Shown: positions 1-64,000 of the stretch, in pieces | How the letters are laid out: every line of letters begins with the position of its first letter | Numbering within the stretch: position 1 is the first letter of the stretch | Origin: an uncultured Parcubacteria group bacterium | GTDB lineage: Bacteria > Patescibacteriota > Patescibacteriia > UBA9934 > CAMTUG01 | DNA length: 64,000 bases | Assembly (NCBI GenBank): GCA_947084965.1 | Contig: CAMTUG010000001.1 | Span: forward strand, 276,206-340,205 | Direction: 5' to 3' | Translations under genes and position numbers: made by a program | Notes under the pieces: generated by a model | What the model saw: the letters and a program-made list of their open reading frames with translations, nothing else | Told to the model about the DNA's origin: nothing | The model's database searches: none

Positions 1-907
1 AAAGATCAAGAAGCACGCCTTTCACCTGTTGATCTTTTCGATCCTTCTCCTGATCCTAGTTTTTATCCCAGGGATCGGATCGAGCTTTGGAACTTCGCAT
101 AGCTGGATTACGCTTGGCGGACTGTTTTCGATTCAGCCGGCCGAGATCGTCAAGCTGACCTTTTTGTTTTATCTCGCGGCCTGGCTGGAAAAGCGCGGCG
201 GGGTTGTCAAAGATCTGGATGGACTGATGCCGTTTCTGATCGCCCTTGGATCGGTGCTTTTTCTGATCGCCCTTCAGCCAGATACCGGCACCATGGCGGT
301 GATCGCGGGGATGTCGTTCATCGTCTACTTTGTCGCCGGCGCTCCGATTCTTCATTTGGCTGGACTTGGAGGGATTGGGGCGGTCTTTTTGCTCATCCTC
401 ATTAAATCATCGACCTATCGCGCCGAACGATTCATGGCTTTTTTACACCCCGAGCTTGATCCCCAGGGGATCGGGTATCATATTAACCAGGCACTTCTGG
501 CGATTGGCTCTGGTGGGTTATTCGGTTTGGGCTACGGCTTGTCGCGTCAAAAGTTCGAGTACCTGCCGGAAGTCGTCGGAGACTCGATCTTTGCAGTGAT
601 CGCTGAAGAGATGGGATTCGTGATCGCCGCCGGTTTGGTCGTTCTCTTCGTCGCCTTTTTGTGGCGCGGCATGAAAATCGCCAAAGCAGCGCCCGACGCT
701 TTTGGGAAATATTTGGTCGTCGGGGTTGTTTCGTGGATTACGATTCAGGCCTTTGTGAACATCGGTTCGATGACCTCGATCATGCCGATGACCGGAGTGA
801 CGCTGCCATTCGTCAGCTACGGCGGAACGTCGCTCGTAGTGTGTATGTCGGCGGTCGGGGTGGTGCTTAGTGTGTCACGTGGAAACTATGGGAATGCAAA
901 ATCCTAA
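1..907 (+). CDS. ftsW: SEDS-family peptidoglycan polymerase FtsW/RodA, 5'-truncated by the window edge
   Basis: The frame is open from base 2 to TAA at 905-907. The product is a polytopic membrane protein with the C-terminal SEDS-like 'MPMTGVTLPFVSYGGTSL'. It lies directly upstream of murG. Confidence 0.85.
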   Translation, partial: KIKKHAFHLLIFSILLLILVFIPGIGSSFGTSHSWITLGGLFSIQPAEIVKLTFLFYLAAWLEKRGGVVKDLDGLMPFLIALGSVLFLIALQPDTGTMAVIAGMSFIVYFVAGAPILHLAGLGGIGAVFLLILIKSSTYRAERFMAFLHPELDPQGIGYHINQALLAIGSGGLFGLGYGLSRQKFEYLPEVVGDSIFAVIAEEMGFVIAAGLVVLFVAFLWRGMKIAKAAPDAFGKYLVVGVVSWITIQAFVNIGSMTSIMPMTGVTLPFVSYGGTSLVVCMSAVGVVLSVSRGNYGNAKS

Positions 908-1018
908 ATACGAAACACGAAACACGAAACAATCGGAAAGTTCGAATAGGAAATGTTTGAATATTTTTGATTTACGATTTGATTTTGTTTCGTATTTCGT
1001 ATTTCGTATTTCGTATTT
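906..1018. repeat. AT-rich heptad-repeat hairpin (family A/B) filling the ftsW-murG junction
   Basis: The 5' arm 'aaatacgaaacacgaaacacgaaaca' (906-931) is near-complementary to the 3' arm 'tgtttcgtatttcgtatttcgtatttcgtattt' (986-1018). Both arms are tandem 7-mers. The element ends one base before the murG ATG. Confidence 0.7.
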
Positions 1019-2098
1019 ATGAAAGTCATGCTCACAGGCGGAGGAACGCTCGGTCCGGTGACGCCGCTTTTGGCGATCGCCGAAGTCTGGCGTCGGGAAG
1101 ATATCCGTGCGGAGTTTGTCTGGATCGGCACACCTGGCGGACCGGAACGGAGCGTTGTCGAAGCGGCCGGGATCCCATTTCATCCTTTGTTTGTTCCTAA
1201 GCTTGATCGTTATGCTCCCGGGAAGTGGGTGTTCATTCCCTTTCGGTTGCTTTGGTCGATGAAGATGGCCCTGCACCTGATTCAACGCGAGCGGCCGGAT
1301 GTGGTGGTGACGGCTGGGGGGTATGTCAGCGTTCCGCTCCTGTGGGCCGCCAAGCTGTACGGCATCCCAACCTGGGTGCATCAGCAAGATGTGCGCGCCG
1401 GACTTGCCAATAAACTCATGGCGCCGTTTGCGACCAAGATTTCCGTCGCTTGGACGCGGTCGCTGCACGCGTTTGATGAGAAAAAGACGATCCATATCGG
1501 GAATCCGGTACGGGATTCTGTTTTGCACGGATCGCAGCAACGCGGGGCGGAGCGATTCGGATTTGATCTGTCGCGTCCAACGGTTCTGGTTTTTGGTGGT
1601 GGCACGGGCGCGGCCTGGATCAATCACGCGATCGCTCAGGTCGTTCCTGAATTGTGTATGACCGCGAATGTTCTGCATATCACCGGGCGAGGGAAGTTGA
1701 CGTCGGTCGAGCCTCGACCAAACTATCAGGCCGTAGAGTTACTCACGACCGAGATGCCGGATGCGCTCGCTCTCGCCGATCTGGTCGTCTGTCGTGCTGG
1801 CATGGCCACGATTTCCGAACTTGCCGCATTAGCCAAACCGGCGATGGTGATTCCGATCCCAGATTCGCACCAAGAAGATAACACCGCCGCCCTAGAAGAA
1901 CTCAGTGCTGCGGTGATTGTTCACCAGGCGCAGACAACGCCGCAGATGCTCTTGCAGCACATCCTTGGTTTTCTTGAGAATCCAGAAGAACGACGTAAGC
2001 TCGGTGCGCGACTGCACGCCGCGTTACCAACCACGGACGTTGCCCTCAAACTGGCGCATCATTTGGAAGCTATGGTAAAACAAGGATCCTCCCGCTAA
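1019..2098 (+). CDS. murG: UDP-GlcNAc:lipid I GlcNAc transferase MurG
   Basis: 359 aa. N-terminal 'GGGTLGPVTP' G-loop and C-terminal 'CRAGMATISELAALAKPAMVIP', typical of MurG (GT28). dcw-type context. Confidence 0.9.
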   Translation: MKVMLTGGGTLGPVTPLLAIAEVWRREDIRAEFVWIGTPGGPERSVVEAAGIPFHPLFVPKLDRYAPGKWVFIPFRLLWSMKMALHLIQRERPDVVVTAGGYVSVPLLWAAKLYGIPTWVHQQDVRAGLANKLMAPFATKISVAWTRSLHAFDEKKTIHIGNPVRDSVLHGSQQRGAERFGFDLSRPTVLVFGGGTGAAWINHAIAQVVPELCMTANVLHITGRGKLTSVEPRPNYQAVELLTTEMPDALALADLVVCRAGMATISELAALAKPAMVIPIPDSHQEDNTAALEELSAAVIVHQAQTTPQMLLQHILGFLENPEERRKLGARLHAALPTTDVALKLAHHLEAMVKQGSSR

Positions 2099-2154
2099 CC
2101 AGAAAAGCTCCCCATAAACATGAGAAGCTTTTCTGGTGCGCTGGGCGGGGATCG
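2091..2154. repeat. Direct repeat copy 1 (64 nt): murG stop, hairpin, and CCA plus the last 18 nt of tRNA-Lys
   Basis: Read base by base, it is identical to 2265-2328 ('cccgctaaccagaaaagctccccataaacatgagaagcttttctggtgcgctgggcggggatcg'). Confidence 0.9.
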
Positions 2155-2264
2155 TCCGTCGTGAGCCTCCCCATAGGGGCTTCCGCCCCTCTGGTCGTCG
2201 CTTCGCTCCTGTCACCCCCGGCATGTAAGGGGAGTGCCTCCCCTTACCATCCCCTCGTCCGATC

Positions 2265-2328
2265 CCCGCTAACCAGAAAAGCTCCCCATAAACATGAGAA
2301 GCTTTTCTGGTGCGCTGGGCGGGGATCG
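2265..2328. repeat. Direct repeat copy 2 (64 nt), overlapping the 3' end of the intact tRNA-Lys
   Basis: Perfect copy of 2091-2154, offset by 174 bp. It continues into the complete tRNA-Lys on the minus strand. Confidence 0.9.
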
Positions 2329-2382
2329 GACCCGCGACCTTGGGCTTAAAAGGCCCCTGCTCTACCACTGAGCTACCAGCGC
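2308..2382 (-). tRNA. tRNA-Lys (anticodon UUU), CCA encoded
   Basis: The reverse complement reads GCGCTGG-TA-GCTC-AGTGGTA-GAGC-A-GGGGC-CTTTTAA-GCCCA-AGGTC-GCGGG-TCCGATC-CCCGC-CCAGCGC-A-CCA. This folds as a cloverleaf with one A/G mismatch at the base of the anticodon stem. Confidence 0.85.
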
Positions 2383-2433
2383 ATGCGCCCGAGATTATCA
2401 GAAAATAATGTGATTGGCAAGTGAAAGACCTCT

Positions 2434-3114
2434 ATGGGACTCAAGCATTTAGCAATGATCCTGGACGGCAACCGTCGGTGGGCAAAATCTAAGGGCTTAC
2501 CGACGCTCGAAGGCCATCGCCGCGGGTACGATAATGTGAAGACGATCGGGCTCGCTGCCCTCGAACGTGGGGTTGAGCAGTTCACTGTTTTTGCCTTTTC
2601 CACGGAAAACTGGAAGCGCTCCGAAGAGGAGGTTGGTTATTTGATGGATCTGTTGCACCACGCCCTCACGGCCGAAGTTGATTTTTACATGAAGCACAAC
2701 GTGCGCTTACGCGTGGTCGGTCGGCGCGAAGGATTGTCGGAAAAGATGATCACGGCGATTGGTGCGGCAGAGGCAAAGACGGCAGGGAACACGGCAGGAC
2801 AGATCAATTTGTGTATCAATTACGGCGGGCGGCCAGAGATCGTCGATGCGGTCAAGGCGCTCGTGGCCGACGGGGTTAAGCCAGAGGACGTGACCGAGGA
2901 TTTGCTCGCTTCGAAGATGTGGATGGCCGGGATCCCGGACCCTGATCTGATCGTGCGTACTTCGGGTGAACAGCGTCTGTCTGGGTTTCTCACGTGGTCA
3001 GGGGTGTACAGCGAACTATTATTTGTAGATAAACACTGGCCGGATTTTTCCGTTGAAGATTTAGATGCTGCGCTTGCCGAGTTTGATCAGCGTGGACGAA
3101 GGTTTGGCAAGTAA
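2434..3114 (+). CDS. uppS: Undecaprenyl-diphosphate synthase (cis-prenyltransferase)
   Basis: 226 aa with the 'ILDGNRRWAK' and 'RTSGEQRLSGFLTWS' motifs. Confidence 0.9.
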   Translation: MGLKHLAMILDGNRRWAKSKGLPTLEGHRRGYDNVKTIGLAALERGVEQFTVFAFSTENWKRSEEEVGYLMDLLHHALTAEVDFYMKHNVRLRVVGRREGLSEKMITAIGAAEAKTAGNTAGQINLCINYGGRPEIVDAVKALVADGVKPEDVTEDLLASKMWMAGIPDPDLIVRTSGEQRLSGFLTWSGVYSELLFVDKHWPDFSVEDLDAALAEFDQRGRRFGK

Positions 3115-3120
3115 GGGGAC

Positions 3121-3149
3121 TTGTCAGTGCCAGTTGCTTTTGATACGTT
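3121..3149 (+). promoter_or_regulatory. Sigma70-like promoter for the zinc-finger ORF
   Basis: TTGTCA (3121-3126), a 17-nt spacer, then TACGTT (3144-3149). AAAGGAG at 3161-3167 precedes ATG 3172. Confidence 0.45.
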
Positions 3150-3171
3150 CCTGCCGTCCCAAAGGAGTCCC

Positions 3172-3741
3172 ATGCCCCCTCGTTCTTCCGCCCCCGCCGG
3201 TCTCTCCTGCTCCTTCTGCACCAAGGCCGCCAACACCCCTGAGGTGAAGAAGGTCATCGCCGGCGTAAACGTCTACATCTGTGACGTCTGCGTCAAGGGG
3301 ATGGTCGCGCTCGTCGTTGTCCAACGTCCGGCTGACGCATCCTACCTCCTGCGTCGGCCCGAGCTCGATCTGCGCACCTTCACCATGACCGTCACGGGGT
3401 CGACGACGCTCGGTGACGTGCTCGGCTGGTACCTGCGTGTCTACCGTACGTTCCCTCACCTCCCCAAGGAGACCGGGACGGTCATCACGAGTGCTGCCTG
3501 CCGATTCTGCAGCCGGGTCGACCAGGTCGTGATCAGCCGCCTCGCGGCCAACATCTGCCTCGACTGCCTGCGGGACGTCGCCAAGATCCTGCTCAAGGAC
3601 GACCCTGCGCCGTCCTACCTGGTGCGTGATGCGGTGCTCGACTTGTGCCCGTTCGCCACCCTCCGCCTCGACGTGGATGAGCCGCACACCATCGGCGATG
3701 TTCTCAACGCCTACACGACCGCATCTCCGCCGCTGAACTGA
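3172..3741 (+). CDS. Two-module protein with tandem ClpX-type C4 zinc fingers (orphan, GC3-rich)
   Basis: The motifs 'CSFC...YICDVC' and 'CRFC...NICLDC' are each followed by a related module ('LDLRTFTMTV..TLGDVLGWY' and 'LDLCPFATLRL..TIGDVLNAY'). Hand counts give 42/60 G+C in the first 60 nt and 25/30 G/C at codon position 3. AAAGGAG lies upstream. The track start at 3121 falls inside the putative promoter, so ATG 3172 is preferred. Confidence 0.7.
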   Translation: MPPRSSAPAGLSCSFCTKAANTPEVKKVIAGVNVYICDVCVKGMVALVVVQRPADASYLLRRPELDLRTFTMTVTGSTTLGDVLGWYLRVYRTFPHLPKETGTVITSAACRFCSRVDQVVISRLAANICLDCLRDVAKILLKDDPAPSYLVRDAVLDLCPFATLRLDVDEPHTIGDVLNAYTTASPPLN

Positions 3742-3778
3742 TCTTCGGCAGCTCACCTCGGCCGCCGATCTATACGGA

Positions 3779-3860
3779 ACGCCGCTCGGAATACTCCCGG
3801 GCGGCGTCTGAACTTAATTGAATTTCAAACCGCGCTCGTCCAGGACGGAGAGCGCGGATT
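3779..3860. terminator. Two GC-rich hairpins between convergent genes
   Basis: The first hairpin is 'acgccgctcgg-aatact-cccgggcggcgt'. The second is 'ccgcgctc-gtccaggacgg-gagcgcgg', which is followed by TTT on the minus strand. Confidence 0.55.
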
Positions 3861-3863
3861 TGA

Positions 3864-5048
3864 TTACGGTCGTTCCTTGGGGCGGAGGAAGTAGAGGACG
3901 ATCGCGAGAATGACGAGCAGTCCGCCGGAAGCGAGCCAGACGTCAGCGATGTTCGCCGGCGTGTCCTCGCGGCCGGACATGTAGAAGGCGAGTGAGAAGA
4001 GGACGATCGCGGCGCCGATCTCTTCCATCAGCGACTGCAACGATCCGAACGTCGAGCGGTATTCGCTCGTAACGTGGTGGTTGGTGTAGCTGTCGAGGAG
4101 CGGTCGGAACGCCCCGCGGCCGACTTCGTGCACCACGCCCATCACGAGGACCAGTCCAAGCCCAGGAACTTGCCCGATGAGCGCCAGGCCAACCCCAGCG
4201 ACGACGAGGGCGATCATCACGGCTTTGGCTTCGGCCCCTGAAGCGATCTTCGCTTTGCGAATGATCATCCCGGCGATGAAGAGCGCCAGATAGAGCGGGC
4301 TCCAGATCAGTCCGAGCTGGCTGGTGGCCACAAACTGCTCGAAGTACTTCGGCCAGTAGTGGTTGAACGCCACGACCAGACCGCTCACCATCCCTACCGC
4401 CACGGCCCAGCGCAGCGCCGAGCTGTTGCGCAGGGCATTGACGCTCCGCTTGAGCGCCTCTTTCTCGCTGACCTTTTCGTGGGCCAGTACTTCGCCGTCG
4501 CCGTTCATGTAGCGGGTGACGACAAAGAGTCCGACGAGAGCAAAGAACGCACTAGCGATCCACGGCCACCGAAGGCCGAAGGTCGATCCGATCCACGAGC
4601 CAAAGATCGCCGCCGGTGCGGCCAGCAATCCTTTGACGATCGCGGCGTTGGCGAACGTCTGCCCCTTTTCGTTTTCGCGATTGTGCAACTTCAAGGCGTC
4701 GACGATCCAGGCCTGCTGAATCCCCGAGAGGAAGGTGAAGGCCAAACCGTTGACCACTTCGGCCGCCAGCGCCCACCAGACGTTCTCTGCCAGGAAGTAG
4801 ATCGCGTTGCCCAGAGCGAAGATCAGGAAGCCGATGCGCAAGGACCAGGCGCGGGAGCGGGCGTCGGCCCACATCCCGGTCGGGACTTCGAAGAGGATGA
4901 TCGCCACCCAGAACCAACCGTTGACCATCGAAACCTGGCTCAAGGTGAGCCCGATCGAGGTGAGGAACGGAACGTAGGTCGCCGTGGTGACCATGAACAT
5001 CAGGCCCAGGGCGGCGGAGAAGAGGATGTAGGCGCGGGAAGGGGACAT
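3864..5048 (-). CDS. MFS-type transporter (GC3-rich)
   Basis: 394 aa, hydrophobic, with roughly 12 TM segments of MFS type. 28/30 G/C at codon position 3 in the first 30 codons. GGAGG lies just upstream of the ATG. Confidence 0.8.
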   Translation of the reverse strand: MSPSRAYILFSAALGLMFMVTTATYVPFLTSIGLTLSQVSMVNGWFWVAIILFEVPTGMWADARSRAWSLRIGFLIFALGNAIYFLAENVWWALAAEVVNGLAFTFLSGIQQAWIVDALKLHNRENEKGQTFANAAIVKGLLAAPAAIFGSWIGSTFGLRWPWIASAFFALVGLFVVTRYMNGDGEVLAHEKVSEKEALKRSVNALRNSSALRWAVAVGMVSGLVVAFNHYWPKYFEQFVATSQLGLIWSPLYLALFIAGMIIRKAKIASGAEAKAVMIALVVAGVGLALIGQVPGLGLVLVMGVVHEVGRGAFRPLLDSYTNHHVTSEYRSTFGSLQSLMEEIGAAIVLFSLAFYMSGREDTPANIADVWLASGGLLVILAIVLYFLRPKERP

Positions 5049-5065
5049 AGAGCCTCCGGAGAGTC

Positions 5066-5103
5066 AAAAAAAGAACACGACCCGGGATGATTCCCAGGTC
5101 GTG
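5066..5103 (-). promoter_or_regulatory. Intrinsic-terminator-like hairpin inside the 5' leader of the MFS gene (candidate attenuator or riboswitch expression platform)
   Basis: The minus strand reads 'cacgacctggg-aatcat-cccgggtcgtg' followed by 'ttcttttttt'. GGAGG and the ATG follow about 10 nt later. Confidence 0.4.
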
Positions 5104-5311
5104 CGAGGACTCATTATGCAAAAAATCATGCAATCAGTGCTCGACCACCTGAGAAATACAACGCTTTCGGCATATCGCAGCCGACGAACGCGCGTCCGGT
5201 AATGTGGAGAGACTGATAATTCATACTGTTTTTAGTAGACAGGACTTTGTGAGTGATGTCAAGTGACGGAGTCTATATAAAAGCCAGCGGTTACGGTAAA
5301 CTGTCCCCAGT

Positions 5312-6424
5312 ATGAAAATCGCCTTTATTGGGCAGAAAGCAATGGGAGTTGGAGGGCGAGGGGGTGGCATTGAACGGCATGTGACCGAAATTGCTACGCG
5401 GTTGGTTCGGCGCGGGCACGAAGTAACGGTCTATGCACGCAAGCTGTACATGCCAGACAAGGTGCGTGAATTTCGTGGGGTGAGGATTGTGTATGTGCCG
5501 ACGATCTACACCAAAAATTTTGAAGCGATCATTCACACATTTTTTTCAACGCTCCACGCCCTGTTTAAAAATTTTGATGTCTATCACTATCACGGCGTCG
5601 GTCCGGCAACGCTTGCTTGGATGCCGCGGCTTTTTCGTCCTCACGCTCGGGTGGTCGTCACCTTTCATTCGCAAGATCGTTTTCACAAAAAGTGGGGATG
5701 GTTCGCACGGAACTATCTGCACTTCGGCGAATGGGCCAGTGTCTGGTTTCCGCACGCTTGCATCGCGGTGTCTCATGTGATTCAGGTTTATGCGCGTAAT
5801 GTGTATAAACGCCAGGTGATTTACATTCCAAACGGTGCAGATGTGCAGAGCGTTTCGTCTGATCGTGAACTGGAAACGTTCGGCCTGACCAAAGGCGAAT
5901 ACATCGTCAACGTTGGGCGCATCGTGCCGCAGAAAGGACTGCAGTATCTCCTTGCGGCGTATCAAAAACTCGAGACGCAGAAAAAGCTTGTGATTGTCGG
6001 GACTCCAAGTTTTTCTGAACGCTACGCCGATGAATTAAAACGGATGGCGGCAGGAAATCCGAACATCCTTTTTGTTGGACATCAAGTTGGGGAAGCATTG
6101 CGACAGCTTTACGGCCATGCGTATCTTTTCGTGCAGCCGTCTGAATCAGAAGGCCTTTCGATCGTCGTGTTAGAAGCGATGAGCTACGGCCTTGCTCCTT
6201 TGGTTAGCGACATCCCGGAAAATCTTGAAGCGATTAAGAATACGGGATTCACCTTTAGTAATCGTGACGCGGATGATTTAGCGATGCGGTTGCGACAGCT
6301 CCTGCAGCATCCTGAATTGGTTGTTGAGATGGGCGTCAAGGCGCGCGAGCTGGTGCGCACCGATTTTAATTGGGATGTTATTGCGGATCGCACGGAAGGG
6401 ATTTATGTTTCGATTCGGCATTAG
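5312..6424 (+). CDS. GT-B glycosyltransferase (family 4-like)
   Basis: 370 aa. N-terminal 'KIAFIGQKAMGVGGRGGGIERHV' and the C-terminal 'PSESEGLSIVVLEAMSYGLAPLVSD' EX7E-type motif. Confidence 0.8.
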   Translation: MKIAFIGQKAMGVGGRGGGIERHVTEIATRLVRRGHEVTVYARKLYMPDKVREFRGVRIVYVPTIYTKNFEAIIHTFFSTLHALFKNFDVYHYHGVGPATLAWMPRLFRPHARVVVTFHSQDRFHKKWGWFARNYLHFGEWASVWFPHACIAVSHVIQVYARNVYKRQVIYIPNGADVQSVSSDRELETFGLTKGEYIVNVGRIVPQKGLQYLLAAYQKLETQKKLVIVGTPSFSERYADELKRMAAGNPNILFVGHQVGEALRQLYGHAYLFVQPSESEGLSIVVLEAMSYGLAPLVSDIPENLEAIKNTGFTFSNRDADDLAMRLRQLLQHPELVVEMGVKARELVRTDFNWDVIADRTEGIYVSIRH

Positions 6425-6550
6425 TATGAAAATACGAAATCCGGAAATCGAAATTCGAAACAAATCAGAATCGGAAAGGGAAAATTTCAAACCTTTCACT
6501 TTTTTCTCTTTTCCGATCGTTTCGAATTTCGATATTTGAATTTCGAATAT
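6425..6550. repeat. AT-rich hairpin (family A/B) filling the GT4-ATPase junction
   Basis: 'atcgaaattcgaaac' (6447-6461) pairs perfectly with 'gtttcgaatttcgat' (6519-6533). 'atcggaaag' pairs with 'ttttccgat'. It shares 'aaatacgaaa' and 'aatcggaaag' with the element at 906-1018 and ends at the ATG of the next gene. Confidence 0.7.
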
Positions 6551-8998
6551 ATGAACAAGGAAGTCCTGTTAAAAAATGAGCTCCCCTCAACGCCTCCTCC
6601 GGGGTACGGCGTGTTAGTGCTGAATCAACTGAAGTCGCCCCTGGTTTATATTTTGCTCGTCGCGGCTGGGTTGTCGGTTGCCGTTCATGAATATTTTGAT
6701 GCCGGCGTTATCTTATTCGCGGTTTTATTGAATACATCGTTAGGGTTTTTACAAGAGTTTAAGGCTTCGCGAGCGCTCGATGCCTTAAAAGCACTGGTGC
6801 AACCGGAAGCTCGGGTCAAGCGAGATGGTAAGATCGTCACGATCGCGGCGCGTGATGTGGTTGTGGGCGACACGCTCGTGCTTGAGACGGGGGATCGTGT
6901 CGCTGCAGATGCAAGAGTTTCCGTCGCGGTTGAATTACAGGTCAACGAATCAACGCTGACCGGAGAATCGATGCCGGTCACCAAAGTTTTTGATGGAAAG
7001 GAACAGGTCTTCATGGGCACAACGATTGTGGCCGGGCGCGGAGAAGCCGTGGTGACAGAGATCGGGATCAATACGCGCCTTGGACAGACGGCGGAGCTGG
7101 TTGCATCGATGGAAGAAGAAGATACACCGCTGCAAACGGAACTTGGGCGACTGTCACAGACGTTGTCGATCGCGGTTTTGGTGATCGGGCTCGTAGTGAT
7201 CGTGATCGGGGTGTCCAAAGGGGGCGAGGTGATCGAGATGGTTACGCTCGCCGCCGCCCTCGCCGTGGCTGCGATTCCCGAAGGACTGCTCGTCGGGCTG
7301 ACCGTTATTTTAGCGATCGGCATGCAGCGGATGCTCAAAGCCAAGGCATTGACGCGGCGTCTCGTCGCGGCTGAAACGCTGGGGAGCGTCTCTGTTATTT
7401 GTACAGATAAAACAGGAACGATCACTAAAGGCGAAATGGAAGTGACCGTAATCGAATCCGAGGATCGAAAAAAAGCGCTCAGGGTTGCCGCGCTCTGCAA
7501 CAACGCCGAACTTGAAGGGATGCAGGTGCGTGGAACGATGACGGAAATGGCCTTACTTACCGCAGCCATGCATGAAGGGTTGGTCAAGGAAGCGCTCGAG
7601 GCAGATTATCCGCGTCTGGATGAACGACCGTTTTCTTCGTCCGCTAAGTTTATGGCGACGCTGCATCGTCACGGGAGTCATAACATGATTCTGTTAAAAG
7701 GGGCTCCAGAGGTCGTTGCCAGTTTTTGTTCGAAGGGAGGAGAGATTGTGTCGCATCATGCCCCGAAGATGACAGAAAAAGGATTGCGGGTGATCGCTTT
7801 GGCGATGAAAGAGGTAGGACAGACAACAACCACGCTGCGGGATGAAGATCTGCACGGGTTGACCTGCGTAGGATTGATCGGGCTCAGCGACCCGATTCGT
7901 CCTGAAGCAGCGCAAACGATCAAAGAAGCCAAGGTCGCCGGGGTGCGCACGATTATCATTACCGGAGATCATCCAAGGACGGCCCAAACGATCGCTGAAC
8001 AGGCGGGGTTTGGTCCAGAGAATAAGCGCGTGATCACAGGTGAGGAACTGGACGCCCTTTCTGAATCTGATTTTGCGCGGCGTCTTTCTTCGATCGATAT
8101 TTATGCCCGTGTGTTGCCGGCGCACAAAGTTCGTATCGTTCAGGCATGGCGTCACGCCGGGGCGTCTGTGGCCATGATCGGAGATGGGGTCAACGATGCG
8201 CCTGCCCTCAAAGCCGCCGACATCGGTGTCGCTTTGGGCAGTGGGACAGAGGTGGCCAAGCAGACAGGGGATATGGTTTTGCTCGATAATAATCTGTCGA
8301 CGTTGGTTCATGCGATCGCTCAGGGCCGAGTCATTTTTGACAACATCCGTAAGGTCGTTGCGTATCTGCTGACAGATAGCTTTACGGAACTGCTCCTGAT
8401 CATCGCCACGTTTCTCATCGGATTGCCGATCCCGATCTTTCCGGCGCAGATTTTGTGGATCAACTTGGTGACCGATGGATTTCCACACATGGCCCTGACG
8501 ATTGAAAAACCTGAACGCGGAATCATGAACGAACCGCCGCGGCCACGCACCGAGCGCGTCATAAACAAAGAGATGCGGGTCATTATTTCGCTCGTCGGTC
8601 TCACCACGGTCGTTCTGCTTCTCGGTCTGTATATCTACCTTCTTTCCACAGAGATGCCGATCGAAAAGATCCGCACGGTCATCTTCACGGCCCTCGGATT
8701 AAACTCGCTTCTGTACGTTCTTTCGATCCGGACCTTCCGTTCATCGATGTTCACCTCAAATCCGTTACAAAATCCTTGGCTCGTCGCATCGATGTTCGTT
8801 GGATTCCTCTTTTTGCTCGCCCCACTCGTGATCCCATCGTTCCGTACTCTGTTCGGTTTTGTGCCGCTGACCTTCCTAGAATTCGGGGCATTAGTTATGC
8901 TAGCCTTAGGACGCCAGCTCTTAACAGAAGCGATCAAGTTTTACTACCATTATGGAAAACGAAAAGAATCCCGAACCGGCATGGCTCTTTCAGCGTAA
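6551..8998 (+). CDS. P-type cation-transporting ATPase (type II, Ca2+/cation-like)
   Basis: 'CTDKTGTIT' phosphorylation site, 'TGDHPRTA' and 'GDGVNDAPALK'. Multiple TM helices. ATG 6551 is preferred over the track start at 6536. Confidence 0.9.
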   Translation: MNKEVLLKNELPSTPPPGYGVLVLNQLKSPLVYILLVAAGLSVAVHEYFDAGVILFAVLLNTSLGFLQEFKASRALDALKALVQPEARVKRDGKIVTIAARDVVVGDTLVLETGDRVAADARVSVAVELQVNESTLTGESMPVTKVFDGKEQVFMGTTIVAGRGEAVVTEIGINTRLGQTAELVASMEEEDTPLQTELGRLSQTLSIAVLVIGLVVIVIGVSKGGEVIEMVTLAAALAVAAIPEGLLVGLTVILAIGMQRMLKAKALTRRLVAAETLGSVSVICTDKTGTITKGEMEVTVIESEDRKKALRVAALCNNAELEGMQVRGTMTEMALLTAAMHEGLVKEALEADYPRLDERPFSSSAKFMATLHRHGSHNMILLKGAPEVVASFCSKGGEIVSHHAPKMTEKGLRVIALAMKEVGQTTTTLRDEDLHGLTCVGLIGLSDPIRPEAAQTIKEAKVAGVRTIIITGDHPRTAQTIAEQAGFGPENKRVITGEELDALSESDFARRLSSIDIYARVLPAHKVRIVQAWRHAGASVAMIGDGVNDAPALKAADIGVALGSGTEVAKQTGDMVLLDNNLSTLVHAIAQGRVIFDNIRKVVAYLLTDSFTELLLIIATFLIGLPIPIFPAQILWINLVTDGFPHMALTIEKPERGIMNEPPRPRTERVINKEMRVIISLVGLTTVVLLLGLYIYLLSTEMPIEKIRTVIFTALGLNSLLYVLSIRTFRSSMFTSNPLQNPWLVASMFVGFLFLLAPLVIPSFRTLFGFVPLTFLEFGALVMLALGRQLLTEAIKFYYHYGKRKESRTGMALSA

Positions 8999-9638
8999 CG
9001 AACTTGATCTCCTGGAGCAGGATTTTCGTGCCGCCTGGGCGGATGCTCTTGGAGCGGAACGACCGTTGACCGAAGTCGAAGAAGAAGTCATGGCCGAAGT
9101 CGATCAAATAGATGGCGCAGCGCATGCTGATCTTGAAGTCCTGTTTGCTGAGGCGGGGGTGGAAGACGATCGCTGTCCGGTGCACGGTGCCGATTGCCAT
9201 GGGGGGGAGGGGGACGCTTCAATCGCCGAGATGTTGGATGCGACGATCACCCACGATCCTCTCTCGTCGCGAGCGTTTCAGTTGGAGCGCGCGGTAGCCG
9301 ATTGGTGTCGGACGGCGGCGGTCCCGCAACCGATGTATCGTGATCTCTTTCGTTTGCGAATCAATGCTCCGCTCTTTGCCGCGAAGATCGTCTTTGCTGC
9401 ACAGGAAGAAGCGGTAGGGGATGCTCTCTCTATTCGGGTGGCGATAAAAGAATTAGAGGTAGGGGTCGCTTATCTGCGCCGCGCGACCGATGCGTTGAAC
9501 GTCTTGATGCATGGTGAGGCGCTCTCGCAAGGGATCGGGAGTGAGTGGCTACGCGAAGCCGAGGCGTTGTTGGTGCAGGCGCAAGAAAGACAACAACGTC
9601 TGCAATGGTTCATTCGTTTTCGTGGCAATGCGTTATGA
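8952..9638 (+). CDS. Acidic hypothetical protein
   Basis: 228-aa ORF. It overlaps the 3' end of the ATPase gene by 47 nt. Its TGA overlaps the ATG of the next gene (ATGA at 9635-9638). I see no recognisable motif. Confidence 0.5.
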   Translation: MENEKNPEPAWLFQRNELDLLEQDFRAAWADALGAERPLTEVEEEVMAEVDQIDGAAHADLEVLFAEAGVEDDRCPVHGADCHGGEGDASIAEMLDATITHDPLSSRAFQLERAVADWCRTAAVPQPMYRDLFRLRINAPLFAAKIVFAAQEEAVGDALSIRVAIKELEVGVAYLRRATDALNVLMHGEALSQGIGSEWLREAEALLVQAQERQQRLQWFIRFRGNAL

Positions 9639-10297
9639 CCAGTATTGCGGCGATCGTGCCGGCCTACAATGAAGCACAGACGATTGCGGACGTCGTAGCG
9701 ACGCTCCGTCAGAGTGTATTGGTGCAGGAGGTGATCGTCGTTTCTGACGGTTCAACCGATGATACGGAAGCGTTGGCGGCCTCTGCGGGGGCGCGGGTCA
9801 TTCGTCTGTCAAAAAAAGGAGGGAAGGGAGCGGCGATGCTCCATGGACTCACACAGACCGATGCCCAGATTATTCTGTTTACTGACGCGGATTTGATTGG
9901 ATTTACCACTGAGCATGTTGAACGCCTCTTACTTCCGATCCTAAACGGAGCGCGGGTTATGAACGTCGGTTTGCGTGACCGAGGGCGCTTGATTACGGCT
10001 CTGGGAAGGTTCTTGCCTCTCATTGGCGGCGAGCGGGCGATTCGGCGATCGGTCATTGAACAGATTCCTCCTCACTTTTTGCAAGGATTTATGATAGAAT
10101 CTGCTTTGAACTACTTCTGTCGATCGCGGCGCTTGGCGTACGGTTCCGTAGCCCTGCCTGGGCTTACCATTCGACGCAAGTATCAAAAAGTGGGTTGGAA
10201 GGAAGGATTTAAACAATATGCTCGGATGTCGGGCCAGATCGTGACCGCTATGGTTCGTGTCCGTATCGCCCATTTGACTGGAACATTTCACGTATGA
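9635..10297 (+). CDS. Family 2 glycosyltransferase
   Basis: 'AAIVPAYNEAQTI', 'VVSDGSTDDT' and 'TDADL' are GT-A/GT2 signatures. ATG 9635 is in frame with the longer track ORF. Confidence 0.8.
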   Translation: MTSIAAIVPAYNEAQTIADVVATLRQSVLVQEVIVVSDGSTDDTEALAASAGARVIRLSKKGGKGAAMLHGLTQTDAQIILFTDADLIGFTTEHVERLLLPILNGARVMNVGLRDRGRLITALGRFLPLIGGERAIRRSVIEQIPPHFLQGFMIESALNYFCRSRRLAYGSVALPGLTIRRKYQKVGWKEGFKQYARMSGQIVTAMVRVRIAHLTGTFHV

Positions 10298-11733
10298 AGA
10301 TCGAAGATTTTAAAGATGCAGTCGTAACCGTGATGGGACTCGGTCGCTTTAAGCAAGGGAGCGGTGTTGGCGCCACCAAATGGTTGATGCGCCATGGGGC
10401 GCAGGTGATTATCACGGATCTGAAGTCTGAGGCTGAGCTGAAAGAATCCGTTGATGAAGTGACGAATTGGTACGAGCAGTATCGCAAAGATCATCCTGAT
10501 CGCGAGATTTACCATCCGTTGTTTGTGCTTGGGGAACATCGCGAGGAGGATTTCACCGAATGCGCCGCTGTGCTGCAAAATCCAGACGTCAAACGAGAAG
10601 ATAAATTCGTCGCTTTAGCTCGGGCACACAACATCCCGATCTTTTCCGACGTCAGTCTGTTTTTTCACTTCTGTCCGTTTCCGATCACTGGCGTAACCGG
10701 TACGCGCGGAAAGACCACGACCACAGCATTGATTGGCGAAATGTACAAAGCGATGGATCCGCGAGCGATTACGGCTGGCAACATCAAAGTGTCTCCGCTG
10801 GAATATTTGGACGAGATTTTGAAGGATGAAAAGCCGCGCCCGATCGTCCTTGAATTATCATCGTCATTGATTGAAAGTTTGGGGGATTCTGGTCGTGGAC
10901 CAGATATTGGAGTTTTGACCAACATGTTTCCGGACCACCTCAATCGTTACGGATCGTATGAAGAATACCGACTGGCCAAAGAGATGATGTTTAAGATGCA
11001 AAAGCCCGACGCCTTCGCCATTATCAACAAAGACAACCTAGATGCTTCGGCGATCGCCCCGCGTGTCCCGAGCAAGCTGTATTGGTTCACCCGCGGCGAG
11101 GATTTAGCGGGGGTCGGAGGGACGTTTGTCAAAGATGGAATGCTCTTTTTCCGTCAGGGAGGAACAGACGAAGCCATCATCTCCGTCGCCGACATTGCCC
11201 TGGAGGGCGAACATAACCTTGAGAATGTGTTAGCGGCCGTTTGTGCGGCCAAAGTGCACGGAACGCCAAATGCGGCGATCGTGACCGCACTGAAGACCTT
11301 TAATGGGATGCCAGAGCGTCAGGAGGTGGTACGCGAAGTGAACGGCGTGACGTATGTTGATGACACGACGGCGACGTCACCAGAGGGGGCGATGGCTGCC
11401 CTCAAGCGCTTCGGACAAAAGGGGAAGGTGGTGTTGCTTGCGGGGGGTGCGTCCAAGAATTTGCCGCTCGATGATCTGGGAAAGATGATCCGTACGACCT
11501 GCAAGTACGTCGTGTTGTTTGAAGGGACCGCGACCGATGATTTTATGAAAGCGATTGGAGATTCTGTCCCGACCGTGCGGGTGAATTCGATGGTCGAAGC
11601 GATGCAGGCCGCTTCGAGTGTGGCGCAGTCGGGTGACATCGTTTTGCTTTCACCGGGCACGGCCAGTTTCGGGATCTTCAAAAATGAATTTGACCGCGGG
11701 GCCCAGTTTAAAGACGCGGTTGCCAAGCTCTAA
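10294..11733 (+). CDS. murD: UDP-MurNAc-L-Ala:D-Glu ligase MurD
   Basis: 479 aa. Rossmann-like N-terminus, the 'GVTGTRGKTTTTALIGEM' P-loop and Mur ligase C-terminal features. ATGA overlap with the upstream gene. Confidence 0.85.
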   Translation: MKIEDFKDAVVTVMGLGRFKQGSGVGATKWLMRHGAQVIITDLKSEAELKESVDEVTNWYEQYRKDHPDREIYHPLFVLGEHREEDFTECAAVLQNPDVKREDKFVALARAHNIPIFSDVSLFFHFCPFPITGVTGTRGKTTTTALIGEMYKAMDPRAITAGNIKVSPLEYLDEILKDEKPRPIVLELSSSLIESLGDSGRGPDIGVLTNMFPDHLNRYGSYEEYRLAKEMMFKMQKPDAFAIINKDNLDASAIAPRVPSKLYWFTRGEDLAGVGGTFVKDGMLFFRQGGTDEAIISVADIALEGEHNLENVLAAVCAAKVHGTPNAAIVTALKTFNGMPERQEVVREVNGVTYVDDTTATSPEGAMAALKRFGQKGKVVLLAGGASKNLPLDDLGKMIRTTCKYVVLFEGTATDDFMKAIGDSVPTVRVNSMVEAMQAASSVAQSGDIVLLSPGTASFGIFKNEFDRGAQFKDAVAKL

Positions 11734-11780
11734 TCGGGCTTTCTTTATCGATTGAACGTAAGGGGATTTTCTGCTAAGTT

Positions 11781-13073
11781 GTGATGGCTATGGTTAAAGC
11801 CTTGTTGCGAAAAGTCCTCCCAACATCGTTGCTGAGCCTCTATCACTTCTGCCTTGCTCGGGCGGCAGCGTTTGTTTATGGCAACCCTTCGGAAAAGATG
11901 ATTGTGATTGGTGTCACGGGAACGAGCGGTAAGTCCACCACCGTTTCATTTATCGGGCAGATTTTAGAGCATGCGGGTCATCGGGTGGGATGGACCTCCA
12001 CCGCGACCTTTAAAGTTGGCTCGAAGGAATGGGCCAATGATCGCAAGATGACGAGTCTCGGTCGCTTTCAAACACAAAAGTTGCTCAAGGAGATGGTCAA
12101 CGCGGGTTGCACCCACGCTATTGTCGAAGTGACGTCTCAGGGGATCGTGCAGCACCGCCATCAGGGGATTAATTTTGATGTCGCCGTTTTTACTAATTTG
12201 TGGCCAGAACATATTGAATCGCACGGAAGTTTTGAGAATTACAAGCAAGCCAAGCTGAAGTTATTTCAACACCTGACCGCTCGTCCGCATAAACATCTTT
12301 TCGGAAAAGAAATTCCAAAGGTGATCGTTGCGAACGGCAACGATCCGCACGCCAATGATTTTCTTGCTCATAAGGCCGATCGAAAAGTTGCGTTCGAGGT
12401 AGATCCGGATCTTGAACTTACCGCAGCCGGTGCATCCTTTAGCGCTCTTGGCGTTGAGATGGACCTGCCTATACTCGGCGCCTTCAATGTACAAAATGCT
12501 TTGGCAGCTGCTTCGGTGGCGATGGTGCTCGATGTGCCCGTTTCTATTATTAAAGATGCTGTGGCGCGTTTGCGCGGGGTTCCAGGACGGCTCGAAAGAA
12601 TCGACGAAGGCCAGTCGTTCGGGGTGATCGTTGACTATGCCTTTGAACCTGTGGCCATGAAACGCATCTATGAGACGCTTTCCCTTTTGCCCTACGAACG
12701 GTTGATTCATGTGTTTGGCAGTTGTGGGGGTGGACGGGATGCCGCTCGGCGCCCAATTTTGGGGCGTATGTCTGGGGAGTTTGCTGATATCTGCATCGTC
12801 ACCAACGAAGATCCGTATGATGATGATCCGATGCAGATTATTCGAGAGGTGGCAGCCGGAGCGCGAGAAGTGGGAAAGAAGGATGGCGAAGACCTTTTTG
12901 TGATCGAGGATCGCGGAGAGGCGATTAAGAAAGCGATCCAGATGGCTGCGTCAAATGACCTCGTGCTTGTGACGGGCAAGGGGAGCGAACCTGTTATGGC
13001 GGTCGCTCATGGTAAACTGATCCCGTGGGACGATCGCGTTGAGGTAAGAAAAGCATTGCATGAACGTCAGTAA
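11781..13073 (+). CDS. murE: Mur ligase, MurE-like (UDP-MurNAc-dipeptide:diamino acid ligase)
   Basis: 'GVTGTSGKSTT', 'VEVTSQGIVQHRHQGINFDVAVFTNLWPEHIESHG' and 'TNEDPYDDDP'. The start is ambiguous (GTG 11781, ATG 11784 or 11790). Confidence 0.8.
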   Translation: MMAMVKALLRKVLPTSLLSLYHFCLARAAAFVYGNPSEKMIVIGVTGTSGKSTTVSFIGQILEHAGHRVGWTSTATFKVGSKEWANDRKMTSLGRFQTQKLLKEMVNAGCTHAIVEVTSQGIVQHRHQGINFDVAVFTNLWPEHIESHGSFENYKQAKLKLFQHLTARPHKHLFGKEIPKVIVANGNDPHANDFLAHKADRKVAFEVDPDLELTAAGASFSALGVEMDLPILGAFNVQNALAAASVAMVLDVPVSIIKDAVARLRGVPGRLERIDEGQSFGVIVDYAFEPVAMKRIYETLSLLPYERLIHVFGSCGGGRDAARRPILGRMSGEFADICIVTNEDPYDDDPMQIIREVAAGAREVGKKDGEDLFVIEDRGEAIKKAIQMAASNDLVLVTGKGSEPVMAVAHGKLIPWDDRVEVRKALHERQ

Positions 13074-13569
13074 ACTCGTCCAATTAAAGCCCGAAGAAGA
13101 GGTCATCCTGGTCGTCCATCAGTCGCTCATTCCTTGGTGGCCCAAGTTTTTGTTGGCGATATTGTGGGTGTTACTGCCGTTTTTTCTGCTTTTTCCCCTC
13201 TTTCAGATGCGCTTTTGGGGGGTGATGATCTTTCTTGCACTTCTGGCGAGCGGCGCGATCTACGCTTGGCGTACCTTTTTGGCTTGGCATCGATCCATTT
13301 TCATCATCACTGACCGCCGCATCATCGATCACGACCAGCGTGGACTATTCAGTCGTGTCGTTTCCGAAGCCCCCTTTTCGACCATTCAGGACGTCAGCTA
13401 TAAGATTAGCGGTTTCTGGCCGACCGTTCTGCGCTACGGCGATGTGACGGTGCAGATTCGCGGCAATGCGGTGAATCTGGAGATCTTTCATGTCCGACGA
13501 CCGCACCACGTCCATGATTTGCTCAATGATCTGCGTCTGGATCTCGAAGAAAATTCGGAAAACCCATAA
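13060..13569 (+). CDS. Membrane protein with a bacterial PH (YdbS/DUF304-like) domain
   Basis: 169 aa. Two N-terminal TM helices followed by 'IITDRRIIDHDQRGLFSRVVSEAPFSTIQDVSYK'. Confidence 0.6.
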   Translation: MNVSKLVQLKPEEEVILVVHQSLIPWWPKFLLAILWVLLPFFLLFPLFQMRFWGVMIFLALLASGAIYAWRTFLAWHRSIFIITDRRIIDHDQRGLFSRVVSEAPFSTIQDVSYKISGFWPTVLRYGDVTVQIRGNAVNLEIFHVRRPHHVHDLLNDLRLDLEENSENP

Positions 13570-13572
13570 TCC

Positions 13573-14043
13573 ATGGCTACCACAAACTTCATTCGCCGCC
13601 TGCTCGAACTACGTCTCTTCCTTGTGATTAACTTGGTGGCGCTCTTTTTCCTTTCACTTTCGTTCGGCCGCGAATATCTCCGTAATGCATCGATTGAGTC
13701 AGAAATTGCTTCGCTTAAAGCAGAAGAGTCAGCTCTTTCTGCCCGTAACCTAGAAATCATTGCTCTCTCTGAGTCTGTCCAAACTCAGTATTTTGTCGAA
13801 GGTGAGGGACGGGTCAAATACGGTTTACGCAAACCGGGGGAGGAATTGGTCGTTGTGACTCAAACGGAAACCGCCCAGCCACAGGCAACGGTGACGGACG
13901 GCCAGTCGGCCACGTCGAGCGACACAGGACCGACGGAATCAGAGGGGGAGGAGAACCGGGTAGGCAATCCGACGCGTTGGTGGTATTTCTTGTTCGATCA
14001 CCCGGCTTACGATCAACTGATCACAGACTATGGAAACGGCTGA
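13573..14043 (+). CDS. Septum-formation initiator (FtsB/DivIC-like)
   Basis: 156 aa. A single N-terminal TM helix, then the coiled coil 'IESEIASLKAEESALSARNLEI'. Confidence 0.6.
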   Translation: MATTNFIRRLLELRLFLVINLVALFFLSLSFGREYLRNASIESEIASLKAEESALSARNLEIIALSESVQTQYFVEGEGRVKYGLRKPGEELVVVTQTETAQPQATVTDGQSATSSDTGPTESEGEENRVGNPTRWWYFLFDHPAYDQLITDYGNG

Positions 14044-14935
14044 AGTCATCATTCATCCAAAACAGAAAACGCGCGCGCCTCGCTGGCCCTTCGCGATTTT
14101 ATTCGCGATCGCCTGTGTCGTGTTTGTTTGGTACGGCATGATGTATGGCCATAAGAGTGGTTGGGTCACGCGGTTTATCAGTGTTGTTCTCCCTGTGCCG
14201 GCGGTTGTGGTGAATGATGATACGATCACCTATCGCGATCTGCTGGTGCGGACGGATACGCTGTTATGGTTGAAGGGGGAGGACGCCGATCGCGAAGAGA
14301 CCTTTGCTCAGGCGATTAATGTGCTGATCGAGCAAGCACTTATTGAACAGATCGCTCGTGATTACGACGTCGAAGTGACCCGGGATGATAAGGATGCGGC
14401 GCTCTTGATGCTTGCAGGAGAGCTCGATGAAGATGCGTTTGCAGAAAAGATTCGCGACGAGTTGGATATGAGCTTGCGTCAGTTTGCGCGGGTGGTGGTC
14501 GAACCGCTCGCCTTGGCACAGAAACTTGAAATAGCGATTCATGAAGACGAGGCGACGCAAGCCGAAGTCCAGGCTAAGGCTGAAGAGGCGAGGGATAAGG
14601 TGTTGGCAGGGATGAGTTTTTCTGAAGCAGCAGCGCTCTATTCGCAAGATCCTTCGGGAGCAGAGGGCGGGGATGTTGGCTATATCACCAAAGCGACATT
14701 ACCAGCCGGTTGGGATATGTTGCTGACGTTACCAGAGGAGGGGGTGAGTGGGGTGATTGAAACAGAAGGGGAGTTCGTAATTTTGAAAGTCGCCTGGTTG
14801 GTTGGGGTCGGCGAAGATACACAGATCCGCACTCAGGCGATTATTCTCAAAAAGAAGACACTGTCAGAGATTGTTGCGTCGCGCCGCGAAACGAGTGATA
14901 TTTCGTACGTGGTGAAAAATGTTGATGGGCTCTAG
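14030..14935 (+). CDS. PpiC-type peptidyl-prolyl isomerase (PrsA/SurA-like), membrane anchored
   Basis: 301 aa. N-terminal TM helix and the C-terminal parvulin-like 'FSEAAALYSQDPSGAEGGDVGYITKA...GEFVILKV'. Confidence 0.7.
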   Translation: METAEVIIHPKQKTRAPRWPFAILFAIACVVFVWYGMMYGHKSGWVTRFISVVLPVPAVVVNDDTITYRDLLVRTDTLLWLKGEDADREETFAQAINVLIEQALIEQIARDYDVEVTRDDKDAALLMLAGELDEDAFAEKIRDELDMSLRQFARVVVEPLALAQKLEIAIHEDEATQAEVQAKAEEARDKVLAGMSFSEAAALYSQDPSGAEGGDVGYITKATLPAGWDMLLTLPEEGVSGVIETEGEFVILKVAWLVGVGEDTQIRTQAIILKKKTLSEIVASRRETSDISYVVKNVDGL

Positions 14936-14955
14936 TTGGAGGTGCTTCAAAATAC

Positions 14956-15006
14956 TGTTTTACAGTTCGTTTGAGCACATAATGTCGTCAAACGAACTGT
15001 AAAAGT
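14956..15006. repeat. Conserved-loop hairpin, family C, copy 1
   Basis: Stem 'tacagttcgtttga'/'tcaaacgaactgta' (14 bp perfect, extendable by tttt/aaaa). The 13-nt loop is 'gcacataatgtcg'. I aligned about 64 nt by eye with the copy at 59881-59940, and most positions match. Confidence 0.75.
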
Positions 15007-15034
15007 ACTTTTTAAGACACCCAACCTCGCGCGT

Positions 15035-15451
15035 ATGAAATCCATTCTTTATTTTGACTTCTTTGGCACGATCTACGACGGCACCCGGATCCCTCCGTCT
15101 ATGATTGATGTCATTCGAGAGCTTTCTAAAAGCTCTACCCTTGTGATCGTTTCATCAGCAGGAACTTCGTACATACGTGCGATCGTTGAACGCGAAGGGA
15201 TCGCCAATCATTTCCTCCACATCATGGGCGGTGACACGGGCGGATCAAAGTCAGACAAAATGATCGCGGTCGGGGTGACAGATGCCGTCATGATTACGGA
15301 TACGGCTGGGGATATCCGCGAAGCCAAAAAGGCTGGGGTTCGCGCGATCGGTGTCACCTGGGGATCAGATGCCGCTGAAGACCTTCTGGTGGCGGGGGCG
15401 GATGCTCTTGCTTCGGATGTGAAGGATCTTGCGGGCCTCTTGGCAAAATAA
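15035..15451 (+). CDS. HAD-superfamily hydrolase-like protein (short)
   Basis: 138 aa. 'FDFFGTI', 'VIVSSAG' and 'ITDTAGDIREAKKAGVRAIGVTWG' are HAD motifs I, II and IV. Confidence 0.6.
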   Translation: MKSILYFDFFGTIYDGTRIPPSMIDVIRELSKSSTLVIVSSAGTSYIRAIVEREGIANHFLHIMGGDTGGSKSDKMIAVGVTDAVMITDTAGDIREAKKAGVRAIGVTWGSDAAEDLLVAGADALASDVKDLAGLLAK

Positions 15452-15481
15452 GCGCCTCCCGATATACTGACGCCGCCGTAT

Positions 15482-15555
15482 GCGGGATTAGTACAGTGGT
15501 AGTATGCAAGCTTCCCAAGCTTGAGAGGCGAGTTCGATTCTCGTATCCCGCTCCA
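15482..15555 (+). tRNA. tRNA-Gly (anticodon CCC), CCA encoded
   Basis: GCGGGAT-TA-GTAC-AGTGGTA-GTAT-G-CAAGC-TTCCCAA-GCTTG-AGAG-GCGAG-TTCGATT-CTCGT-ATCCCGC-T-CCA. Confidence 0.85.
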
Positions 15556-15685
15556 GGAACATCGTAAATTTTGGAACACTGCTTTGTTGCGGGTCCCTGC
15601 CACCTTCGTCGACGCACCTTTCAGTGCGCCTCCTCGGATGGCATCCCGCGCCTCGCATTGTTCTCAAAATTGACGATGTTCCTGG
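15553..15685. repeat. 21-bp inverted repeat enclosing a 91-bp GC-rich structured core between two tRNAs
   Basis: 'ccaggaacatcgtaaattttg' (15553-15573) against 'caaaattgacgatgttcctgg' (15665-15685), complementary at 20 of 21 positions. The first arm starts in the CCA of tRNA-Gly. The core holds nested stems ('gcggg..tgcc'/'ggcatcccgc' and 'cgcac-ctttca-gtgcg'). Confidence 0.7.
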
Positions 15686-15715
15686 AAGCCAGTCCCGATG
15701 ACTGTTGATTTTGAT

Positions 15716-15790
15716 GCCGATGTAGCTCAGTGGTAGAGCAATGCTTTCGTAAAGCAGAGGTCGCGAGTTCGACTCTCGCCATCGGCTCCA
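15716..15790 (+). tRNA. tRNA-Thr (anticodon CGU), CCA encoded
   Basis: GCCGATG-TA-GCTC-AGTGGTA-GAGC-A-ATGCT-TTCGTAA-AGCAG-AGGTC-GCGAG-TTCGACT-CTCGC-CATCGGC-T-CCA. Confidence 0.85.
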
Positions 15791-15803
15791 AAAAATCTTC
15801 ACT

Positions 15804-15832
15804 TTGGTGGAGATTTTTTGTTGTGCTATACT
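15804..15832 (+). promoter_or_regulatory. Promoter of ftsE, apparently giving a leaderless transcript
   Basis: TTGGTG (15804-15809), a 17-nt spacer, then TATACT (15827-15832). The GTG start at 15841 is only 8 nt downstream and there is no SD. Confidence 0.45.
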
Positions 15833-15840
15833 GTTGGCGT

Positions 15841-16521
15841 GTGATTCACTTTAAGAACGTGACCAAAACATATCCACCGAACGTGGTGGGGCTGAAGGAC
15901 TGCTCCTTGCACATCAAACCAGGGGAGTTTGTTTGCATCGTCGGGAGGAGCGGAACGGGGAAGTCTACTCTCGCCAAATGTCTGTTTGCAGAAGAGCGCG
16001 CGGAGCGTGGAACGGTGGAGATTGGCGGCTGGGATATTACCAACATTAAAGCGAGTGAAGTTCCGTTGCTGCGTCGTCAGATCGGTGTCGTCTTCCAGGA
16101 CTTTAAATTATTGCCGAAAAAAACGGCGGAGGAGAACGTTTCCTTTGCCCTGGAAGTTGCCGGCGAACGTCCCAAGCGTATCCGCGAAGTGGTGCCGAAC
16201 GTGATGCGGATCGTCGGGCTGGGGGACAAAATGCACCGCTATCCACATCAGCTTTCCGGAGGGGAACAGCAGCGCATTTCAATCGCTCGTGCCTTGGTGC
16301 ATCGTCCGAAAGTGCTCGTCGCCGATGAACCAACGGGAAATTTAGACACGGTCAACACGCACGAAATCATCGAACTGCTCAAAAAGATTAACGACTTTGG
16401 GACAACGATCGTGCTCGTGACCCACAATCGCGAGGTAGTCAACAAGTTAAAAAAACGGGTCGTCACGCTCGAGGGGGGAAAGATCATCTCCGACGTTGAA
16501 GAAGGAAAATACAAACTGTGA
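15841..16521 (+). CDS. ftsE: Cell-division ABC ATPase FtsE
   Basis: Walker A 'GRSGTGKST', signature 'LSGGEQQR' and Walker B 'VLVADEPTGNLD'. The GTG start gives 'MIHFKNVTKTY'. The track ORF start at 15730 would overlap tRNA-Thr. Confidence 0.9.
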   Translation: MIHFKNVTKTYPPNVVGLKDCSLHIKPGEFVCIVGRSGTGKSTLAKCLFAEERAERGTVEIGGWDITNIKASEVPLLRRQIGVVFQDFKLLPKKTAEENVSFALEVAGERPKRIREVVPNVMRIVGLGDKMHRYPHQLSGGEQQRISIARALVHRPKVLVADEPTGNLDTVNTHEIIELLKKINDFGTTIVLVTHNREVVNKLKKRVVTLEGGKIISDVEEGKYKL

Positions 16522-17429
16522 TTACAGTTTATCGCATCGGAAAATTTGCGTTCCAGAACTTCTGGAGGAATATCTGGCTCTCGATCATCACCGTGACCAT
16601 TTTGGTGTTGACGTTGCTCACCGTGAACATCCTTTTGGTGTTGAATGTGATCGGACAGACGGCGGTCAAGACGATTGAAGCGAAGATCGACGTCTCCGTG
16701 ACGTTCACTCCGGAGACGAGTACAACCCTGATCGGCAACGCTCGCGGATATTTGCTCTCCTTGCCGCAAGTTAAGGATGTGCGCACGCTCTCTCCAGAGG
16801 AGGTGTTGCGGGACTTCCGTGCAGACAACGCGGGGAATCCAGATGTCCTCGCTTCGCTCGATGAGGTCGAAGGCAATCCATTCGGTGGTCAGTTGGTGAT
16901 CCTCGCCAACAATCCGGAGGATTTCGATTTCATTCTGGAGGCGCTGGAAAGTCCAGAATACAAACCGTCTATCGCGGACAAAGATTTTGAAGATCATCAG
17001 GTGGTGATTCAGAACATCACGACGACCTTCGACAAGATTCGTACGGGGGGGATTATTCTCGGTGGAATCTTTTTGTTGATCACCGTTCTTATTATCGTGA
17101 ATACGATCCGGGTTGCTATTTATACCCACCGAGAAGAGATCGGCATTATGCGCCTCGTCGGTGCACCAAACTTCTTCATCCGCGCTCCATTCCTCGTCGA
17201 GGCGATGCTGTATACCTTGATCGCTGTGCTCGTAACGATCGCGATCGTCTATCCGACGATCAGCCTGATTGAGCCGGCTCTTGATGCCTTCTTCCAAACC
17301 ACGCCTACCGGTTTGCTGAGCTATTTCACCGCCAACTTTGAGCTTATTTTCGGCTTGCAGCTGGCGGCGCTCTGTATCATCAACATGGTTGCGACGGGGT
17401 TTGCTATGCGCAAGTACCTTCAGGTTTGA
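16518..17429 (+). CDS. ftsX: Cell-division permease-like FtsX
   Basis: 303 aa. Four TM helices with a large first extracytoplasmic loop. 4-bp overlap with ftsE. Confidence 0.85.
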   Translation: MITVYRIGKFAFQNFWRNIWLSIITVTILVLTLLTVNILLVLNVIGQTAVKTIEAKIDVSVTFTPETSTTLIGNARGYLLSLPQVKDVRTLSPEEVLRDFRADNAGNPDVLASLDEVEGNPFGGQLVILANNPEDFDFILEALESPEYKPSIADKDFEDHQVVIQNITTTFDKIRTGGIILGGIFLLITVLIIVNTIRVAIYTHREEIGIMRLVGAPNFFIRAPFLVEAMLYTLIAVLVTIAIVYPTISLIEPALDAFFQTTPTGLLSYFTANFELIFGLQLAALCIINMVATGFAMRKYLQV

Positions 17430-17556
17430 TGAAACGAGGTAAATTCCTCGATTTGCTGCGTTATGGGGCCCCGACGACTCCTCAACGTACCGGCCATGTA
17501 CGTCTTGATCGTCGTCCTCCCCATGCCTTGCAACTCGAGTTTTTACCTCGTTTCAT
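17429..17556. repeat. Long imperfect palindrome, family D, copy 1
   Basis: The ends 'atgaaacgaggtaaa' and 'tttacctcgtttcat' are complementary. The GC-rich centre carries 'gacgac'/'gtcgtc' and 'acgtac-cggccat-gtacgt'. It starts at the ftsX stop codon. Confidence 0.7.
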
Positions 17557-17584
17557 TGACTTAGCATCATCATTGTAGTACTAT
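17556..17584 (+). promoter_or_regulatory. Promoter of the DEAD-box helicase gene
   Basis: TTGACT, a 17-nt spacer, then TACTAT. ATG 17594 lies 9 nt after the -10 element and there is no SD. Confidence 0.45.
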
Positions 17585-17593
17585 CCGATCCTT

Positions 17594-19048
17594 ATGACAG
17601 AGAACACGTTTTTCGGGTTAGGGATTGCGCCAAAGCTGCTCGACGTTTTGCAAGCCAATAAATACGTCACGCCAACGCCGATTCAGCAAAAGGCGATCCC
17701 GATCGCCATTGAAGGGAAGGATATCGTTGGAATCGCACAGACCGGAACGGGAAAGACGCTCGCTTTTTCCATCCCGATGCTTCAGCGACTGGCCGCCACC
17801 GGGGGAAAAGGGTTGGTGATTTTGCCAACCCGCGAATTAGCGTTGCAGGTCGAAGAAACGGTCATGAAGATCGGCCGCACGGCTGGGATTCGCACCGCTG
17901 TTTTAATTGGTGGTGCGTCGATGGGGTTACAGAAGAAGATGATCGAACGCAAGCCGCACGTGATCGTGGCCACCCCAGGTCGCTTGAATGATCATTTGCA
18001 GCAGGGGACGGTCAAGCTCGATGACGTCCGAGTTTTGGTGCTCGATGAAGCGGATCGCATGCTCGATATGGGCTTTGCTCCGCAGATCAACAAGATCATG
18101 GTCAAGTTGCCAAAGGATCGCCAGACGATGTTGTTTTCGGCAACGATGCCGCAGGAGATCGCCAAGATGGCCGCGGAATTTATGAAGCTCCCGTTGCGCG
18201 TCGAGATCGCCCGTCAAGGGACGACGGCTGAGCGGGTGGTGCAAGAAATGTTTGTGGTCAACAAAGAAGACAAGCAGCGTCTGCTCGAAAAATTACTCAC
18301 GGAATATAAAGGTACGGTTCTTGTCTTTTCACGCACCAAGCACGGGGCAAAAAAGATTTGCAAAGCGATCCAGACGATGGGGCACACCTCGGCCGAAATC
18401 CATTCCAATCGCTCACTTGCCCAGCGTAAAGAGGCGTTGAATGGATTTAAGAGCGGGAAGTATCGCGTCCTTGTAGCCACCGACATCGCTGCTCGCGGGA
18501 TCGACGTTACGGGGATTGAACTGGTCATCAACTTTGATCTTCCGGATGCTTCCGAAGACTACGTCCATCGCATCGGCCGCACCGGCCGCGCCGGCATGGC
18601 TGGTCGCGCTATTTCCTTTGCTACACCAGATCAACGCGGAGACATTCGCCAGATCGAGCGCTTAGTGCGTACCCAATTCAACTTGTTGAAACCAGAAGGG
18701 TTGCCAGAGCGCCGTGCTGCGCCGCCTGCTGATCCTAAGGATCAACGCACCCATGGCGGTCCTGCGCGTCATGGTGGAGGCCCATCACGCCACGGCCGTT
18801 CGCCACAAGGCGGCCGCCCGAATCGTGATGCTTCCCGTTTTGAACAAAAATCTCATCCAGCCCCACAGCATCACGCTTCGACCGGCGGATCGTCCGCTCC
18901 TCGTCGTGACGACGCTCGTCCACCGCGCCGAGACGATTCGCGTCCACCCCGCCGCGAAGGCGGTCACGGCCGCTCATCCGGCGCCGGCAATCCAAACCGC
19001 CCACCCAAGCGCGGCCCCAAGAAGTATTTTTACGGTTCAGCCTGGTAA
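17594..19048 (+). CDS. DEAD-box ATP-dependent RNA helicase with an Arg/Gly/Pro-rich C-terminal tail
   Basis: Q motif, 'AQTGTGKT', 'PTRELA', 'VLDEADRMLDMGF', 'SAT' and 'HRIGRTGRAG'. Confidence 0.9.
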   Translation: MTENTFFGLGIAPKLLDVLQANKYVTPTPIQQKAIPIAIEGKDIVGIAQTGTGKTLAFSIPMLQRLAATGGKGLVILPTRELALQVEETVMKIGRTAGIRTAVLIGGASMGLQKKMIERKPHVIVATPGRLNDHLQQGTVKLDDVRVLVLDEADRMLDMGFAPQINKIMVKLPKDRQTMLFSATMPQEIAKMAAEFMKLPLRVEIARQGTTAERVVQEMFVVNKEDKQRLLEKLLTEYKGTVLVFSRTKHGAKKICKAIQTMGHTSAEIHSNRSLAQRKEALNGFKSGKYRVLVATDIAARGIDVTGIELVINFDLPDASEDYVHRIGRTGRAGMAGRAISFATPDQRGDIRQIERLVRTQFNLLKPEGLPERRAAPPADPKDQRTHGGPARHGGGPSRHGRSPQGGRPNRDASRFEQKSHPAPQHHASTGGSSAPRRDDARPPRRDDSRPPRREGGHGRSSGAGNPNRPPKRGPKKYFYGSAW

Positions 19049-19060
19049 TCTCTGCTTCGT

Positions 19061-19384
19061 ATGCCCGTCATCCGCATTGATTTCGACAACGAAAAAGTTT
19101 CGGAGGCGGAGGTGAAATCGCTTTCAGAAGCGACGCGTATGATTGTCCTCGAGACGACCGGCACAGATGATGTGATGGTCTACGCCAACAGCGCACAGAT
19201 CAAAGTCAACGTGCACCCGATCGAGATCTTCGTACAAATGAGTGCGCATAAAGTGAAGGATCTCGAGGAACTCGTGGCCACCATCAAATCTCGCCTCGCG
19301 GAGTGGAAGCAAACAAACAACTTTACCCACCCGATCAATTTTACCTTCATGCCGATGCAGTGGAAGATCGAAATTGGGATTTAG
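19061..19384 (+). CDS. Small hypothetical protein, possibly of the tautomerase superfamily
   Basis: 107 aa beginning 'MPVIRIDF', so Pro-1 follows Met as in tautomerase-like families. The assignment is tentative. Confidence 0.5.
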   Translation: MPVIRIDFDNEKVSEAEVKSLSEATRMIVLETTGTDDVMVYANSAQIKVNVHPIEIFVQMSAHKVKDLEELVATIKSRLAEWKQTNNFTHPINFTFMPMQWKIEIGI

Positions 19385-19509
19385 CCGATCTCTTGATCGA
19401 TTTAAGATTTTGTCGTACGATCCCCACGCATTCCGGGAGCCGACTGCATCGGCCCCGTCGTTCGCTCGGGAATGTCGAAGCGGTGAGTTTCTCCATTGCG
19501 CTCACTCAC

Positions 19510-19583
19510 TCCGGGATCGTCTAATGGCAGGACAGCGGCCTTTGAAGCCGTGAATCGTGGTTCGAATCCACGTCCCGGAACCA
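19510..19583 (+). tRNA. tRNA-Gln (anticodon UUG), CCA encoded
   Basis: Acceptor TCCGGGA/TCCCGGA, anticodon arm GCGGC-CTTTGAA-GCCGT and T arm CGTGG-TTCGAAT-CCACG. Confidence 0.85.
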
Positions 19584-19591
19584 AGAAAAAT

Positions 19592-19616
19592 GACCAGCGC
19601 GTGCTGGTCGTTTTTC
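19592..19616 (+). terminator. Intrinsic terminator after tRNA-Gln
   Basis: 'gaccagc-gcgt-gctggtc' followed by 'gttttt'. Confidence 0.8.
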
Positions 19617-19662
19617 TTTGTCGACGTGGATTCGAATGGGAAGAGGTGCCTCGCCCTGGGCC

Positions 19663-20061
19663 TTACACAGCAACTTGTGTACAAAAAGAACACCGTTTTG
19701 CTTGGCGTGGAATTTCACTCAGGCATTCCTTGCATTTTTTTGTTGTAGGGTCTTCTGAAGGTTTGTTGCGAGATTTGGAAACGAGTAGATTCATGGGTTT
19801 GACCACGAAAAAGAAGACAGCGGTGGCTACAAGAAAGAATCCAATGAGGGCATTAATAAAGTGACCGTAAAGGAATTGACTGCCGTTAATCGTAAATGTG
19901 AGTTCACTAAAATCAGGTACTTTGGCAACAGCGGCGATGAGCGGAGTAAGGAGGTCATTTACGAGAGACGAGACCACTGTTCCAAATGCCGTACCTATGA
20001 TGACCCCAACCGCCAGGTCTACGACATTTCCCCTCAATAAAAACTGCTTAAATTCATGCAT
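19663..20061 (-). CDS. mscL: Large-conductance mechanosensitive channel MscL with a C-terminal CxxC...CxxC tail
   Basis: 'MHEFKQFLLRGNVVDLAVGVIIG' is the canonical MscL N-terminus. The internal ATG at 20061 is preferred over the track start at 20094. Confidence 0.85.
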   Translation of the reverse strand: MHEFKQFLLRGNVVDLAVGVIIGTAFGTVVSSLVNDLLTPLIAAVAKVPDFSELTFTINGSQFLYGHFINALIGFFLVATAVFFFVVKPMNLLVSKSRNKPSEDPTTKKCKECLSEIPRQAKRCSFCTQVAV

Positions 20062-20155
20062 ATATTCTATGGTGTATAAGTAAACAACCCACATCCTAAT
20101 TATACAGGAGCTTCCTAAGTTTCAACACGTCTGTTTGTGTTATACTTCGATATAT

Positions 20156-20644
20156 ATGAAAAAAATTCTGCTTTTAACTCTTGCTGTTTTTATTCTTGCG
20201 GTGGCCTACTGGCTCTTGTCACCATTTTTTATCGATAAGCAGGTTTCAGAAGATTCTCCTCTGTTGGAGCAGGGGACAGTAGAGATAAGCGATGAGACGG
20301 ATCCAGAACGCGTTCTTCCGCAGCAAGTCGCCAGCGGGATGTTTGTCGGTTTTGATGACATTCATCACGGGAGTGGTACGGCATCGCTCATAAAAACTGA
20401 CAGCGGCTATGTGTTGCGTTTCGAGGAGGACTTTGTTGTGGCCAATGGCCCTGATCTGTACGTAGGATTGGGAACTGATGGTCAGTATGTGAAGGATTCC
20501 GAGATCTCAAAACTAAAAGGTAATATCGGATCTCAGAATTACGAGCTCCCACCAGATTTCGACATCACCACGACGAACGAAGTTTGGATTTGGTGCCGAG
20601 CGTTTTCAACCCCGTTTGCGAGAGCCGTTCTGGATCAAAGATGA
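20156..20644 (+). CDS. Secreted or anchored DM13-domain-like protein
   Basis: N-terminal signal/TM 'MKKILLLTLAVFILAVAYWLL'. 'GMFVGFDDIHHGSGTASL...FVVANGPDLYVGL' resembles a DM13 domain. Confidence 0.55.
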   Translation: MKKILLLTLAVFILAVAYWLLSPFFIDKQVSEDSPLLEQGTVEISDETDPERVLPQQVASGMFVGFDDIHHGSGTASLIKTDSGYVLRFEEDFVVANGPDLYVGLGTDGQYVKDSEISKLKGNIGSQNYELPPDFDITTTNEVWIWCRAFSTPFARAVLDQR

Positions 20645-21124
20645 TTATTTTTTGCCCGGAGTCAGGGCGAGCATCCAGCGAATGCGTAATTGAGAAGATT
20701 TTTTGATCCAAGGGAAAGGAAAGTCAAACCAAATGCGCATGAACGTTTCGTGATCCAGGGATCGCCGCTTTCCATTTTCTGGATCAATAAAGATCACACG
20801 CAGATCCGTTACGCCGACAACGACAGAATAATGGCCTTCGTTAACAGAAAACCAGTTAAAAATAACAGGAACGCCTTTTTCACAGTACGCACGTATATCA
20901 GCGATCGTGGAGTGCTTTTTCCATCGCCCGCGAAAACCGTAGTGGTGTGCTGCGGTGAGCATCTGTGAAGGAGATGTTCCGTGGGAAACGGTCGTTTTGG
21001 CGAGGCGGCCAATTTCGCGTTGGGTAGCGACAACTCCATAATACGCGAAGACCATCTGCAGGCTTGCAGGACCACAATACGAGGGATATTGACGATAGGC
21101 GGGAACGTCTAGGTTTTTTGACAT
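20645..21124 (-). CDS. Stand-alone peptidase C39-like (papain-fold) protein
   Basis: 159 aa. Candidate catalytic Cys in 'SYCGPASLQM' and His in 'NEGHYSVVVG'. Last gene of a tight minus-strand operon. Confidence 0.6.
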   Translation of the reverse strand: MSKNLDVPAYRQYPSYCGPASLQMVFAYYGVVATQREIGRLAKTTVSHGTSPSQMLTAAHHYGFRGRWKKHSTIADIRAYCEKGVPVIFNWFSVNEGHYSVVVGVTDLRVIFIDPENGKRRSLDHETFMRIWFDFPFPWIKKSSQLRIRWMLALTPGKK

Positions 21125-21136
21125 ACGAAACTCAAA

Positions 21137-21715
21137 TTAGTGCAGTTGTTTCTTTCTGCCGAGGAGGATCGCGGCTACGACGGCAAAGTTACAGATGAAA
21201 ATATAGAACGGGTAGGCGAGGAGGGGGAGGTCAATGACGCCGACAGCTAACAGGCCAAAGAATCCTCCGGTGCCAGAAAGGGCCCAAGTGATTAACGTTT
21301 CGCTCTCTGGATGTTCGTAGGATTTGATGACGGTCAGCCAGGCGCCCATGGCGTCAATCAATACGGTTAAGTAGACGGCGATGACCGCATTATCGGTAAA
21401 GTACCAGATGAGCAACGTTACCGCGGCCGCAAGAAGGGTGATTACATCGCGTTTGAGGAGTCCGCCGAATCCGTAGCGGATCGAGAGGAGAAGAACAATG
21501 ATCACGCCGATCCCTTGAATGCCTGGGAGCCAGAGGGAATGGGTAGCACCCACGGCGAGTTGGGTAAAGAACCCCATGGCAGTGAGCACGCTCCAAATTA
21601 GCCACGACGCACGTTCTGGCCTCACAGTCCCTTTCACGATGGCGATGATGTACGGCGGATAGGAGATCGCACTAAAAACTCCTGCCAGGATGCCGAAAAT
21701 AGCGAGAATGTTCAT
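21137..21715 (-). CDS. Polytopic membrane protein, function unknown
   Basis: About 192 aa with about 6 hydrophobic helices. The start 'MNILAIFGIL' lies 4 nt after the stop of the upstream gene. Confidence 0.6.
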   Translation of the reverse strand: MNILAIFGILAGVFSAISYPPYIIAIVKGTVRPERASWLIWSVLTAMGFFTQLAVGATHSLWLPGIQGIGVIIVLLLSIRYGFGGLLKRDVITLLAAAVTLLIWYFTDNAVIAVYLTVLIDAMGAWLTVIKSYEHPESETLITWALSGTGGFFGLLAVGVIDLPLLAYPFYIFICNFAVVAAILLGRKKQLH

Positions 21716-21719
21716 ATAG

Positions 21720-22739
21720 TTACAACCCACGCTTTAAGCGGCGGAACGTTTCGATGGCGAAGTTGAGCCAGTACTTTTTGGTGAGCGGCAGGTCTTGGGC
21801 GTGAACGTACTCTTCGGGGAATCCACCGAATCCTTTTTTGAAAAGCGACAGTCCGGCCCAGGGGTGTTTGGGTTTGTTGTCCGGGGAGATTCCCCAGAAG
21901 TTATAGAGCGTACAGCCCCGGCGCTTGGCTTCTTGAATCGCTCGCCATTGCAAAAGCGATGAGGCGTTCAAGTGAGGGAAGATCTGAAGTGAACCGCTGT
22001 GGTGATAGTAGGCGGAACCGTTGTAGAAGATAATGATCGAGGCGGCGATGATCGTCCCTTGATAGGTGCCAAAGAAAAAGGCGGCCTGGTTGTCTTTAGC
22101 AAAAAGGTCAAACTCTTGTTTGAGGTAGGACTTGCTGAACGGCGTGTAGTGCTGACGATCCGCTGTCGCTTTGTACACTTTCCAAAAATCTTCCATCGCT
22201 TCCGGGTCGGTGCGCATGGTGATTTCGATCCTGTCCTTTTCTGACTTTTTGATCAGGTAGCGTGTTGTTTTGCGCATCTCTTTCAATAGCGTTTCCTCAT
22301 CTTTGGTGATGTCGAGGAGCCAGGAGAGTTCTGGATGCATGTGAATCGGTGCAGGGCGGAATCCTAGTGATGCGTAGAGACTTTTTTCCGTCACGGGTTG
22401 TAGTGGACAGATGCGAATGAAATCGCAGCGCTCGCGTTGTCCGATGTTAAGGAGTTCCTCGACGAGCACCTTGAGAATCCCAGCTGCGTCTGCATCTCTG
22501 GCGACCGTCGGACCGTGTGGACAGAGCAAAAAGGCTCCACGACGGGCGTTAATCTTAATGAGCAGAGCTACAGCCATCAATTGCTCCGCGCGATACACAC
22601 CCAGGCGGAAGATCTTTGATCCTGAGTGCTCGTACTGCAACCCCCATTTCCAGGAATGCAAAAACGTATGCGGACGCTGTTCTTGCATGAACGCTTCCCA
22701 ACGTTGTTCATCCTTTATTTCTGCAACGGAATAGTTCAT
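21720..22739 (-). CDS. FemAB-family aminoacyl-tRNA-dependent peptidoglycan peptide-bridge transferase (FemX-like)
   Basis: 339 aa. 'HTFLHSWKWG' and the overall FemAB/GNAT-duplication look. ATGA overlap with the upstream DegT-like gene. Confidence 0.7.
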   Translation of the reverse strand: MNYSVAEIKDEQRWEAFMQEQRPHTFLHSWKWGLQYEHSGSKIFRLGVYRAEQLMAVALLIKINARRGAFLLCPHGPTVARDADAAGILKVLVEELLNIGQRERCDFIRICPLQPVTEKSLYASLGFRPAPIHMHPELSWLLDITKDEETLLKEMRKTTRYLIKKSEKDRIEITMRTDPEAMEDFWKVYKATADRQHYTPFSKSYLKQEFDLFAKDNQAAFFFGTYQGTIIAASIIIFYNGSAYYHHSGSLQIFPHLNASSLLQWRAIQEAKRRGCTLYNFWGISPDNKPKHPWAGLSLFKKGFGGFPEEYVHAQDLPLTKKYWLNFAIETFRRLKRGL

Positions 22740-23935
22740 ACCTCGTGTTGAGTGGCAAACCAGGCGTTCACTTCGCGTACAATGCGCTCGGCGTCGGCCT
22801 TGGAGATCGAACGGTGCGTCGGTAAGTTGAGAATCTGCTCAGAAACGAACTCCGACTGCGGGCACGTCCCGGTATAATCGGTCAGGTACATGTATTTTTT
22901 AGGTGCGATTGGAGCATCGTACCAAATGTCGCTGATGTAGATACGGCGCTTGCGCAGATAGGTGATCAGACCTTCTCGCTGTTTTACGAGAATCGGGAAG
23001 CGCAGATAGATCGCATCGTTATGATTCGCGGCTAACATTAAAAGATCTTTGCTAAGACCTGATTGATATATTTCGGTAATCATCTTGCGATGCGTAATCA
23101 TCTTCGGAAGAACGGTGTATTCATGCATCGCTTGCACGGTGTACCAACTCGGAAGTTCGTGCGCTTCGACCGTCATGCCAGGAGGAAGAGGTTTGGAAAG
23201 CAGATGCAAGGATCGGCAGACTTTGTGAAGTAGTTTCCCAATACCTAGCGCATGAGTGAGCCGAATTTTATAGGTGAGGGTCGGATAAAAACGATCGCGC
23301 AGTTGCTGTGAGCGAGAGATCTGTTTTGCTGGAGCGTGCGTTTTGTCGCTGTACTGCTTCGAACGGGTGATCAGCGCGCCGCCGGAAACGGCATCAATCA
23401 CTTTGTCTTGGCTAAACGAAAGGATCGTGAAGTCGCCGATCGTTCCGGCTTCTTCACCAGATGTGTATTGAACGCCGATCGAATGAGCCAAGTCCTCGAT
23501 CAACACCAACTGTTTTGATCGACAGAACTCGGCGATCTCTCGCGCTTCACACGGCTCGCCAAGCGTATTTTGAATGATGACAACGGTGATATCTGGGTTT
23601 GCTTCCACGGCGGTTTTCAACGCATCAAGGGAGAAGTTCAGCGAACCTGGTTCAATATCGAGGAGCTCGGCACGATATCCGCTGTTCACAATGGCCTGAT
23701 AGACGGCATAACAGGTGAAGCCGTTGATGATGACCGTACTTCCAGGCTTAGTGATTTTATTCAGAGCGAGGGCGATCGCTTCGCGGCCTTTGTAGGTGAG
23801 GGTCACTTCGCCGCCATAGCGTGACGATAAGAAATCAATAAAGCGCTGGCGTCTGGCCGGTGTGCCAACAGCCAGAAACGTTCGCCAAGCGTCGAAGAAT
23901 CCGTAGTTTGATCCGAGAGAGTTGAAGATGCTCAT
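22736..23935 (-). CDS. DegT/DnrJ/EryC1-type PLP-dependent (sugar) aminotransferase
   Basis: 'SFSQDKVIDAVSGGALI' carries the PLP-lysine motif. The internal ATG at 23935 avoids overlap with the upstream gene. Confidence 0.7.
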   Translation of the reverse strand: MSIFNSLGSNYGFFDAWRTFLAVGTPARRQRFIDFLSSRYGGEVTLTYKGREAIALALNKITKPGSTVIINGFTCYAVYQAIVNSGYRAELLDIEPGSLNFSLDALKTAVEANPDITVVIIQNTLGEPCEAREIAEFCRSKQLVLIEDLAHSIGVQYTSGEEAGTIGDFTILSFSQDKVIDAVSGGALITRSKQYSDKTHAPAKQISRSQQLRDRFYPTLTYKIRLTHALGIGKLLHKVCRSLHLLSKPLPPGMTVEAHELPSWYTVQAMHEYTVLPKMITHRKMITEIYQSGLSKDLLMLAANHNDAIYLRFPILVKQREGLITYLRKRRIYISDIWYDAPIAPKKYMYLTDYTGTCPQSEFVSEQILNLPTHRSISKADAERIVREVNAWFATQHEV

Positions 23936-23936
23936 A

Positions 23937-24623
23937 CTAGGCGAGCTCCTGAATGATCTGTTCAGCGACAACTTCCGGATGCGTAACGTGTGGGGAGTGT
24001 CGCGCATTTGGAATCACAAAAAGCTTTGAATTCTCAATCGATCGGTGCATCAACTCACCGTCACTAAGCGGGGTGCTGCCGTCGTTCGCGCCCCAAATGA
24101 GGAGTGTTGGTGCTTTGATGCTTGATAAAACGGAACGCAGATCAACGCCGATCAGGTTAGCCATCGTTTTGCGCATGGCGGGACTTGCCTTCTCATAATC
24201 GCGTTCGCGGGCGGCACGATAGAGAAGTTTGCGTAGGCGATCGGATGAACTGAAGAGCTTTCCGACTTTGGCGAGGAGCCAAAAGACGCTGCGCTTGATG
24301 CGAATTTTTAAACCGTTCGGATAGATCCCGGCGCTGTCGATCAAAATCAATCGCTCAACTTTTTCTGGATATCGTGAAGCAAAAGCGATCGAGATGCGCC
24401 CGCCGTTTGAGTGGCCGACTAAGATGACCTTCTCTTCGTCTTTGAGTTCTGACTTCAACCAATCAACGTAATCATCGAGCGTCCAGGTGCGATCGGTGCC
24501 GTCGGTTAAGCCCGGAACGGGCAACAATTGCGAATCAATCCCGCTTTGCTTAAGCAGGGCGATGAGCGGATTCCAGGTGTCGGTGGTGTACGTCCAACCG
24601 TGGAGGATGTAAATCTTTTTCAT
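23937..24623 (-). CDS. Alpha/beta-fold hydrolase
   Basis: 'ILHGW' and the nucleophile elbow 'GHSNGG'. About 228 aa. Confidence 0.7.
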   Translation of the reverse strand: MKKIYILHGWTYTTDTWNPLIALLKQSGIDSQLLPVPGLTDGTDRTWTLDDYVDWLKSELKDEEKVILVGHSNGGRISIAFASRYPEKVERLILIDSAGIYPNGLKIRIKRSVFWLLAKVGKLFSSSDRLRKLLYRAARERDYEKASPAMRKTMANLIGVDLRSVLSSIKAPTLLIWGANDGSTPLSDGELMHRSIENSKLFVIPNARHSPHVTHPEVVAEQIIQELA

Positions 24624-25894
24624 AATGACCACTGCTTACGGCGAATCTGCCAGATCTGTTCGCGGCGGCAGAGCTTGTTTACATCGTCAGGGGAGGCAAG
24701 GAGATGTTCGATGACCCCTTCGAGGAATCGCGCGCCCTTAAATAGCAAAACCTCATCGCCTTTGATCGCAGACGAAAGATAATCAAGTGCGTCCTTCGGT
24801 TGGATGAATGATTCAATGTGCACTCCACGTTCTTCAAGTTCAGCTAACTTTGGCAGAGTGTACTTGGTGAGGCGTGGACCGACAAGAATGATCTGTTCGA
24901 AGTCGCTATCCACCAGGAGTTCAGCGAGGCCTTCGTGCTCGGTTTGCTCCTGTTCACCTTGCTCGATCAGATCACCAAGGATCGCCCACTTTTTTTCTGC
25001 TCGAAGTTGATTGACCATCGATACAATGACAGAGACAGAAGCGAGGTTGGCGTTATAGCTGCTGTCGATGATCGTTGTGTTTTTGATTCCAGCAAACAAC
25101 GAGCTCCGTCCTGGGGGCATGACAAGGCGTGAGAAGTGTTCGTCCGTTTGCTGTCCAAAGTATTCACAAATAACAGGCGTGGCAGCGATCGCATAGAACG
25201 TTTCTTTTGGAAGAAGATAGGGGAGATGATACGCGCGCCCACTGATCACAAATCCTGTCCCGGTCGTGGCAACGGAATATTCTTCGAGGTGGTCATCCTC
25301 GCGCACTTCGCGCCATTCGGCGGTCGTGCGTTTTTTCTGATCAACGATTAGTTTGTTGTCACCGTTCGTGATAACGAGTTTTGATGCCTGTTCGACGAAA
25401 TACCCAAACTCGTAGGCGATCGCCTCGTCTACGTTAGTAAACTTTCCTGTGCGCAGTAATTTTTCAAACTGCTGGCTGTGCGTTCGAGCACAGCTGAGCC
25501 AGATAACAATTTCTGGCTTGAGTAAAGCACTCAGGAAGCGACCTTCTCCTGGACGTTCCGCATCGGCTTCGACAACATAGATTTTCTCTGTCGGCGGTTT
25601 TTTCCAGGCCCGAATCGGAGCGAGAAGAAAAAGACCGATCCACTCAACGGGAGAAAACGTCGTACGTTTCAACCCGAGAATATCAAACGGAATTCCGTAA
25701 GTGCTGTTAGCGTGATGAGAATACTTGGCCGCTGTCTGCAGCTGCGATTCGAGCAGATGGAGGGCGGTCGTCTTTCCGTTTGATCCGGTAACAACAACAA
25801 TGCGCGGCTTCCAGAGGTGCAATTGAATCAACGCGCAATACTTAAAATAATGCGCGATAAAAAAATACAGTTTGTGCTTGATTTTCCTGAACAT
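24620..25894 (-). CDS. Mur ligase family protein, MurF-like
   Basis: 'VVVTGSNGKTT' P-loop, 'ILGDLIEQGEQEQTEHEGL' (compare MurF 'LGDMLELGE') and 'LLFKGARFLEG'. Hydrophobic N-terminus. First gene of the operon. Confidence 0.7.
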   Translation of the reverse strand: MFRKIKHKLYFFIAHYFKYCALIQLHLWKPRIVVVTGSNGKTTALHLLESQLQTAAKYSHHANSTYGIPFDILGLKRTTFSPVEWIGLFLLAPIRAWKKPPTEKIYVVEADAERPGEGRFLSALLKPEIVIWLSCARTHSQQFEKLLRTGKFTNVDEAIAYEFGYFVEQASKLVITNGDNKLIVDQKKRTTAEWREVREDDHLEEYSVATTGTGFVISGRAYHLPYLLPKETFYAIAATPVICEYFGQQTDEHFSRLVMPPGRSSLFAGIKNTTIIDSSYNANLASVSVIVSMVNQLRAEKKWAILGDLIEQGEQEQTEHEGLAELLVDSDFEQIILVGPRLTKYTLPKLAELEERGVHIESFIQPKDALDYLSSAIKGDEVLLFKGARFLEGVIEHLLASPDDVNKLCRREQIWQIRRKQWSL

Positions 25895-25968
25895 TTCGGC
25901 TGGTTATAGCCCCCCCGTGAACACCCTAAACCTTTCAGAGAATAACAGAATTCGAGCATTTTGACCAC

Positions 25969-26025
25969 AAAAATCAGAAGCCGCCCTCGGGAGAGTGTGT
26001 CGCGAAGGCGACTTCCGAGAGCGGC
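25969..26025 (-). terminator. GC-rich terminator of the zinc-ribbon cassette
   Basis: The minus strand reads 'gccgctctcgga..gtcgc-cttc-gcgac..cccgagggcggc' followed by 'ttctgattttt'. Confidence 0.6.
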
Positions 26026-26035
26026 GTGAGCCGGG

Positions 26036-26329
26036 TCAGTGGTAGAGGATGGTCGGATCGTCCGAACCGTCCGTGCCGGTGGTGGCGACCCTCCAGGCTC
26101 GGAGGATGCGTTGTAGTACCTCGTCTGGTTCGGCGGCCTTCGGCGTGACCGGAGGGTTCGAGGGCGTCATCGCGGCGTATCGATGACCGCAGTCCTCGCA
26201 GACGTACTCCGTCGTTGGGCGATCCGCCCCGAAGTTCACGATCTCCACGAGCTGGGTGTTCCGTCGCGGGCACCAGTCGCAGTCGCCGGTACACAGAGGG
26301 TTGCTCTGAAGCAGGCGGGTCTTAGACAT
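26036..26329 (-). CDS. Zinc-ribbon protein with a Thr/Ser/Asp-rich C-terminus (orphan, GC3-rich)
   Basis: 97 aa. 'CTGDCDWC...CEDC' four-Cys ribbon and the C-terminus 'VATTGTDGSDDPTILYH'. 25/30 G/C at codon position 3. AGGAG lies 5 nt before the ATG. Confidence 0.65.
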   Translation of the reverse strand: MSKTRLLQSNPLCTGDCDWCPRRNTQLVEIVNFGADRPTTEYVCEDCGHRYAAMTPSNPPVTPKAAEPDEVLQRILRAWRVATTGTDGSDDPTILYH

Positions 26330-26349
26330 GAGGTCTCCTGGTTGAACTA

Positions 26350-26378
26350 GGAATATCAGTTTCGATTGAGGCCGTCAA
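26350..26378 (-). promoter_or_regulatory. Promoter for the zinc-ribbon ORF, embedded in the 3' end of the rimK-like gene
   Basis: The minus strand reads TTGACG, a 17-nt spacer, then TATTCC. Confidence 0.35.
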
Positions 26379-27252
26379 CTGTTTTGACAGCAAAGTCAAC
26401 GATCGCGCCAGCGACATCGACGCCCGATGCGCGTTCTAATTCTTCAAATCCTGGATTGGCGTTGACTTCGATCACCAGCGGTCCTCGTTTTGAGCGAAGG
26501 ATATCGACGCCGGCGATTTCAAGGCTGAACGCTTTTGCCGCCTCGATCGCCATGCGCATCTCTTCTTCTGTCAGTTCAACCGCTGTGCCAACTCCACCAA
26601 GCGACGCGTTGGCACGAACGTCACCGATGATTGCGGTGCGTTCCATCGCTGCAATCACTTGGTCACCAACAACAAAGGCGCGCAGATCTTTGCGACCCGC
26701 TTCGGCGATAAACTCCTCAACGATGATCGGGTTTTTGTCACGAATATGTAAATATTCAACGATCGGGGAGAGCGTTTCCACGTTCTCGGCGTAAAAAATC
26801 CCTTTGCCGTGGGTACCGAAGGCAACTTTTAAAATGATCGGATAGCCGATTTTGGCCGCCTCCGCTCGGGCATGATCCGAGGTGCGGCAGATCGCCCAGC
26901 GCGGCATGGCCACGCCAGCACGCGAGAGAATGAAATGTTGCGCCAGCTTATTTTTGGCGATCCCTCCGAGCGGGGAGTGGTTGATCACGCGAAAACCAAG
27001 AGCAACGAGCGCGTCCGTCGTAACGGCGTGCAAGCTCGGCTCTTCGACGAACCCTGGTCGGTTAATAATCACATCGAGCTTCGGTAACTCAGCTCCCATG
27101 TGCGTGACGATGCCTCCGGCGATGACGATCTCCGGCTCATGGAGCATCGTCACCTCGTGTCCCATCGCTCGTGCGGCCTGAATCAACCGCGGTGCGAGCG
27201 CTGGGTCGTCGATCTGTTTTGGGCGGCCGCTGGTTAAGATTCCAATGTGCAT
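26356..27252 (-). CDS. RimK-family ATP-grasp ligase
   Basis: 298 aa. 'YPIILKVAFGTHGKGIF', 'EEFI' and 'AGVDILRSKRGPLVIEVNANPGF' are ATP-grasp signatures. Confidence 0.8.
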   Translation of the reverse strand: MHIGILTSGRPKQIDDPALAPRLIQAARAMGHEVTMLHEPEIVIAGGIVTHMGAELPKLDVIINRPGFVEEPSLHAVTTDALVALGFRVINHSPLGGIAKNKLAQHFILSRAGVAMPRWAICRTSDHARAEAAKIGYPIILKVAFGTHGKGIFYAENVETLSPIVEYLHIRDKNPIIVEEFIAEAGRKDLRAFVVGDQVIAAMERTAIIGDVRANASLGGVGTAVELTEEEMRMAIEAAKAFSLEIAGVDILRSKRGPLVIEVNANPGFEELERASGVDVAGAIVDFAVKTVDGLNRN

Positions 27253-27256
27253 AATG

Positions 27257-27380
27257 TGGATCTTTAGAAAACTGCGTCTTTTCGTTTCACGGGTCCCGTC
27301 GACCCACTCAACGTAGAATCCCTACGTCTCGCGGGCTCGACACCCGTTCAACGAAAATACATCAGTTTTCTAAAGATCCA
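27257..27380. repeat. Long imperfect palindrome, family D, copy 2
   Basis: 'tggatctttagaaaactg' (27257-27274) is perfectly complementary to 'cagttttctaaagatcca' (27363-27380), which encodes the last codons of dus. The core shares 'ctcaacgta..tacgtct' with copy 1. Confidence 0.7.
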
Positions 27381-28348
27381 AGAGCTAGTTCGAGATCTTC
27401 GATCGTCGAGATCGCGTGGAGTTTTTCGCGCATCATTTTGGCTCCGGGCAGGCCTTTGAAGTACCACATCAAATGCTTCCGGAAAGAGACGATCCCTTTG
27501 GGGCCGTACTGTTCAACGTGAAGTTCTGCATGACGGCGGATGACGCGCAGGCGTTCTTCAAAGCTCACTGGTGTTGGTGTTTTCCCATTCAATATTTCGT
27601 GCATCTGCGAAAAGATCCACGGATTGCCGAGCGCTCCGCGGGCGATCAGTACGCCGTCGCAGCCGGACGCTCTGAGCGCTTCGGGCATCAACTCGGCTTT
27701 ATGAATGTCACCGTTACACAATACAGGAATCGACACGGCAGACTTTACCTTACCAACCTGCACCCAATCAGCGGTACCAGAATAGCCTTGCATTTTCGTG
27801 CGTCCATGAACGGTGATCAGATCAGCTCCGGCCGCTTCAAGCACCTTAGCAAACTCCACGCACTGTTCAGGGTCGTTCCATCCAAGACGGATTTTGACTG
27901 AAAGTGGAACGTTGATCACCGCCTTCATCGCTTTTATAATCTCGCCGGCTAACTTTGGTTCTTTCATCAGCGCCGCGCCATTAAAGTTGTGGACGATTTT
28001 ATACACCGGGCATCCCATGTTGATGTCGAACCCTTCCGGGTTATGCTCAGCCGCGATGATCCGTGCCGACTCGGCCATCGTGGCCGGGTCGCTTCCAAAG
28101 ATCTGCTGCACCAAAGGCCGTTCCGCTGGGTGAATCTCGGTCATCCCGAGCGTTTTGTCCGATCCGCGTACCACCGCTTCGGCCGAAACCATCTCACGAA
28201 ATTCAACCAAGTTCACTTCCGGAGGAGTGACTTCGCGCACCACGCGACAAAAGGCCGAGTCGGTCATGTCGGCCATCGGCGAAAGCGCAATGATCGGGCG
28301 TGGGAGAGATTTCCAATCGAGCATAGCAAGGCAGGATGATACATCCAC
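27362..28348 (-). CDS. dus: tRNA-dihydrouridine synthase
   Basis: 'LSPMADMTDSAFCRV', 'DINMGCP' and 'TVHGRT'. An alternative start lies at 28324. Confidence 0.85.
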   Translation of the reverse strand: MDVSSCLAMLDWKSLPRPIIALSPMADMTDSAFCRVVREVTPPEVNLVEFREMVSAEAVVRGSDKTLGMTEIHPAERPLVQQIFGSDPATMAESARIIAAEHNPEGFDINMGCPVYKIVHNFNGAALMKEPKLAGEIIKAMKAVINVPLSVKIRLGWNDPEQCVEFAKVLEAAGADLITVHGRTKMQGYSGTADWVQVGKVKSAVSIPVLCNGDIHKAELMPEALRASGCDGVLIARGALGNPWIFSQMHEILNGKTPTPVSFEERLRVIRRHAELHVEQYGPKGIVSFRKHLMWYFKGLPGAKMMREKLHAISTIEDLELALGSLEN

Positions 28349-28405
28349 AGGACGCGTCAGTCAATTCTGTGCTATACTTTTAGCAATTAATCTAACGTCA
28401 TTTTT

Positions 28406-29245
28406 ATGCGTACGCGAGGCATGACAAACGGCGGCAACGGGGGATGCCCCGAATGCCCCGAGCATAAATCATTTTGGCCGAGCTGGCACGGCAACACGCC
28501 GTTCGCCCTCGTCCTTCTTCTGATCGGTGCGTTCACCGTCGTTTACTTGATGGCACGCATCACTCAGATTCAGACCGAAACAAAAGAGATCGGTAAGCCG
28601 ATGCCGTATGAACATCAGATTACCGTTGATGGTCAGGGTCGCGTTGTTGGTACGCCAGACGTGGCAACGGTGAGCATGTCGGTGGAAACAAAGGGTGATG
28701 ACGTGGCGGCTACACAAACGCAGAACTCAGCAACGATGACGGCATTGATCGAAAAGATCAAAGCGCTCGGCGTCGCCGCGGCGGACGTGCAGACCAGTTC
28801 CTACAGTGTCTACGAAAACACAGTTTGGAACGCGGAGACACAGACGTATGATGCAAACGGTTGGGTCGTCAGTCAGTCGCTGACCGTCAAGGTACGCGAC
28901 ACGGCCAAGATCGCTTCGGTTCTTGAAACAGCTGGTCAGAACGGCGCGACGAACATCTACGGTCCGAATTTCGAGATCGATGACACCACAGCGTTGAAGA
29001 ATGAGGCCCGCGAGGAAGCGATGCAAAAAGCGCAGGAGAAGGCGATGATGCTTGCAAGCAAACTCGGTGTCCGCTTGGAAAAAGTGGTTGGCTACAGTGA
29101 ATGGGAAGACATGGGACCTTATCCGTACTACGATGGTTACATGGTGGGAGAATCGAGCGCGTCATTGAAAGCCGCTCCAGCGATCGAAGCCGGTTCGCAG
29201 GAGGTGACGCTGAACGTTTCGATCACCTACAAGTTGGTGGACTAG
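28406..29245 (+). CDS. SIMPL/DUF541-domain protein, membrane anchored
   Basis: One TM helix, then 'VATVSMSVETKGDDVAATQTQNSATMTALIEKIKALGV...VQTSSYSVYE'. An alternative start lies at 28421. Confidence 0.7.
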   Translation: MRTRGMTNGGNGGCPECPEHKSFWPSWHGNTPFALVLLLIGAFTVVYLMARITQIQTETKEIGKPMPYEHQITVDGQGRVVGTPDVATVSMSVETKGDDVAATQTQNSATMTALIEKIKALGVAAADVQTSSYSVYENTVWNAETQTYDANGWVVSQSLTVKVRDTAKIASVLETAGQNGATNIYGPNFEIDDTTALKNEAREEAMQKAQEKAMMLASKLGVRLEKVVGYSEWEDMGPYPYYDGYMVGESSASLKAAPAIEAGSQEVTLNVSITYKLVD

Positions 29246-29345
29246 CGAACAGGATTCAATAAGGCGGGGCACATTTGATGTCGCTCCGTCTTTTGATTTT
29301 GTATCTCGCGCATGTCTGAGTGTCTCAAAGTACTCGCATTCAAAA

Positions 29346-29372
29346 TTTTTGAGCACGAAAAGTAGTCAAAAA
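29346..29372. repeat. Diverged family C hairpin, copy 3
   Basis: 'tttttga-gcacgaaaagtag-tcaaaaa'. It has the same 13-nt loop length, GCAC loop start and ttga/tcaa closing pairs as copies 1 and 2. Confidence 0.45.
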
Positions 29373-29456
29373 GTTTGAAATCAACAATTTTTAAAGTCCA
29401 CATTTCCTTGCACTACACACAACGATCGACTACCCTATGAGTAATTAATTATCACT

Positions 29457-30290
29457 ATGAAAAATATTGGCTTGTGGATCGTGCTTGTCCTCGCTGTGGT
29501 TCTTGGTGCCTGGGTGTGGATGGAAACGTCGGACACCACGGAGGATCAGGAGGTCCAGGAAATGGTGTTGAATGAAACCGAGGACAGGGTCGAAGATGAG
29601 GAAGACGTGGCACCACAGGAGGCTGTCTGTACGCCATCGGATGCTAAGGTGGTCGTTGTGTCGAATGATGACATGACCTCACACACGGTGATGGTAAACG
29701 GAACGGCGGTTGGCACGCTTAGGGCGAGTGACAACGAATGGACAGAGTCCGCGGCCGAAGTTTGGCGCCAGACAGATTGCTACACGTTCATTGACTTCTC
29801 CCCAACCGGTCTCGGTGGCGCCATTTATTATGGCGGGCCATTCCGTCTGTACGTCGTAGATAAAGCCGAAGGAACGATGCGTTCTATTCCGACCGAAGGA
29901 TTCGTTGCCGACATTTCTCCAGACGGGCAGTGGGTGGCGGCGCGGGCGGAGTTCGACGGAAAGCAGTCTGTTGTTGGTGTGCAAATCGTCGGGACGGCTG
30001 CCGGGAGCGTCGCTCAACTGATCGCTCCGCCGGATGATTCCGGATTCGATGACGGGATCAGTGCGAAGTTTTCTCCGGACGGGACGAAACTTGCATATAC
30101 GGTAGCCGCACGCTGGAGTTGTGTTGAAGGAGATGGTGTTGATGTCTGTGATGTGGGTGCCTATATCATTGATTTAGACACCGGTTTGCAGACGGAATTA
30201 GAGATCAGTTCAACGATTCGAGATGGCTATCCTGTTTACGTCAGTGGTTGGAGTGATAACAACACCCCAATGATCACAGACGAGATGTAA
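29457..30290 (+). CDS. Secreted or anchored protein with TolB/PD40-like beta-propeller repeats
   Basis: N-terminal TM/signal 'MKNIGLWIVLVLAVVLGAWVW'. Repeats 'ISPDGQWVAARA' and 'FSPDGTKLAYT'. Confidence 0.6.
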   Translation: MKNIGLWIVLVLAVVLGAWVWMETSDTTEDQEVQEMVLNETEDRVEDEEDVAPQEAVCTPSDAKVVVVSNDDMTSHTVMVNGTAVGTLRASDNEWTESAAEVWRQTDCYTFIDFSPTGLGGAIYYGGPFRLYVVDKAEGTMRSIPTEGFVADISPDGQWVAARAEFDGKQSVVGVQIVGTAAGSVAQLIAPPDDSGFDDGISAKFSPDGTKLAYTVAARWSCVEGDGVDVCDVGAYIIDLDTGLQTELEISSTIRDGYPVYVSGWSDNNTPMITDEM

Positions 30291-30305
30291 GATTTTGAAA
30301 TGCCG

Positions 30306-30332
30306 AACCCCACCTGCGTTCCAGGTGGGGTT
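30306..30332. terminator. Hairpin between convergent genes
   Basis: 'aaccccacctg-cgttc-caggtggggtt' (11 bp perfect). Confidence 0.6.
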
Positions 30333-30348
30333 TCGTGCGTCAGGTCGG

Positions 30349-30726
30349 CTAGCGTGCGACGACCACGTAGATGCCGTCGCGGTACTGACCGAGGAGGTAG
30401 AAGATCAGACCCTCGACCGTGATCCGCAGCGGGCGCAAGTGCGGCTCGAGCGGGACCGTGCCAAGGAGCATCCTTTCGACCGTGGCGGTGGTGCCGCCCA
30501 GCCGCAGGATGTGCACGGCGCTGATGGCGGGGTGGACCTGGGCCTGCAGCGTCCGGATGATCGCTGTGATGATCGGGTTGGGCGTGCCAGGCTTCGTGCC
30601 GGCCAGCTCGCCAGACGCGAGCTCCTCGCGCCGGATCGCGAGGGTGACCATGATCGGTCGGATGCGCAGCTCGGCCTCGGGCCCGAGCGTGGTACGAAGG
30701 TGGTTGCGCAGTCGGGCGGTGTCCAT
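30349..30726 (-). CDS. Orphan soluble protein (GC3-rich)
   Basis: 125 aa starting 'MDTARLRNHL'. 42/60 G+C in the first 60 nt and 26/30 G/C at codon position 3. ACGGAG lies 7 nt before the ATG. The longer track ORF (to 30780) would run through its own promoter. Confidence 0.6.
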   Translation of the reverse strand: MDTARLRNHLRTTLGPEAELRIRPIMVTLAIRREELASGELAGTKPGTPNPIITAIIRTLQAQVHPAISAVHILRLGGTTATVERMLLGTVPLEPHLRPLRITVEGLIFYLLGQYRDGIYVVVAR

Positions 30727-30751
30727 GGCAGATCTCCGTTGGGGACCCTGG

Positions 30752-30793
30752 ATCATATGCGTTTTTGACGTTCGCGTCAAGGATTGCTAGGAT
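30752..30793. promoter_or_regulatory. Back-to-back divergent promoters sharing palindromic -35 boxes
   Basis: The minus strand reads TTGACG (30780-30775), 17 nt, TATGAT (30757-30752). The plus strand reads TTGACG (30765-30770), 17 nt, TAGGAT (30788-30793). Together they form 'ttgacg-ttcg-cgtcaa'. Confidence 0.45.
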
Positions 30794-31313
30794 GAAAACA
30801 TCAATTATGTCGAACACCTGTCTTTTTATCGGTCGCTTCCAGCCCTTTCATCGCGGGCATTTGATGGTCGTGCAAGGGATGCGCAAAGTGTGCGGGCGGA
30901 TTATTATCGGCGTTGGTTCGGTTCATGCGCCAGAATCGGCGGCAGATCCGTTTAATGTTCAGGAACGTCACGAAATGATCAGTGCTGCGTTGCTTGACGC
31001 GGACATCCCAGACGCCGACATTTACGATATTCCAGATATTGAACACGACCAGGAATGGGTCGATCATGTGGTGAAGATCACGGGCCCGATCGACACGGTT
31101 TGGACCGGAAATGATCAGGTGGAGAAGTTGTTTGTTGAGAAGGGGATCAACGTCCAAAAAATCAAAGAGGTGCCGGGAATTAGTTCCACCGAAATCCGCG
31201 CTCGGTTGCTGAACGGTGATGATTGGCGCGAACTCGTTCCAGACGGTGTGGCCAGTGTGTTATCGAAGATCGCAGCGATGGATCGCATGCGCACGTTAGC
31301 AAAGCGCGGCTAG
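30792..31313 (+). CDS. Nicotinamide-nucleotide adenylyltransferase (archaeal/NadM type)
   Basis: 'CLFIGRFQPFHRGHL' is the (H/T)xGH nucleotidyltransferase motif. The start is ambiguous (30792 or 30807); the -10 box overlaps 30792. Confidence 0.8.
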   Translation: MKTSIMSNTCLFIGRFQPFHRGHLMVVQGMRKVCGRIIIGVGSVHAPESAADPFNVQERHEMISAALLDADIPDADIYDIPDIEHDQEWVDHVVKITGPIDTVWTGNDQVEKLFVEKGINVQKIKEVPGISSTEIRARLLNGDDWRELVPDGVASVLSKIAAMDRMRTLAKRG

Positions 31314-31322
31314 CTCGCGTGT

Positions 31323-32132
31323 ATGAAGATCGTCTCGTTGAACTGTTTCATGGGGCACGTCTTCGAGTCCCTGTTAGATTTTTTAGTACGTGAGTCGGCA
31401 ACAACCGACGTTTTTTGTTTGCAGGAGATGCAGAGTAATCCGAAAGGGGACCTGTCCGTACTCCCAAGACACGGCCGGGCCGATATTCTAGAGCAGATTA
31501 AAAAACGATTGCCGGGATTCGTCTGTTATTTCGCTCCGGCGCAGGATGATTTTGATATAGAACCGGCCTATCGAGGACAGATGCAGCTTGGCAACGCGAC
31601 CTTTTATCGTCCGTCGCTTCCTGTGTCTGAAGCAGGGAGCTTTTTTATCTACAACGGATTCAATACGTACACCGGAGCAAAGCAGTGGGAAACGCTCGGG
31701 CACGTCGCCATCTCCCTTTCCATCGACGGACCAACACCGTTGACGATCGTCAATGTGCACGGTAATTCTCAGCCGGCAGACAAACTTGATTCGCCGAAGC
31801 GTTTGGAACAGTCACAAAAGATTATTGATTTCTTGGCAGAGCGAACGGGCGAAAAGATCGTCATGGGGGATTTTAATTTGCTCCCGGATACAGAGAGTGT
31901 GCGGGTGTTTGAACGCTCGGGATATCGCAACTTGGTGGCGGAATATAAGATTTCGACGACACGCGGTTCACATATGCGCAAGCTCTTCCCGGAGTATGAG
32001 CACGGGCCGTACGGGTTCCAGGAATTTGCAGATTATACGTTTGTTTCTCCAGGGATAAATGTGTCCAAATTTGAAGTTCCAGACGTTCCGATCTCCGATC
32101 ATCTTCCGATGATCCTAGAGATTGATGGTTGA
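31323..32132 (+). CDS. Endonuclease/exonuclease/phosphatase (EEP) family protein
   Basis: 'VFCLQEM', 'GDFNL' and 'SDHLPM' motifs. Confidence 0.75.
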   Translation: MKIVSLNCFMGHVFESLLDFLVRESATTDVFCLQEMQSNPKGDLSVLPRHGRADILEQIKKRLPGFVCYFAPAQDDFDIEPAYRGQMQLGNATFYRPSLPVSEAGSFFIYNGFNTYTGAKQWETLGHVAISLSIDGPTPLTIVNVHGNSQPADKLDSPKRLEQSQKIIDFLAERTGEKIVMGDFNLLPDTESVRVFERSGYRNLVAEYKISTTRGSHMRKLFPEYEHGPYGFQEFADYTFVSPGINVSKFEVPDVPISDHLPMILEIDG

Positions 32133-32213
32133 CCCTGGTCTCTCTTTTTGTTACTGTGGCCTTACAATTTGCTTATGACCCCCTAGAGCGCACGCTCTCG
32201 GGGCATTTGCTGT

Positions 32214-34304
32214 ATGGAGTTTAAAATCCATTCGAAATACAAGCCGGCGGGGGATCAGCCAGTAGCGATTGCGCAATTGGTTGATGGGGTGAATAAAGGT
32301 CTCAACATGCAGACCTTGCTTGGTGTTACCGGTTCGGGGAAGACGTTTACGATGGCGAACGTGATTGAAAAGACGCAAAAACCAACGCTGATCATCGCGC
32401 ACAACAAAACGCTCGCCGCCCAGCTATGCAATGAGTTTCGCGAGTTTTTTCCGGAGAACGTCGTGGAATACTTTGTTTCGTACTACGACTACTACCAGCC
32501 GGAGGCGTACATGCCGCGGACGGACACATATATTGAGAAAGAAGCGATGATCAACGACGAGATCGATCGGCTGCGTCACGCCGCGTCCCAGGCGTTGTTG
32601 ACCCGGCGCGACGTGATCATCGTTGCCTCTGTTTCGTGTATTTACGGTTTGGGCTCGCCAGTAGAGTATGAACGCTCGGTGTTGCATTTAGTGTCCGCGA
32701 AAGAGGAAAGAGGTGAGAGGAAAGAGGAAGGACTCGGACGTGCCGAACTATTGCATCGTCTGATCGATATGCAGTTTGAGCGGACGAATGCAGATTTAAA
32801 GCGCGGAAGTTTCCGTGCTCGTGGGGAGGTGATTGAAATCATGCCGATGCAAGAGGAGGTCGTCTATCGATTGATTTTCGAAGGCGATGTTATTCGCGAG
32901 ATCTTTTTGCTTGATCCTGTGTCGCGAGCAGAAAAGAGCAAAACGCAAGATGTTTGGATCTTTCCTGCCAAGCATTATGTTGTTTCACCAAAACAGAAGT
33001 CCACGGCGTTAGCGCAAATTCGCGCCGAGTTAAAAGCTCAGCTGGAGAAGTTCGATAAAGAAGGCAAGGTGCTGGAAGCCGAACGTCTGTCGCGTCGCAC
33101 TCGTTATGACATCGAAATGATTGAACAGGTCGGCTACTGCAACGGGATCGAAAATTACTCGCGCCATTTTGATGGTCGTGCTCCGGGCGAACCACCGTTT
33201 ACGTTAATGGATTATTTCCCGGATGACTTTTTGACGATCATCGACGAATCACATGTGACGGTGTCACAAGTTGGTGGGATGTTTAACGGCGACCAGGCGC
33301 GCAAAAACATGCTGATCGAGCACGGATTTCGTTTGCCGTCGGCGCGCGATAACCGTCCGCTCAAGTTTGAAGAGTTTGAAGAGCGCTTGGGGCAGACGAT
33401 CTTTACCTCAGCAACACCTGGGGAATACGAAGGAGAGCATTCTGAACAGATCGTTGAGCAGATTATTCGTCCAACAGGGTTGGTTGATCCAGAAGTAGAC
33501 GTGCGACCGGTAACTGGGATCGGCGGGAAAAAGGGGCAGGTGGATGACTTGATCGGTGAAATCGAAGAGCGGGTCAAGCTCGGCGAGCGCACGTTGGTCA
33601 CCACACTCACCAAAAAGATGGCCGAAGATCTGACGACGTTTTTGATTGAGAGGAAGATCAAGGTGCAATATCTGCACTCAGACGTCGACACATTGGAGCG
33701 CATTACCGTTCTGACCGATCTACGCAAAGGGAAGTACGACGTGCTCGTTGGAGTCAACTTGTTGCGCGAAGGGCTCGACTTACCAGAAGTTACGCTGGTG
33801 GCGATTCTTGACGCGGATAAAGAAGGGTTCTTGCGTTCAGACACGTCGATCATTCAGACGATCGGGCGTGCGGCGCGCAACGTCAAAGGGAAAGTTATTC
33901 TGTACGCGGACGTGATGACCGGTTCGATGAAGCGAGCGATCAAAGAAACGGATCGTCGTCGTGTCAAACAATTGGCGTATAACAAGGAACACGGCATTAC
34001 GCCGAAGAGCGTTGAAAAGGGGATCAAAGATATTCGCGCCATGCTCGGGGTCAGCGAGGAGGTTGATATCAAGTCCATTCTCAAACTGGAATTGACTGTA
34101 GAGCCACATGAGATTGACGAGGTGATCAAGCAGAAGGGGATCGAGATGCGATTAGCGGCCCGCGATTTGGACTTTGAACTGGCGGCGCTTCTACGTGATG
34201 AGATCGAGCTCTTAAAAAACGAACAGAAACAAAAAAAACGCACGGGCGCGAAAGATAAGGAGACTGCCACCCCGAAGAAGTTTTCCTCGGGGGGCAGGGA
34301 GTGA
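32214..34304 (+). CDS. uvrB: Excinuclease ABC subunit B
   Basis: '[10 protein letters not shown]', 'DESH' and the C-terminal UVR motif '[13 protein letters not shown]'. Confidence 0.95.
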
Positions 34305-34352
34305 TGTAGTGAGTCGATCTTGCACTCAGTCAGACGCCTTCGGGGCCTGGAG

Positions 34353-34517
34353 TCAGTTCCAGATGACGGGCGGTGCCGGGACCTTGCGGCCGCTGCTCTG
34401 CTCGTTCGGACGATTCTTCCTCTTCGGCCACCAGTCGGGAAATCCGCCTGGACACTTGATCGGCTCCGCCGGAAGGTGGGAACTTGCGCCCCCGCCGCCG
34501 ACGTGAACGCTGTTCAC
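34353..34517 (-). CDS. Candidate 54-aa Trp-rich basic peptide in a GC-rich insert (below the ORF-track cut-off)
   Basis: The GTG start is preceded by GAGGAGAG. The product reads 'MNSVHVGGGGASSHLPAEPIKCPGGFPDWWPKRKNRPNEQSSGRKVPAPPVIWN'. This frame has much higher G/C at codon position 3 than the two overlapping track ORFs. Confidence 0.3.
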   Translation of the reverse strand: MNSVHVGGGGASSHLPAEPIKCPGGFPDWWPKRKNRPNEQSSGRKVPAPPVIWN

Positions 34518-34605
34518 GGTACTCTCTCCTCACCCAACGGAAGGGTTGGGCTACACCTAATTACATCAAAAAAATTCATCTTCGAAAAATTGTTTGTGGA
34601 TAAGT

Positions 34606-37128
34606 ATGCACGATAAGATCACCATCAAAGGCGCGCGCGAGCACAACCTAAAAAACATCTCGCTTGAGATGCCACGCAATAAACTTGTGTGCATCACCGG
34701 GCTTTCTGGATCAGGAAAGTCGAGTTTAGCGTTCGATACAATCTTTGCCGAAGGCCAGCGTCGTTACGTGGAGTCGTTGTCGGCCTACGCTCGGCAGTTT
34801 TTGGGACAGATGCAGAAGCCAGATGTCGATGAAATCGAAGGGTTATCCCCGGCGATTTCTATCGATCAAAAGGCGCATTCCGCCAACCCGCGTTCGACCG
34901 TGGCGACGATCACCGAAGTGTACGACTATCTGCGTGTGTTATTTGCGCGCGTCGGTCATCCCCACTGTCCCATCTGCAAGCGCGAGATTCAGAAGCTGAC
35001 CGTGGATGAGATGGTTGATTTGGTTATTGAAGAAAGTGGTAAGCAGAAAGGAGTAAGGACAGACACAAAAGGAAAGGAACTTCTCGTCCTGGCGCCGGTC
35101 GTGCGTGGTCGCAAAGGGAATTACTTTCAGTTGCTCTACGATCTTTATAACTCTGGGTTTGCTCGCGTCCGCATCGATGGCAAGGTTTTTTCTTTGTCCG
35201 AACGTATTGATCTCGCTCGATTTAAACAGCACACGATTGAAGTGATCGTCGACACGATCCCGGTGGTTGATCTTGCCACCAAGGAAGGTCGTCAGCGCTT
35301 GGCCGAAGCGATCGAAACGTCGATCAAGCACGGCGAAGATACGGTGCAAGTCATCTTCCCTGACAAAACTGAGCGCTTACTGTCAGCTAAGTTTTCTTGT
35401 CCGGATGATGGATTCTCGTTCCCGGAAATCGAACCGCGCCTGTTCAGTTTCAACTCACCGTATGGAGCCTGTCCTGATTGCACCGGGCTCGGCACGAAGG
35501 AGCTTTTTTCTGAGGACCTGTGCCCGAGCTGTCTTGGGATGCGTCTGCGTCGCGAATCGATGTTCGTGTGGCTTCCAGGTAATCGCTCGATTGTGGACGT
35601 GACGTTCATGTCGATAGACGAAGCGGTCAAATACTTTGATGAACTGACACTTAGCGAAAAGGAGATGGAGATCGCCACGACGATCTTAAAAGAGATCCGC
35701 AATCGTTTGCAATTCATGCTTTCGGTCGGGTTGCACTATCTGACACTCAATCGTATGGCTGGAACGCTTTCGGGTGGAGAAGCACAGCGTATTCGTTTGG
35801 CTTCACAAGTTGGAACGCGCCTGACAGGAGCGATGTATGTCCTTGATGAACCGACGATCGGCCTGCATCAGCGCGATAACGAACGGTTAATCGAAACGCT
35901 TCTCGAACTGCGCGACTTGGGCAACACCGTGATCGTTGTCGAACATGATGAAGACACGATTCGCGCTTCGGATTACATGATCGAAATCGGTCCGGGTGCT
36001 GGCGTCCACGGTGGGAATGTCATGGCGAGCGGCACCGTGCCGGAGATTTTTAAGGATAAAAAGTCGTTGACGGCGGCCTATTTGCGCGGGGACAAAAAGA
36101 TCCCAGTTCCAGAAAAGCGCCGCGCGCCGGGGCATGATGCGATCAGGATCCAGGGAGCGAAAGAAAATAACTTGAAGAATATCGACGTGGAAATTCCATT
36201 GCGTCGGTTTGTCTGCATCACCGGCGTCTCTGGTTCAGGGAAGTCGTCGTTGACCCGCGATATTTTGTATCGCGAACTGTCGCGTCGTTTGTACAGCTCG
36301 CGCGAAAAGCCTGGGGAGCACAAAGCCGTATTCGGAACGGATTACATCGATAAGTGTATTCTTGTGGACCAGTCAGCGATCGGCCGCACGCCGCGTTCAA
36401 ATCCAGCGACCTACACCGGTGCCTGGGGCCCGATTCGCGATATCTTTGCTGCTACGGCTGAAGCACGCTACCGCGGCTACAAGCCAGGACGGTTTAGTTT
36501 TAACACTCCGGGTGGACGCTGTGAAAACTGCGAAGGTCACGGGCTAATCGCCATTGAAATGCACTTCTTGCCAACGGTCTATGTGACCTGCGAGGTCTGC
36601 AAGGGCAAGCGCTTTGATCGTGAAACACTCGAGATCGAGTTCAAAGAAAAAAATATTCACGATATTTTGGAGATGACGATCGAAGAAGCCGAAGTTTTTT
36701 TCCGCGAGATTCCGTTGGTGCACGACAAACTCAAGACGCTCGTTGAAGTCGGACTCGGTTATCTGAAAGTCGGTCAAGGGGCGCCAACGCTTTCCGGTGG
36801 GGAAGCACAGCGTGTTAAACTCGCGGCGGAATTATCAAAGCGCCAAACGGGGCGGACGTTATATTTGCTCGATGAGCCGACGACCGGTCTGCACTTCGAG
36901 GACGTTAAGAATCTTCTGGAGGTGTTGCACAAGTTAGTCGATAAAGGAAATTCCGTCTTGGTGATCGAACACAACTTGGACGTGATCAAAACCGCGGACT
37001 GGATTATCGACCTCGGCCCCGAGGGGGGCGATCGCGGGGGCGAATTGGTTGCCTTCGGCACACCAGAAGATATTGTGCGATCTGCGCGATCGCACACGGG
37101 ACGCTATTTGAAGAAGTATCTAGCTTAG
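34606..37128 (+). CDS. uvrA: Excinuclease ABC subunit A
   Basis: Two ABC modules ('GLSGSGKSS', 'GVSGSGKSS', 'LSGGEAQR' twice) and zinc-finger Cys clusters. ATG 34606. Confidence 0.95.
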
Positions 37129-37340
37129 CAACGTCGGCGGCGGAGGTGCGAGCTGACGAGTTCTCTTTTCGCGCGCAGTCGTGTCCTTTCTTAGAGACGA
37201 GCACGAAAAGAGTGTCAGCGAGACCGAGTACGACGACGTTTGGTCGCCCTCTCCACGCGCTTCGCAGAATCCCGCCGCGACATAGATTCTTGGCCATTAA
37301 TGTCGCGGACGTGATCCTGCTTCGCGGTGGATCGGGCGAC

Positions 37341-37736
37341 TTAGCTCGTTTTTGCTTTGTGCTTGAGCATTGTTTTGTGTCTTTCCGGCAGCGATTGCCA
37401 GAACAGAGCGATCGTTCCGGTGGCGAGTCCGATGTCGCGGACAGTAATTTCGTTGATACCAGAAACAATCAGAATGCCGACGAGATGCACGGTGGCGAGA
37501 AGGGCGACGACCCACGGCAACAGGTTGATGAGCATCATGAATCCGAGGATGATATCAAAAACCGCTGTGCCGAGAATCGTTTGCACCGGATCGATTGGGA
37601 TCAGTTCACGCACCCAAGGATTGATGAACGCGGCCCAAGTTTGTGGATCGCGGAAGATCAACACCCCGATCCAGATAAAGGTGATCCCCATCCCGACCCG
37701 CAAGATGTGATACGACGCGTTTGGTTTACCGTCCAT
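37341..37736 (-). CDS. DoxX-like small membrane protein
   Basis: 131 aa with 4 hydrophobic helices. 'LRVGMGITFIWIGVLIF'. Confidence 0.6.
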   Translation of the reverse strand: MDGKPNASYHILRVGMGITFIWIGVLIFRDPQTWAAFINPWVRELIPIDPVQTILGTAVFDIILGFMMLINLLPWVVALLATVHLVGILIVSGINEITVRDIGLATGTIALFWQSLPERHKTMLKHKAKTS

Positions 37737-37742
37737 AATATG

Positions 37743-38177
37743 TTAGATGCGTGAAGTTAGAGCGGCGACGTCAAAGCCGCTGATGATAATGATCAGAGCC
37801 ATCAGACCGACGGTGAGCGAAGACATCAAGCACCAAAAGCACCAGTGTTTGACAATCTTCCATTGGATAAAGATGAGGACGAGCGACATGATCGCCGAGC
37901 CACCGACCATGAGTATCAGAAGTTTATTCCACAGATCTGTTGGTCCAACTTGGACGACGAACAGGCCGGAGATGATGCAGACGGCGACATAAAACCCAAA
38001 TCCGAGGATGTCGTTATGCACCCCGAACATACGGTTATACTTGCTTTCCAGGACCGCACGGCATCCGCCGCCGATCGGGCAGACCGGTTTCTCAGATGCG
38101 TAGCGTTTCTCGATAAGGTATGCTGTTTCTGCGATCCCGAACGCGGCCAGGGTGAAAAGAAGGGCGAGTGATGTCAT
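37743..38177 (-). CDS. Vitamin K epoxide reductase (VKOR) family membrane protein
   Basis: 144 aa with 4 TM helices. Loop cysteines 'CPIGGGC' and the active-site 'CFWC'. Confidence 0.7.
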   Translation of the reverse strand: MTSLALLFTLAAFGIAETAYLIEKRYASEKPVCPIGGGCRAVLESKYNRMFGVHNDILGFGFYVAVCIISGLFVVQVGPTDLWNKLLILMVGGSAIMSLVLIFIQWKIVKHWCFWCLMSSLTVGLMALIIIISGFDVAALTSRI

Positions 38178-38197
38178 AATGGGCTTATTGTAACACT

Positions 38198-38635
38198 ATG
38201 GAAGATGTACGAAAACTCGTGACCGAAGTTCTTGATGCTGGCTATTTGATGAGTTTAGCAACGATCGATGCATCCGGAGCGTGGGCGAGTGTCGTCGTTT
38301 TTATCCACGATGCGGATTTTAATTTGTACTGGTTGTCTCTCCCAACGCGCCGTCATTCCGTTGCTGTTGAGAACGATCCCCGTGCCGCGGCGACGATCAC
38401 GTTGGCTCAAAAACATGGCGACGAAAAAATCGGTTTGCAAGTTTCTGGTCGTGCGGAGCGACTCAGTTCTGCTCCAGCGGAGATCGTGGAAGCATATGGG
38501 CGTCGCATGCAAAAGACCTCGATCGACGGACAAGTTTTCGCGCCGGGTCAAGCTTGGTACGTCCTTCGCCCAACAAAGATCGACCTTATCCATCAACCGC
38601 TCTTCGGGTACGAAAAAAAGTTTCTTGAGCTGTGA
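38198..38635 (+). CDS. Pyridoxamine 5'-phosphate oxidase-like (split-barrel flavin-binding) protein
   Basis: 145 aa. 'MSLATIDASGAWASVVVF' and the overall PNPOx-like pattern. Tentative. Confidence 0.55.
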   Translation: MEDVRKLVTEVLDAGYLMSLATIDASGAWASVVVFIHDADFNLYWLSLPTRRHSVAVENDPRAAATITLAQKHGDEKIGLQVSGRAERLSSAPAEIVEAYGRRMQKTSIDGQVFAPGQAWYVLRPTKIDLIHQPLFGYEKKFLEL

Positions 38636-39627
38636 TTGAATTTGTTTCACAACGCGCTGTGAGTGATTGGCTCCAAGACCATGTTGCGAAGTCAAAGGTT
38701 GTGTTGAAGCCTCTAACCGGCGGATTGTTAAATCAAAACTTGTTGGCGGACGTCGGTGATTCTCGTGTGGTGGTAAAAGTTTACGACGTCATGATGGACA
38801 CAGTAAAGGTGAAAGAGCTTCATCGAATGCTTGCCCACGCAGTGAAGGACGGTATTCCCGTCGCTCAACCAATTTTGGAAGGAAAGATTGATCGTCATGT
38901 TGTGGCCGTCTATCCGTTTATCAATGGAAAGCACCCGCCGCGTTATCGAAATACGCAATCAAGGATTCGAACGATGGGTGCGATGCTTGGAAAGATCGAT
39001 ACTTCACTCGAGTCGTTTCACTCTAAGGTGGAGCAGACAGATCGAGCGAAGCTTTTGCTGAGAATTAATCCTGAACGTTTTTTGTCGGAGATCAAAGACG
39101 TGCGAGCTTCACTGCGGGGCAAGCCGTCGTCATTGCAACGCATCGTGCGAGAAAATCTTGATCGACTTCAGAGAATCGCGGAAACGCATGACTGGCTGGA
39201 GCAGGGGATGGATAAGCTCCCGTTGCGGATGTGTCACGGTGATTATCACATCAAAAATGTGTTGATGCGCGGCGAGGAGATTACGGCGGTCCTCGATTGG
39301 GATAAAGCCGGGAAGGACTGGCGTGGCTTCGAGATCATGCGTTCGGTGATGTTTAATTGTCGACGTGACGACTCACATTTAAGCTGGCCGTTGGTCGAAA
39401 CGTATCTCAAGAGCTACAAGCGTCACGCACCTGCGCTCAGTGAGCTCGAGAAAGTTCTGGTTTTTGAATGTGGATTTCGCCGCGCGTTGTTTTCTTTGTG
39501 GTCGGTCAAGCAATACATTGCCGGAGAACAGAGCGTAGTCAGTAACTTTATCCGTCGCGTGCATTTGTTTCAGTCACTGGCAGAACATCGTGCTGAATAC
39601 GCCGAACGCATCGCGAAGTTGCTTTGA
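38632..39627 (+). CDS. Aminoglycoside/choline-kinase-family phosphotransferase
   Basis: 'MCHGDYHIKNVL' and 'VLDWDKAG' form the Brenner-type catalytic loop and DxD. GTGA overlap with the upstream gene. Confidence 0.7.
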   Translation: MIEFVSQRAVSDWLQDHVAKSKVVLKPLTGGLLNQNLLADVGDSRVVVKVYDVMMDTVKVKELHRMLAHAVKDGIPVAQPILEGKIDRHVVAVYPFINGKHPPRYRNTQSRIRTMGAMLGKIDTSLESFHSKVEQTDRAKLLLRINPERFLSEIKDVRASLRGKPSSLQRIVRENLDRLQRIAETHDWLEQGMDKLPLRMCHGDYHIKNVLMRGEEITAVLDWDKAGKDWRGFEIMRSVMFNCRRDDSHLSWPLVETYLKSYKRHAPALSELEKVLVFECGFRRALFSLWSVKQYIAGEQSVVSNFIRRVHLFQSLAEHRAEYAERIAKLL

Positions 39628-39644
39628 TTGTGCACAATTTACAA

Positions 39645-39674
39645 TTGACAAATGGAGTTTTTTCTGGTTAAATA
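39645..39674 (+). promoter_or_regulatory. Promoter of the non-coding unit
   Basis: TTGACA (39645-39650), a 17-nt spacer, then TTAAAT/TAAATA. The 10-bp palindrome 'ttgtgcacaa' lies just upstream. Confidence 0.45.
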
Positions 39675-39679
39675 GAGTG

Positions 39680-39944
39680 ACAATAAGGTAGTAGGGTGCA
39701 AAGGAAGACCCTCGAAATCATTTGATGATCTCGGGGGATTTTGTTTGTCGAGACTTGGGATCCGTGGGCCCTGATACGGTTATCCTGCTGAACCTCATCA
39801 ATTCGGCACGAGGGGTTCGACTCCCCTAGGGTCCACGGCTTCAGGTCTTGACCAAATGTCACTTTTTCTAGTAGGTTTAAATCGATGAGGTTCAGCTGAT
39901 GATACCTATCAGAAACAAAACAGAGCGCAATGGCGCTCTGTTTT
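39680..39944 (+). ncRNA. Candidate structured ncRNA of about 265 nt, class unknown, bounded by a promoter and a terminator
   Basis: There is no credible ORF. Visible structure includes the hairpin 'ccctcgaaatcat..atgatctcgggg', a tRNA-like domain, the 13-bp long-range helix 39787-39799/39884-39896, and the terminator 'cagagcgc-aatg-gcgctctg-tttt' at 39921-39944. Confidence 0.5.
39766..39835 (+). ncRNA. tRNA-like domain (acceptor stem with G3:U70, T arm, no anticodon arm)
   Basis: 5' 'gggccct' pairs with 3' 'agggtcc', with a G:T wobble at the third pair. The T arm is 'agggg-ttcgact-cccct', with the same T loop as tRNA-Thr in this window. The discriminator is A. The D and anticodon arms cannot be folded. 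Confidence 0.5.
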
Positions 39945-39968
39945 GCAACTCCGTGATAAAATAGTTTC

Positions 39969-41294
39969 ATGATTCCCAAATTCATCACCACCAAAAACGC
40001 TGAGCTTCCGGATAATCCGGGGGTGTATTTTTACTATGATACGAAAGGGAAGTTGCTGTACATCGGCAAGGCGACGAGTTTGAAAAAACGCGTGGGATCA
40101 TATTTCACCAAAGCGCATGATAATCGCATCGCCGATTTGGTAACGAAGATTGCGCGGATTGATTACATCGAAACACCGACCGTTATCGAAGCGCTAGTGC
40201 TTGAAGCGAATCAGATCAAAGCGCATACGCCGCCGTACAATGTTTTGCAGCGCGATGACAAAAGTTTTCTGTATGTGGCGATCACCAATGAAGACTTTCC
40301 CAAGCCGACGTTGCTTCGCGGGTTGGAGTTGCAGCGCATGGGAGTTGATCCGTTTGCGCCGACGCTCTCGCTCAAAGCCAAGCGCAAGTTCAAGGCGATT
40401 TATGGTCCGTACACCAGCGGGCATTCGTTGAAGATCGCTCTCGATCTGATTCGTAAGAGCATTCCTTGGACAACCTGTGAACCGCCAGAAGTGACGGGAG
40501 TAGCCAAAGCCTGTTTTTATCGCCACCTTGGCCAGTGTCCAGGAGTTTGTACAGGAGAGATCACCAAGCGTGATTATGCGAAGATTATTCGCAGTCTGAT
40601 GCTGTTTTTTGAGGGCAAAAAGGAACAGATCATACGCCAGATGCGTCGGGAGATGAAGTCTGCGGCGAATGATTTAGATTTTGAACGCGCCGCGGAATTG
40701 AAGCGTAAGACTTTCGCGTTAACGCATATTCAAGACGTGGCGTTGGTGAGTCACGAAGAGCCGTTGCCGTACAATCGCGAGTCGAAGCCGTACATTGATA
40801 TTCTCGGGCGCATCGAAGCGTACGACATCAGTAATATTTCTGGCACCTCCGCAGTTGGATCGATGGTTGTGTTTGATGACGGGAAGCCAGCCAAACAGCA
40901 CTATCGCAAGTTTAAAATCAAAACCGTGGTTGGCGCGAACGACGTGGCGTGTTTAGAGGAGGTGATGCGTCGTCGTTTGGCGCGTGCGGAGCTGCAGCCA
41001 AAAGCTTGGCCGTTGCCAGAGCTGATGGTGATTGATGGCGGCAAGCCGCAAGTCAATCGGGTGCAAGAAGTGCTCGATGAGTTGCAGGTTGCACTGCCGA
41101 TTGTTGGGCTGGCCAAAGGATTTGATCGCAAGCAGGACGTGTTGATTTTTGATCCTGCCAATCGCGAGTTAAAGCGTGTCGTCGAAACGAACAAAGAGAT
41201 CCTCCAGCGCGCCCGCGACGAAGCGCATCGCTTTGCTATCAGCTACCATCGTAAACTACGAGGAAAACGCTCATTATTGGGCCCTCATACTTGA
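39969..41294 (+). CDS. uvrC: Excinuclease ABC subunit C, short form ending where the (HhH)2 domain normally begins
   Basis: GIY-YIG 'GVYFYYDTKGKLLYIGKA', UVR 'DLDFERAAELKRK' and endonuclease region 'RDEAHRFAISYHRKLRGKR'. 441 aa. Confidence 0.9.
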   Translation: MIPKFITTKNAELPDNPGVYFYYDTKGKLLYIGKATSLKKRVGSYFTKAHDNRIADLVTKIARIDYIETPTVIEALVLEANQIKAHTPPYNVLQRDDKSFLYVAITNEDFPKPTLLRGLELQRMGVDPFAPTLSLKAKRKFKAIYGPYTSGHSLKIALDLIRKSIPWTTCEPPEVTGVAKACFYRHLGQCPGVCTGEITKRDYAKIIRSLMLFFEGKKEQIIRQMRREMKSAANDLDFERAAELKRKTFALTHIQDVALVSHEEPLPYNRESKPYIDILGRIEAYDISNISGTSAVGSMVVFDDGKPAKQHYRKFKIKTVVGANDVACLEEVMRRRLARAELQPKAWPLPELMVIDGGKPQVNRVQEVLDELQVALPIVGLAKGFDRKQDVLIFDPANRELKRVVETNKEILQRARDEAHRFAISYHRKLRGKRSLLGPHT

Positions 41295-41319
41295 CAGGGA
41301 TCGATTTTTGCTTTATCTT
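41291..41319 (+). promoter_or_regulatory. Promoter of the orphan ORF; the -35 box overlaps the uvrC stop codon
   Basis: TTGACA (41291-41296), a 17-nt spacer, then TATCTT (41314-41319). AAGGAG at 41333-41338. Confidence 0.45.
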
Positions 41320-41343
41320 TACCCTCCACCCCAAGGAGTCTCA

Positions 41344-41688
41344 ATGTCCGAGTCCGTCACCGCCTTCCGTCCCGATCCGGCCAAGATCTACGAGATCACG
41401 CTCCTCGAGGGCGACGTGGATCAGATCTGGAACCTCGCCCACGAAGGGGGTCGTTCGATCCTGCTTCTCGTGCGAGACCAGGCCGATCCCGCCGCGCCCG
41501 AGCAGGGGCTCTCCCTCATCCTCTACTCCGTCGCCTGGGAGGGCGGCGACAAGGAAAACCACCCGAACGAGGTCGTCGTCCGCGGCCGCATCCACGGCCG
41601 TACCGCGGACGAGCCGAACCCGGTGATCGGGTTTTGCTGGGACGACAAGTCCCGGACCGGTCTCCTCAACGTGGTCCTCCCGGTCTAG
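41344..41688 (+). CDS. Orphan soluble protein (GC3-rich)
   Basis: 114 aa starting 'MSESVTAFRPDPAKIYEITLLEG'. 27/30 G/C at codon position 3. AAGGAG lies 5 nt before the ATG. The longer track ORF from 41176 is out of context because it overlaps uvrC. Confidence 0.65.
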   Translation: MSESVTAFRPDPAKIYEITLLEGDVDQIWNLAHEGGRSILLLVRDQADPAAPEQGLSLILYSVAWEGGDKENHPNEVVVRGRIHGRTADEPNPVIGFCWDDKSRTGLLNVVLPV

Positions 41689-41743
41689 ACGTCCGGGCCT
41701 CGCCCTGCACGTCCGACCGGCTGCGATTCTCGCACCCGCCCCG

Positions 41744-41790
41744 GCATGAGCCCCTCGCTCACACTGCCGCGGTGGGTGCTCATGCTTTTA
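41744..41790 (+). terminator. Terminator of the orphan cassette
   Basis: 'gcatgagc...gctcatgc' followed by 'ttttatcgtcttttttt'. Confidence 0.65.
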
Positions 41791-41828
41791 TCGTCTTTTT
41801 TTGAATGCCGTGTTACATTGTCCCTACT

Positions 41829-42983
41829 ATGAAACATTATCTTTCTGGTCCGTTATTTTTGGGACTTATCGTGACTATGGGCTTTATTCCAATGTCGGTT
41901 TGGGCGGCGAGTGCCTGGCCGGCGTCCACGCAAGGGACGAGTATTGGCGGAGGGTTTGCGGGGATGACTCCGGCATTTGAACCGAGTGGGATTGAATGGT
42001 TGAGTGGGCGTTCTCAATTTGTCGTGGTCGGGGACGAAGGTCAGGTGGCGACGATGAATGCGGACGGAAGTGCTGCCAAGGTCTGGGATCTCGGTCGCAG
42101 CTATGACTTAGAAGGGGTCGCCGTAGCAGATGGGAATTCGAGCCGCGTCTATCTACTCGATGAAAACACCAGCTCGGCATTGGAGTTTGATTTGACGACC
42201 GGAACGCTGACCGGAAAAGTTTGGAGCTTTGCTGACAAACTTTCTGAAATCGACGGTTCTGGAGCGGAAGCTCTCGCTTATGCCAACGGCGCTTTCTATG
42301 TTGGCTGGCAGTACGACGGCGACATTTACGTCTATCCCGCAGATTTGGCGGTTAGTGGCTCGCAAGTTTTTGAACGCGAAATTCACATGACCTCTGGATA
42401 CGTTGATCTTGCTGGACTCACCTACAACAGCGACACCCAAAGACTCTACGCGCTATATGACGGGCTTAACTTGATCGAAGAGCGCTCGCTTAGTGGGGAA
42501 TTGCTCGCTTCCTACACAGCCCCTGGTGTGAATCAGGAGGGTATTGCTTTTGTGAACAACTGCGCTGGATCAAATGCAACGGTGGCGATCGCGGAAGATT
42601 CGGGGAATGTGGTGAGTTACGCGGGGTATCCGATCTCCTGTATTTCTCCGGCCCCAGCTCCTGCCCCTGCACCAGAACCTACGCCAGAGCCAACCCCGGA
42701 GCCAGCTCCTGAACCAGAGCTCATTACGATCACCTCCGTTTCCGGCGTGCGCGATGGGGACATTCTCGTTGCTTACTCCGACGGATCAACGGTGCGTTAC
42801 TCGATCTGGAGCAAAACAACTCGCACCAAGACCTCTGTTCAGCCGCTCACAGATCCGACCCATTACTTAGTGATCCTTGGGAAACAGGTCGCGGTCGTTG
42901 ATGCGATGGATGGTACGATTCTTGGTACGCGCAGCAAACCGCGATCCTCGTCAGTGCTGTACAGCTGGGCCAATTCGTTCTAA
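41829..42983 (+). CDS. Secreted beta-propeller-like protein with a Pro/Glu/Thr linker (possibly SdiA-regulated/YjiK-like)
   Basis: Signal peptide 'MKHYLSGPLFLGLIVTMGFIPMSVWA'. 'FEPSGIEWL' and 'SGAEALAY' repeats. 'PAPAPAPEPTPEPTPEPAPEPE' linker. Confidence 0.55.
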   Translation: MKHYLSGPLFLGLIVTMGFIPMSVWAASAWPASTQGTSIGGGFAGMTPAFEPSGIEWLSGRSQFVVVGDEGQVATMNADGSAAKVWDLGRSYDLEGVAVADGNSSRVYLLDENTSSALEFDLTTGTLTGKVWSFADKLSEIDGSGAEALAYANGAFYVGWQYDGDIYVYPADLAVSGSQVFEREIHMTSGYVDLAGLTYNSDTQRLYALYDGLNLIEERSLSGELLASYTAPGVNQEGIAFVNNCAGSNATVAIAEDSGNVVSYAGYPISCISPAPAPAPAPEPTPEPTPEPAPEPELITITSVSGVRDGDILVAYSDGSTVRYSIWSKTTRTKTSVQPLTDPTHYLVILGKQVAVVDAMDGTILGTRSKPRSSSVLYSWANSF

Positions 42984-43000
42984 AGAAATTCAAGAGAAAC

Positions 43001-43032
43001 AAATCCGGCTCACGGGGCCGGATTTGTGTTTT
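43001..43032 (+). terminator. Intrinsic terminator
   Basis: 'aaatccggc-tcacggg-gccggattt' followed by 'gtgtttt'. Confidence 0.8.
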
Positions 43033-43074
43033 GGAGTTATCCACATTTTGCAACTTTTCTAAGGGAAAAAGGTG

Positions 43075-43103
43075 TTGACGCGTGTCACTGAGTGGAATAG
43101 AAT
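43075..43103 (+). promoter_or_regulatory. mraZ (dcw) promoter
   Basis: TTGACG (43075-43080), a 17-nt spacer, then TAGAAT (43098-43103). Confidence 0.6.
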
Positions 43104-43136
43104 GGGGTTACAGGGAACGAAGTGGGTAACTGTGGG
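43092..43136 (+). promoter_or_regulatory. Array of five 10-bp-phased (G/A)TGG(G/A) boxes (MraZ operator-like)
   Basis: gtgga 43092, atggg 43102, aggga 43112, gtggg 43122 and gtggg 43132, overlapping and just downstream of the -10 box. MraZ is known to bind phased TGGGN repeats at its own promoter. Confidence 0.6.
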
Positions 43137-43247
43137 GAAGGTCGATCAACGCGTCGGCGTCCTCATTTTTATTCTCCTGTGGGGTACAAAGCAATCGCAA
43201 AACAAAAACAAAAAGTGCCTGCTAAGTAACGTGACCGTGAGTCCACT

Positions 43248-43679
43248 ATGTTTCTCGGAGAATATCATCACTCCATAGACGAGAAAGGCCGACTGGCAGT
43301 GCCAGTGAAGTTTCGGGCTGACTTGTCGAAGGGGGCGGTGATCACTCGGGGACTCGACGGCGCGTTATTCTTGTTTCCCCAGGAGGAGTGGGGAAAGCTT
43401 GCAGAGAAATTGGCAAGCTTGCCCTTGGGGCGAGCAAACTCACGTGCATTCGCCCGGCTCATGCTTGCGGGCGCAATGGACGCTTCACTCGATAAACAAG
43501 GCCGCGTCGTCGTCCCCGAGTTCCTCCGGGAGTATGCGGGTATTGCCAAAACGGTGGTAATCGCTGGTCTCTATAACCGTCTGGAAATTTGGGATGAAGC
43601 GAAGTGGGCTTTATACAAAACCGAAACAGAAGGGGAGGCAGGCGGGATTGCAGAACAGTTGGGTGAGCTTGGGCTCTAG
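43248..43679 (+). CDS. mraZ: Transcriptional regulator MraZ
   Basis: 'MFLGEYHHSIDEKGRLAVPVKFR' and a second SpoVT/AbrB-like repeat, 'DKQGRVVVPEFLR'. Confidence 0.95.
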   Translation: MFLGEYHHSIDEKGRLAVPVKFRADLSKGAVITRGLDGALFLFPQEEWGKLAEKLASLPLGRANSRAFARLMLAGAMDASLDKQGRVVVPEFLREYAGIAKTVVIAGLYNRLEIWDEAKWALYKTETEGEAGGIAEQLGELGL

Positions 43680-43681
43680 CT

Positions 43682-44614
43682 ATGCAACACATCCCCGTTT
43701 TAGCCGAAGAAGTCCTCCGCGCCCTGCATCCAGAACCTGGGCAGGATTTTATCGACGGTACGGTCGGACTTGGTGGACATGCCAAGCTGATCCTCGAAGC
43801 CACGGCCCCGAACGGACGATTGCTCGCCTTTGATAAGGATGCGGCCAATCTGGCGACCGCGAAAGAACATCTGAAATCGTTTGGCGACCGTGTCGTTTTT
43901 GTAAACGCCTCGTACGCCACTTTGAAAGAAAACGTGTATGTACATGGATTTGGTGAAGCTCGCGGTTTACTCTTGGACCTTGGCTTCAGCTCAGTTCACA
44001 TCGAAGATCCAGAACGCGGATTTTCTTTCCAAAGTGCAGGACCTTTGGACATGAGGTATGACCTCCGCCAGGAACTCACAGCCGAAACGATTGTGAATTC
44101 ATGGCGGGCGGAAGATCTGACCGATATCTTCCGTGTCTACGGAGAGGAACGACATGCCGGGAAGATTGCCAGACGCCTCGTGGAGGAACGCCGACGCGAA
44201 CGGATCCAAACAACGGATCGTCTCGCCCAAATCATCTCAAGCGTCGTGCCACGCAGCGGAAAAATTCATCCAGCCACTCGCGTTTTCCAAGCGCTCCGCA
44301 TTGCGGTAAATGACGAGCTCAATGAGCTCGAAACAGTACTGCCTGAGACGCTAGACGTATTACCGGCTGGGGCAACCCTTGCCGTCATATCGTTCCACTC
44401 CCTCGAAGACCGCATCGTCAAGCAATTCATGAAGGCGCATGCGGGGAACGGGTTGGAGGTGAAGACAAAAAGACCGATCGAACCGAGCGAAGCAGAAATC
44501 AAAAAAAATCCGCGGGCACGGAGCGCTAAGCTTCGGGTCGCGGAAGTCACTGGGGGATATGAACGCGCAAACAAAAATCAACACATCGAGAATCGTCCTC
44601 CTGAACACTGTTAG
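43682..44614 (+). CDS. rsmH: 16S rRNA (cytosine1402-N4)-methyltransferase RsmH
   Basis: 'HIPVL', 'DGTVGLGGH', 'LLDLGFSS' and 'ISFHSLEDRIVK'. Confidence 0.95.
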   Translation: MQHIPVLAEEVLRALHPEPGQDFIDGTVGLGGHAKLILEATAPNGRLLAFDKDAANLATAKEHLKSFGDRVVFVNASYATLKENVYVHGFGEARGLLLDLGFSSVHIEDPERGFSFQSAGPLDMRYDLRQELTAETIVNSWRAEDLTDIFRVYGEERHAGKIARRLVEERRRERIQTTDRLAQIISSVVPRSGKIHPATRVFQALRIAVNDELNELETVLPETLDVLPAGATLAVISFHSLEDRIVKQFMKAHAGNGLEVKTKRPIEPSEAEIKKNPRARSAKLRVAEVTGGYERANKNQHIENRPPEHC

Positions 44615-44870
44615 CTTCTGTCTTGTCATTGTGATGGGGGTCGGCTATATTGCTCAAATCAACCGGAGCGCCAGTCACGGGTTCGAGATGAAGGCGCTTG
44701 AGGAACGGATTGCCGCACTGAACGTAGAGAACGAAGGACTGGAATTTGCGGTTGCAGAACATCAAAGTGTGGACACGGTGACGCGCAAATTAAAGATGCT
44801 CGGGATGGTCCCCGTTGACCAGATCGCCTATACGAGCGGCGCAACGTCTTCCGTTGCCATCAATCGATAA
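44559..44870 (+). CDS. FtsL-like cell-division protein
   Basis: 103 aa. A single TM helix, then the coiled coil 'KALEERIAALNVENEGLEF'. It occupies the canonical position after rsmH and overlaps rsmH by 56 nt. Confidence 0.6.
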   Translation: MNAQTKINTSRIVLLNTVSFCLVIVMGVGYIAQINRSASHGFEMKALEERIAALNVENEGLEFAVAEHQSVDTVTRKLKMLGMVPVDQIAYTSGATSSVAINR

Positions 44871-44872
44871 AC

Positions 44873-45910
44873 ATGAAATCGTTTACTACTTCGCACGGGA
44901 CAATTCAGTTTCCAGAGTTCATGCCGATCGCCACCAAAGGCGCGGTCAAAACGCTGGATGTGGGGGATCTGCGACACTTAGGTGCGCAGATCATTTTGTC
45001 GAATACGTATCATTTGCTGTTGCGTCCTGGGCTTGAAGGGATGAAGAAACTTGGCGGTCTGCATCGTTTTATGGGTTGGGATGGGCCGATCTTAACGGAT
45101 AGCGGTGGATACCAAGTATTTTCTCTGCCCAACAAAACGACCGAAGAAGGGGTGGAGTTTAAATCCCCGATCGACGGAGCCAAGATTTTTTTGACTCCGG
45201 AATTGTCGATGGAGATGCAGACCGCGATCGGTTCAGACATTGTGATGCAGTTTGATGACGTTGCGGCAGGAGATTCTGATCGTGTGCGCTACGAAGAAGC
45301 GATGCAGCGATCACTGCGATGGGCCAAGCGATGCAGAGAATCGTACAACGGTCCTGGAAAACTGTTTGGGATTGTTCAAGGGGGGACGCATGAAGATTTG
45401 CGCGAGAGATCAGCGACAGAGTTGATGAAGATCGGCTTTGATGGCTACGCCATCGGCGGTCTTTCCGTAGGGGAAAAACGCGAGGATGCATTTCGTATTG
45501 CCAAGCACGTGGCGGCGATGCTTCCGGCGGACAAGCCGCGGTATTTTATGGGCGGCGGGTTTCCGGAGGAGATCGTCTATTATGTTTCTGTTGGCATCGA
45601 CATGTTTGATTGTGTTCTCCCGACGCGTAATGCACGGCACGGAACGTTATTTGTGTGGAAAGGGGAGCCAGGAGAGTGTGTGCGAAAGGCGTATGATTTG
45701 GCGTTGTCGGGGGGACCAGATAAAGAAATAGCGGCCGTTTTGTACGAACAGTTGCATGTGACGAACGAAAAGTTCGCGTTCGATGAACAATGGGGCTACT
45801 TGCGGCATCTGTTTATGGTCGGGGAGCCGCTGGCGATGCGATTGGCCACTCTCCACAACCTGAAGTTTTATTTGCAGCTGATGGAAGAGTTGAGAGGTAT
45901 CAAAAAATAA
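44873..45910 (+). CDS. tgt: Queuine tRNA-ribosyltransferase
   Basis: 'ILSNTYHL', 'LTDSGGYQVFSL' and 'GLSVGE'. It is short (345 aa) and I do not see the usual C-terminal zinc cluster. Confidence 0.85.
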   Translation: MKSFTTSHGTIQFPEFMPIATKGAVKTLDVGDLRHLGAQIILSNTYHLLLRPGLEGMKKLGGLHRFMGWDGPILTDSGGYQVFSLPNKTTEEGVEFKSPIDGAKIFLTPELSMEMQTAIGSDIVMQFDDVAAGDSDRVRYEEAMQRSLRWAKRCRESYNGPGKLFGIVQGGTHEDLRERSATELMKIGFDGYAIGGLSVGEKREDAFRIAKHVAAMLPADKPRYFMGGGFPEEIVYYVSVGIDMFDCVLPTRNARHGTLFVWKGEPGECVRKAYDLALSGGPDKEIAAVLYEQLHVTNEKFAFDEQWGYLRHLFMVGEPLAMRLATLHNLKFYLQLMEELRGIKK

Positions 45911-45920
45911 TGCCGAATCG

Positions 45921-45944
45921 AATATGCCTCTCGAGAGGCATATT
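45921..45944. terminator. Bidirectional hairpin between convergent genes
   Basis: 'aatatgcctctc-gagaggcatatt' is a perfect palindrome. Confidence 0.6.
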
Positions 45945-45955
45945 GCTATGGGCCA

Positions 45956-46585
45956 TTATTTTGCTACAGCCACCTCGGATTCGCGTTCAGAGTATTGGCG
46001 ATCACTAAGCCGTTTGAGTTCAAGGAGAAGGCGAGCGATTTTGGTCGCCTCTGGGACGAGCGCTTCTTCGAGTCCTTGAATCGATTTGGTGATGCGGGTA
46101 ACGGCGGCAGGGTCGTCTGACTTTTCTTTTAGGAGTTCACGCTTCATCTCTATTGCAGAAAGGATTGGGAAGTATCCGTTCAATTTCTGGGCGAGATAAT
46201 TTGTGATCGTTGGGAGATTGGCAGAGGTGCTGACATCGGCCAGTGAGGAATTGCGATAAAGTTCCTCGATCGATTTCGGATACGGAAGCGGATGACCGTG
46301 TTCGTCGTCGCGTTTAAAAAGCTCGAGATCTCGGGTGAAAAGTTGATCGATCTGTTCTTGGTCCATCAGTTCTGTTGAACGGAGGATTTCCTGAAAGAGC
46401 GGCTGGGCGAGGAGCGTTTCGAGGTTTGCTTGGAGCTGACGGGTGGTGAATTCTGTCCCTTCTTTTGCTCGCTCTATCTCCCAAACATGGTTAAGGGCCG
46501 GCAGGTGTGCATAATCAACCGGCGGCGCATTGGGTGCCTCTGGTGCTGTAAACATCTGTTCTGAAAAACCTTCTTCTCCGGACAT
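45956..46585 (-). CDS. Hypothetical protein
   Basis: About 209 aa starting at 'MSGEEGFSEQ'. No motif recognised. Confidence 0.5.
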   Translation of the reverse strand: MSGEEGFSEQMFTAPEAPNAPPVDYAHLPALNHVWEIERAKEGTEFTTRQLQANLETLLAQPLFQEILRSTELMDQEQIDQLFTRDLELFKRDDEHGHPLPYPKSIEELYRNSSLADVSTSANLPTITNYLAQKLNGYFPILSAIEMKRELLKEKSDDPAAVTRITKSIQGLEEALVPEATKIARLLLELKRLSDRQYSERESEVAVAK

Positions 46586-46627
46586 AGTGTGGTGATTATC
46601 GCACAGGGATGGTAAAATAGGCAACGT

Positions 46628-47005
46628 ATGGCACAGAACGCGGTTGCCCTTAGTGCGAAGTATTTTGTGGTCGATCTCATCGGTGGGATCGTCCTTTTTC
46701 CGGTCTGGTGGTACACGCGCGGATTGGTGAAAATGGGGAGCGGTGTGTTGGACTTTTGGACAGCGGAGCGCAGTTCGCTAGCGATCGGTGTTTGGATCAA
46801 GAACATCTTCACCCCCATGTACGGTACGCACGATATCGCTGGGCGATTGATCAGCTTTTTCATGCGCATCGTGCAGATCATCGGTCGAACGATTGTGCTC
46901 CTGATTTGGACCGTGCTCTTGCTCCTCTTTTTTGTGGCCTATCTCGTTTTTCCTGCCTTTGTCGCTCTGGAAGTAGTCTATCACCTTGTTGGATCGCTTT
47001 TATGA
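46628..47005 (+). CDS. Small membrane protein
   Basis: 125 aa with 3-4 hydrophobic helices. ATGA overlap with the ClpC-like gene. Confidence 0.55.
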   Translation: MAQNAVALSAKYFVVDLIGGIVLFPVWWYTRGLVKMGSGVLDFWTAERSSLAIGVWIKNIFTPMYGTHDIAGRLISFFMRIVQIIGRTIVLLIWTVLLLLFFVAYLVFPAFVALEVVYHLVGSLL

Positions 47006-49593
47006 AGGGACTTGTTGTAAACAGTAAGCCGTTCGCCTTCACGGAACGCGTCGATGAAGTATCTATCATGTTGAAGCACGCACGTGATGGGGTGCAGAAA
47101 CTGATCGATCTCGTTGTGTTAGCTGGTGTCGTGCTCCTTCTGGCAATTTTTGCTCTCGGTACATTCGTGCTTAGCGATCCGGCAGAGATGATTGAACTTC
47201 TCTTTTGGACGACCCCAAGCGCTTATCTGTTCTGCTTCTGGTCTGCCATCTTTTTGATTCTGTTCTTCATCTATCGTCGGCTTGAGGCACGCCGCGAACA
47301 CGCCGTTCTGCCGACGCTCGAGCCTGACGCCGCTGCAGCGCTCGCACCAACCGATCTTTCTCACGGCCACAATATTCGCCAGTTCATGGATGACGAGGCG
47401 GTCAAATCCGTTGAACAAGGATTTGAAACGGCGCATAAGTTCAAACATGGAAGCGTTGATGCCCTTCACCTGTTTATCGGATCGCTGACCACACGTGAGG
47501 CATCCATCGTCTTTGCGCGCCTCGGATTATCATTCGATACGATGCGTGATGCGGTTGTGCGTCGACTTGCTTCCTTGCCCGCGGCGGGTGGAACGACTCT
47601 CGGTGACAACGCGCAGAAGATTTTGGCGCAGGCCATGAAGTCCGCTATCGTCCATCGACGCCGTCACATTACCCCGGTTGAGCTGATGATCGCTGCGTAT
47701 GACGCAGACGAATTTTTACAGGAGTTATTGTACAGTAAAAAAATTGAACGCCAGGATTTCGAAAACGTCTTGCAGTGGATTCGCATCAACGACGAACAGC
47801 GCCGCCGGATCAAAGAGTTTTCTCGGGCCGCGTCCCTCAAGCCAAAGGGGCCGGTCAACCGTGCCTACACGTCGGTGGCGACACCGTTTCTTGATTCTGT
47901 TTCGGACGACCTGACGCGTGCCGCGGCTTGGGGGCAGTTGCCAATGCTGGTTGGACGCGCTCAGGAATTGACCTCTGTGTTTCGGGCGATCGAAGGGGGG
48001 AATCAGAGCGTTGTTTTGGTTGGGCTACCAGGAGTGGGAAAGGACGCGTTGATTTCGGGGATCGCCGAAGCGATGGTTGAAGAGCGCGTGCCAGAGATTT
48101 TACAAGACAAGCGCTTAGTGAAAATTTCTCTGCCACACATTATTGCCGGATCAAGCGGTACGCAGGCTGAGGCTAAGCTTCTGCAAGCTCTGCGCGAAAT
48201 TGCGATTTCTGGAAACATCGTTACGGTCATCACCGACATCGACCAGATGATCGGGCAGGGGCTCGATCTTTCGGCAATTTTGTCGCAAGAGCTGGATCGT
48301 CGCTACACGTTTGTGATCGCTACCACAACGCCGGAAGGGTATGCCAGCAAGGTGGAGCGCTCGGTGCTCGGACAGAAGCTGATTAAAATTGACGTTCAAG
48401 AGCCGAAGCAAAACGAAGCCATTCATATCCTTGAAGCCAAGATCGGATCGATTGAATATAAGCACAACGTCGTCTTTACGTATGAAGCGGTCAGCCGTGT
48501 CGTTTCCTTAACCGATCGCTACATGCACGATCGTCAGTTGCCAGAAAAGGCGATCGAAGTGGCTCAAGAAGTTGCCCTCGAGGTGCATAAAAAGAAGGGC
48601 GACGGAGCGCGGGTGGTTGGGGAAGATGTTGCCGCGATCATCAGCGAAAAAACGCGTGTGCCGGTGACCGAAGTCGCCAGCGAGGAAAAAGAGAAGTTGC
48701 TGCACTTGGAAGAGCGGATGCACGGCCGTGTCGTTGGTCAAGACGAGGCGGTCAAAGCGATTGCGGCGGCGTTGCGTCGCGCCCGTGCGGACTTGCGTTC
48801 CCAAGATCGTCCGATCGCCAACTTTTTGTTTCTTGGGCCAACCGGGGTCGGAAAAACGGAGCTGGCCAAAACGGTCAGTGAAGTGTACTTCGGCAGCGAA
48901 GGGGCGATGCTTCGCTTTGATATGTCGGAATATCAGGAGCAGGGGAGCATTAATCGTCTGATCGGTGCGGCCGGGCAAGGGGGGTTGATTACTGAAGCGG
49001 TGCGTAAAGCTCCGTTCTCTTTATTGCTCCTCGATGAACTTGAGAAGGCGCATCCAGATATTTTGAACCTCTTCCTGCAAGTGATGGATGACGGCCGTTT
49101 GACCGACGGCGCGGGTCGCACGATCGACTTTACCAACGTTATTTTGATCGCCACGTCAAACGCCGGGGCGCAGTATCTGCAGCAGGCGGTCCGTCAGAAC
49201 ATTCCAATGGAGCAGATCAAGGAGAACCTGATCGAAAACGAACTCAAGGGCATTTATCGTCCAGAGTTTTTGAACCGCTTCGATGGAATTATCGTTTTCA
49301 AGCCGCTTGGGATGGAAGAGGTTGTGCAGATCGCTTATCTCATGATTTCTAAAGTTACGGAACGATTGAAGGCGAAGGGGATTACGTTCCGCGCCAGCGA
49401 CGAAGCGGTGTACGAATTGGCGCAAAAAGGATTTGATCCAAAGTTTGGTGCGCGTCCGTTGCGCCGAGTGATTCAGGAAGAGGTCGACAACGCCGTGGCG
49501 ACCGTCCTTTTGAAAGGGGAAGTGGGACGTCGCGATACGCTGGTGCTTGAAGCAGGGGGCAAGATTCACGTCGAAAAGGCGGCCGAGCTGTAG
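47002..49593 (+). CDS. ClpC/ClpB-like AAA+ chaperone with an N-terminal membrane anchor
   Basis: TM helices at about residues 35-95. Clp_N-like 'VDALHLFIGSLTTREASIVFARLGL'. D1 has an atypical P-loop, 'GLPGVGKD'. D2 has the canonical 'GPTGVGKTELAK' and 'GARPLRR'. The start is taken at ATG 47002. Confidence 0.8.
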   Translation: MKGLVVNSKPFAFTERVDEVSIMLKHARDGVQKLIDLVVLAGVVLLLAIFALGTFVLSDPAEMIELLFWTTPSAYLFCFWSAIFLILFFIYRRLEARREHAVLPTLEPDAAAALAPTDLSHGHNIRQFMDDEAVKSVEQGFETAHKFKHGSVDALHLFIGSLTTREASIVFARLGLSFDTMRDAVVRRLASLPAAGGTTLGDNAQKILAQAMKSAIVHRRRHITPVELMIAAYDADEFLQELLYSKKIERQDFENVLQWIRINDEQRRRIKEFSRAASLKPKGPVNRAYTSVATPFLDSVSDDLTRAAAWGQLPMLVGRAQELTSVFRAIEGGNQSVVLVGLPGVGKDALISGIAEAMVEERVPEILQDKRLVKISLPHIIAGSSGTQAEAKLLQALREIAISGNIVTVITDIDQMIGQGLDLSAILSQELDRRYTFVIATTTPEGYASKVERSVLGQKLIKIDVQEPKQNEAIHILEAKIGSIEYKHNVVFTYEAVSRVVSLTDRYMHDRQLPEKAIEVAQEVALEVHKKKGDGARVVGEDVAAIISEKTRVPVTEVASEEKEKLLHLEERMHGRVVGQDEAVKAIAAALRRARADLRSQDRPIANFLFLGPTGVGKTELAKTVSEVYFGSEGAMLRFDMSEYQEQGSINRLIGAAGQGGLITEAVRKAPFSLLLLDELEKAHPDILNLFLQVMDDGRLTDGAGRTIDFTNVILIATSNAGAQYLQQAVRQNIPMEQIKENLIENELKGIYRPEFLNRFDGIIVFKPLGMEEVVQIAYLMISKVTERLKAKGITFRASDEAVYELAQKGFDPKFGARPLRRVIQEEVDNAVATVLLKGEVGRRDTLVLEAGGKIHVEKAAEL

Positions 49594-49594
49594 T

Positions 49595-50650
49595 ATGCAA
49601 TTCTTCTGGTTTCTTTGGGCGGGTCTCGGGTTTCTCGTTGCCTTCCTAGCGATCCCGTTGATCGCTAGGTTTGCCGAACGCGCCGGAGTGGTAGCTCGGC
49701 CTTCTGGACACCCCAAAGAGGTGCACAAAAGCCCCGTTCCATTGCTTGGTGGGCTCGCAGTTTTTTTAGGTGTCGGTGTGCCCCTCCTGTTGATCTTAGC
49801 GACGAGTGACGCTCTGACCGACGGATTGATCCATGCCAGTCACTATCTTGGGTTTCTTCTTGGCGGTGCGGTTCTCATGATCGGTGGATTTTTAGACGAC
49901 AAATACAACCTCCCTCCCAAGGTCACGATTCTTTTTCCCATGATCGCCGCGGCCACGGCCGTCCTTTTCGGGATCGGGGTTGATCGACTGACAAATCCCT
50001 TTGGTGAAACGCCGTTTTTTCTCGCAGACTGGCAATCTTCTTTGCTGACGTTTGTCTGGTTGATGGTCGTCATGTACACCACAAAGTTTCTTGATGGTCT
50101 CGACGGCTTAGCAAGTGGCGTCAGTGGGATCGGTGCGTTTATGATGTTCTTGCTGGCTGTCACGGTGACGTATTTTCAACCGGACGTGGCATTATTCTCG
50201 TTGATTGCGGTCGGGGCGCTGGCAGCATTTTTTGTCTGGAACTTTCATCCGGCCGTTATTTTTCTTGGTGAAGGCGGGAGTACGTATGTCGGATTTTTAC
50301 TCGGCGTGCTTTCGGTCATCGGTGGAGCCAAACTCGGTACACTCCTTCTCGTTCTGGCTATTCCGTTCCTTGATGTGTTGTGGGTCGTGTTGCGCCGTGT
50401 GTTCGTTGAGCATAAATCACCGACGTCCGGTGACCGCAAGCATCTTCATCATCGTCTGCTTGATCTTGGATTGTCTCAGCGTCAAGTGGTCGTCCTCTAC
50501 GTCGGTGTCGCTGCCGCGTCCGGTATGTCGACCCTTCTGCTTCAAAGTCGCGACAAGATTATTACCTTTGGCGTCATCGCTACGCTGATGATCATCGCCG
50601 CGACCTATATTGTTATCACCAGTCGCAAGCGCCTTGAGCACAACGTATGA
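49595..50650 (+). CDS. Polyprenyl-phosphate N-acetylhexosamine-1-phosphate transferase (WecA/TagO-like, MraY superfamily)
   Basis: 'VHKSPVPLLGGLAVF', 'DDKYNL', 'KFLDGLDGLA' and 'HLHHRL'. 10-11 TM helices. Confidence 0.8.
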   Translation: MQFFWFLWAGLGFLVAFLAIPLIARFAERAGVVARPSGHPKEVHKSPVPLLGGLAVFLGVGVPLLLILATSDALTDGLIHASHYLGFLLGGAVLMIGGFLDDKYNLPPKVTILFPMIAAATAVLFGIGVDRLTNPFGETPFFLADWQSSLLTFVWLMVVMYTTKFLDGLDGLASGVSGIGAFMMFLLAVTVTYFQPDVALFSLIAVGALAAFFVWNFHPAVIFLGEGGSTYVGFLLGVLSVIGGAKLGTLLLVLAIPFLDVLWVVLRRVFVEHKSPTSGDRKHLHHRLLDLGLSQRQVVVLYVGVAAASGMSTLLLQSRDKIITFGVIATLMIIAATYIVITSRKRLEHNV

Positions 50651-51114
50651 TCAAACGCTCTTGGCGATTGTTGATTCTTCTCGCTGCTATCGTGATCATC
50701 GCGATCATGGTGATGAGGATGTCGTCGCCGTCGATCGGTGTGCCCGATGACGGATCTGTTGCATTCGAAGGTGGACCGATCGTTCCGGTGGAGATCTCGG
50801 ATTCACAAGACGAACAGGTTCGTGGACTCTCGGGGCGCGATGGGCTCGCTCCAGGATCAGGAATGCTCTTTGTCTACGATGATCAAAAGGTCCGGACATA
50901 TTGGATGAAAGAGATGCGTTTCTCGATCGATATTATTTGGATTGCGGACGGACAGGTGATCGGGTTTGTCGAGCGCGCTGTGCCGCCGATCGGTCCGGGC
51001 GACCCGCTTGATCTGTACCGGTCCCCAGAACCCGCTGATCGTGTTCTTGAAGTTGAGGCGGGTTTTATCGAAGAACACGGGGTCTTCATCGGGCAGACGG
51101 TGGTAACCAATTGA
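50647..51114 (+). CDS. DUF192-family protein
   Basis: 'GLSGRDGLAPGSGMLFVY' and 'FSIDIIWI'. N-terminal TM helix. ATGA overlap with the upstream gene. Confidence 0.65.
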   Translation: MIKRSWRLLILLAAIVIIAIMVMRMSSPSIGVPDDGSVAFEGGPIVPVEISDSQDEQVRGLSGRDGLAPGSGMLFVYDDQKVRTYWMKEMRFSIDIIWIADGQVIGFVERAVPPIGPGDPLDLYRSPEPADRVLEVEAGFIEEHGVFIGQTVVTN

Positions 51115-51215
51115 CGTTTTTCGTCTTCTTTGCTACTATTTTCGCGTCATTCACAGCGCTGGCCAATGGGTTTCAAGAGCTGAAAAGCCCCCAGGTGCCG
51201 CGGTAATTTAAGAGT

Positions 51216-51524
51216 ATGTTCGCAGTTATTAAGACGGGTGGTAAGCAGGAGATCGTCCGCGAAGGACAGCTTTTGACCACCGAAAAGCTCGAGATCGAAG
51301 TCGGTAAGCCCGTAGAATTCGAGGTATTGCTCACCGCCGAAGATGACGGATCGTCGGTCGAAGTCGGCAAGCCGGTGCTCAAAACGGTGGTCAAAGGGAC
51401 GGTCGTTGAACACGGTAAGGGCGATAAAGTGTCGGTTATCAAATACAAAGCCAAGTCGCGTTACCGCCGCAACGGCAGCCACCGACAGCCATTCACCAAA
51501 GTCAAAATCGAAAAGATCGGATAA
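51216..51524 (+). CDS. rplU: 50S ribosomal protein L21
   Basis: 'MFAVIKTGGKQEIVREGQ' and 'VIKYKAKSRYRRNGSHRQPFTKVKIEKI'. Confidence 0.95.
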   Translation: MFAVIKTGGKQEIVREGQLLTTEKLEIEVGKPVEFEVLLTAEDDGSSVEVGKPVLKTVVKGTVVEHGKGDKVSVIKYKAKSRYRRNGSHRQPFTKVKIEKIG

Positions 51525-51528
51525 GGAG

Positions 51529-51553
51529 AGCGGGGTCATGCGCCCCGCTTTTT
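51529..51553 (+). terminator. rplU terminator
   Basis: 'agcgggg-tcatgcg-ccccgct' followed by 'ttttt'. Confidence 0.8.
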
Positions 51554-51559
51554 CGTTTC

Positions 51560-51609
51560 AAAAACAGAAGCGCGCACCCGGAGAGAGCGGCTAGCCGGGT
51601 GGGCTTCTG
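51560..51609 (-). terminator. Terminator of the membrane-anchored orphan
   Basis: The minus strand reads 'cagaagcccacccgg...ccgggtgcgcgcttctg' followed by 'ttttt'. Confidence 0.65.
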
Positions 51610-51632
51610 CCGCGCTTCAGGTGCGCGTGACC

Positions 51633-52100
51633 TCAGCCGTAGAAGCCGAGGCGTTGGTAGAGGTGGGGTGGGAAGGAGACGCTGGGGGTCAGCGCCTGGT
51701 CCTCTGTGGTCGAGGTGGCGACGACCTGGTTGGTGCCGAGGTCCGTGTTCACGAAGAACTGGAACTCGACCGCTCCGGTCCCGAAGAAGGTGGAGATCAC
51801 GGCCACGCCCTGCTCGTTCGAGCGGACGTACCCGTAGTAGTCGAACCCGCTGTAGCCGATCAGCGGGATCTCGAGCTTGAACCCGACCAGCGCGCAGAAC
51901 GGTCGGTCGCCCCTGAGGACGATGTTCTGCATGCTGCGCTCGAGCCCTTCCGCCTTCGCACCGCGGTAGGTGTAGCGGACCATCTGGTTGGAGTACTTGA
52001 TGAAGTCGGCCATGAAGCCGAACTTCTTCAGGAATTCCTTGCTGAGGAAGACCGCCAGTGTGGTGGAGAGGACGAGGCAGGTGGTGAGGAGAACGGTCAT
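51633..52100 (-). CDS. Membrane-anchored (or lipo-)protein, orphan, GC3-rich
   Basis: 155 aa. 'MTVLLTTCLVLSTTLAVFL' is a hydrophobic N-terminus containing a Cys. 27/30 G/C at codon position 3. AGGAAGG lies before the ATG. The other long ORFs here are off-frame shadows. Confidence 0.65.
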   Translation of the reverse strand: MTVLLTTCLVLSTTLAVFLSKEFLKKFGFMADFIKYSNQMVRYTYRGAKAEGLERSMQNIVLRGDRPFCALVGFKLEIPLIGYSGFDYYGYVRSNEQGVAVISTFFGTGAVEFQFFVNTDLGTNQVVATSTTEDQALTPSVSFPPHLYQRLGFYG

Positions 52101-52145
52101 CGGAACCTTCCTGTAAGCCGCGGCGGGGATGCCATGCGGGGGATG

Positions 52146-52174
52146 AATATAGCATATTTTGGGCAAAAAGTCAA
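52146..52174 (-). promoter_or_regulatory. Promoter of the membrane-anchored orphan
   Basis: The minus strand reads TTGACT (52174-52169), a 17-nt spacer, then TATATT (52151-52146). Confidence 0.5.
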
Positions 52175-52238
52175 CGGTTCAGAAAGGTGATTTCTACAAA
52201 AAGTAACAAAAAACAGCCCTTTCTTAACGAAAGAACTG

Positions 52239-52841
52239 TTAAACTTCTTTTCTGCCAGTCAGTGATTCGCCTAACGTCACTTCGTCGGCGAATTCGAGCT
52301 CGGCGCCGAGCGGGAGACCGCGGGCGAGGCGAGTGACTTTGCGCCCGAGGGGACGCAGGAATTTTGATAAATAGTGGGTCGTCGTTTCGCCGTGGACGTT
52401 GGGAGAAACAGCAAGGATGATTTCGGTGATTCCCGGTTCGGCTTCAAGACGAACGACCAATTCACGGATATTCAAAACGTCAGGTGTGACCCCTTCGACA
52501 GGATTCAACAACCCACCAAGAACGAAGTAGCGGCCGCGGAATTCGCCGGTGTCTTCGATCGTGGCGATGTCGCGCGGTTCGGCGACCACACAGAGTGTCT
52601 GGGTTACGCGCTTAGGGTCACCGCAAATTTCGCACGGCGTGCGTTCGGAGTAGGTGCGACACAGATCGCAAACGGTGATGTCGCGTGTCAACGCCACAAG
52701 CGAACGGGCGAAGTGCTCAACTTCACCTTTGGGCTGGCGCAGCAAGGCAAAAACATACCGGAGGGCGGTTTTTGGACCGACCCCCGGAAGCGTGGAAAAT
52801 GCTGCCACGAGATTATGAATAGGAGCGGGAAACTTTCGCAT
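52239..52841 (-). CDS. recR: Recombination protein RecR
   Basis: 'LPGVGPKTALR' HhH, 'CDLCRTYSERTPCEIC' zinc finger and a Toprim region. Confidence 0.95.
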   Translation of the reverse strand: MRKFPAPIHNLVAAFSTLPGVGPKTALRYVFALLRQPKGEVEHFARSLVALTRDITVCDLCRTYSERTPCEICGDPKRVTQTLCVVAEPRDIATIEDTGEFRGRYFVLGGLLNPVEGVTPDVLNIRELVVRLEAEPGITEIILAVSPNVHGETTTHYLSKFLRPLGRKVTRLARGLPLGAELEFADEVTLGESLTGRKEV

Positions 52842-52870
52842 GTCGTTAACCTTTTTCTCTCACCTCTAAC

Positions 52871-53170
52871 TTATAATCCAAGATCCTTGAATGCATCAAG
52901 CCCTCCCATCTCTTTCATCTTGCCGGCGAGTTCTTTATGTAGCTTTTTGAGAGCGTCGTTGAAGGCGTCCTTGATCCCTTGCTGAAGTTTGACGACATCG
53001 TTCATCATCTCTGGGTCGATCTTTACATTTTCGACCTGTTGATTCCCGTCGATCATGACCGAAACTTTTCCCCAGCAGGCCGAGCCTTCGCAGTGAACTT
53101 CGGCGAGCACGGACTGCATGCCTTTGGCTTTGTCGCGTAAGTCCTTAATCGCTTTAATTTTGTTGAACAT
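52871..53170 (-). CDS. ybaB: Nucleoid-associated protein YbaB/EbfC
   Basis: 99 aa. The position upstream of recR is conserved. 'GKVSVMIDGNQQVENVKIDPEMM'. Confidence 0.85.
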   Translation of the reverse strand: MFNKIKAIKDLRDKAKGMQSVLAEVHCEGSACWGKVSVMIDGNQQVENVKIDPEMMNDVVKLQQGIKDAFNDALKKLHKELAGKMKEMGGLDAFKDLGL

Positions 53171-53179
53171 AGGTAGTGA

Positions 53180-54643
53180 TTAGAATGGGTGAGCTGGCGG
53201 GGCCGGTGGCGGTGGGGGCGGCGGTGGCAATGCACGTCCGCCGTTCGGCCCGATCCCCGCAGGGATCGCGGCACCTGGTGGCGGAGGGGTATTGCTTCGG
53301 CGTTCGAGATTTTTAAAGCTGGCGCGGGTAGAGTCAAAAAAGACGTTGACCACCCCGGTCGGGCCGTTACGATGTTTGCTGATATGGATTTCAGCCAAAT
53401 TTTTCTCTTCTGGGGCCAAATCTTCGAGCCGGAAGTTCTTATCCGCCGCTTTGCGGTAGATAAATAATACCACATCGGCGTCCTGTTCAATGGAACCGGA
53501 TTCACGCAAGTGAGCGAGTTTTGGAATGGCCGGTTTTACCAGTTCCACGGCACGGTTCAGCTGGGAGAGGCAGAGCACAGGGATGTTCAACTCACGAGCA
53601 AGTTGTTTGAGCGAACGGCTGATTTCAGAAACTTCTTGCACGCGGTTGTCACCCCCGTTGTACTTATGCGATTCCATCAGCTGTAAGTAGTCGATGATGA
53701 TCAATCCCAAGCCGTGTTCTGCCTGCAAACGTCGGGCTTTGGTGCGAATTTCAAGCGCCGTACAGCCGGCGGAGTCGTCGATGAAGATCGGTGCTTCGGA
53801 CAAAACCCCGAGCGCCTGGCCGATCCGCGGAAAATCATCATCGCGTTCGGAAAGTTTACCGGTGCGCAATCGCCACAAGTCGATTCCGGCTTCGGCACAG
53901 ATCATACGATCCACCAGCTGTTCTTTGGACATTTCCAGTGAAAAGATCCCCACCGCCTTTTTTGTTTTAACCGCGGCGTTGCGGGCAATGTCCAAAGCCA
54001 GCGACGTCTTTCCAACCGAAGGACGGGCAGCGAGAATAATCAGGTCCGAGTTTTGCAGACCGGCCAAAATATTGTCGAGTTCGGTGAATCCCGTTGTCAG
54101 GCCACGTAACTTGCCGCGTTCTTTGTGCAGTTCGTCGATGCGTTCGAAAGCGTCAGAAAGGACAGAGCGAATGGGGGAGAAGGACTGCTTCAAAAAGTTA
54201 CTGGAGACGTTGAAAAGTTTTTGTTCCGCCCCGTCAAGCAGAACGTCAGTGTCTTTTTCTTCATCATAGCCCATTTCGGTGATCTCGCTTGCGGTACGAA
54301 TCAACCGCCGCAGTGTCGCCTTCTTCTGAATAATTTTGGCGTAGTGGGCGCAGTTGCCAGACGTAGCCACGGCGTTCGCGAGCTCAGCGAGAAAAGACCG
54401 TCCGCCAATCTGGGTTAGCATCCCGCGTTCGTCCAAGCGGTTTCCCACAGATAGCAGATCGATCGGCTCGTGCCGTTCGAACAATTCAATAATCGTCTCA
54501 AAAACCATCCGGTGGGCGTCTTTATAAAAATCGTCCGCCCGCACCAGGTCGGCCACTTTAATGATCGCATCCGGATCGATCAAAATCGACCCGATCAGTG
54601 AGATCTCAGCTTCCAGGTTTTGTGGGGGGATGCGGTCTGCCAT
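53180..54643 (-). CDS. dnaB: Replicative DNA helicase DnaB with a Pro-rich C-terminal extension
   Basis: 'PPQNLEAE', the 'AARPSVGKTS' P-loop and 'IIIDYLQLM'. The last roughly 45 aa read 'NTPPPPGAAIPAG...PPPPPPPPAPPAHPF'. Confidence 0.95.
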   Translation of the reverse strand: MADRIPPQNLEAEISLIGSILIDPDAIIKVADLVRADDFYKDAHRMVFETIIELFERHEPIDLLSVGNRLDERGMLTQIGGRSFLAELANAVATSGNCAHYAKIIQKKATLRRLIRTASEITEMGYDEEKDTDVLLDGAEQKLFNVSSNFLKQSFSPIRSVLSDAFERIDELHKERGKLRGLTTGFTELDNILAGLQNSDLIILAARPSVGKTSLALDIARNAAVKTKKAVGIFSLEMSKEQLVDRMICAEAGIDLWRLRTGKLSERDDDFPRIGQALGVLSEAPIFIDDSAGCTALEIRTKARRLQAEHGLGLIIIDYLQLMESHKYNGGDNRVQEVSEISRSLKQLARELNIPVLCLSQLNRAVELVKPAIPKLAHLRESGSIEQDADVVLFIYRKAADKNFRLEDLAPEEKNLAEIHISKHRNGPTGVVNVFFDSTRASFKNLERRSNTPPPPGAAIPAGIGPNGGRALPPPPPPPPAPPAHPF

Positions 54644-54717
54644 AAGCGACGGTATCTTACCACTGGCCCCTGCCGGGACAAGTGTAAAACGTGTGGGTAG
54701 TGTATACTGTGGTCATT

Positions 54718-55866
54718 ATGCTCAAGGTTTTGGAAGGTCGATCGTTTCGTGCTGTGCTACTGATGACGAGTGGGGTTGTTGGGGTGGGGGTTTTGGGTCT
54801 GCCGTACGTCATGAGTCAGTCCGGCTATTTGGTCGGATTTTTGCAGTTGGTCTTGATTACGATGGTGATGGTGATCATCGCCCTCATGTACGCTGAGATC
54901 ACCGTCCAGACAGAAGGGAAGCACCGGTTCGTCGCCTACATCGGTCGATTTTTAGGGGAACGTGGGAGAAAGGTCGCCACCTTTGCCTTTTTGTTCAGTA
55001 CGCTTGGGGGGTTGACCGCGTTCGTTATCCTTTCCGGAGAAGCACTTTCATCTGTCACCCACGGGGCGCTCACCCCCTTTTGGGCGTCGATCACGGTAAC
55101 GGTCGCTGTGGCGCTCATCGCCTTTCAAGGGCTTTTCTTCGTTTCAAAAATCGCCAGCTGGGCGATCGGATTCATCTTGATTTTTTACGTGGCACTCATC
55201 GTCGCTGCGTTGCCGTCGCTGCAGGTTCCTCACATGACAGTCATTGGCGAATCGTGGCGCGAACTGCTGATGCCCTACGGGGTGTTAATCTTTTCCCTGG
55301 CAGGGATGGGAGTTATTCCTGAAGTGCATGACCTGTTAGGCAGGCAGGTGAAAAAGCTTTCTGGAGCGATTATGGTGAGTTATGCCATGATCTTTGTGTT
55401 GTACGCCGTGTTTCCACTGGCGATGATCGGTGCACTCGGGGATCGTGTTTCTTCGGTAGCGTTGACGGATCTGCCGCAGATCGTTTCCGCACCGTTGGCC
55501 ACGGTCGGAACACTCCTCGGATGCCTGTCGGTCGCCTCGATCTTCCTCGTTCTTTCTTGGGAGTTGATCGCCACCTTGACGATCGATTTCAAACTGAGCA
55601 AACCGCTTGCTTGGTTGACGACCTTCGGCGTGCCCCTCATCCTCTTTTTCCTCGGCGTGCGGGAATTCATCGATACGATCGGGTTTGTTGGCAGTATCTT
55701 TGGTGGAACGACCGGTATCTTAGTGATCCTTGCGTACGAAAAGTTAAAGCGCACGCGCGGGTGTGAACAGCACAAGTGCTTCCGTCTCCCCACAAGTATT
55801 TCCATGATCGTCGGCGCGGCATTTCTTTTCGGCATCTTGATTGAAATTTGGTATACTCTTACCTAG
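54718..55866 (+). CDS. Amino-acid permease (aromatic/Trp-Tyr permease-like)
   Basis: About 382 aa with 11 TM helices. 'TSGVVGVGVLGLPYV'. Confidence 0.65.
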   Translation: MLKVLEGRSFRAVLLMTSGVVGVGVLGLPYVMSQSGYLVGFLQLVLITMVMVIIALMYAEITVQTEGKHRFVAYIGRFLGERGRKVATFAFLFSTLGGLTAFVILSGEALSSVTHGALTPFWASITVTVAVALIAFQGLFFVSKIASWAIGFILIFYVALIVAALPSLQVPHMTVIGESWRELLMPYGVLIFSLAGMGVIPEVHDLLGRQVKKLSGAIMVSYAMIFVLYAVFPLAMIGALGDRVSSVALTDLPQIVSAPLATVGTLLGCLSVASIFLVLSWELIATLTIDFKLSKPLAWLTTFGVPLILFFLGVREFIDTIGFVGSIFGGTTGILVILAYEKLKRTRGCEQHKCFRLPTSISMIVGAAFLFGILIEIWYTLT

Positions 55867-55867
55867 T

Positions 55868-56290
55868 ATGACAGCAAAACGTTTTGCCGCTTTTTGGGCC
55901 ATCGATTATGTCGTTGCCGGAGTGATCGTCTTCACCCTTGTGAATGGGGCTGTCCTTCTTGGCTTGCCGACGATCCTGCGACAGGCGATCGCTGTGTTTG
56001 TTCCGCTCTCAACGTTGTTTTTTGCCTGGGTCGCTTTTCATGGATCAACAAAAGAGCCCGCCCATCGTTATACGGTGGCGGCGCTTTGGCTCGGGCTCTC
56101 GATCTTCCTTGATGTGTTGACGGTCGCGCTTTTTTATCAAGCGTCGCCACTGGTGTTGTTCACTTCACCGCCGACGATCCTTGCCTATGGCTTTAAGTTT
56201 TTTGCGGTCGTTGGAGCCGGTACGCTTTCACGACGTTCAGCATCAGCATCGCTACCGTCACCGGACCTACTCCCCCCGGCACAGGCGTAA
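55868..56290 (+). CDS. Small membrane protein
   Basis: About 140 aa with 4 hydrophobic helices. Its 3' end overlaps folD convergently by 98 nt. Confidence 0.45.
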   Translation: MTAKRFAAFWAIDYVVAGVIVFTLVNGAVLLGLPTILRQAIAVFVPLSTLFFAWVAFHGSTKEPAHRYTVAALWLGLSIFLDVLTVALFYQASPLVLFTSPPTILAYGFKFFAVVGAGTLSRRSASASLPSPDLLPPAQA

Positions 56291-57029
56291 GGGCGCCAGC
56301 CACCGGTTCAACGGACTCAAATTCCACGTCCCCGAGCACTTGATCGCCCACTTTGGTGGTGCCAACGTCAATGACGATGGCCCCTTTTTTGATCATCGAC
56401 CCTTTGATCCGTTTCGGCTGACCAACAGCGACGATCAGCACATCTGCTTCGAGGCAGATGGCTGCGAGCTCCGCTGAGTCGGGGTGCACGATCTTGCTTT
56501 CGATTCCACCTTCCTTCAACAAAGCGACGAGAGGCCGAGCGAAGATTTCGGAGCAGACGAGTGTGGCTCGCTTCACGTGTGTTTGATGCGCTGTATCGAT
56601 CAGCTTCATCACCCCCATCGCTACAGGTGAAATCAATCCTGGAAGCCCATGCTCCAATCGGCGTAGGTTTTCTGGATGAAATCCGTCAATATCTTTGTTG
56701 GGATCGATCGCGCGAATGACGTCATCTGGGTTTTGATGGGGGAGGGGGAGCTGAACTAAGATGCCCTGGATATCTTCGCGAGCGTTCAAGGCATGGATCT
56801 TTGCGATTAAATCAGTTTGAGAAATCGTGGCGTCAAATACGTGCTTCTCAAAGCGAATCCCAACTTCATTACACGCCTTTTCTTTTAATGACACGTACAG
56901 ATGTGACGCCGGATCGTCGCCAACTAAAAGCGCGGCCATGCCCGGGGTGTCGGGAGAGCCTTTAATCATCTCTTTGACTTTGTCGCGGATGCGCGCGGCG
57001 ATCTCGCGGCCGTTCAATATCTGCGCCAT
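56193..57029 (-). CDS. folD: Methylenetetrahydrofolate dehydrogenase/methenyl-THF cyclohydrolase FolD
   Basis: 'ILNGREIA', 'LVGDDPASHLYV' and 'TPVPGGVGPVT'. Confidence 0.95.
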   Translation of the reverse strand: MAQILNGREIAARIRDKVKEMIKGSPDTPGMAALLVGDDPASHLYVSLKEKACNEVGIRFEKHVFDATISQTDLIAKIHALNAREDIQGILVQLPLPHQNPDDVIRAIDPNKDIDGFHPENLRRLEHGLPGLISPVAMGVMKLIDTAHQTHVKRATLVCSEIFARPLVALLKEGGIESKIVHPDSAELAAICLEADVLIVAVGQPKRIKGSMIKKGAIVIDVGTTKVGDQVLGDVEFESVEPVAGALTPVPGGVGPVTVAMLMLNVVKAYRLQRPQKT

Positions 57030-57030
57030 G

Positions 57031-58272
57031 TTAGTAGGAAAGCCCGGGATAGAGCGGGAATTTCGAAGTCATCTCTTTAACCTGATTTCTGATTTCCGTC
57101 AATGCGGTTTCGTCGTTCGTGTGCGTGATGGCGAGGTCGATCCAAGCAGCAATCAATTTCATCTCTTCTTCCTTCATCCCGCGGGTGGTGAGCGCCGGCG
57201 TGCCGAGGCGGATGCCGGAAGGATCCATCGGTCCGCGTGGGTCGTCTGGAATCGCGTTTTTATTGACCGTGATTCCGGCGGCGTCGAGGGCGATCTGGGC
57301 TTGCTTACCCGTGACGTTTTTGTTGGTGAGGTCGAGCAAGAGCAAATGATTTTCTGTGTGACCAAAACAAATGGAGTATCCGCGGGCGATGAATTCTGCT
57401 TCAAGCACTTTGGCGTTTGCCTTGATCTGCCTTGCATACGCCTTGAATTCCGGCAAAAGGGCTTCTTTGAACGCCACGGCTTTGGCGGCGATAACATTTT
57501 CGTGCGGTCCGCCTTGTAATCCCGGGAAGACTGCCTTGTCGATCGCTTTGGCATGGATTGCCTTGCACATGATCATCCCGCCGCGAGGGCCGCGGAGTGT
57601 TTTGTGTGTGGTTGTTGAAACAACGTCGAAGATCGGCACCGGGTTGTTCATCTCACCCGCGGCGATGAGTCCAGCGATGTGGGCGATGTCGGCCATCGTC
57701 AGCGCGCCCACTTCATCAGCAATCTCTTTGACCCGGGCGTAGTTAATCTCGCGCGAATAAGCGCTGTAGCCGACCAGGATCAACTTCGGCTTATGCTCGA
57801 GCGCCATCTGACGTAAGTTGTCGTAATCAATCGAACCATCGGCCACTGTTTTGTAGCGGATGAAGTTGTAGATGCCTGCGCTGAACGTCACCGGGTGCCC
57901 GTGCGTTAAGTGGCCGCCGTGAGACAAGTCCATCCCGAGGACGGTATCGCCTGGGGAGAGAAGAGCGGCATAGACGGCGATGTTGGCTGGTGCACCGGAA
58001 AGCGGCTGGACGTTGACGTGTTCCGCACCAAATAATTGCTTGGCACGTTCAATCGCCAGGCCCTCCATCACATCGATGAATTCGCAGCCGCCGTAGTAGC
58101 GTTTGCTGATATACCCTTCAGAATATTTGTTTGTGGCGACGCTACCGAGGGCTTCAAGGACTGCTCGTGAAACGAAGTTTTCACTTGGAATCATCTCTAA
58201 TCCTTCACGTTCACGATCGAGTTCATTTTGTAATGCTCCAGCGATATCAGGATCAAATTGTTTCAAAAACAT
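57031..58272 (-). CDS. glyA: Serine hydroxymethyltransferase
   Basis: 'IPSENF', '[15 protein letters not shown]' and more. The start is taken at 58272; the alternative is 58290. Confidence 0.95.
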
Positions 58273-58419
58273 ACAAGCGTTAAAGATCATGGATTATCCG
58301 TTACAGTTTGTACATTCTACAACATATTCCTGACTTGCACCTGCAAATTTTCTGGCCGGTGACGTACTTCGTTGGCTTATTTAGGCCTCGGTTGAATGAA
58401 AGAAAATGTAAAAAAGTTG

Positions 58420-58448
58420 AGGCGGCCGCGCACGTGGGGCGGCCGCCT
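58420..58448 (-). terminator. Minus-strand terminator at the left edge of the GC-rich element
   Basis: 'aggcggccgc-(9 nt)-gcggccgcct' (10 bp perfect), followed on the minus strand by 'caactttttt'. Confidence 0.7.
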
Positions 58449-58501
58449 GGGAGCTGGCTTGGTATCTGCAGACGTGGGGACCGTGAAGCGGTCCCCGGGA
58501 C

Positions 58502-58522
58502 TCAGGCGACGCAGGTCGTCAT
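58502..58522 (-). CDS. Six-codon sORF (MTTCVA) behind a perfect SD; coding status uncertain
   Basis: AAGGAGG (58534-58528), 5 nt, then ATG ACG ACC TGC GTC GCC TGA. The same frame is open upstream to a TTG (26 codons) but has no SD there. Confidence 0.25.
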   Translation of the reverse strand: MTTCVA

Positions 58523-58570
58523 GCGATCCTCCTTGCCGTTCGGCTCGGGGGTTGCTGGCTGCGGGTTGCA

Positions 58571-58604
58571 CGCACCGAACAAGCTGTATTCGGTGCGATT
58601 TTTA
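58571..58604 (+). terminator. Plus-strand terminator at the right edge of the GC-rich element
   Basis: 'cgcaccgaa-caagctgta-ttcggtgcg' followed by 'attttta'. Confidence 0.7.
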
Positions 58605-58646
58605 CTCTAGCAGGCGTTCGCAATTCTTGCTAGAGTTTGTGTGGAT

Positions 58647-59867
58647 ATGTTTGAGTCAGTACAAAAGGCCCATTTAATCGGTGTGGGAGGGATAGGCGTT
58701 TCGGCGCTCGGGAAGTTGTTTTTGCATTTGGGGAAAGTGGTTAGCGGATCGGATAGCTATCCAAACGAGCAGGTCGATGCCTTGCGTGCGCTTGGGGCAC
58801 ACGTGACGATCGGTCAGAGTGCAGACAACATCACCGAAGATATCGATCTGATTATTTACTCGCCGGCCGTGCCGGTTGATAATGCTGAACGTGCTCGAGG
58901 ACGAGAACTCGGGTTGATTGAGATGAGCTATCCAGAAGTGCTCGGCGAGATCTGCAAACAAAAACGTTGTGTGGCGATCGCGGGCACGCACGGCAAGTCG
59001 ACCACCACGGCGATGATCGGATTGGTCCTCGAAGCAGCTGGTCTCGATCCACTCGTGATCGTTGGATCAAAAGTGCCGACGTGGAAAGACGGCAACTTGC
59101 GCATGGGGCACGGCGAGATCTTCGTTGTCGAAGCGTGCGAGCACATGGCGAGCTTTCTGAAGCTGCATCCAGAGATCGCGGTCGTTACCAACATCGAAAT
59201 GGATCACCCAGATTTTTATCGCGACCTGGCGCATGTGCAGGAAACGTTTGCGAAATTTAAATTGCAATCTAAGCGCGTGATTGATGCTGGGACATGGTCT
59301 GGTAATCTGTCGCTCAAAGTTCCTGGTGCATTCAATATCGAAAATGCGCGACTGGCCGCGACCGTTGCCAAGGAATTTGATGTGCGTGATGAAGTCATCA
59401 CTGATGCGCTCAACACGTTTACTGGCTTGTGGCGCCGATTTGAGCGCGTCGGGCAGTATCGTGGTGCGGATGTCATCAGTGACTACGCCCATCACCCAAC
59501 GGCGATCGCGAAAACACTTCAAGCGACACGCGAGGCTTTTCCGAATCGACGCATCGTCCTTTGTTTCCAGCCACACCAACACGCTCGCACGAAGGAATTG
59601 TTCAATGCATTTGTTCCTGCGTTTGATAACGCGGATCGGATTATCCTGGTAGAGATTTACGCGGTTGCTGGACGGCTTGAGGTGGCAGGGGAGGTTTCCA
59701 GTAAGGACCTTGCTCGGTCCATTAAGGAACGGGGGAAGGATGTCTCATACGCAGTGGATCTCGTAGATGCGGAGAAACAAGTAAGAGATGTGGTCCAGGC
59801 GGGAGATGTCGTGCTGATCATGGGGGCGGGGGACGTCGATGATGTTGCGCGGAGGATCATAGAATAG
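58647..59867 (+). CDS. murC: UDP-MurNAc:L-alanine ligase MurC
   Basis: 'HLIGVGGIGVSALGK', 'IAGTHGKSTTTAM' and 'DYAHHPT'. ATG 58647; the track start is GTG 58641. Confidence 0.9.
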   Translation: MFESVQKAHLIGVGGIGVSALGKLFLHLGKVVSGSDSYPNEQVDALRALGAHVTIGQSADNITEDIDLIIYSPAVPVDNAERARGRELGLIEMSYPEVLGEICKQKRCVAIAGTHGKSTTTAMIGLVLEAAGLDPLVIVGSKVPTWKDGNLRMGHGEIFVVEACEHMASFLKLHPEIAVVTNIEMDHPDFYRDLAHVQETFAKFKLQSKRVIDAGTWSGNLSLKVPGAFNIENARLAATVAKEFDVRDEVITDALNTFTGLWRRFERVGQYRGADVISDYAHHPTAIAKTLQATREAFPNRRIVLCFQPHQHARTKELFNAFVPAFDNADRIILVEIYAVAGRLEVAGEVSSKDLARSIKERGKDVSYAVDLVDAEKQVRDVVQAGDVVLIMGAGDVDDVARRIIE

Positions 59868-59886
59868 TTGGGTACGCAAAAATCAC

Positions 59887-59932
59887 TTTTACAACTCGTT
59901 TGAGCACAAAATGTATTCAAACGAACTGAAAA
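59887..59932. repeat. Conserved-loop hairpin, family C, copy 2
   Basis: 'ttttacaactcgtttga-gcacaaaatgtat-tcaaacgaactgaaaa'. Closely similar to copy 1 at 14956-15006. Confidence 0.75.
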
Positions 59933-59940
59933 CTTACTTT

Positions 59941-60360
59941 ATGGACACACCCATCACTCTCTTCACAAAATTTCTTAATCGCGTCGGCGAGACGTCGGGT
60001 CAGCTTCTCTATCTTTCCTGCGGGGATGAACCGGCAATGAAGGAGCTTGCGGAAAAGGGGTATGACGTCGAAGCGTTCTGCCCGACCGTCACCGATGCGT
60101 GGCCGCAAAAAGATGACACCTACCATCTCGCGGTCGACACGTCGTTCTTCAAAAATCTTACGGATCCAGAAGAACGCGCTTACTGGCGCCGTGAGTTAAC
60201 CCGCGTTCTTCGAGAAGATTCTCTCGCTCTGGTTGTTCTTGGTGACATGATTGATCTCGATGATGCGGAAGCATTACTTGCTCCAGAGTTTAAAGTCGTC
60301 AACTACGATGGCCCGGCGTTCATCTTCAAAAAAGACGCGATCACCGTTTCTCAGGAGTAA
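59941..60360 (+). CDS. Small hypothetical protein, weakly methyltransferase-like
   Basis: 139 aa from ATG 59941. The track start at 59911 lies in the hairpin loop. 'LLYLSCGDE' weakly resembles SAM motif I. Confidence 0.5.
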   Translation: MDTPITLFTKFLNRVGETSGQLLYLSCGDEPAMKELAEKGYDVEAFCPTVTDAWPQKDDTYHLAVDTSFFKNLTDPEERAYWRRELTRVLREDSLALVVLGDMIDLDDAEALLAPEFKVVNYDGPAFIFKKDAITVSQE

Positions 60361-60362
60361 GT

Positions 60363-60794
60363 ATGGCAGACGAAACGATGCAGTTCGGTGAACCAAAAGG
60401 AGAGTACCCGACGCGGCGAAGCGCCTACGCGGTCGTGATCGATGACCGTAAGATTCTCTGCCTTTTGGTGCGCGGAAAGTACCATCTTCCAGGCGGGGGG
60501 ATTGATGAAAACGAAGATGCCGAGGAAGCGCTCAAACGCGAGATGCGGGAAGAGACGGGTTATCAGGTCATGGCACTGACAGAGATTGGTAAGGCGAATC
60601 AGTTTTTCGAAATGACAAAAGAAGGCCATCCACTCAACAAACTTGGTACGTTCTATACAGCGACCGTTGATCTTACGCACGTCGGACAAGGTCAGGAGGC
60701 AGATCATGAGCCGTGCTGGATTCCCGTTGATGCCTTTCTCAACTCGACCGCGGGCGACTTTCAGAAGTGGGCGGTTAAACAAGCGATGCTATGA
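60363..60794 (+). CDS. NUDIX hydrolase
   Basis: NUDIX box 'GGGIDENEDAEEALKREMREETG'. Confidence 0.85.
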   Translation: MADETMQFGEPKGEYPTRRSAYAVVIDDRKILCLLVRGKYHLPGGGIDENEDAEEALKREMREETGYQVMALTEIGKANQFFEMTKEGHPLNKLGTFYTATVDLTHVGQGQEADHEPCWIPVDAFLNSTAGDFQKWAVKQAML

Positions 60795-61348
60795 AGCTCC
60801 CAGAATCAGCGGTGCGGGTGTTCAAAGGAGTTATCTTTGATGTCTATCAATGGCCGCAGAAGATGTTTGATGGAAGCACGGAAACGTTTGAGATGTTGAA
60901 GCGCCCGAGTACGGTCACCGTTCTGGCGACGCATGGAGAATCGATCATCGTTCACGAAGAAGAGCAGCCAGGGAAGCCGCCGTTTGTGACAATCCCTGGC
61001 GGACGGCGCGAGGAAGGGGAAGATCCGCTGGCTACAGCAAAGCGCGAGTTGCTCGAGGAGTCGGGGATGGAGTCAGACGATTGGGAAGAATTGCGTGTCT
61101 ACTCACCGGCGACGAAGATCGATTGGGAGATCTATGTTTTTGTTGCGCGTAACTGTCGTAAGGTGGCGGACCAGATGCTCGACGTTGGAGAGAAGATTCG
61201 TGTGCGCGAAGTAAGCTGGGAAGAGTTCTTGCAGATCGCTTGCGGAGAGCGGTTCTCGGAGACCGAGCTGGGCGCAGAGATCATGCGTCTGCGATTAGAT
61301 CCTGATCAGAGTAAGATGGACGCGTTCCGCAAAAAGATTTTTAGATAG
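60791..61348 (+). CDS. NUDIX hydrolase (ADP-ribose pyrophosphatase-like)
   Basis: NUDIX box 'GGRREEGEDPLATAKRELLEESG'. ATGA overlap with the preceding NUDIX gene. Confidence 0.85.
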   Translation: MKLPESAVRVFKGVIFDVYQWPQKMFDGSTETFEMLKRPSTVTVLATHGESIIVHEEEQPGKPPFVTIPGGRREEGEDPLATAKRELLEESGMESDDWEELRVYSPATKIDWEIYVFVARNCRKVADQMLDVGEKIRVREVSWEEFLQIACGERFSETELGAEIMRLRLDPDQSKMDAFRKKIFR

Positions 61349-61349
61349 T

Positions 61350-62216
61350 ATGACGATCAAAGAAAACGAAGTGATGAGCAAACACACAACGTTCCGTATT
61401 GGCGGACCGGCGAGGTTGTATGTTGAGGTGGCGAACGTTGATGAGTTAAAGCAAGCGATCGCGTTAGCTGACGAAAAACAACTTCCATGGTTTGTACTCG
61501 GTGGCGGGAGCAACACCCTCGTGGCAGACAAAGGTTACGACGGCGTAGTGATCGCGATGGCCAATCGTGACGTGTCGATTGATGGTGATCGTGTGACGGC
61601 TGGTGCCGGAGCGATTTCGGTCGCTGTGGCGCGTGCCGCTGGTGGTGCAGATCTCGCAGGGATTGAATGGATGGTCTCTTTGCCAGGAACGATCGGCGGC
61701 GCGGTGCGCGGAAATGCTGGATGTTTTGGTGGGGAGATGCAGCAGGTCGTAGAGACAGTCCGCGTGTTTCGTAATGGGGAAGTTGTCGAGGTGTCTAACA
61801 GTGACTGTCAGTTTGGCTATCGCGAATCGATCTTTAAGCATAATGGCGACGTGGTGATCGATGTGACACTGAAACTTGCGAAGGGTGATCCTGCGGCGAT
61901 CAAAGCCAAGATGGACGAAGTGCTCAGCAAGCGTAAATCGACACAACCTACGGCGAGTGGCACAGCCGGATGCGCCTTCAAAAATCCTCTTGTCGACGGT
62001 AAATTGCAATCGTGTGGAAAAATTATCGACAACCTTGGTCTGAAAGGAACACAGATCGGCGGGATCAGTATTAGCGATGTGCACGGCAATTTTTTGATCA
62101 ACGACGGCACCGCCACGGCCGACCAAGTGCTTCAGCTCGTGAGCCTTATCAAAATGCGCGCTCGCGACGAACTTGGTGTACACTTACAAGAAGAGATTCA
62201 ATATCTAGGATTTTAG
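61350..62216 (+). CDS. murB: UDP-N-acetylenolpyruvoylglucosamine reductase MurB
   Basis: 'HTTFRIGGPA', 'VLGGGSN' and 'GCAFKNP'. Confidence 0.9.
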   Translation: MTIKENEVMSKHTTFRIGGPARLYVEVANVDELKQAIALADEKQLPWFVLGGGSNTLVADKGYDGVVIAMANRDVSIDGDRVTAGAGAISVAVARAAGGADLAGIEWMVSLPGTIGGAVRGNAGCFGGEMQQVVETVRVFRNGEVVEVSNSDCQFGYRESIFKHNGDVVIDVTLKLAKGDPAAIKAKMDEVLSKRKSTQPTASGTAGCAFKNPLVDGKLQSCGKIIDNLGLKGTQIGGISISDVHGNFLINDGTATADQVLQLVSLIKMRARDELGVHLQEEIQYLGF

Positions 62217-62218
62217 CT

Positions 62219-63334
62219 ATGGAGCGCAGCGGCGAATTTCATACAGGGCAAGCAGATGAAGAACGTCGCCAGGCCGTTGGTGAACATCTTCGCGTGCTTC
62301 ACGAACATCCGATGATCAAAAAGTATCAACCGACCTTGTTGGGCGAAGGGATGCACCACGCCGTCTTTACAGTAGAAAATCAAAAAGGACTTCCTCGGAA
62401 CGTGGTAGCCAAAGTGCGTCGTTGGCACGCCATCAGGTCGATTGAAGAAGCCGGTAATGAAGATTTCCCCAAGGTACTTCAGGAAACGTTAGAACGAGAG
62501 AAAGAAAGCGTTCGTGTGTTTAAAGAGTACTTCGGTCGGGCGGCCCTTGCGGAAAAAGTAATGATACAGAACGTTCCGGTAACGGCAGAGCTTCTTCGGA
62601 CCGCTTCTCCGGAGGACGAGCCGATGGGACGCATCCCTGCCGGAGTGCATGAAGCAGCGACCTTGGTCACCATTCAGGAAAAGGCTCCCGCAGAAGCGTT
62701 TGGTGCCGAATCGATTGGAGTACAAACATTTTATTTGGAAGACCATCCGTATATCATTGATGGCACGGCCTTGGATGATTATCAGACGTTGAATCGTGCG
62801 TTTATCGATAATGTCCCACAGAATGATCCGGCGTTCGCTAGTTCACTTACCCCCGAGGAAGGGGACGCGGCGACGTTGTTTGAACAGATCGACCGTGAAC
62901 CGAAGTTGCGCGAGGCCCTGAGCGAAGTGGTGCGCAATGCTATTCAGTACAGCGCGGAAACAGGTGAGTATCTTGATTTTGTCGGCGATAATAATATTCG
63001 GGTGTATCCGGAGCAAAAAGATGGGGAGAAGCAGTGGAGGGTCGTGTTGATCGATGCACGCGTGTCAGGGAACGTTTTTGGAGAGGGGCGCGCAGCCCTC
63101 AAGAAAATGCTCAATCAGGAACCGCTTAGCGATCGGGAAATTGCGAAAGCCGAAATGGCGATGACGTACACCCGTTTTGTGAATGCTTTGGCGAGCCGAT
63201 TGGGGATGAGCGAACGTCTTACGATCAGCGATCGGCCGGTTGCTGAGCAAGGAGCGTTTTTGATGGGTTACTTCAATATGCTGCGAGAGCATCAGGAGGA
63301 AATGTTGAAAGAGGCCACCGCGCAAGGTGGGTAA
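62219..63334 (+). CDS. Hypothetical protein with protein-kinase-like fold signatures
   Basis: 'LGEGMHHAVF..VVAKV' resembles a Gly-rich loop plus Lys. 'DFVGDNNIRV' and 'LIDAR' resemble a catalytic loop and Mg loop. Tentative. Confidence 0.5.
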   Translation: MERSGEFHTGQADEERRQAVGEHLRVLHEHPMIKKYQPTLLGEGMHHAVFTVENQKGLPRNVVAKVRRWHAIRSIEEAGNEDFPKVLQETLEREKESVRVFKEYFGRAALAEKVMIQNVPVTAELLRTASPEDEPMGRIPAGVHEAATLVTIQEKAPAEAFGAESIGVQTFYLEDHPYIIDGTALDDYQTLNRAFIDNVPQNDPAFASSLTPEEGDAATLFEQIDREPKLREALSEVVRNAIQYSAETGEYLDFVGDNNIRVYPEQKDGEKQWRVVLIDARVSGNVFGEGRAALKKMLNQEPLSDREIAKAEMAMTYTRFVNALASRLGMSERLTISDRPVAEQGAFLMGYFNMLREHQEEMLKEATAQGG

Positions 63335-63361
63335 GGAGATTATTCTTAGGGGTACATCATT

Positions 63362-64000
63362 ATGCAACGCCTGTTCACCGTTCTCTGTATCTGCACGCCG
63401 CTCATGCTTGGTGGATTTGGATGTGAAACAGCGATCGAATCATCGAAGACGTTGACTTCAGATTTTGTGCCGCCAACCGGGAAGGCGAGCAACCCGCCGC
63501 CCGCCAGCGCGGGGGAACGTCGATTGCTCACAGCAACATCGACAGACGGTATGACATTTACTCCCACCGGCGAAGTTTTTACAGATCAGGCTAACGTTTC
63601 TGACATGGTCGTGGCGGATGATGGCACAATCTACGTTTATTACATTGGGCAAGGGGTCGGAATTGAACCGGAATGGACCGTTGTCGCTATCTCGACTGAC
63701 AACGGCGCAACTTGGGTGTACAAACATCTCGTTTTGGAAGATTGGCCATCACAACGTGCCCCGAGCGATCCGGATGTCGTTTTGCTCGAAGATGGCACGT
63801 TCCGTATGTACTACACCGGGGAAGTGAATCCGCGCCCCGACAATCAACTCGGCATCAATTACGGCACCTCAACCGACGGCATTCACTTTACGTACGGCGG
63901 CACAGCGCTCAAAATGGATTTCACCGTCATTGATTCAACAACGTTCTATTTTAATGGGATGTGGCACATGTACGTTCTCGACGAAAAACAGCCGCGGCAA
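63362..64000 (+). CDS. Lipoprotein-like BNR/Asp-box repeat protein, 3'-truncated by the window edge (not in the ORF track)
   Basis: ATG 63362 opens a frame with no stop through base 64000 (213 codons). 'MQRLFTVLCICTPLMLGGFGC' is a signal with a Cys. Asp-box-like repeats 'TSTDGMTF', 'ISTDNGATW' and 'TSTDGIHF'. Confidence 0.65.
   Translation, partial: MQRLFTVLCICTPLMLGGFGCETAIESSKTLTSDFVPPTGKASNPPPASAGERRLLTATSTDGMTFTPTGEVFTDQANVSDMVVADDGTIYVYYIGQGVGIEPEWTVVAISTDNGATWVYKHLVLEDWPSQRAPSDPDVVLLEDGTFRMYYTGEVNPRPDNQLGINYGTSTDGIHFTYGGTALKMDFTVIDSTTFYFNGMWHMYVLDEKQPRQ

Follow-up and report, generated by a model that had tools for sequence, protein, structure and literature searches.

A 110-bp insert at a tRNA-Lys gene as a member of a conserved, gene-less family of elements at tRNA and tmRNA 3' ends in Patescibacteria

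Results

A repeat of the tRNA-Lys 3' end between murG and uppS

We analyzed a 64-kb stretch of DNA (the window, at its full length) in which the tRNA-Lys gene between murG and uppS is followed by a short insert and a second copy of the tRNA 3' end. The features of the locus are:

1019–2098, + strand: murG, an open reading frame whose homologues have Glyco_transf_28 domains
2091–2154, no strand: left (distal) repeat copy, with the murG end, a hairpin of ~17 pairs (2099–2136), and a displaced tRNA-Lys 3' end
2134–2154, – strand: displaced partial tRNA-Lys 3' end (DR), tRNA positions 56–76 including CCA
2155–2165, – strand: 3' tail of the element, CUCACGACGGA on the tRNA strand, from the alignment
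2166–2256, – strand: conserved core, family R1 (cmsearch 104.1 bits, E 7e-18)
2257–2269, – strand: anti-T-arm (IR-L), GCGGGGATCGGAC, the exact reverse complement of tRNA-Lys positions 53–65
2265–2328, no strand: right (proximal) repeat copy, with a hairpin (2273–2310) and the 3' end of the intact tRNA
2308–2382, – strand: intact tRNA-Lys(UUU), called by ARAGORN and Rfam (69.5 bits)
2434–3114, + strand: uppS, the conserved flank 5' of the tRNA, with gene order kept in relatives

The repeat is exact and cannot be attributed to chance. A repeat search of the window found that 2091–2154 and 2265–2328 are 100% identical over 64 nt, with a start-to-start distance of 174 nt, and that this is the sole direct repeat longer than 36 nt within the 64 kb. 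The full tRNA is present only at the right copy, which provides the last 21 nt of tRNA-Lys (18 nt and CCA); no tRNA was called at the displaced end (2134–2154). The breakpoint is within the T-loop UCCGAUC, which has C at position 55, and falls between tRNA positions 55 and 56. The identity of the two ends continues for 43 nt beyond CCA, across the hairpin to the murG stop codon (2096–2098), and the last codons and stop of murG (TCC CGC TAA) are inside the left copy. MurG has 359 amino acids, the same length as in P0002, a relative with 87% identity. An exact 64-nt repeat with the tRNA-Lys 3' end and a T-loop breakpoint had been noted in a preliminary description of this DNA, and the repeat search together with ARAGORN and Rfam confirmed it. 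That description gave the hairpin an 11-bp stem; the actual fold in each repeat copy has ~17 pairs and includes the CCA of the tRNA. The hairpin was not called as a canonical terminator in a simple consensus scan because its T-run is within the stem.

The insert (2155–2264) is 110 bp, has a GC content of 66% compared to 53% for the window, and contains no plausible gene. It has no second copy in the 64-kb window (self-BLAST). Two possible origins were rejected: a decayed 5' half of a tRNA, based on the lack of similarity by self-BLAST, and a foreign murG C-terminus, based on the same lack of similarity and on stop codons in the murG frame.

The insertion is lineage-specific. A single tRNA-Lys 3' end and no insert are present in relatives whose MurG proteins are 87%, 70%, and 63% identical (empty sites L071, L072, and L002), in agreement with the earlier proposal that the duplicated tRNA 3' end is the signature of an insertion. 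The aligned tRNA-Lys sequence is identical in these loci, and in the nearest relative the spacer differs from that in the window. For the tmRNA gene of locus L073, there are empty sites in L081 and L085.

A conserved core at different tRNA and tmRNA genes

The core of the insert is conserved at other loci. A core of ~95 nt was also found in six unrelated metagenome contigs, with 74–90% identity. With the R1 covariance model that we built for this analysis, six of these seven copies (the window and six contigs) scored 95–104 bits and a degenerate copy (L074) scored 48 bits. The copy in the window is full length and has the top score of the seven (104 bits). The model found exactly one copy per locus across 614 kb, and none in about 70 other Patescibacteria loci. 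The boundaries of R1 are equal in every complete copy; one copy (L078) is cut by the end of its contig. Six of the seven copies are located 3' of a tRNA or tmRNA gene and on the same strand, and the genes are those for tRNA-Lys, -Phe, -His, -Met, and two tmRNAs.

These findings bear on the earlier proposal that the 110 bp is the remnant of a deleted island, that is, a larger island at tRNA-Lys that was reduced to 110 bp with attL and attR left adjacent. A direct repeat of a tRNA 3' end with a breakpoint in the T-loop would be expected from such a deletion, as would DNA that is GC-rich relative to the genome. However, the same sequence with the same boundaries is present at six other loci, five of them beside different tRNA or tmRNA genes, the window copy is complete and scores best, and there is no integrase fragment or remnant of an open reading frame. 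Seven copies with identical boundaries are therefore not leftovers of random deletions, and we consider a deleted island very improbable. Judged by sequence comparison, the 110 bp represents a complete micro-element without genes, of a conserved kind found at tRNA and tmRNA 3' ends in Patescibacteria.

The core is flanked by two segments that match the neighboring gene. On the tRNA strand, the class has a constant layout: the intact tRNA up to CCA is followed by a spacer, in most cases a hairpin resembling a terminator; next come the T-loop and 3' T-stem in antisense and then the structured core (~95–105 nt); and the tRNA 3' end, from the T-loop onward, is repeated in sense orientation after the core. 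In the six gene-linked copies, the core is a few nucleotides past the 3' spacer of the gene, usually a hairpin, and the left end of the element is 2–12 nt past the hairpin in seven of eight loci. All six also have, abutting the core, 11–13 nt that are exactly antisense to the T-loop and T-stem of the local gene, and these antisense T-arms are the only matches of at least 11 nt in each segment. After the core, five of the six have an 18–24-nt sense copy of the gene 3' end (T-loop to CCA), which starts at tRNA position 53–59 and includes CCA. The gene encodes CCA at all five of these loci, and in the four other than the window the sense copy stops exactly at CCA. The anti-T-arm fits the intact T-arm (11–13 nt) better than the distal copy (5–11 nt). 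In the other loci, the spacers after the two CCA ends are no more alike than shuffled sequences, and we rejected the idea that they are diverged duplicates.

The window copy has each of these segments. The anti-T-arm (2257–2269) is an exact 13-nt reverse complement of the T-arm (2319–2331), and its outer 5 nt (GCGGG) also form the end of the right repeat copy. The inverted copies could pair over 10 bp in single-stranded DNA. At the other end, the tail CUCACGACGGA matches the GCGACG-type tail that precedes DR in other copies.

We rejected three possible origins of the anti-T-arm: fold-back synthesis, hairpin opening of the P-nucleotide type, and end hairpins of the IS608 type. The antisense copy has tRNA positions 53–55, which are absent from the sense copy; in addition, the core separates the two arms and the first hairpin is not conserved between copies. 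The anti-T-arm itself is a feature that was absent from the preliminary description of the locus.

Structure of the core

The core is predicted to fold on the tRNA strand. It consists of a hairpin P1 (2225–2247), a variable middle segment, and a hairpin P3 with a GGAA loop (2171–2194), and the window copy has five runs of at least four G on the tRNA strand. The predicted fold of the window element has a free energy of –66.7 kcal/mol (z –4.3). G-U pairs are compatible with the tRNA strand only (RNAalifold and pair counts).

We considered the possibility that the insert is a resident, non-mobile gene for a non-coding RNA that arose by local duplication and acts, for example, on the tRNA via the anti-T-arm. 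The stable fold is consistent with this, as are the conservation of a GNRA-type loop, a compensatory C-G to U-A change in P3, a hairpin of variable length at a fixed position within the R1 alignment, and a strand that is always that of the tRNA. On the other hand, presence and absence vary between close relatives; the 64-nt repeat is perfect, which suggests a recent event; there are at least five kinds of target gene (tRNA-Lys, -Phe, -His, -Met, and tmRNA); and the element is rare, given its absence from the about 70 other loci. In addition, we found no promoter-like site at 1900–2500, and a hairpin is directly upstream of the element. We regard a resident RNA gene as highly doubtful.

The element matched no known RNA family. 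In the window, the tRNA was the only real match to Rfam 15. In the other loci, the real matches were to tRNA and tmRNA only, and the remaining matches, with E values up to 10, were far below gathering scores; a weak tmRNA_permuted match in L075 (29.8 bits, gathering score 47) covers the end of the tmRNA. Hammerhead and hairpin ribozymes, group I and II intron domains, SRP RNA, and permuted tmRNA were rejected, as no defining motif was seen by eye and Rfam gave no match.

Sister inserts with unrelated cores

Two further inserts have the same layout and are unrelated in sequence, one at tRNA-Asp in L085 and one at tmRNA in L098. L085 has a perfect repeat of ~66 nt with a spacing of 188 nt and an exact antisense copy of the local T-arm, and, as in the window, the spacer after the first CCA is the same as that after the second. 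In the window and L085, the long perfect repeats extend 43–46 nt past CCA, through the host hairpin, and by our reading of the sequences the sense copy in both stops 16 nt beyond the G+C-rich stretch of the stem. We rejected the L085 core and a tRNA-Gln relic as distant R1 members, based on scores of ~0 bits with the model filters off.

The insert in L098 can be compared to an empty site with nearly identical flanks. The insertion is 212 nt at the tmRNA gene, and the empty contig L103 and the filled contigs (L098 and six others) have flanks that are 97–98% identical. The first CCA is followed by a new hairpin and the second copy by the native terminator. In this sister element, the first hairpin and the sequence that follows the regenerated CCA thus arrive with the insert, and the native terminator stays after the distal copy. 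This topology matches that described for tDNA islands by Islander (PMC4383910).

A false duplication, in which contigs were joined at the tRNA, would also produce a direct repeat. No independent assembly that spans 2091–2328 was found (there was no exact match for MurG, and UppS led to one Logan contig), and the Logan contig of the same strain (ERR3478686_95423), which is 100% identical to the window, begins at 2353, inside the tRNA. But this break is 25 nt outside the repeat, in tRNA sequence that is common to several related species, the unique 110 bp is a conserved element that is found in the same context in independent JGI assemblies, and L085 has the same architecture with its ~66-nt repeat. 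We consider an assembly artefact extremely improbable.

Searches for enzymes and autonomous relatives

We found no candidate enzyme in the DNA that was searched. Among the open reading frames scanned in the 64-kb window there was no recombinase, transposase, or reverse transcriptase and no RNA-guided effector (TnpB, IscB, Cas12k, or IS110 recombinase), and the window has no tyrosine-recombinase motif. Inspection of the lists of open reading frames near L073 and L077 revealed no recombinase and no long, effector-like frame. A search with the concatenated six-frame translation of the insert, seeking spurious open reading frames over the other copies, gave no match in the protein collection at E ≤ 10.

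The preliminary description had raised an attP-bearing element with an integrase, and none turned up in viral contigs, phages, or plasmids; nor was there an autonomous relative in these collections or beside the six metagenome copies. Scans of viral contigs with the repeat hairpin, the insert hairpin, the tRNA end, and P3 gave zero matches, and a scan with the 5' motif of the core gave two chance matches inside phage coding sequence. BLAST against phages and plasmids gave a single, insignificant 34-nt match. A literature search for small, non-autonomous elements that target tRNA genes found only papers on classical islands and prophages and on eukaryotic SINEs.

Discussion

Duplicated tRNA ends are routinely taken as the footprints of islands or prophages. 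Here, the duplication marks a conserved, gene-less unit of 110–212 bp, and Patescibacteria, whose genomes are very small, have such units beside a range of tRNA and tmRNA genes. Software that searches for islands can be misled by them, and they may explain why the DNA immediately following CCA is hypervariable in these genomes.

A mobile attachment site

The interpretation that we favor, at about an even chance, is that of a non-autonomous miniature element for which the T-loop is the integration site and the enzymes come from elsewhere. Entry would most likely be as for tRNA-targeting integrative elements, by recombination in the T-loop at about position 56/57, after G53-T-T-C56. The inserted DNA would bring a replacement tRNA 3' end and a terminator, the tRNA would stay whole, and the original tRNA 3' end would be displaced to the far side of the insert. 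As the element has no genes, the recombinase would have to come in trans, and the element would amount to hardly more than an attachment site that moves. In the window, the identity of the repeat ends at an overlap of TTAGCGGG/GCGGG with the element's own anti-T-arm, and we infer that a stretch of the host locus was captured or copied via this microhomology. Since the hairpin is duplicated, murG and tRNA-Lys keep one each.

Known elements provide precedents for several of these steps. Islands in tDNA, as defined by Islander, regenerate their target and the displaced fragment marks the far end (PMC4383910), and mycobacteriophage Ms6 integrates into the T-loop of tRNA-Ala and can be retargeted by changing the attP core (PMC1762012). 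The similarities to integrative elements that target tRNA and tmRNA genes, namely prophages and genomic islands with tyrosine integrases such as Ms6, include the T-loop site, the regenerated tRNA, the displaced 3' fragment as a direct repeat at the far end, the orientation set by the tRNA, the empty sites in relatives, the use of tmRNA, and the post-CCA sequence supplied by the L098 insert (PMC4383910, PMC1762012). In contrast to these elements, the inserts are 110–212 bp and gene-less with no integrase found nearby, their structured core is conserved, they carry the target T-arm in exact antisense, and in two cases the repeat runs 43–46 nt beyond CCA, through the host hairpin. We know of no described attP with a structured core and an antisense T-arm.

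Several observations speak against this interpretation. We found neither an integrase nor another recombinase in the window or among the frames listed for L073 and L077, and the collections searched gave no full-length relative. A standard attP needs no inverted copy of the core site ~100 nt away, and the distal junction has no half-site resembling the 5' T-stem beside the loop. The spacers after the first CCA have no similarity between R1 members despite cores that are 74–90% identical. In the window and L085, the first and second spacers are identical, and that in the window includes the murG stop; a simple element-borne terminator does not predict identical spacers, and an extra step of capture or copying would be needed in two independent cases.

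If it is a mobile attachment site that borrows an integrase, the unit would be about the smallest integrative element known to us and would mark an active recombination system in Patescibacteria. Cis-mobilizable elements (CIMEs) are att-flanked DNA without recombination genes that is mobilized by the integrase of a related element; they are kilobases long and are derived from ICEs by deletion. The inserts are similar in that attL- and attR-like repeats surround DNA without a recombinase, implying dependence in trans, but differ in being units of ~0.1–0.2 kb with conserved boundaries and no parent element found.

Folded attachment sites offer another comparison. Integron attC and the CTX-phi attP(+) used by XerCD are attachment sites that form by folding of a single strand. 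In the inserts, the two inverted site copies, ~100 nt apart, could pair and rebuild a duplex target, and the DNA between them is itself structured. However, the stem would be 5–11 bp, the inverted copy fits the intact T-arm better than its would-be partner, and the target is a tRNA T-arm and not dif or attI.

Templated insertion

An alternative is a templated, retro-type insertion in which the unit combines the anti-T-arm and the core with a sequence copied from the 3' portion of the tRNA transcript. A polymerase or reverse transcriptase would copy the tRNA 3' end back to the T-loop and then copy the element, and the product would be joined after the hairpin; copies that end in CCA would come from mature tRNA, and the 64- and 66-nt repeats from an unprocessed transcript or the gene. 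The window repeat holds host-specific sequence, including the murG stop, and was therefore copied from the local locus, which favors this mechanism. Also in its favor are the 2–12-nt distance between hairpin and element in seven of eight loci, the G-U pairs that fit the tRNA strand only, and, in the two long-repeat loci, the end of the copy 16 nt beyond the G+C-rich stretch of the stem. The start of the copy at position 53–59 is in a zone of frequent stops in the reverse transcription of tRNAs (m1A58). At all four loci with differing spacers, CCA is the exact end of the sense copy, but this boundary does not discriminate because CCA is encoded in the gene at all five loci with a sense copy. 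In L098/L103, the hairpin after the first CCA is not native, and that sister element was therefore not inserted after the native terminator. Furthermore, no reverse transcriptase was found among the window's frames, there is no promoter-like site for an element RNA and the element is behind a hairpin, and no simple copying scheme makes the anti-T-arm. We think that templated insertion is rather unlikely.

RNA-guided insertion

Homing directed by RNA seems improbable to us. A guide RNA would have the core as its scaffold, and its antisense T-arm and copied tRNA end would serve as guides for an effector encoded elsewhere, similar to TnpB omega-RNA or Cas12 crRNA (3' guide) or IS110 bridge RNA (both strands). 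TnpB omega-RNA, the homing crRNA of type V-K CRISPR-associated transposons (CASTs), and IS110 bridge RNA are guides of RNA-guided mobile elements, and the inserts resemble them in having a scaffold with a ~20-nt 3' match to the target, a tRNA gene as target, and insertion some tens of nucleotides downstream of the matched site. The scaffold of ~95 nt is 74–90% identical and the two segments that flank it vary with the neighboring tRNA; the 3' segment of 18–24 nt is guide-sized; and the matched site in the gene is preceded by a near-universal G-T-T-C, possibly a PAM- or TAM-like motif. The distance from this motif to the insertion is 57–78 nt (64 and 66 nt in the two recent insertions), and type V-K CASTs are directed to tRNA genes, with insertion 60–66 bp from the PAM. 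However, there is no effector gene among the window frames that were scanned, no Rfam match to an omega-RNA, bridge RNA, or crRNA-like family, and no sign of the characteristic transposon ends (Tn7-, IS110-, or IS605-like). The two putative guides have overlapping target sites and are mutually complementary, covariation in the scaffold is thin (two pairs changed on both sides), and the target duplication is long, compared to 0–5 bp for RNA-guided transposons.

It is conceivable, though doubtful, that a ~100-nt scaffold carries functional, exchangeable targeting segments in the form of the antisense T-arm and the sense tRNA 3' end. They would be either guides for an RNA-guided insertion system homing to tRNA and tmRNA genes or products of tRNA-templated copying by reverse transcription. 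Were these segments to guide or template insertion, this would be a new mechanism of insertion directed by base pairing at a universally conserved target, and the units would represent a novel type of bacterial micro-element, with target recognition by base pairing and not via an att site recognized by a protein.

Small non-coding repeats and other GC-rich DNA

The inserts are like MITEs, REP/BIME, Correia, and RPE sequences in being small, non-coding, structured, and intergenic. Unlike those of MITEs, the inverted sequences at the ends vary between loci because each is a copy of the local target; the 64 kb contain a single copy, as does each related locus; the duplication is 18–66 nt, with no short target-site duplication; and the association with tRNA and tmRNA 3' ends is strict. 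The preliminary description noted a similarity in composition to other GC-rich patches of the window. A kinship was not borne out: those patches share no sequence with the insert and are whole small genes, for example those for a ClpX-zinc-finger protein and an MFS transporter.

An element is inserted at tRNA-Lys in the window

The 3' end of tRNA-Lys is duplicated around a GC-rich insert. A repeat search confirmed the perfect 64-nt direct repeat carrying the tRNA-Lys 3' end that a preliminary description, made from the sequence alone, had reported. Its copies have a spacing of 174 nt and are the sole direct repeat longer than 36 nt within the 64-kb window. The features of the locus are:

1019-2098, plus strand: murG, its 3' end inside the left repeat copy
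2091-2154 and 2265-2328: the two repeat copies
2155-2264: the insert between them, 110 bp
2166-2256: conserved core (family R1)
2257-2269: antisense (anti-)T-arm of 13 nt, the perfect reverse complement of 2319-2331 in the T-arm
2308-2382, minus strand: tRNA-Lys(UUU), Rfam score 69.5 bits

The last 21 nt of the tRNA come from the right repeat copy, and the breakpoint of the repeat falls between tRNA positions 55 and 56, in the T-loop (UCCGAUC); uppS lies on the far side of tRNA-Lys from the repeat. Each copy contains a hairpin of ~17 pairs, CCA included, which a simple consensus scan did not call a canonical terminator because the T-run is inside the stem. The insert has a GC content of 66% (versus 53% for the window) and no second copy within the window. 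The anti-T-arm had been missed in the preliminary description. The tRNA-Lys T-loop (within 2319-2335 of the window) has a C at position 55, where U is near-universal, and this C is kept in the window and in the relatives L002, L071, and L072.

The insertion is specific to the window lineage. The predicted MurG assigns the window to the Patescibacteria (CPR), with 87%, 70%, and 63% identity to the proteins of L071, L072, and L002, respectively. All three relatives have the same tRNA-Lys sequence beside murG, where its 3' end occurs once and the insert is absent; the insertion is therefore restricted to the window lineage, and the proposal of an insertion event at a tRNA was right. Even L071 has a different murG-tRNA-Lys spacer, of 13 nt versus 35 nt in the window. 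From 2353 on, the window has a 100% identical counterpart in a Logan assembly of run ERR3478686, which begins inside the tRNA, so that the repeat is outside its span.

The relatives differ in other respects. The tRNA-Lys of L072 (1364-1438) is on the murG strand, the reverse of its orientation in the window, L071, and L002; rearrangement at this locus is recurrent. An insert of ~150 nt, absent from the window, lies 5' of tRNA-Lys in L071 (1510-1677) and, partially conserved (80%), in L072 (1446-1516). Its ends are perfect 19-nt inverted repeats (GAAGACCCTTTGTGCAATA ... TATTGCACAAAGGGTCTTC). It had no Rfam match and may represent either a MITE or a small RNA.

The insert belongs to a conserved family

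Copies of the insert core are present in other genomes. A metagenome scan with the hairpin of the insert, its loop left free, found six contigs (L073-L078). By BLAST, ~100 nt of the insert was conserved in five of these (74-87% identity), beyond the hairpin alone, and ~50 nt was conserved at 90% in L074. A covariance model built from six copies, R1, scored those copies at 95-104 bits and the degenerate L074 copy at 48 bits. The suggestion that the 110 bp might be the remnant of a deleted island is unsupported: the insert is a conserved element found on six metagenome contigs, and the window copy is the best-scoring one (104.1 bits). The model found no further copy in 614 kb of Patescibacteria loci and the rest of the window, and no Rfam family matched the element. 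The core consists of:

Hairpin P1: GUAAGGGGAG, 3-nt loop, CUCCCCUUAC; outer pairs extend it
Beyond P1: a GGGGGUGAC segment, then a hairpin of variable length
Hairpin P3: GAGGGGC-GGAA-GCCCCU

Covariation in R1 was modest: in two pairs both partners changed (C-G to U-A in P3), and a small number of G-U pairs are compatible with the tRNA strand only. Most pairs are invariant, which for the P1 stem was imposed by the search pattern. Both strands fold well (tRNA strand, z of -4.3; opposite strand, z of -3.9). The element is clearly conserved and structured, and could act as RNA, single-stranded DNA, or a protein-binding duplex.

The copies share a common anatomy. Six of the seven are directly 3' of a tRNA or tmRNA gene and on the same strand (window, tRNA-Lys; L077, tRNA-Phe; L076, tRNA-His; L074, tRNA-Met; L073 and L075, tmRNA); the seventh, L078, is cut by the contig end. 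The order along the tRNA strand is constant: intact gene with CCA, spacer, anti-T-arm, core. The spacer after the first CCA is 37-58 nt and consists of a strong hairpin plus 2-12 nt in seven of eight loci examined. The anti-T-arm abuts the core and is an exact 11-13-nt reverse complement of the T-loop and 3' T-stem of the element's own target gene, from tRNA positions 51/53 to 63/65. These antisense pieces are the only T-arm matches of at least 11 nt in each segment and track unusual T-loops (e.g., UCCGAUC and UGAAAUU), and are therefore target-specific rather than due to chance.

After the core, five loci have a sense copy of 18-24 nt of the gene's own 3' end, starting at position 53-59, mostly 56/57, just past G53-T-T-C56. 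In the four of these outside the window, the sense copy stops exactly at CCA, and the sequences after the first and second CCA are unrelated. Among R1 loci, only the window repeats the spacer too, and this accounts for the 64-nt length of its repeat.

In L076 (~800-830) the spacer before the anti-T-arm ends in TTAGCGGGTGATTGA, in which the 8-mer TTAGCGGG from the window repeat end recurs. TTAGCGGGTGATTGA looks like a decayed anti-T-arm for a tRNA with a CCCGC stem, and it may be a leftover of an earlier target.

Unrelated sequences have the same layout

The search for empty sites turned up two further insertions that have this layout and an unrelated sequence. In L085, a tRNA-Asp locus (1-300; tRNA 272-349, minus strand), a perfect ~66-nt direct repeat at a spacing of 188 nt contains the tRNA 3' end from the T-loop and a 46-nt hairpin region. 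The ~122-nt insert is GC-rich, has an exact 12-nt anti-T-arm, and folds at -66.6 kcal/mol (z of -4.35). Its core is unrelated to that of the window, and L085 is a second, independent case of the long-repeat form.

Filled and empty sites were found at a tmRNA gene. Contigs that encode identical SmpB and have flanks 97-98% identical differ by a 212-nt insertion, filled in seven contigs (L098 to L102, L104, and L107) and empty in L103:

L098 2714-2945 versus L103 2608-2627: tmRNA 3' end, filled and empty

Compared with the empty site, the filled one has an additional 20-nt copy of tmRNA positions 57-76 and another 192 nt that are 43% GC and non-coding, with their own hairpin. This new hairpin stands after the first CCA; the terminator native to the empty site comes after the second copy. 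Past its hairpin, the insert has a T-arm-like hairpin with 12/16 positions matching the antisense T-arm.

A second tRNA in the window has an antisense piece:

19510-19583: tRNA-Gln
19584-19640: region with a strong hairpin and then the antisense piece
19623-19636: GACGTGGATTCGAA, exact 14-nt antisense of the tRNA-Gln T-loop and 3' T-stem

The piece is at the same position as in the tRNA-Lys element. Neither an R1 core nor a sense copy of the tRNA 3' end is present at the site, and the antisense piece is probably what is left of another element of this class.

The same tmRNA as in L073, lacking the element, is present in close relatives whose SmpB is 93-94% identical. In all of them the DNA diverges completely from the first base past the tmRNA CCA, suggestive of frequent turnover there. 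A multi-hairpin module of ~160 nt, 84% identical between L073 (2731-2891) and L082 (83-243), starts right after CCA, of a displaced tmRNA end in L073 and of tRNA-Asp in L082.

Origin of the insertions

The window insert is most likely a miniature, non-autonomous integrative element, by analogy with two known systems. For integrative elements targeting tRNA and tmRNA genes, the Islander paper (PMC4383910) describes a topology in which the incoming sequence regenerates the target and a displaced 3' fragment marks the far end; L098 and L103 have this topology. Phage Ms6 integrates at the T-loop and can be retargeted by changing the attP core (PMC1762012). It is on this topology and this T-loop integration that our reading of the insert is based. 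The element would have entered at the tRNA-Lys T-loop, using a recombinase provided in trans. The window ORFs that were scanned included no integrase, transposase, TnpB, or reverse transcriptase, and no full-length parent element was found in viral, phage, or plasmid collections. What is new, within tRNA-targeting integrative elements, is a gene-less conserved micro-element with a target-matched anti-T-arm, to our knowledge undescribed and absent from Rfam.

Two features are unexplained by integration of this kind. One is the anti-T-arm; we know of no attachment site in which the core site has an inverted copy at a distance of 100 nt. The antisense piece matches 11-13 nt of the intact T-arm but 5-11 nt of the distal copy, which makes a folded single-strand site of the attC or CTX-phi type possible but not compelling.

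The other is the long repeats. The proximal spacer of the window equals the distal one, including murG's own last codons and stop, and murG has the length of its 87% relative and an end only two bases different; it follows that the stretch was copied locally. The last 5 nt of the repeat (GCGGG; 8 nt with the preceding TTA) coincide with the start of the anti-T-arm, and the repeat end looks like a microhomology junction. The same 8-mer is also ahead of the anti-T-arm region in L076. Long repeats might arise if aberrant excision captured host sequence that then re-integrated via extended homology, or through a templated copying step. That L085 has this form independently speaks for a regular mechanism and against an accident.

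Because these two features are unexplained, two rivals to the integrative element stay alive. The sense copy could be a copy of the mature tRNA or primary transcript, made in a templated, retro-type insertion, which would explain the exact CCA boundary in four loci and, in both long-repeat loci, a boundary lying 16 nt beyond the G+C-rich portion of the hairpin stem. Alternatively, the two tRNA-matching segments could be guides on a conserved scaffold in RNA-guided homing. The L098/L103 pair argues against insertion after the native terminator for the L098 element only; no filled/empty pair was found for the R1 family itself. We consider a mechanism directed by base pairing, as guide or template, unlikely; if true, it would be categorically new.

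Other observations in the window

GC-rich genes (60-68%, in a 53% GC genome) are at 3121-5048, about 30340-30730, 41344-41688, and about 51600-52150, and look horizontally acquired. They include an MFS transporter, small ORFs without a Pfam match, and a protein with two ClpX-type zinc-finger-like repeats, of which Pfam matched only the first; both genes whose start regions were read have AAGGAG ribosome-binding sites. The tRNA-Lys insert shares no sequence with these cassettes, leaving the link once drawn between them unsupported. GC-rich ORFs are also near the small elements in L078 and L098.

The ftsW-murG spacer (905-1018) has inverted arrays of a 7-nt unit around an AT-rich spacer, with CGAAACA repeats on the left and GTTTCGTATTTCG... 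repeats on the right. ORF translations hint at a possible similar array near 6.5 kb (about 6440-6530).

Follow-up and report, generated by a model that had tools for sequence, protein, structure and literature searches.

Shine-Dalgarno-led, GC3-rich single-gene units between housekeeping genes of a Parcubacteria-like genome: a tentative place in a patescibacterial flexible gene pool

The question raised by this locus is why a genome whose genes largely lack Shine-Dalgarno (SD) sites should carry, between its housekeeping genes, small loci that are led by strong SD sites and end nearly all their codons in G or C. The window, by which we mean the whole stretch of 64,000 nucleotides analysed, comes from a Parcubacteria/Uhrbacteria-like CPR organism. 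In about half of the Parcubacteria the anti-SD motif is undetectable (PMC9297842), and horizontal gene transfer, where it has been detected in Patescibacteria, mostly links members of this same phylum (PMC12455944). The original prediction ascribed the loci either to repeated acquisition from a high-GC, SD-using, Actinobacteria-like donor or to an unrecognised cassette-insertion process.

The compositional contrast is clear. All eight GC-rich stretches, namely seven loci and a 110-bp non-coding patch, have a GC content of 0.62-0.68, compared with a mean of 0.523 outside them (sd 0.030, 99th percentile 0.595, in 400-bp windows). Further GC peaks of the window, at 18.7-19.1 kb and 53.2 kb, coincide with the low-complexity tails in which native genes end. 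The seven unit ORFs are C1a (3172-3741, plus strand, 189 aa, GC3 0.84), the MFS transporter gene C1b (3864-5048, minus, 394 aa, 0.84), C2 (26036-26329, minus, 97 aa, 0.80), C3 (30349-30726, minus, 125 aa, 0.90), the doubtful C6 (34353-34517, minus, 54 aa, 0.78), C4 (41344-41688, plus, 114 aa, 0.89) and C5 (51633-52100, minus, 155 aa, 0.93). GC3 is 0.581 +/- 0.050 in the 55 native ORFs and never exceeds 0.69 there, which places the unit ORFs at z = 4.0-7.0, and the separation from background that had been estimated by hand is therefore borne out; recounting the first 30 codons even returned identical numbers for the cassettes (25, 28, 25, 26, 27 and 27) and for native uvrB (16), murG (19) and rimK (20). 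The excess is carried by codons ending in C, at 0.54 in the units versus 0.28 in native genes, while third-position G is nearly the same (0.32 versus 0.30) and T (0.08 versus 0.24) and A (0.06 versus 0.18) are lower.

The units also differ in their expression signals. In each of the seven unit ORFs the anti-SD duplex energy is at least as strong as -6.6 kcal/mol. The native genes of the window have a median of -2.4, no stronger than the -2.9 of random 18-mers, and only 7% of them reach -6 or stronger (units versus native, Mann-Whitney p = 2e-4). These energies uphold the earlier observation of strong SD sites on the cassettes and none on most native genes. The top sigma-70-like matches (10/12) lie directly upstream of C3, C4 and C5, and a strong hairpin follows every unit except the one at 34.3 kb, for which a clear terminator had already been reported missing; a U-run stands behind most hairpins, and the 3' regions fold with z-scores of -2.6 to -5.5. 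The description of the loci as closed units holds for most of them, which have a near-consensus promoter and a hairpin; the promoter candidate of C1a falls below the threshold of our scan. Judged from sequence, these features support the view that the units stand apart from neighbouring sequence in composition and translation and would act as self-contained transcription units.

At the first locus, C1a is preceded, within 3121-3167 on the plus strand, by this promoter candidate (TTGTCA, 17 nt, TACGTT) and by the SD AAAGGAG at 3161-3167, with a duplex energy of -6.6. Its product consists of a ClpX-type C4 zinc finger (PF06689, 36.6 bits, cut-off 27) plus about 45 aa, tandemly duplicated, without an AAA+ domain, and a word-indexed search of 5.8 billion sequences returned only C1a itself. 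C1a and the MFS gene converge on a common terminator region (3742-3863) with strong hairpins on both strands (z = -5.5 and -4.6). The MFS gene has a 5' leader (5049-5190, minus), roughly 110 nt of it conserved in CPR relatives, with the SD GGAGG at 5053-5057, a terminator-like hairpin and U-run at 5075-5104, and no match in Rfam. The gene itself lies in the order GT4|MFS|uppS in relative L082, adjoins GT4 in L084 and stands between GT4 and uppS in L110; its orthologs at this junction have a GC3 of 0.56-0.72, and all show a gradient with a high 5' end. Leader GC (0.48, not raised) and 3'UTR GC (0.52) are like those of relatives; only the coding region is enriched in GC, a pattern more in keeping with a force acting on codons than with the import of an entire segment. 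The GC3-rich orphan ORF at the junction varies among relatives, being C1a in the window and a 223-aa ORF (GC3 0.89) in L110. In L083 the MFS ortholog has as its neighbour a GC3-rich ORF that matches Transposase_20 (IS110-type) faintly.

Since the sequence stems from a metagenome-assembled genome, GC-rich reads of another organism might have been spliced into the contig, but we regard such a chimera or contamination as hardly credible. Positions 2353-8123 (5771 bp), which span uppS-C1a-MFS-GT4 with the C1 junctions, recur at 100% identity in the Logan contig ERR3478686, an independent assembly, and C1a is called as a gene there too. Moreover, the inserts are 0.2-2 kb long with native sequence on both sides, C1a, C2 and C4 are each on record in NCBI and Logan, and orthologous units occupy the same junctions in other assemblies.

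Could a dedicated insertion system, whether integron-like, IS110/bridge-recombinase-like or a tRNA-targeting integrase in trans, have placed the units? Two 64-bp direct repeats, at 2091-2154 and 2265-2328, are 100% identical; the second overlaps the 3' end of tRNA-Lys(UUU) (2308-2382, minus), and the first duplicates the last 21 nt of this tRNA together with 43 nt of downstream hairpin. Between them lies the 110-bp patch (2155-2264, minus; GC 0.66, minus-strand RNA fold z = -3.9), which is absent from L106 and L082 and matches no other sequence compared, and L106 has a single copy of the repeat. The patch is possibly the remnant of an element integrated at tRNA-Lys, and both this scar and the transposase-like ORF of L083 speak for an insertion system. 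However, the duplication is the sole integration-site-like scar in the window, no attC-like or other non-coding sequence is common to the units, and no direct repeats were found at uvrB|uvrA, the sole junction aligned with relatives. The units carry their own promoters, unlike integron cassettes, which are promoterless, and no integrase or transposase was noticed among the selected window ORFs scanned, a statement that draws largely on the original prediction. The proposed cassette-insertion process thus finds no support here, and we consider a dedicated system very improbable.

C2 has the SD CAGGAG (26335-26340), a TTGACG promoter candidate within the 3' end of the rimK-like gene, and a terminator (25968-26018, minus) whose hairpin is followed by UUCUGAUUUUUG; its CxxC...CxxC motifs are zinc-ribbon-like. 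C3, which may instead start at 30756 (135 aa), has a promoter at 30752-30780 (minus; TTGACG, 17 nt, TATGAT, 10/12), the SD ACGGAG (30734-30739) and a terminator at 30304-30335 (minus; AACCCCACCUG...CAGGUGGGGUU, weak U-tract, z = -5.4), and its GC by codon position is 0.65/0.49/0.86-0.90. Exhaustive searches of C2-C5 against 1.84 billion representatives returned only a self-match for C2 and no homolog at all for C3. C6 starts with GTG behind the SD GAGGAGAG (34524-34531), and its insert (34305-34593) is wholly absent from L001 and L002, where the uvrB|uvrA gap is 30-37 bp versus 290 bp in the window; whether junctions are empty in relatives, a question raised from the outset, is thereby answered for this one. 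C7 (58419-58534, minus; z = -3.1), upstream of glyA, has the SD AAGGAGG (58528-58534), an internal hairpin and a terminator at 58419-58451 followed by a U-run, but its ORF, MTTCVA (58502-58522), has just six codons; what had been predicted as a gene cassette keeps its SD and terminator and represents a unit in decay or else a leader/small RNA.

C4 lies behind uvrC, and the -35 box of its promoter (TTGACA, 17 nt, TATCTT, 41291-41319, plus) overlaps the uvrC stop codon; the SD AAGGAG (41333-41338) and a terminator hairpin with U-run (41728-41804, plus) complete the unit. The exhaustive search returned a single homolog and none in another lineage. This ortholog (P0114, 42% aa identity, SD-led, GC3 0.72) stands directly after uvrC in the relative L106 (UvrC 76% and MraZ 85% aa identity to the window). 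With dS between native orthologs of the two genomes saturated (3-5), a gene imported only once would be expected to have lost its signature through simple amelioration. The terminator is 88% conserved over 60 aligned nt, and the coding region has diverged much more rapidly than either its UTRs or the neighbouring genes.

The most informative unit is C5, with the SD AGGAAGG at 52106-52112, a TTGACT, 17 nt, TATATT promoter with extended -10 TG at 52146-52174 and a terminator at 51560-51620 (GAAGCGCG...CGCGCUUC, then UGUUUUUG), all on the minus strand. The downstream gene, formerly taken for rplU, is an unassigned 130-aa ORF. The C5 protein combines a transmembrane helix at its N terminus with a beta-sandwich domain. 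Its CPR family, without a Pfam match, comprises about 140 cluster representatives in the exhaustive search; in L092 the ortholog, likewise GC3-rich and SD-led, lies behind dnaB-ybaB-recR, the same junction as in the window. Flanks were read for 15 units of the family, counting that of the window: a terminator-like hairpin lies downstream in all 15, a TTGACA/extended -10 promoter is present in 11-12 and a GGAGG-type SD in 13, and the promoters are of the AT-rich TTGACA-17-TGnTATAAT type shared with the window units. GC3 exceeds that of the flanks in 14/14 loci, by 0.05-0.53 and by at least 0.2 in ten of them, also in genomes of 33-40% GC. GC1 and GC2, on the other hand, are typical of the resident genome (for example 0.50/0.31 in L087 despite a GC3 of 0.76), and GC2 rises with the GC of the flanks (slope 0.24; rho 0.65, p = 0.03, n = 11, near-duplicates removed). 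Between L089 and L091 most flanking proteins share 92-98% identity (73% for one neighbour), with dS of 0.56-0.84 for most flanking genes, and the C5 proteins share 57% aa identity (dN 0.41, dS 1.2) between 5' and 3' regions that are 87% and 91% identical. In both testable pairs, this one and C4 of the window and L106, the coding region therefore outpaces its own UTRs and flanks in divergence.

These results bear directly on the donor reading, in which the units were acquired recently and repeatedly from a non-CPR lineage with high GC and SD use, such as Actinobacteria, possibly the host of an episymbiont. In the cassettes C exceeds G at third positions, both far exceed T and A, and AAG, GAG and CAG are preferred, a codon usage that appears to resemble that of Actinobacteria. 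Such a donor would also fit the SD sites, the somewhat raised GC1 and GC2 of C1a, C2, C3 and C4, the lack of CPR relatives of C1a, C2 and C3, and the empty uvrB|uvrA junctions. Nevertheless, MFS, C4 and C5 are not fresh high-GC imports, because the same places are occupied in related genomes; the same genes at the same junctions in distant relatives had been named beforehand as evidence against foreign origin, and three units show it. Wherever flanking DNA of a C5 locus was recovered, the neighbours are CPR-like genes and flank GC is 31-56%; none of these loci has a high-GC context. No match to C2, C3 or C4 from another lineage, and none to C1a, emerged from the respective searches, and neither Actinobacterial homologs nor a shared recombination site were found for the units. 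In addition, the promoters are of the AT-rich CPR type and the MFS leader is common to CPR relatives. The donor reading is thus undercut for MFS, C4 and C5, which our comparisons show to be at least three long-standing occupants of junctions common to other CPR genomes, and overall we consider it improbable.

A stronger rival holds that the units are vertically inherited CPR genes whose C- and G-ending codons are actively kept in each genome, through synonymous-site selection (mRNA stability, SD-dependent translation) or GC-biased gene conversion at recombination hot spots, a process documented in bacteria (PMC4450053). It would account for C5 orthologs that are GC3-rich in genomes of 33-56% GC with native-like GC1 and GC2 and a GC2 that follows the flanks, for the coding-only excess, unchanged leader and 5'-high gradient of MFS, and for C4 and C5 orthologs that remain GC3-rich though flanking dS is saturated. 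It also agrees with the C5 homolog of L086, the only one without an SD, which has a near-native GC3 of 0.39-0.40 (flank GC3 0.29), and with L096/L099, the one SD-using lineage, in which C5 is native-like. Against it, ribosomal-protein genes of these genomes lack codon bias (L089 rplK 0.27 and rplA 0.29, background 0.29), which makes it unlikely that ordinary translational selection acts this strongly on a small accessory gene. GC-biased conversion in bacteria reportedly shifts GC3 by a few percent, too little for +0.3 to +0.5. Native genes with an SD do not have raised GC3, and orphan ORFs such as 3591-4193 of L003, with GC of 0.64/0.47/0.82 by codon position and a high-GC amino-acid composition in a 37% GC genome, look imported. 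On balance we think maintenance in place unlikely, though it deserves serious weight.

The reading that we prefer, tentatively and with a little less than even confidence, is that the loci belong to a patescibacterial flexible pool as autonomous accessory units of one gene each, whose GC3 and SD sites come from continuing exchange; the units themselves are best read as long-standing, fast-evolving and lodged between conserved housekeeping operons. In each, the unit's own AT-rich sigma-70 promoter would drive transcription, a strong SD would start translation and an intrinsic terminator would close the transcript. The predicted products are small proteins, membrane-anchored with a beta-sandwich (C5) or of zinc-finger/zinc-ribbon type (C1a, C2), alongside an MFS pump and the products of C3, without a homolog, and C4, with a single one. 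Turnover may resemble that of replacement-type hypervariable loci, in which conserved arms enclose a region that changes by allelic exchange or diversifying selection; the tRNA-Lys scar would mark occasional site-specific integration, and the 58.4-kb and 110-bp patches would be cases of decay. Exchange with a GC-richer, SD-using pool, itself probably patescibacterial, would be the most likely source of the C-rich third positions and SD sites. Counting against this exchange reading, no such donor pool was found, in that no C5 homolog has a high-GC context and searches of phage, plasmid and viral collections gave no relatives of the units; the coding-only GC excess of MFS, the native-like GC1 and GC2 of C5 and the GC3 of 0.89 and 0.72 retained by C4 despite saturated native dS also count against it. 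In an otherwise SD-independent translation system, a strong SD may let a GC-rich message initiate. If instead the codons are maintained in place, the units would represent a second, SD-dependent gene tier in the SD-poor Parcubacteria.

The window has a GC content of 53% and a gene set typical of housekeeping in the candidate phyla radiation (CPR), including murG, uppS, Mur ligases, uvrABC, mraZ/rsmH, recR, dnaB, glyA and folD. Its UvrB is 74% and 72% identical to those of L001 and L002, respectively, the latter labelled Candidatus Uhrbacteria (L numbers denote related loci from other CPR assemblies), and the matches ranking after these two belong to Magasanikbacteria and other Patescibacteria. 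The original prediction had singled out dispersed gene units in this DNA as rich in G and C at the third codon position (GC3), led by a strong Shine-Dalgarno (SD) sequence and closed by their own terminators, and every measurable claim that it made on observation held in our analysis. Eight stretches have a GC content of 0.62-0.68, against a mean of 0.523 and a 99th percentile of 0.595 elsewhere. The GC3 counts over the first 30 codons were reproduced exactly, and over whole ORFs the units reach a GC3 of 0.78-0.93, which is 4-7 sd above the 55 native ORFs (0.58 +/- 0.05). This shift is mostly towards C-ending codons: C occupies 0.54 of third positions versus 0.28 in native ORFs, G is nearly unchanged, and T and A are down about three-fold. 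The codon preferences of the units are also unlike the native ones in kind, with ACC preferred over ACG, GTC over GTG, and AAG at 0.88. Three further GC peaks were considered as missed units and rejected. Those at 18.7-19.1 kb (18700-19048) and 53.2 kb (53180-53300) are low-complexity tails of native proteins, namely the Arg/Gly/Pro-rich C-terminus of a DEAD-box helicase and the C-terminus of DnaB with an Arg/Gly/Pro-rich tail and poly-proline, while the ORFs at the 9.1-9.4 kb peak fall in the native GC3 range (0.53-0.56). That the units are produced by an assembly artefact is scarcely credible, since 5771 bp of the window, from uppS through unit C1a (3172-3741, plus strand) and the MFS transporter gene (3864-5048, minus strand) to the glycosyltransferase gene GT4, recur without a mismatch in an independent Logan contig (run ERR3478686). 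The identical MFS protein is recorded from NCBI, on a 476-kb contig, and from Logan.

The signals for expression were recovered as well. Upstream of seven ORFs the anti-SD duplex energy is -6.6 to -9.5 kcal/mol. The native genes, most of which had been described as lacking an SD, differ from them (Mann-Whitney p = 2e-4), with a median of -2.4 kcal/mol that is no better than random 18-mers at -2.9 kcal/mol. Among the six top-scoring promoter candidates of the scanned regions are those directly upstream of three small ORFs, C3 (30349-30756, minus strand), C4 (41344-41688, plus strand) and C5 (51633-52100, minus strand). Strong hairpins stand 3' of all units but that at 34.3 kb (ORF at 34353-34517, minus strand), with a U-run after most of them, and the fold z-scores of the 3' regions range from -2.6 to -5.5. 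We conclude that the units are real, autonomous accessory genes. Upstream of glyA, the patch at 58.4 kb (58419-58534, minus strand) combines an SD and a terminator with two hairpins and an ORF of 6 codons; it could be a leader or the remains of a unit that has decayed.

The proposal that these genes were recently acquired from a foreign source was undercut for three of them by comparison with relatives, in which the same genes at the same junctions, a result that had been named in advance as refuting it, were found three times. An MFS ortholog of 54% identity in L082 lies in the order GT4|MFS|uppS|tRNA-Lys|murG, and other orthologs adjoin GT4 in L084 and sit between GT4 and uppS in L110. The C4 ortholog of L106, a close relative of the window (UvrC 76% and MraZ 85% identical), is placed immediately 3' of uvrC and 5' of mraZ at 42% amino acid identity, and a C5 homolog of 52% identity in L092 follows dnaB-ybaB-recR in the same order as in the window. 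At least three units are old residents of their junctions and part of the CPR gene pool. Among the junctions compared, uvrB|uvrA is the one where the unit was seen to be absent from relatives, as recent acquisition would have it: L001 and L002 have 30-37 bp between the two genes versus 290 bp in the window, so the 34.3-kb insert is specific to the window's lineage, and MFS, C4 and C5 are present in relatives. Alignment with L001 and L002 also suggests that uvrA of the window starts at the ATG at 34606 rather than the TTG at 34594, and the C-terminus of the window's UvrB is longer than and different from those of relatives.

Nor do the closest homologs lie in a high-GC donor lineage. All placeable relatives of the MFS transporter and of C5 occur in CPR contexts, and a word-indexed protein search with C1a returned the protein itself as the only match. 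In an exhaustive phmmer search of C2 (26036-26329, minus strand), C3, C4 and C5 against 1.84 billion representatives, C2 matched only itself, C3 matched nothing, C4 had one other relative (P0114), in a CPR genome, and C5 had about 140. What stands of the high-GC donor is its compositional basis, with GC3 z-scores of 4-7 and codon preferences of the units' own; the junctions and the homologs go against it. An Actinobacteria-like donor would concern C1a, C2 and C3 only, and we regard it as improbable for these. The units are like classical horizontally acquired islets in being GC3 outliers (by 4-7 sd), in their distinct codon usage and in that several of them have no homologs. They differ from such islets, however, in that orthologs keep the anomaly where native synonymous sites are saturated, one family is anomalous in recipients from 33% to 56% GC, and no donor was identified.

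The products of the units are diverse. In C1a a module made up of a C4 zinc finger of the ClpX type and some 45 further residues occurs twice in tandem; residues 12-42 match PF06689 over the Pfam cut-off (36.6 bits), and a degenerate second copy lies at about 108-140. This domain match likens it to the N-terminal zinc finger of ClpX, but the AAA+ module of ClpX is absent, and C1a was rejected as a ClpX because it has 189 aa, no AAA+ ATPase domain and an NCBIfam ClpX score of 35.6 versus a cut-off of 359. The MFS transporter matches PF07690 (MFS_1) with 88.7 bits over residues 10-348 of 394, C2 looks like a zinc ribbon, and C3 matched no family. Proteins of the C5 family are about 155 aa long and carry the motifs GMRNIVL, ALVGF, GFDYYG and YPPHWWQRLGFYG besides a transmembrane helix at the N-terminus. 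Membrane-anchored, with a beta-sandwich domain and a middle region that is hypervariable, they are candidates for an undescribed surface factor. Exact-protein look-ups gave no record for C3, C4 or UvrB, probably owing to start-codon choice or index coverage. Phage morons resemble the units as autonomous promoter-ORF-terminator modules of atypical base composition between two unrelated genes, but the neighbours here (uvrABC, mur, recR, glyA) are no prophage context. Relatives were found neither by tblastn of all small ORFs against phage and plasmid collections nor when viral contigs were scanned with C5, C4 and C3.

The anomaly accompanies the C5 family across CPR genomes. The full 40-sequence alignment was too divergent for a locus scan, and a profile of an 8-sequence subset recovered 21 metagenome loci. 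Wherever a background could be measured (14 loci), the C5 homolog has a higher GC3 than the median flanking ORF, as in L087 (0.76 versus 0.23), L089 (0.74 versus 0.29), L091 (0.76 versus 0.28), L085 (0.78 versus 0.40), L092 (0.84 versus 0.57) and L100 (0.87 versus 0.65). C is favoured at third positions, as in the window's units, and GC1 and GC2 are near native (0.50 and 0.31 in L087, for example); GC2 weakly follows flank GC (slope 0.24, rho 0.65, p = 0.03, n = 11), family-wide correlations of this kind being based on small samples of 11-14 loci with heuristic ORF calls. Most of 15 C5 units read with their flanks, the window's included, share one architecture, in which TTGACA, about 17 nt, an extended -10 box TGnTATAAT, a 30-45-nt leader and GGAGG precede the ORF and a hairpin with a U-run follows it; two are without a strong SD and three or four without a clear promoter. 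The C4 ortholog in L106 likewise has a GC3 of 0.72 versus a background of 0.57 and the SD CCAAGGAGGG, and two further SD-led, GC3-rich orphan ORFs lie near it (5059-6525 and 8532-9002 of L106). GC3-rich (0.72-0.92) ORFs, most of them orphans, also occur in other related CPR loci. An SD precedes most of these ORFs and several encode signal peptides; their sequences bear no relation to those of the window's units. These include ORFs in L082 (16581-17255, GC3 0.92), L093 (2320-2940, GC3 0.85) and L003 (3591-4193, GC3 0.82 in a 37% GC genome), and a 223-aa ORF in L110 (249-920, GC3 0.89) at the GT4|MFS junction that holds C1a in the window.

About half of Parcubacteria have no detectable anti-SD motif (PMC9297842), and in almost all C5-bearing CPR loci only 0-10% of native ORFs have a strong SD. 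Of the loci that have flanks, only L099 (with its relative L096) departs from this: 36-50% of its native genes have one, and its C5 homolog, a single case, has native-like GC3. Conversely, the sole C5 homolog without an SD, that of L086, has a GC3 near native, again a single case. Over all CPR loci high GC3 is associated with an SD (odds ratio 5.7, p = 1e-4); with the window and C5 loci removed the association is not significant (n = 13, p = 0.37), and we therefore claim no general rule.

Pairs of related loci reveal where the units change. Most proteins that flank C5 in L089 and L091 are 92-98% identical between the two (73% for one neighbour), and most have a dN of 0.015-0.05 and a dS of 0.56-0.84 (1.33 for one neighbour). 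The C5 orthologs are 57% identical (dN 0.41, dS 1.2), inside a unit whose promoter and 5'UTR are 87% and whose 3'UTR and terminator are 91% identical. Between the window and L106, where flanking dS is saturated at 3-5, C4 shows its 42% identity against 64-85% for the flanking proteins, and its terminator is 88% identical over 60 nt. In both pairs, then, divergence is concentrated in the coding region, which fits diversifying selection or the exchange of old alleles within conserved arms; a slight hint of allelic exchange by recombination is that dS is higher for C5 than for most of its neighbours. Conserved flanks around disproportionately divergent content, as found for C5 in L089/L091 and for C4 in window/L106, characterize replacement-type flexible genomic islands or hypervariable loci, a concept reportedly due to Rodriguez-Valera. 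The units share with such islands highly divergent content at the same position, atypical composition, content present or absent among relatives and, at least for C5 and several GC3-rich orphans of related loci, products with a predicted place outside the cell or anchored in its membrane. They differ in being single genes of 0.3-1.2 kb and not multi-gene clusters, in being GC-richer than the genome whereas flexible or mobile DNA is usually AT-richer, and in having their own promoter/UTR and terminator as the conserved arms. We lean tentatively towards a picture resembling replacement islands, in which units that evolve fast, and of which some are predicted to lie at the cell surface, would undergo exchange or diversification inside conserved arms. 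Their source would be a GC-richer, SD-using gene pool, probably patescibacterial, and the SD would make up for the GC-richness of the message where ordinary genes initiate without one. This picture agrees with reports that the horizontal transfer detected in Patescibacteria is mostly within the phylum (PMC12455944).

The main rival is that high GC3 is maintained in situ, through selection on synonymous sites or GC-biased conversion (PMC4450053), and here the MFS gene is instructive. The GC3 of its orthologs forms a continuum from 0.56 (L084) and 0.60 (L083) through 0.68 (L082 and L109) and 0.72 (L110) to 0.84 in the window, and neither leader GC (0.43-0.53) nor 3'UTR GC tracks it, so the GC excess is confined to the coding sequence, as maintenance in situ would have it. 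Within each ortholog GC3 peaks in the first 50 codons, and the window and L110, whose values are the two highest, each have another GC3-rich orphan next to the gene (C1a and the 223-aa ORF, respectively). That C5 keeps GC1 and GC2 at native-like levels, and that the anomaly persists despite saturated flanking dS, points the same way, whereas the effect is very large for such a force and the ribosomal-protein genes of the same genomes show no codon bias, for which reason translational selection was set aside. Maintenance in situ is accordingly a possible explanation that we hold to be rather unlikely. A related and equally doubtful generalization is that SD-poor Parcubacteria may hold a second tier of autonomous genes with a strong promoter and SD, with very high C/G at third positions in all resident genomes (33%-56% GC) and with proteins diverging faster than their own UTRs, the composition of which would be actively maintained (by selection on SD-dependent messages or by intense GC-biased conversion at exchange hot spots) and would not be a trace of import.

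The MFS gene also has a 5' leader of roughly 110 nt (window 5049-5190, minus strand; L082 about 9860-10000; L083 about 2340-2483; L110 about 1100-1222) that is conserved in these loci although the MFS proteins are only 54-63% identical. Its hairpin CGACCUGGGAAU...CCCGGGUCG, with possible compensatory changes, lies just 5' of the SD and is followed by a U-run in the window. The leader matched no Rfam covariance model above chance (E up to 10) and is a candidate riboswitch or attenuator. In L083 the surroundings of the MFS ortholog differ from the usual GT4|MFS|uppS, and a 529-aa ORF (587-2176, GC3 0.78) with a faint Transposase_20 (IS110-type) match adjoins it.

An insertion process had been suggested as the other possible source of the units. 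Integron cassettes carry a 3' attC-like imperfect inverted repeat and a promoterless ORF, with an integrase and attI nearby. The units were rejected as such, having no attC-like common sequence and their own promoters, with no integrase noticed among the selected window ORFs examined. Comparison of the units' UTRs, a 110-bp GC-rich patch (2155-2264) and its flanking repeat revealed no common non-coding sequence, which argues against a common recombination site, and a dedicated system that places the units is very unlikely. The sole feature that looks like the scar of an integrative element is the partial duplication of tRNA-Lys(UUU), in which a perfect 64-bp repeat (2091-2154 and 2265-2328) encloses the patch. 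The repeat runs from the tRNA T-loop through the 3' end to a downstream hairpin, overlapping tRNA-Lys by 21 nt (2308-2328), and L106 has a single copy and no patch. A direct repeat with a tRNA 3' end around foreign-looking DNA recalls tRNA-targeting integrative elements; unlike in these, the 110-bp insert contains no integrase or other ORF, and the repeat is long, extending 43 nt past the tRNA. At gathering thresholds Rfam finds only four tRNAs in the window, so the non-coding patches are not known RNAs. Two other kinds of intergenic repeat were seen. A palindromic element TTTACAGTTCGTTTGAGCAC...GTCAAACGAACTGTAAAA of roughly 64-80 nt occurs at 14941-15021 and 59877-59940 with 81% identity and may be a repeated hairpin, a terminator or a small mobile element. 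AT-rich inverted and tandem repeats (CGAAAT/ATTTCG-like) at 893-1010 and 6432-6548, directly upstream of murG and of an 820-aa gene, may be a common regulatory or promoter-region element; a similar motif lies 5' of murG in L106 (about 3035-3064).

In bacteria, accessory or mobile DNA usually exceeds its host in AT content, and it is common practice to take compositional outliers as recent imports. The accessory units described here are GC-richer than their host and are led by an initiation signal missing from the host's own genes, and at least the C4 and C5 families keep both the GC3 and the SD traits in orthologs over deeply diverged CPR genomes. If this is true, composition-based calls of horizontal transfer in Patescibacteria need care, and one would expect either that a GC-rich gene pool circulates unseen among these episymbionts or that some force acts on the synonymous sites of particular genes. 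The units thereby offer a concrete handle on the coexistence of SD-dependent and SD-independent initiation in lineages that are often reported to be without an anti-SD.

Follow-up and report, generated by a model that had tools for sequence, protein, structure and literature searches.

A lineage-specific gene for a protein with two tandem ClpX-type zinc fingers, a possible mimic of the ClpX N-domain, in a Patescibacteria cell-wall gene cluster

In an Uhrbacteria-like bacterium, the gene at positions 3172-3741 of the window (the whole stretch of DNA that was analysed, 64 kb long) is a real, lineage-specific gene which encodes a small soluble putative zinc protein and lies in a compositionally foreign stretch of about 2 kb. 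The protein is built of two tandem units, each consisting of a ClpX-type C4 zinc finger (zinc-binding domain, ZBD) followed by a module of about 45 residues. Going by its sequence, we tentatively favour the reading that it imitates the ClpX N-domain dimer in one chain, as a decoy or mimic that binds ligands without catalysis, and would put the probability of this at roughly 0.3. The features of the locus are:

3161..3167, + strand: Shine-Dalgarno-like AAAGGAG, 4 nt upstream of the ATG, read from the sequence
3172..3741, + strand: coding sequence of the tandem ZBD protein, 189 aa, 20.5 kDa, pI 8.1; ATG at 3172, TGA at 3739-3741
3202..3321, + strand: ZBD 1, aa 11-50, C13-x2-C16-x20-C37-x2-C40 and then a C-terminal helix; near-canonical ClpX type
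3322..3456, + strand: module 1, aa 51-95, predicted by AF2 as helix 54-61, an ill-defined stretch (strand possible) and helix 80-93 with TLGDVLGWY; aligns to module 2
3457..3492, + strand: inter-unit linker, aa 96-107, HLPKETGTVITS, between the aligned units; low model confidence
3493..3600, + strand: ZBD 2, aa 108-143, C110-x2-C113-x15-C129-x2-C132 and then an amphipathic helix; diverged
3601..3726, + strand: module 2, aa 144-185, with SYLVRDAVLDL, ATLRLDV and HTIGDVLNAY in that order
3775..3863, no strand assigned: part of the intergenic region of the convergent ZBD and MFS genes, with a pair of stable GC-rich hairpins at 3775-3810 and at 3825-3863; AUUUGAUU comes after the latter
3864..5048, - strand: MFS transporter gene, 394 aa, convergent with the ZBD gene; Pfam MFS_1 at 88.7 bits, GC3 0.84

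The ORF, its coordinates and all four peptides that the first-pass annotation had quoted from it are present in the sequence, and gene callers from two sources likewise start it at the ATG at 3172. Neither frameshifts nor internal stops interrupt the ORF, which is intact. The GC fractions of its three codon positions are 0.62, 0.48 and 0.84 in the + frame, and this order (GC3 > GC1 > GC2) is the pattern expected for a genuine GC-rich gene. One might suspect that 3172-3741 is open by chance or is being read in the wrong frame, as a 210-aa ORF lies on the opposite strand (3124-3756), and long shadow ORFs like it are common in GC-rich DNA. This antisense ORF has codon-position values of 0.81, 0.49 and 0.62, so that the GC3 > GC1 > GC2 pattern is found in the + frame only, and a Pfam search with it returned zero matches. 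The domain match of the ZBD protein, on the other hand, exceeds the curated Pfam threshold, and its internal repeat reaches an E-value of 9e-9. No better-supported frame exists in this GC-rich stretch: the + frame is the right one, the antisense ORF is its shadow, and the non-gene reading is effectively refuted and vanishingly improbable. The reality of the gene is backed by the profile match, the codon-position GC, the Shine-Dalgarno-like site and the 3' hairpins. An identical 5.8-kb stretch occurs in the Logan assembly record ERR3478686, where the same reads may underlie both sequences.

The first finger displays high similarity to the N-terminal zinc-binding domain of ClpX, as had been noticed on first reading. 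Residues 12-42 match the Pfam family zf-C4_ClpX (PF06689) at 36.6 bits (E 4.3e-9), well over the gathering score of 27 bits, and match the solved E. coli ClpX ZBDs at E-values between 1e-5 and 5e-5; the identity to the E. coli domain is 46-53% across 38-41 residues. The spacer between the cysteine pairs has 20 residues, compared to 18 in the E. coli ZBD, reflecting a 2-aa insertion. The model of unit 1 superposes on crystal structures of the E. coli ClpX ZBD, including the complex with the SspB tail (2DS8), at 1.2-1.7 Å. By profile and model, finger 1 is a bona fide ClpX ZBD with a predicted treble-clef fold and C-terminal helix, and a putative zinc binder. The C-terminal helix (GMVALVVVQ) is unusually hydrophobic, the corresponding E. 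coli segment being LCNDIIREE.

The second copy, annotated as the more diverged of the two, is harder to see. A Pfam search with the second half of the protein alone did not detect it, the spacer between its cysteine pairs is shortened to 15 residues, and its first loop carries a 3-aa deletion. Against an ad hoc ZBD profile, made from 342 ZBD segments from database matches, it nevertheless scores 15.3 bits, while the best of 2000 shuffles of the second half reaches 7.8 bits. With all four cysteines kept, finger 2 is, as far as sequence can tell, a diverged ZBD. The protein has cysteines at positions 13, 16, 37, 40, 110, 113, 129 and 132, the eight putative zinc ligands, and a ninth at 159. In the ZBD dimer of ClpX, Phe16 and Ile46 line a hydrophobic pocket (PMC7804408). 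Their equivalents are F15 and L47 in finger 1, from the alignment with the E. coli ZBD, and F112 and I139 in finger 2, from our own mapping of the alignments; the same mapping indicates that finger 2 lacks the Y34 and IAG motif of canonical ZBDs.

The remainder of ClpX is missing. The 189-aa protein contains no Walker A motif, and the ClpX equivalog models NF003745 and TIGR00382 align to the finger only, with scores (35.6 and 27.9 bits) far under their cut-offs (359 and 371); the AAA+ domain is thus absent, in agreement with the first reading. Searches with Pfam, NCBIfam, PADLOC and PHROGs detected no enzymatic or DNA-binding domain in the protein, Pfam and NCBIfam returned zero sequence similarity to known ClpXP adaptors or anti-adaptors of the SspB, RssB or IraM type, and PADLOC returned zero defence matches. 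A match to PHROG 6797 is confined to the finger (aa 6-43, E 1.7e-9), and the Pfam family Gin (PF10764) matches the protein at 17.8 bits (E 0.003), below its cut-off of 27.

An alignment of the two halves of the protein covers 79 residues, of which 32% are identical (E 9e-9). It spans both finger and module, and so bears out the proposed origin of the two tandem units by internal duplication. Both units share SYL(L/V)R, LDL and T(L/I)GDVL..Y. Compared as DNA, the halves display no similarity; this loss, together with the low protein identity, indicates that the duplication is old. That the eight cysteine ligands and T(L/I)GDVL..Y have been kept despite such divergence points to long-term selection on the protein.

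Neither module gave a significant match to protein families or to PDB sequences. An AF2 model of the full-length protein from its single sequence has a pLDDT of 45, too low to be of use. For unit 1 (aa 1-100), modelled with an alignment of 17 rows which included unit 2, the protein P0133 and stand-alone ZBD proteins, the pLDDT is 82-87 in the finger, about 79 in helix 80-93 and below 50 in residues 59-73, and the model resolved only the finger and one helix. The predicted module fold is helix / possible strand / helix. Sub-threshold matches offer a beta-grasp lead: module 2 aligns to strand beta2 and helix alpha1 of SAMP1 at E 0.13, and a three-sequence profile of the module does so at E 0.042, over 27-31 residues. 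The top eight, likewise below threshold, also include 5zmb, another Ubl (E 1.6), and 2m19, a molybdopterin converting factor of the MoaD type (E 3.5), and module 1 weakly matched TUG-UBL1 (E 0.2). Beta-grasp identity would call for a significant match across a complete domain of about 70-90 aa, usually with a C-terminal GG. The matches stop well short of this and the fold comparison of the unit-1 model returned no beta-grasp; we treat the resemblance as a lead only.

Alignments with MAFFT and phmmer first suggested that the module resembles the ClpX linker. The corresponding proposal, that it derives from the ClpX linker together with the first AAA+ helix (PTPxEIxxxLDxYVIGQ..AK..L) as a leftover, failed a direct profile test: against a profile of 14 ClpX fragments, module 1 scored -2.3 bits, with 326 of 1000 shuffles as good, and module 2 scored 4.1 bits in another register. 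Alignments to full ClpX models also stop at the finger, short of the module. P0133 (152 aa) was considered as a homologue of finger plus module and set aside: its own relatives do not share the module, and the module-only comparison (E 0.001 pairwise, E 0.018 among 133 sequences) is suggestive at best.

The ZBD gene is surrounded by a cell-wall synthesis cluster: ftsW, murG, tRNA-Lys and uppS lie on one flank, and the MFS, GT4 glycosyltransferase and P-type ATPase genes on the other, with murD and murE further downstream. It had been described as convergent with a similarly GC3-rich MFS gene in an island of roughly 2 kb, and the composition of the window agrees. Both genes have a GC3 of 0.84, while the other ORFs of the window (n = 50) average 0.58 +/- 0.05 with a maximum of 0.67; only these two adjoining genes, out of 52 ORFs, exceed 0.75, an anomaly of more than 5 SD.

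The two genes differ in their history. Homologues of the MFS protein occur in Candidatus Uhrbacteria and other Patescibacteria, and in Uhrbacteria relatives the MFS gene occupies the same syntenic slot (GT4-MFS-uppS-murG-ftsW). The MFS gene is therefore not foreign cargo in the usual sense, and the ZBD gene alone is the lineage-specific extra. In one relative (L002) the slot between MFS and uppS is a spacer of 110 bp, in two others (L007 and L004) it holds tRNA-Asp, and in a fourth (L005) uppS is uncalled beside the MFS gene, which is followed by a spurious-looking 303-aa ORF and a Y1-transposase-like gene. None of the six-frame ORFs of 85 related loci contains a ZBD. Given this absence, we conclude that the ZBD gene is a lineage-specific insertion between uppS and the MFS gene. 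In the relatives, too, the GC3 of the MFS gene is higher than that of the neighbouring genes. The simplest reading, we infer, is that a segment of about 2 kb, carrying an MFS allele and the ZBD gene, replaced the resident DNA at the homologous site, its donor being a relative of higher GC that has yet to be sampled. The island (3172-5048) is bounded by neither direct nor inverted repeats, and the locus shows no sign of viral origin, viral-contig relatives and PADLOC matches both being zero.

The RNA fold of 3742-3870 has an energy of -60.8 kcal/mol (z = -5.6), with 0 of 200 shuffles as stable. The hairpins at 3775-3863 are probable terminators between the convergent genes; a scan for consensus terminators left them uncalled. 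Rfam assigns no RNA family to the locus. A U-rich tract follows the second hairpin (3825-3863). The 57 nt that separate uppS from the ZBD gene gave no promoter-like match in a sigma-70-type consensus scan, with other promoter types outside its scope; the sole match of that scan is at 2995-3022, within uppS.

The first reading had also called the protein an orphan, and the homologue searches sustain this: 5.8 billion 90% clusters, 1.84 billion representatives scanned exhaustively with HMMER, and genome, metagenome and viral contigs all failed to yield a full-length relative. As the gene is a singleton, it has no conserved neighbourhood or co-occurrence. Its finger, however, belongs to a populous group. 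The exhaustive search of the 1.84 billion representatives returned 133 other proteins at E <= 0.001; 118 of these best ZBD matches are small proteins with 2-4 ClpX-type fingers, the median length is 149 aa, and a Walker A motif is found in 2 of the 133. The tandem [finger + module] architecture is therefore not unique, and small multi-ZBD proteins that lack the ATPase are common among the best matches. Other ZBD proteins combine their fingers with Tat-like signal peptides or with HTH regions (HTH_17, MerR or sigma-like), and ZBDs have also been described on cyanobacterial sigma factors (PMC11119718). Literature searches returned nothing on what stand-alone proteins with ClpX-type ZBDs do. What is new here is the module and the singleton gene; tandem ClpX-type finger proteins devoid of ATPase are already known, though unstudied.

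Adaptors and several substrates dock on the N-domain of ClpX, and a copy of this domain that stands by itself could in principle titrate its ligands. Previous studies found that the N-domain is active as a dimer, that ZBD dimers are constitutive in the hexamer, which is a trimer of dimers, and that the hydrophobic region of the ZBD dimer is the binding site shared by SspB, RssB, trigger factor and lambda O (PMC7804408). According to the CsfB structure study, dimerisation has been reported for no treble-clef finger other than CsfB and the ClpX N-domain, both of which pair via C-terminal helices and hairpins (PMC5890618); two copies per chain would thus fit a pseudo-dimer. We propose that the two ZBDs pair, within or between chains, as they do in ClpX N-domains and CsfB. 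Pairing would create a hydrophobic side pocket able to bind short peptide motifs of partner proteins, and the modules could contribute stability or a second binding surface. In that case the protein, itself without catalysis, would occupy or sequester ligands of the ClpX N-domain, such as adaptor tails and degrons, and this would alter the choice of proteins to be degraded.

We rank this single-chain mimicry first because finger 1 shares about half of its residues (50%) with the ZBD of a true ClpX; for comparison, the identity between CsfB and the ClpX N-domain is only about 20% (PMC5890618). The conservation of all eight cysteine ligands and of T(L/I)GDVL..Y at 32% protein identity likewise speaks for it, as do the superposition of the unit-1 model on ClpX ZBD structures, the pocket residues mapped in both fingers and the lack of any recognised enzymatic or DNA-binding domain. 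Against it stand the loss of Y34 and IAG in finger 2, the singleton status of the gene, with no conserved neighbourhood, and the gene content of the window: the 64 kb hold no ClpX, ClpP or SspB gene, and the Clp family is represented solely by the gene of a ClpB/ClpA-like ATPase (46708-49593), 43 kb from the ZBD gene. The authors of the CsfB study, too, caution that likeness in fold to the ClpX N-domain need not cover partners or function (PMC5890618). The role first suggested for the protein, as an adaptor, adaptor mimic or anti-adaptor, is plausible in so far as the domain speaks for it. The wider proposal, that a decoy or anti-adaptor mimicking the ClpX N-domain dimer in a single chain changes the programme of regulated proteolysis in a CPR bacterium of reduced genome, and is an accessible example of a large class of ATPase-less tandem ZBD proteins, seems to us rather unlikely.

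The association of ZBDs with HTH, MerR and sigma-factor domains (PMC11119718 for the latter) indicates that the domain is not tied to ClpXP docking, and a serious competing explanation, though one we consider unlikely, is a ClpX-independent regulator of the CsfB/Gin type, whose paired fingers would act on a sigma factor or some other protein of transcription, by inhibitory binding or in another way, and might respond to zinc or redox state. CsfB offers the precedent: it is a stand-alone dimeric treble-clef anti-sigma factor, structurally closest to the ClpX N-domain, and inhibits sigma factors through its dimer (PMC5890618). The weak Pfam Gin match and the frequent fusion of stand-alone ZBDs to HTH_17, MerR or sigma-like HTH regions would agree with such a role. 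The Gin score, however, falls below its cut-off whereas zf-C4_ClpX passes, finger 1 is far nearer to ClpX than to CsfB in sequence, and no sigma or anti-sigma gene adjoins the ZBD gene, whose neighbours are uppS and the MFS gene.

Alternatively, the protein could dock on ClpX as an adaptor, one finger heterodimerising with the ClpX N-domain or the ZBD pocket binding ClpX, while the modules carry cargo, and would then deliver substrates instead of keeping them back. ZBDs do dimerise via helices and hairpins (PMC5890618), the hydrophobic C-terminal helix of finger 1 would suit a buried interface, and the motif conserved in the repeated modules could be a cargo site; but the constitutive ZBD dimers of the ClpX hexamer (PMC7804408) leave little scope for exchange and the modules contain no recognisable cargo-binding domain, making this an improbable arrangement. 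Somewhat less remote, but still distinctly doubtful, is a functionless passenger, which arrived recently with GC-rich foreign DNA and is unexpressed or useless in its present host, its features reflecting selection in an unsampled donor. A gene that is a singleton in all searches, exceeds the host genes by more than 5 SD in GC3, occupies a slot whose content differs between relatives (some have tRNA-Asp there, one has nothing, and one has a Y1 transposase gene close by) and has no promoter-like site in the 57-nt gap, so far as the sigma-70-type scan with its exclusion of other promoter types goes, could be of this kind. The intact ORF, free of frameshifts and internal stops, the Shine-Dalgarno-like site, the eight zinc ligands and the terminator-like hairpins argue against it.

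If tandem ZBD proteins titrate ligands of the ClpX N-domain, they would represent a new and apparently common way of tuning regulated proteolysis, and, with at least two fingers in 118 of the 133 best matches, a level at which the substrate choice of ClpX is controlled that is widespread but has gone unrecognised. CsfB illustrates the other possibility, that the same dimeric finger controls transcription instead. The ZBD gene alone, a singleton in a metagenome-assembled genome, is not field-changing; its value is as a pointer to the tandem ZBD class, which would matter more if a function were demonstrated, and in showing cleanly how a gene of foreign composition has recently been inserted into the cell-wall gene cluster of a CPR bacterium.

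Among known systems, the ClpX ZBD (PF06689; 1OVX, 2DS5-2DS8) is the closest to the fingers described here, which share its C4 treble-clef finger and C-terminal helix and retain the pocket residues corresponding to Phe16 and Ile46 in both copies (F15/L47 and F112/I139). In ClpX the ZBD is followed by the AAA+ unfoldase, which is not the case here; instead there are two fingers per chain, about 96 residues apart, each followed by a module without counterpart in ClpX. CsfB/Gin, the Bacillus anti-sigma-F/G/E factor (PF10764; 5N7Y), differs in that its chain carries a single finger and lacks a repeated module; the profile score of PF10764 here is below threshold (17.8 vs 27 bits), and finger 1 is far more similar in sequence to ClpX. 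The beta-grasp proteins ThiS, MoaD and SAMP resemble the module in the strand and T-[ILV]-G-D-x-L helix that correspond to beta2-alpha1 of SAMP1. The module, at about 45 aa, is too short for an entire beta-grasp, and the protein ends in ...SPPLN rather than in a C-terminal Gly-Gly. Stand-alone ZBDs of phages (PHROG 6797) are likewise isolated ClpX-type fingers without ATPase, such as the 65-aa 'Clp protease' of Pseudomonas phage PP9W2 (Foldseek probability 0.99, 36% identity); they are far shorter and have a single finger. In metagenomic multi-ZBD proteins (P0036, P0124, P0028, P0044 and P0102) the fingers alone align and the modules are unrelated in sequence, but these proteins, too, have 2-4 ClpX-type fingers in 100-250 aa and lack the ATPase, and metagenomes also contain proteins with four ZBDs (P0024 and P0025). 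Three of them (P0036, P0124 and P0028) are, as is the case here, internal duplications of the [ZBD + module]x2 type, with their fingers spaced 105-124 residues apart compared to 96 in the present protein.

The flank of the MFS transporter gene that faces uppS differs between the Uhrbacteria relatives whose loci were compared (L007, L004, L002 and L005), with the following elements found beside the transporter gene:

L007 7371-7446 and L004 2581-2656: tRNA-Asp(gtc)
L002 7183-7291: 110-bp spacer
L005 5744-7476: doubtful 303-aa ORF and Y1-transposase-like gene

No uppS was called adjoining the latter ORF and transposase-like gene in L005. Insertions may be locally favoured on this side of the MFS gene, making it a possible hotspot. 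The closest named relative also carries an ORF immediately upstream of the transporter gene:

L007 5039-5710, plus strand, and L004 249-920, plus strand: 223-aa ORF

Its GC3 is 0.89 and the N-terminus of its product is signal-peptide-like, while searches of Pfam returned no match. It is a second GC-rich orphan adjoining the same transporter gene as the tandem zinc-binding domain (ZBD) gene.

Within the window, two elements lie ahead of the MFS gene, both on the strand that encodes it:

5075-5104, minus strand: GC-rich 13-bp hairpin followed by a U run
5126-5224, minus strand: 32-codon ORF MNYQSLHITGRAFVGCDMPKALYFSGGRALIA, ahead of the hairpin

About 20 nt separate the hairpin from the downstream Shine-Dalgarno site and start of that gene. 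Together, the short ORF and the hairpin may constitute a leader or attenuator; the region had no match in Rfam.

The interval between murG and tRNA-Lys contains a repeat pair:

2091-2154 and 2265-2328: perfect 64-nt direct repeat, copies 174 nt apart
2308-2382, minus strand: tRNA-Lys(ttt)

The second copy covers the 3' 21 nt of the tRNA as well as a hairpin, and the pair resembles a tRNA end that was duplicated, whether as an att-like repeat or in tandem.

Two other ORFs are present in the window:

26039-26374, minus strand: 112-aa ORF with the zinc-ribbon pattern C-x2-C...C-x2-C
8952-9638, plus strand: 228-aa acidic ORF, overlapping the end of a P-type ATPase gene by 47 nt

The former displays only weak matches, to DUF7685 and Zn_ribbon_8, and is not related to the ClpX-type fingers. 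The latter had no match in Pfam or NCBIfam.

A single Clp-family gene was detected in the 64-kb window:

46708-49593, plus strand: double-AAA+ Clp/Hsp100 protein of 961 aa (AAA_2, ClpB_D2-small, AAA_lid_9)

The protein scores far under the equivalog cut-offs of both ClpB and ClpA, and has ~230 N-terminal residues ahead of the ClpA-like alignment.

Among the database proteins matched outside the window, P0093, P0137, P0150, P0156, P0146 and P0057 form a two-finger ZBD subfamily, in which finger 1 is a variant (CSFCGK..FGLAG..RICDEC) and the N-terminus bears a twin-arginine-like signal (e.g. MSISRRRFLTL...). Were these proteins exported, ClpX-type fingers would be found in an unexpected setting.
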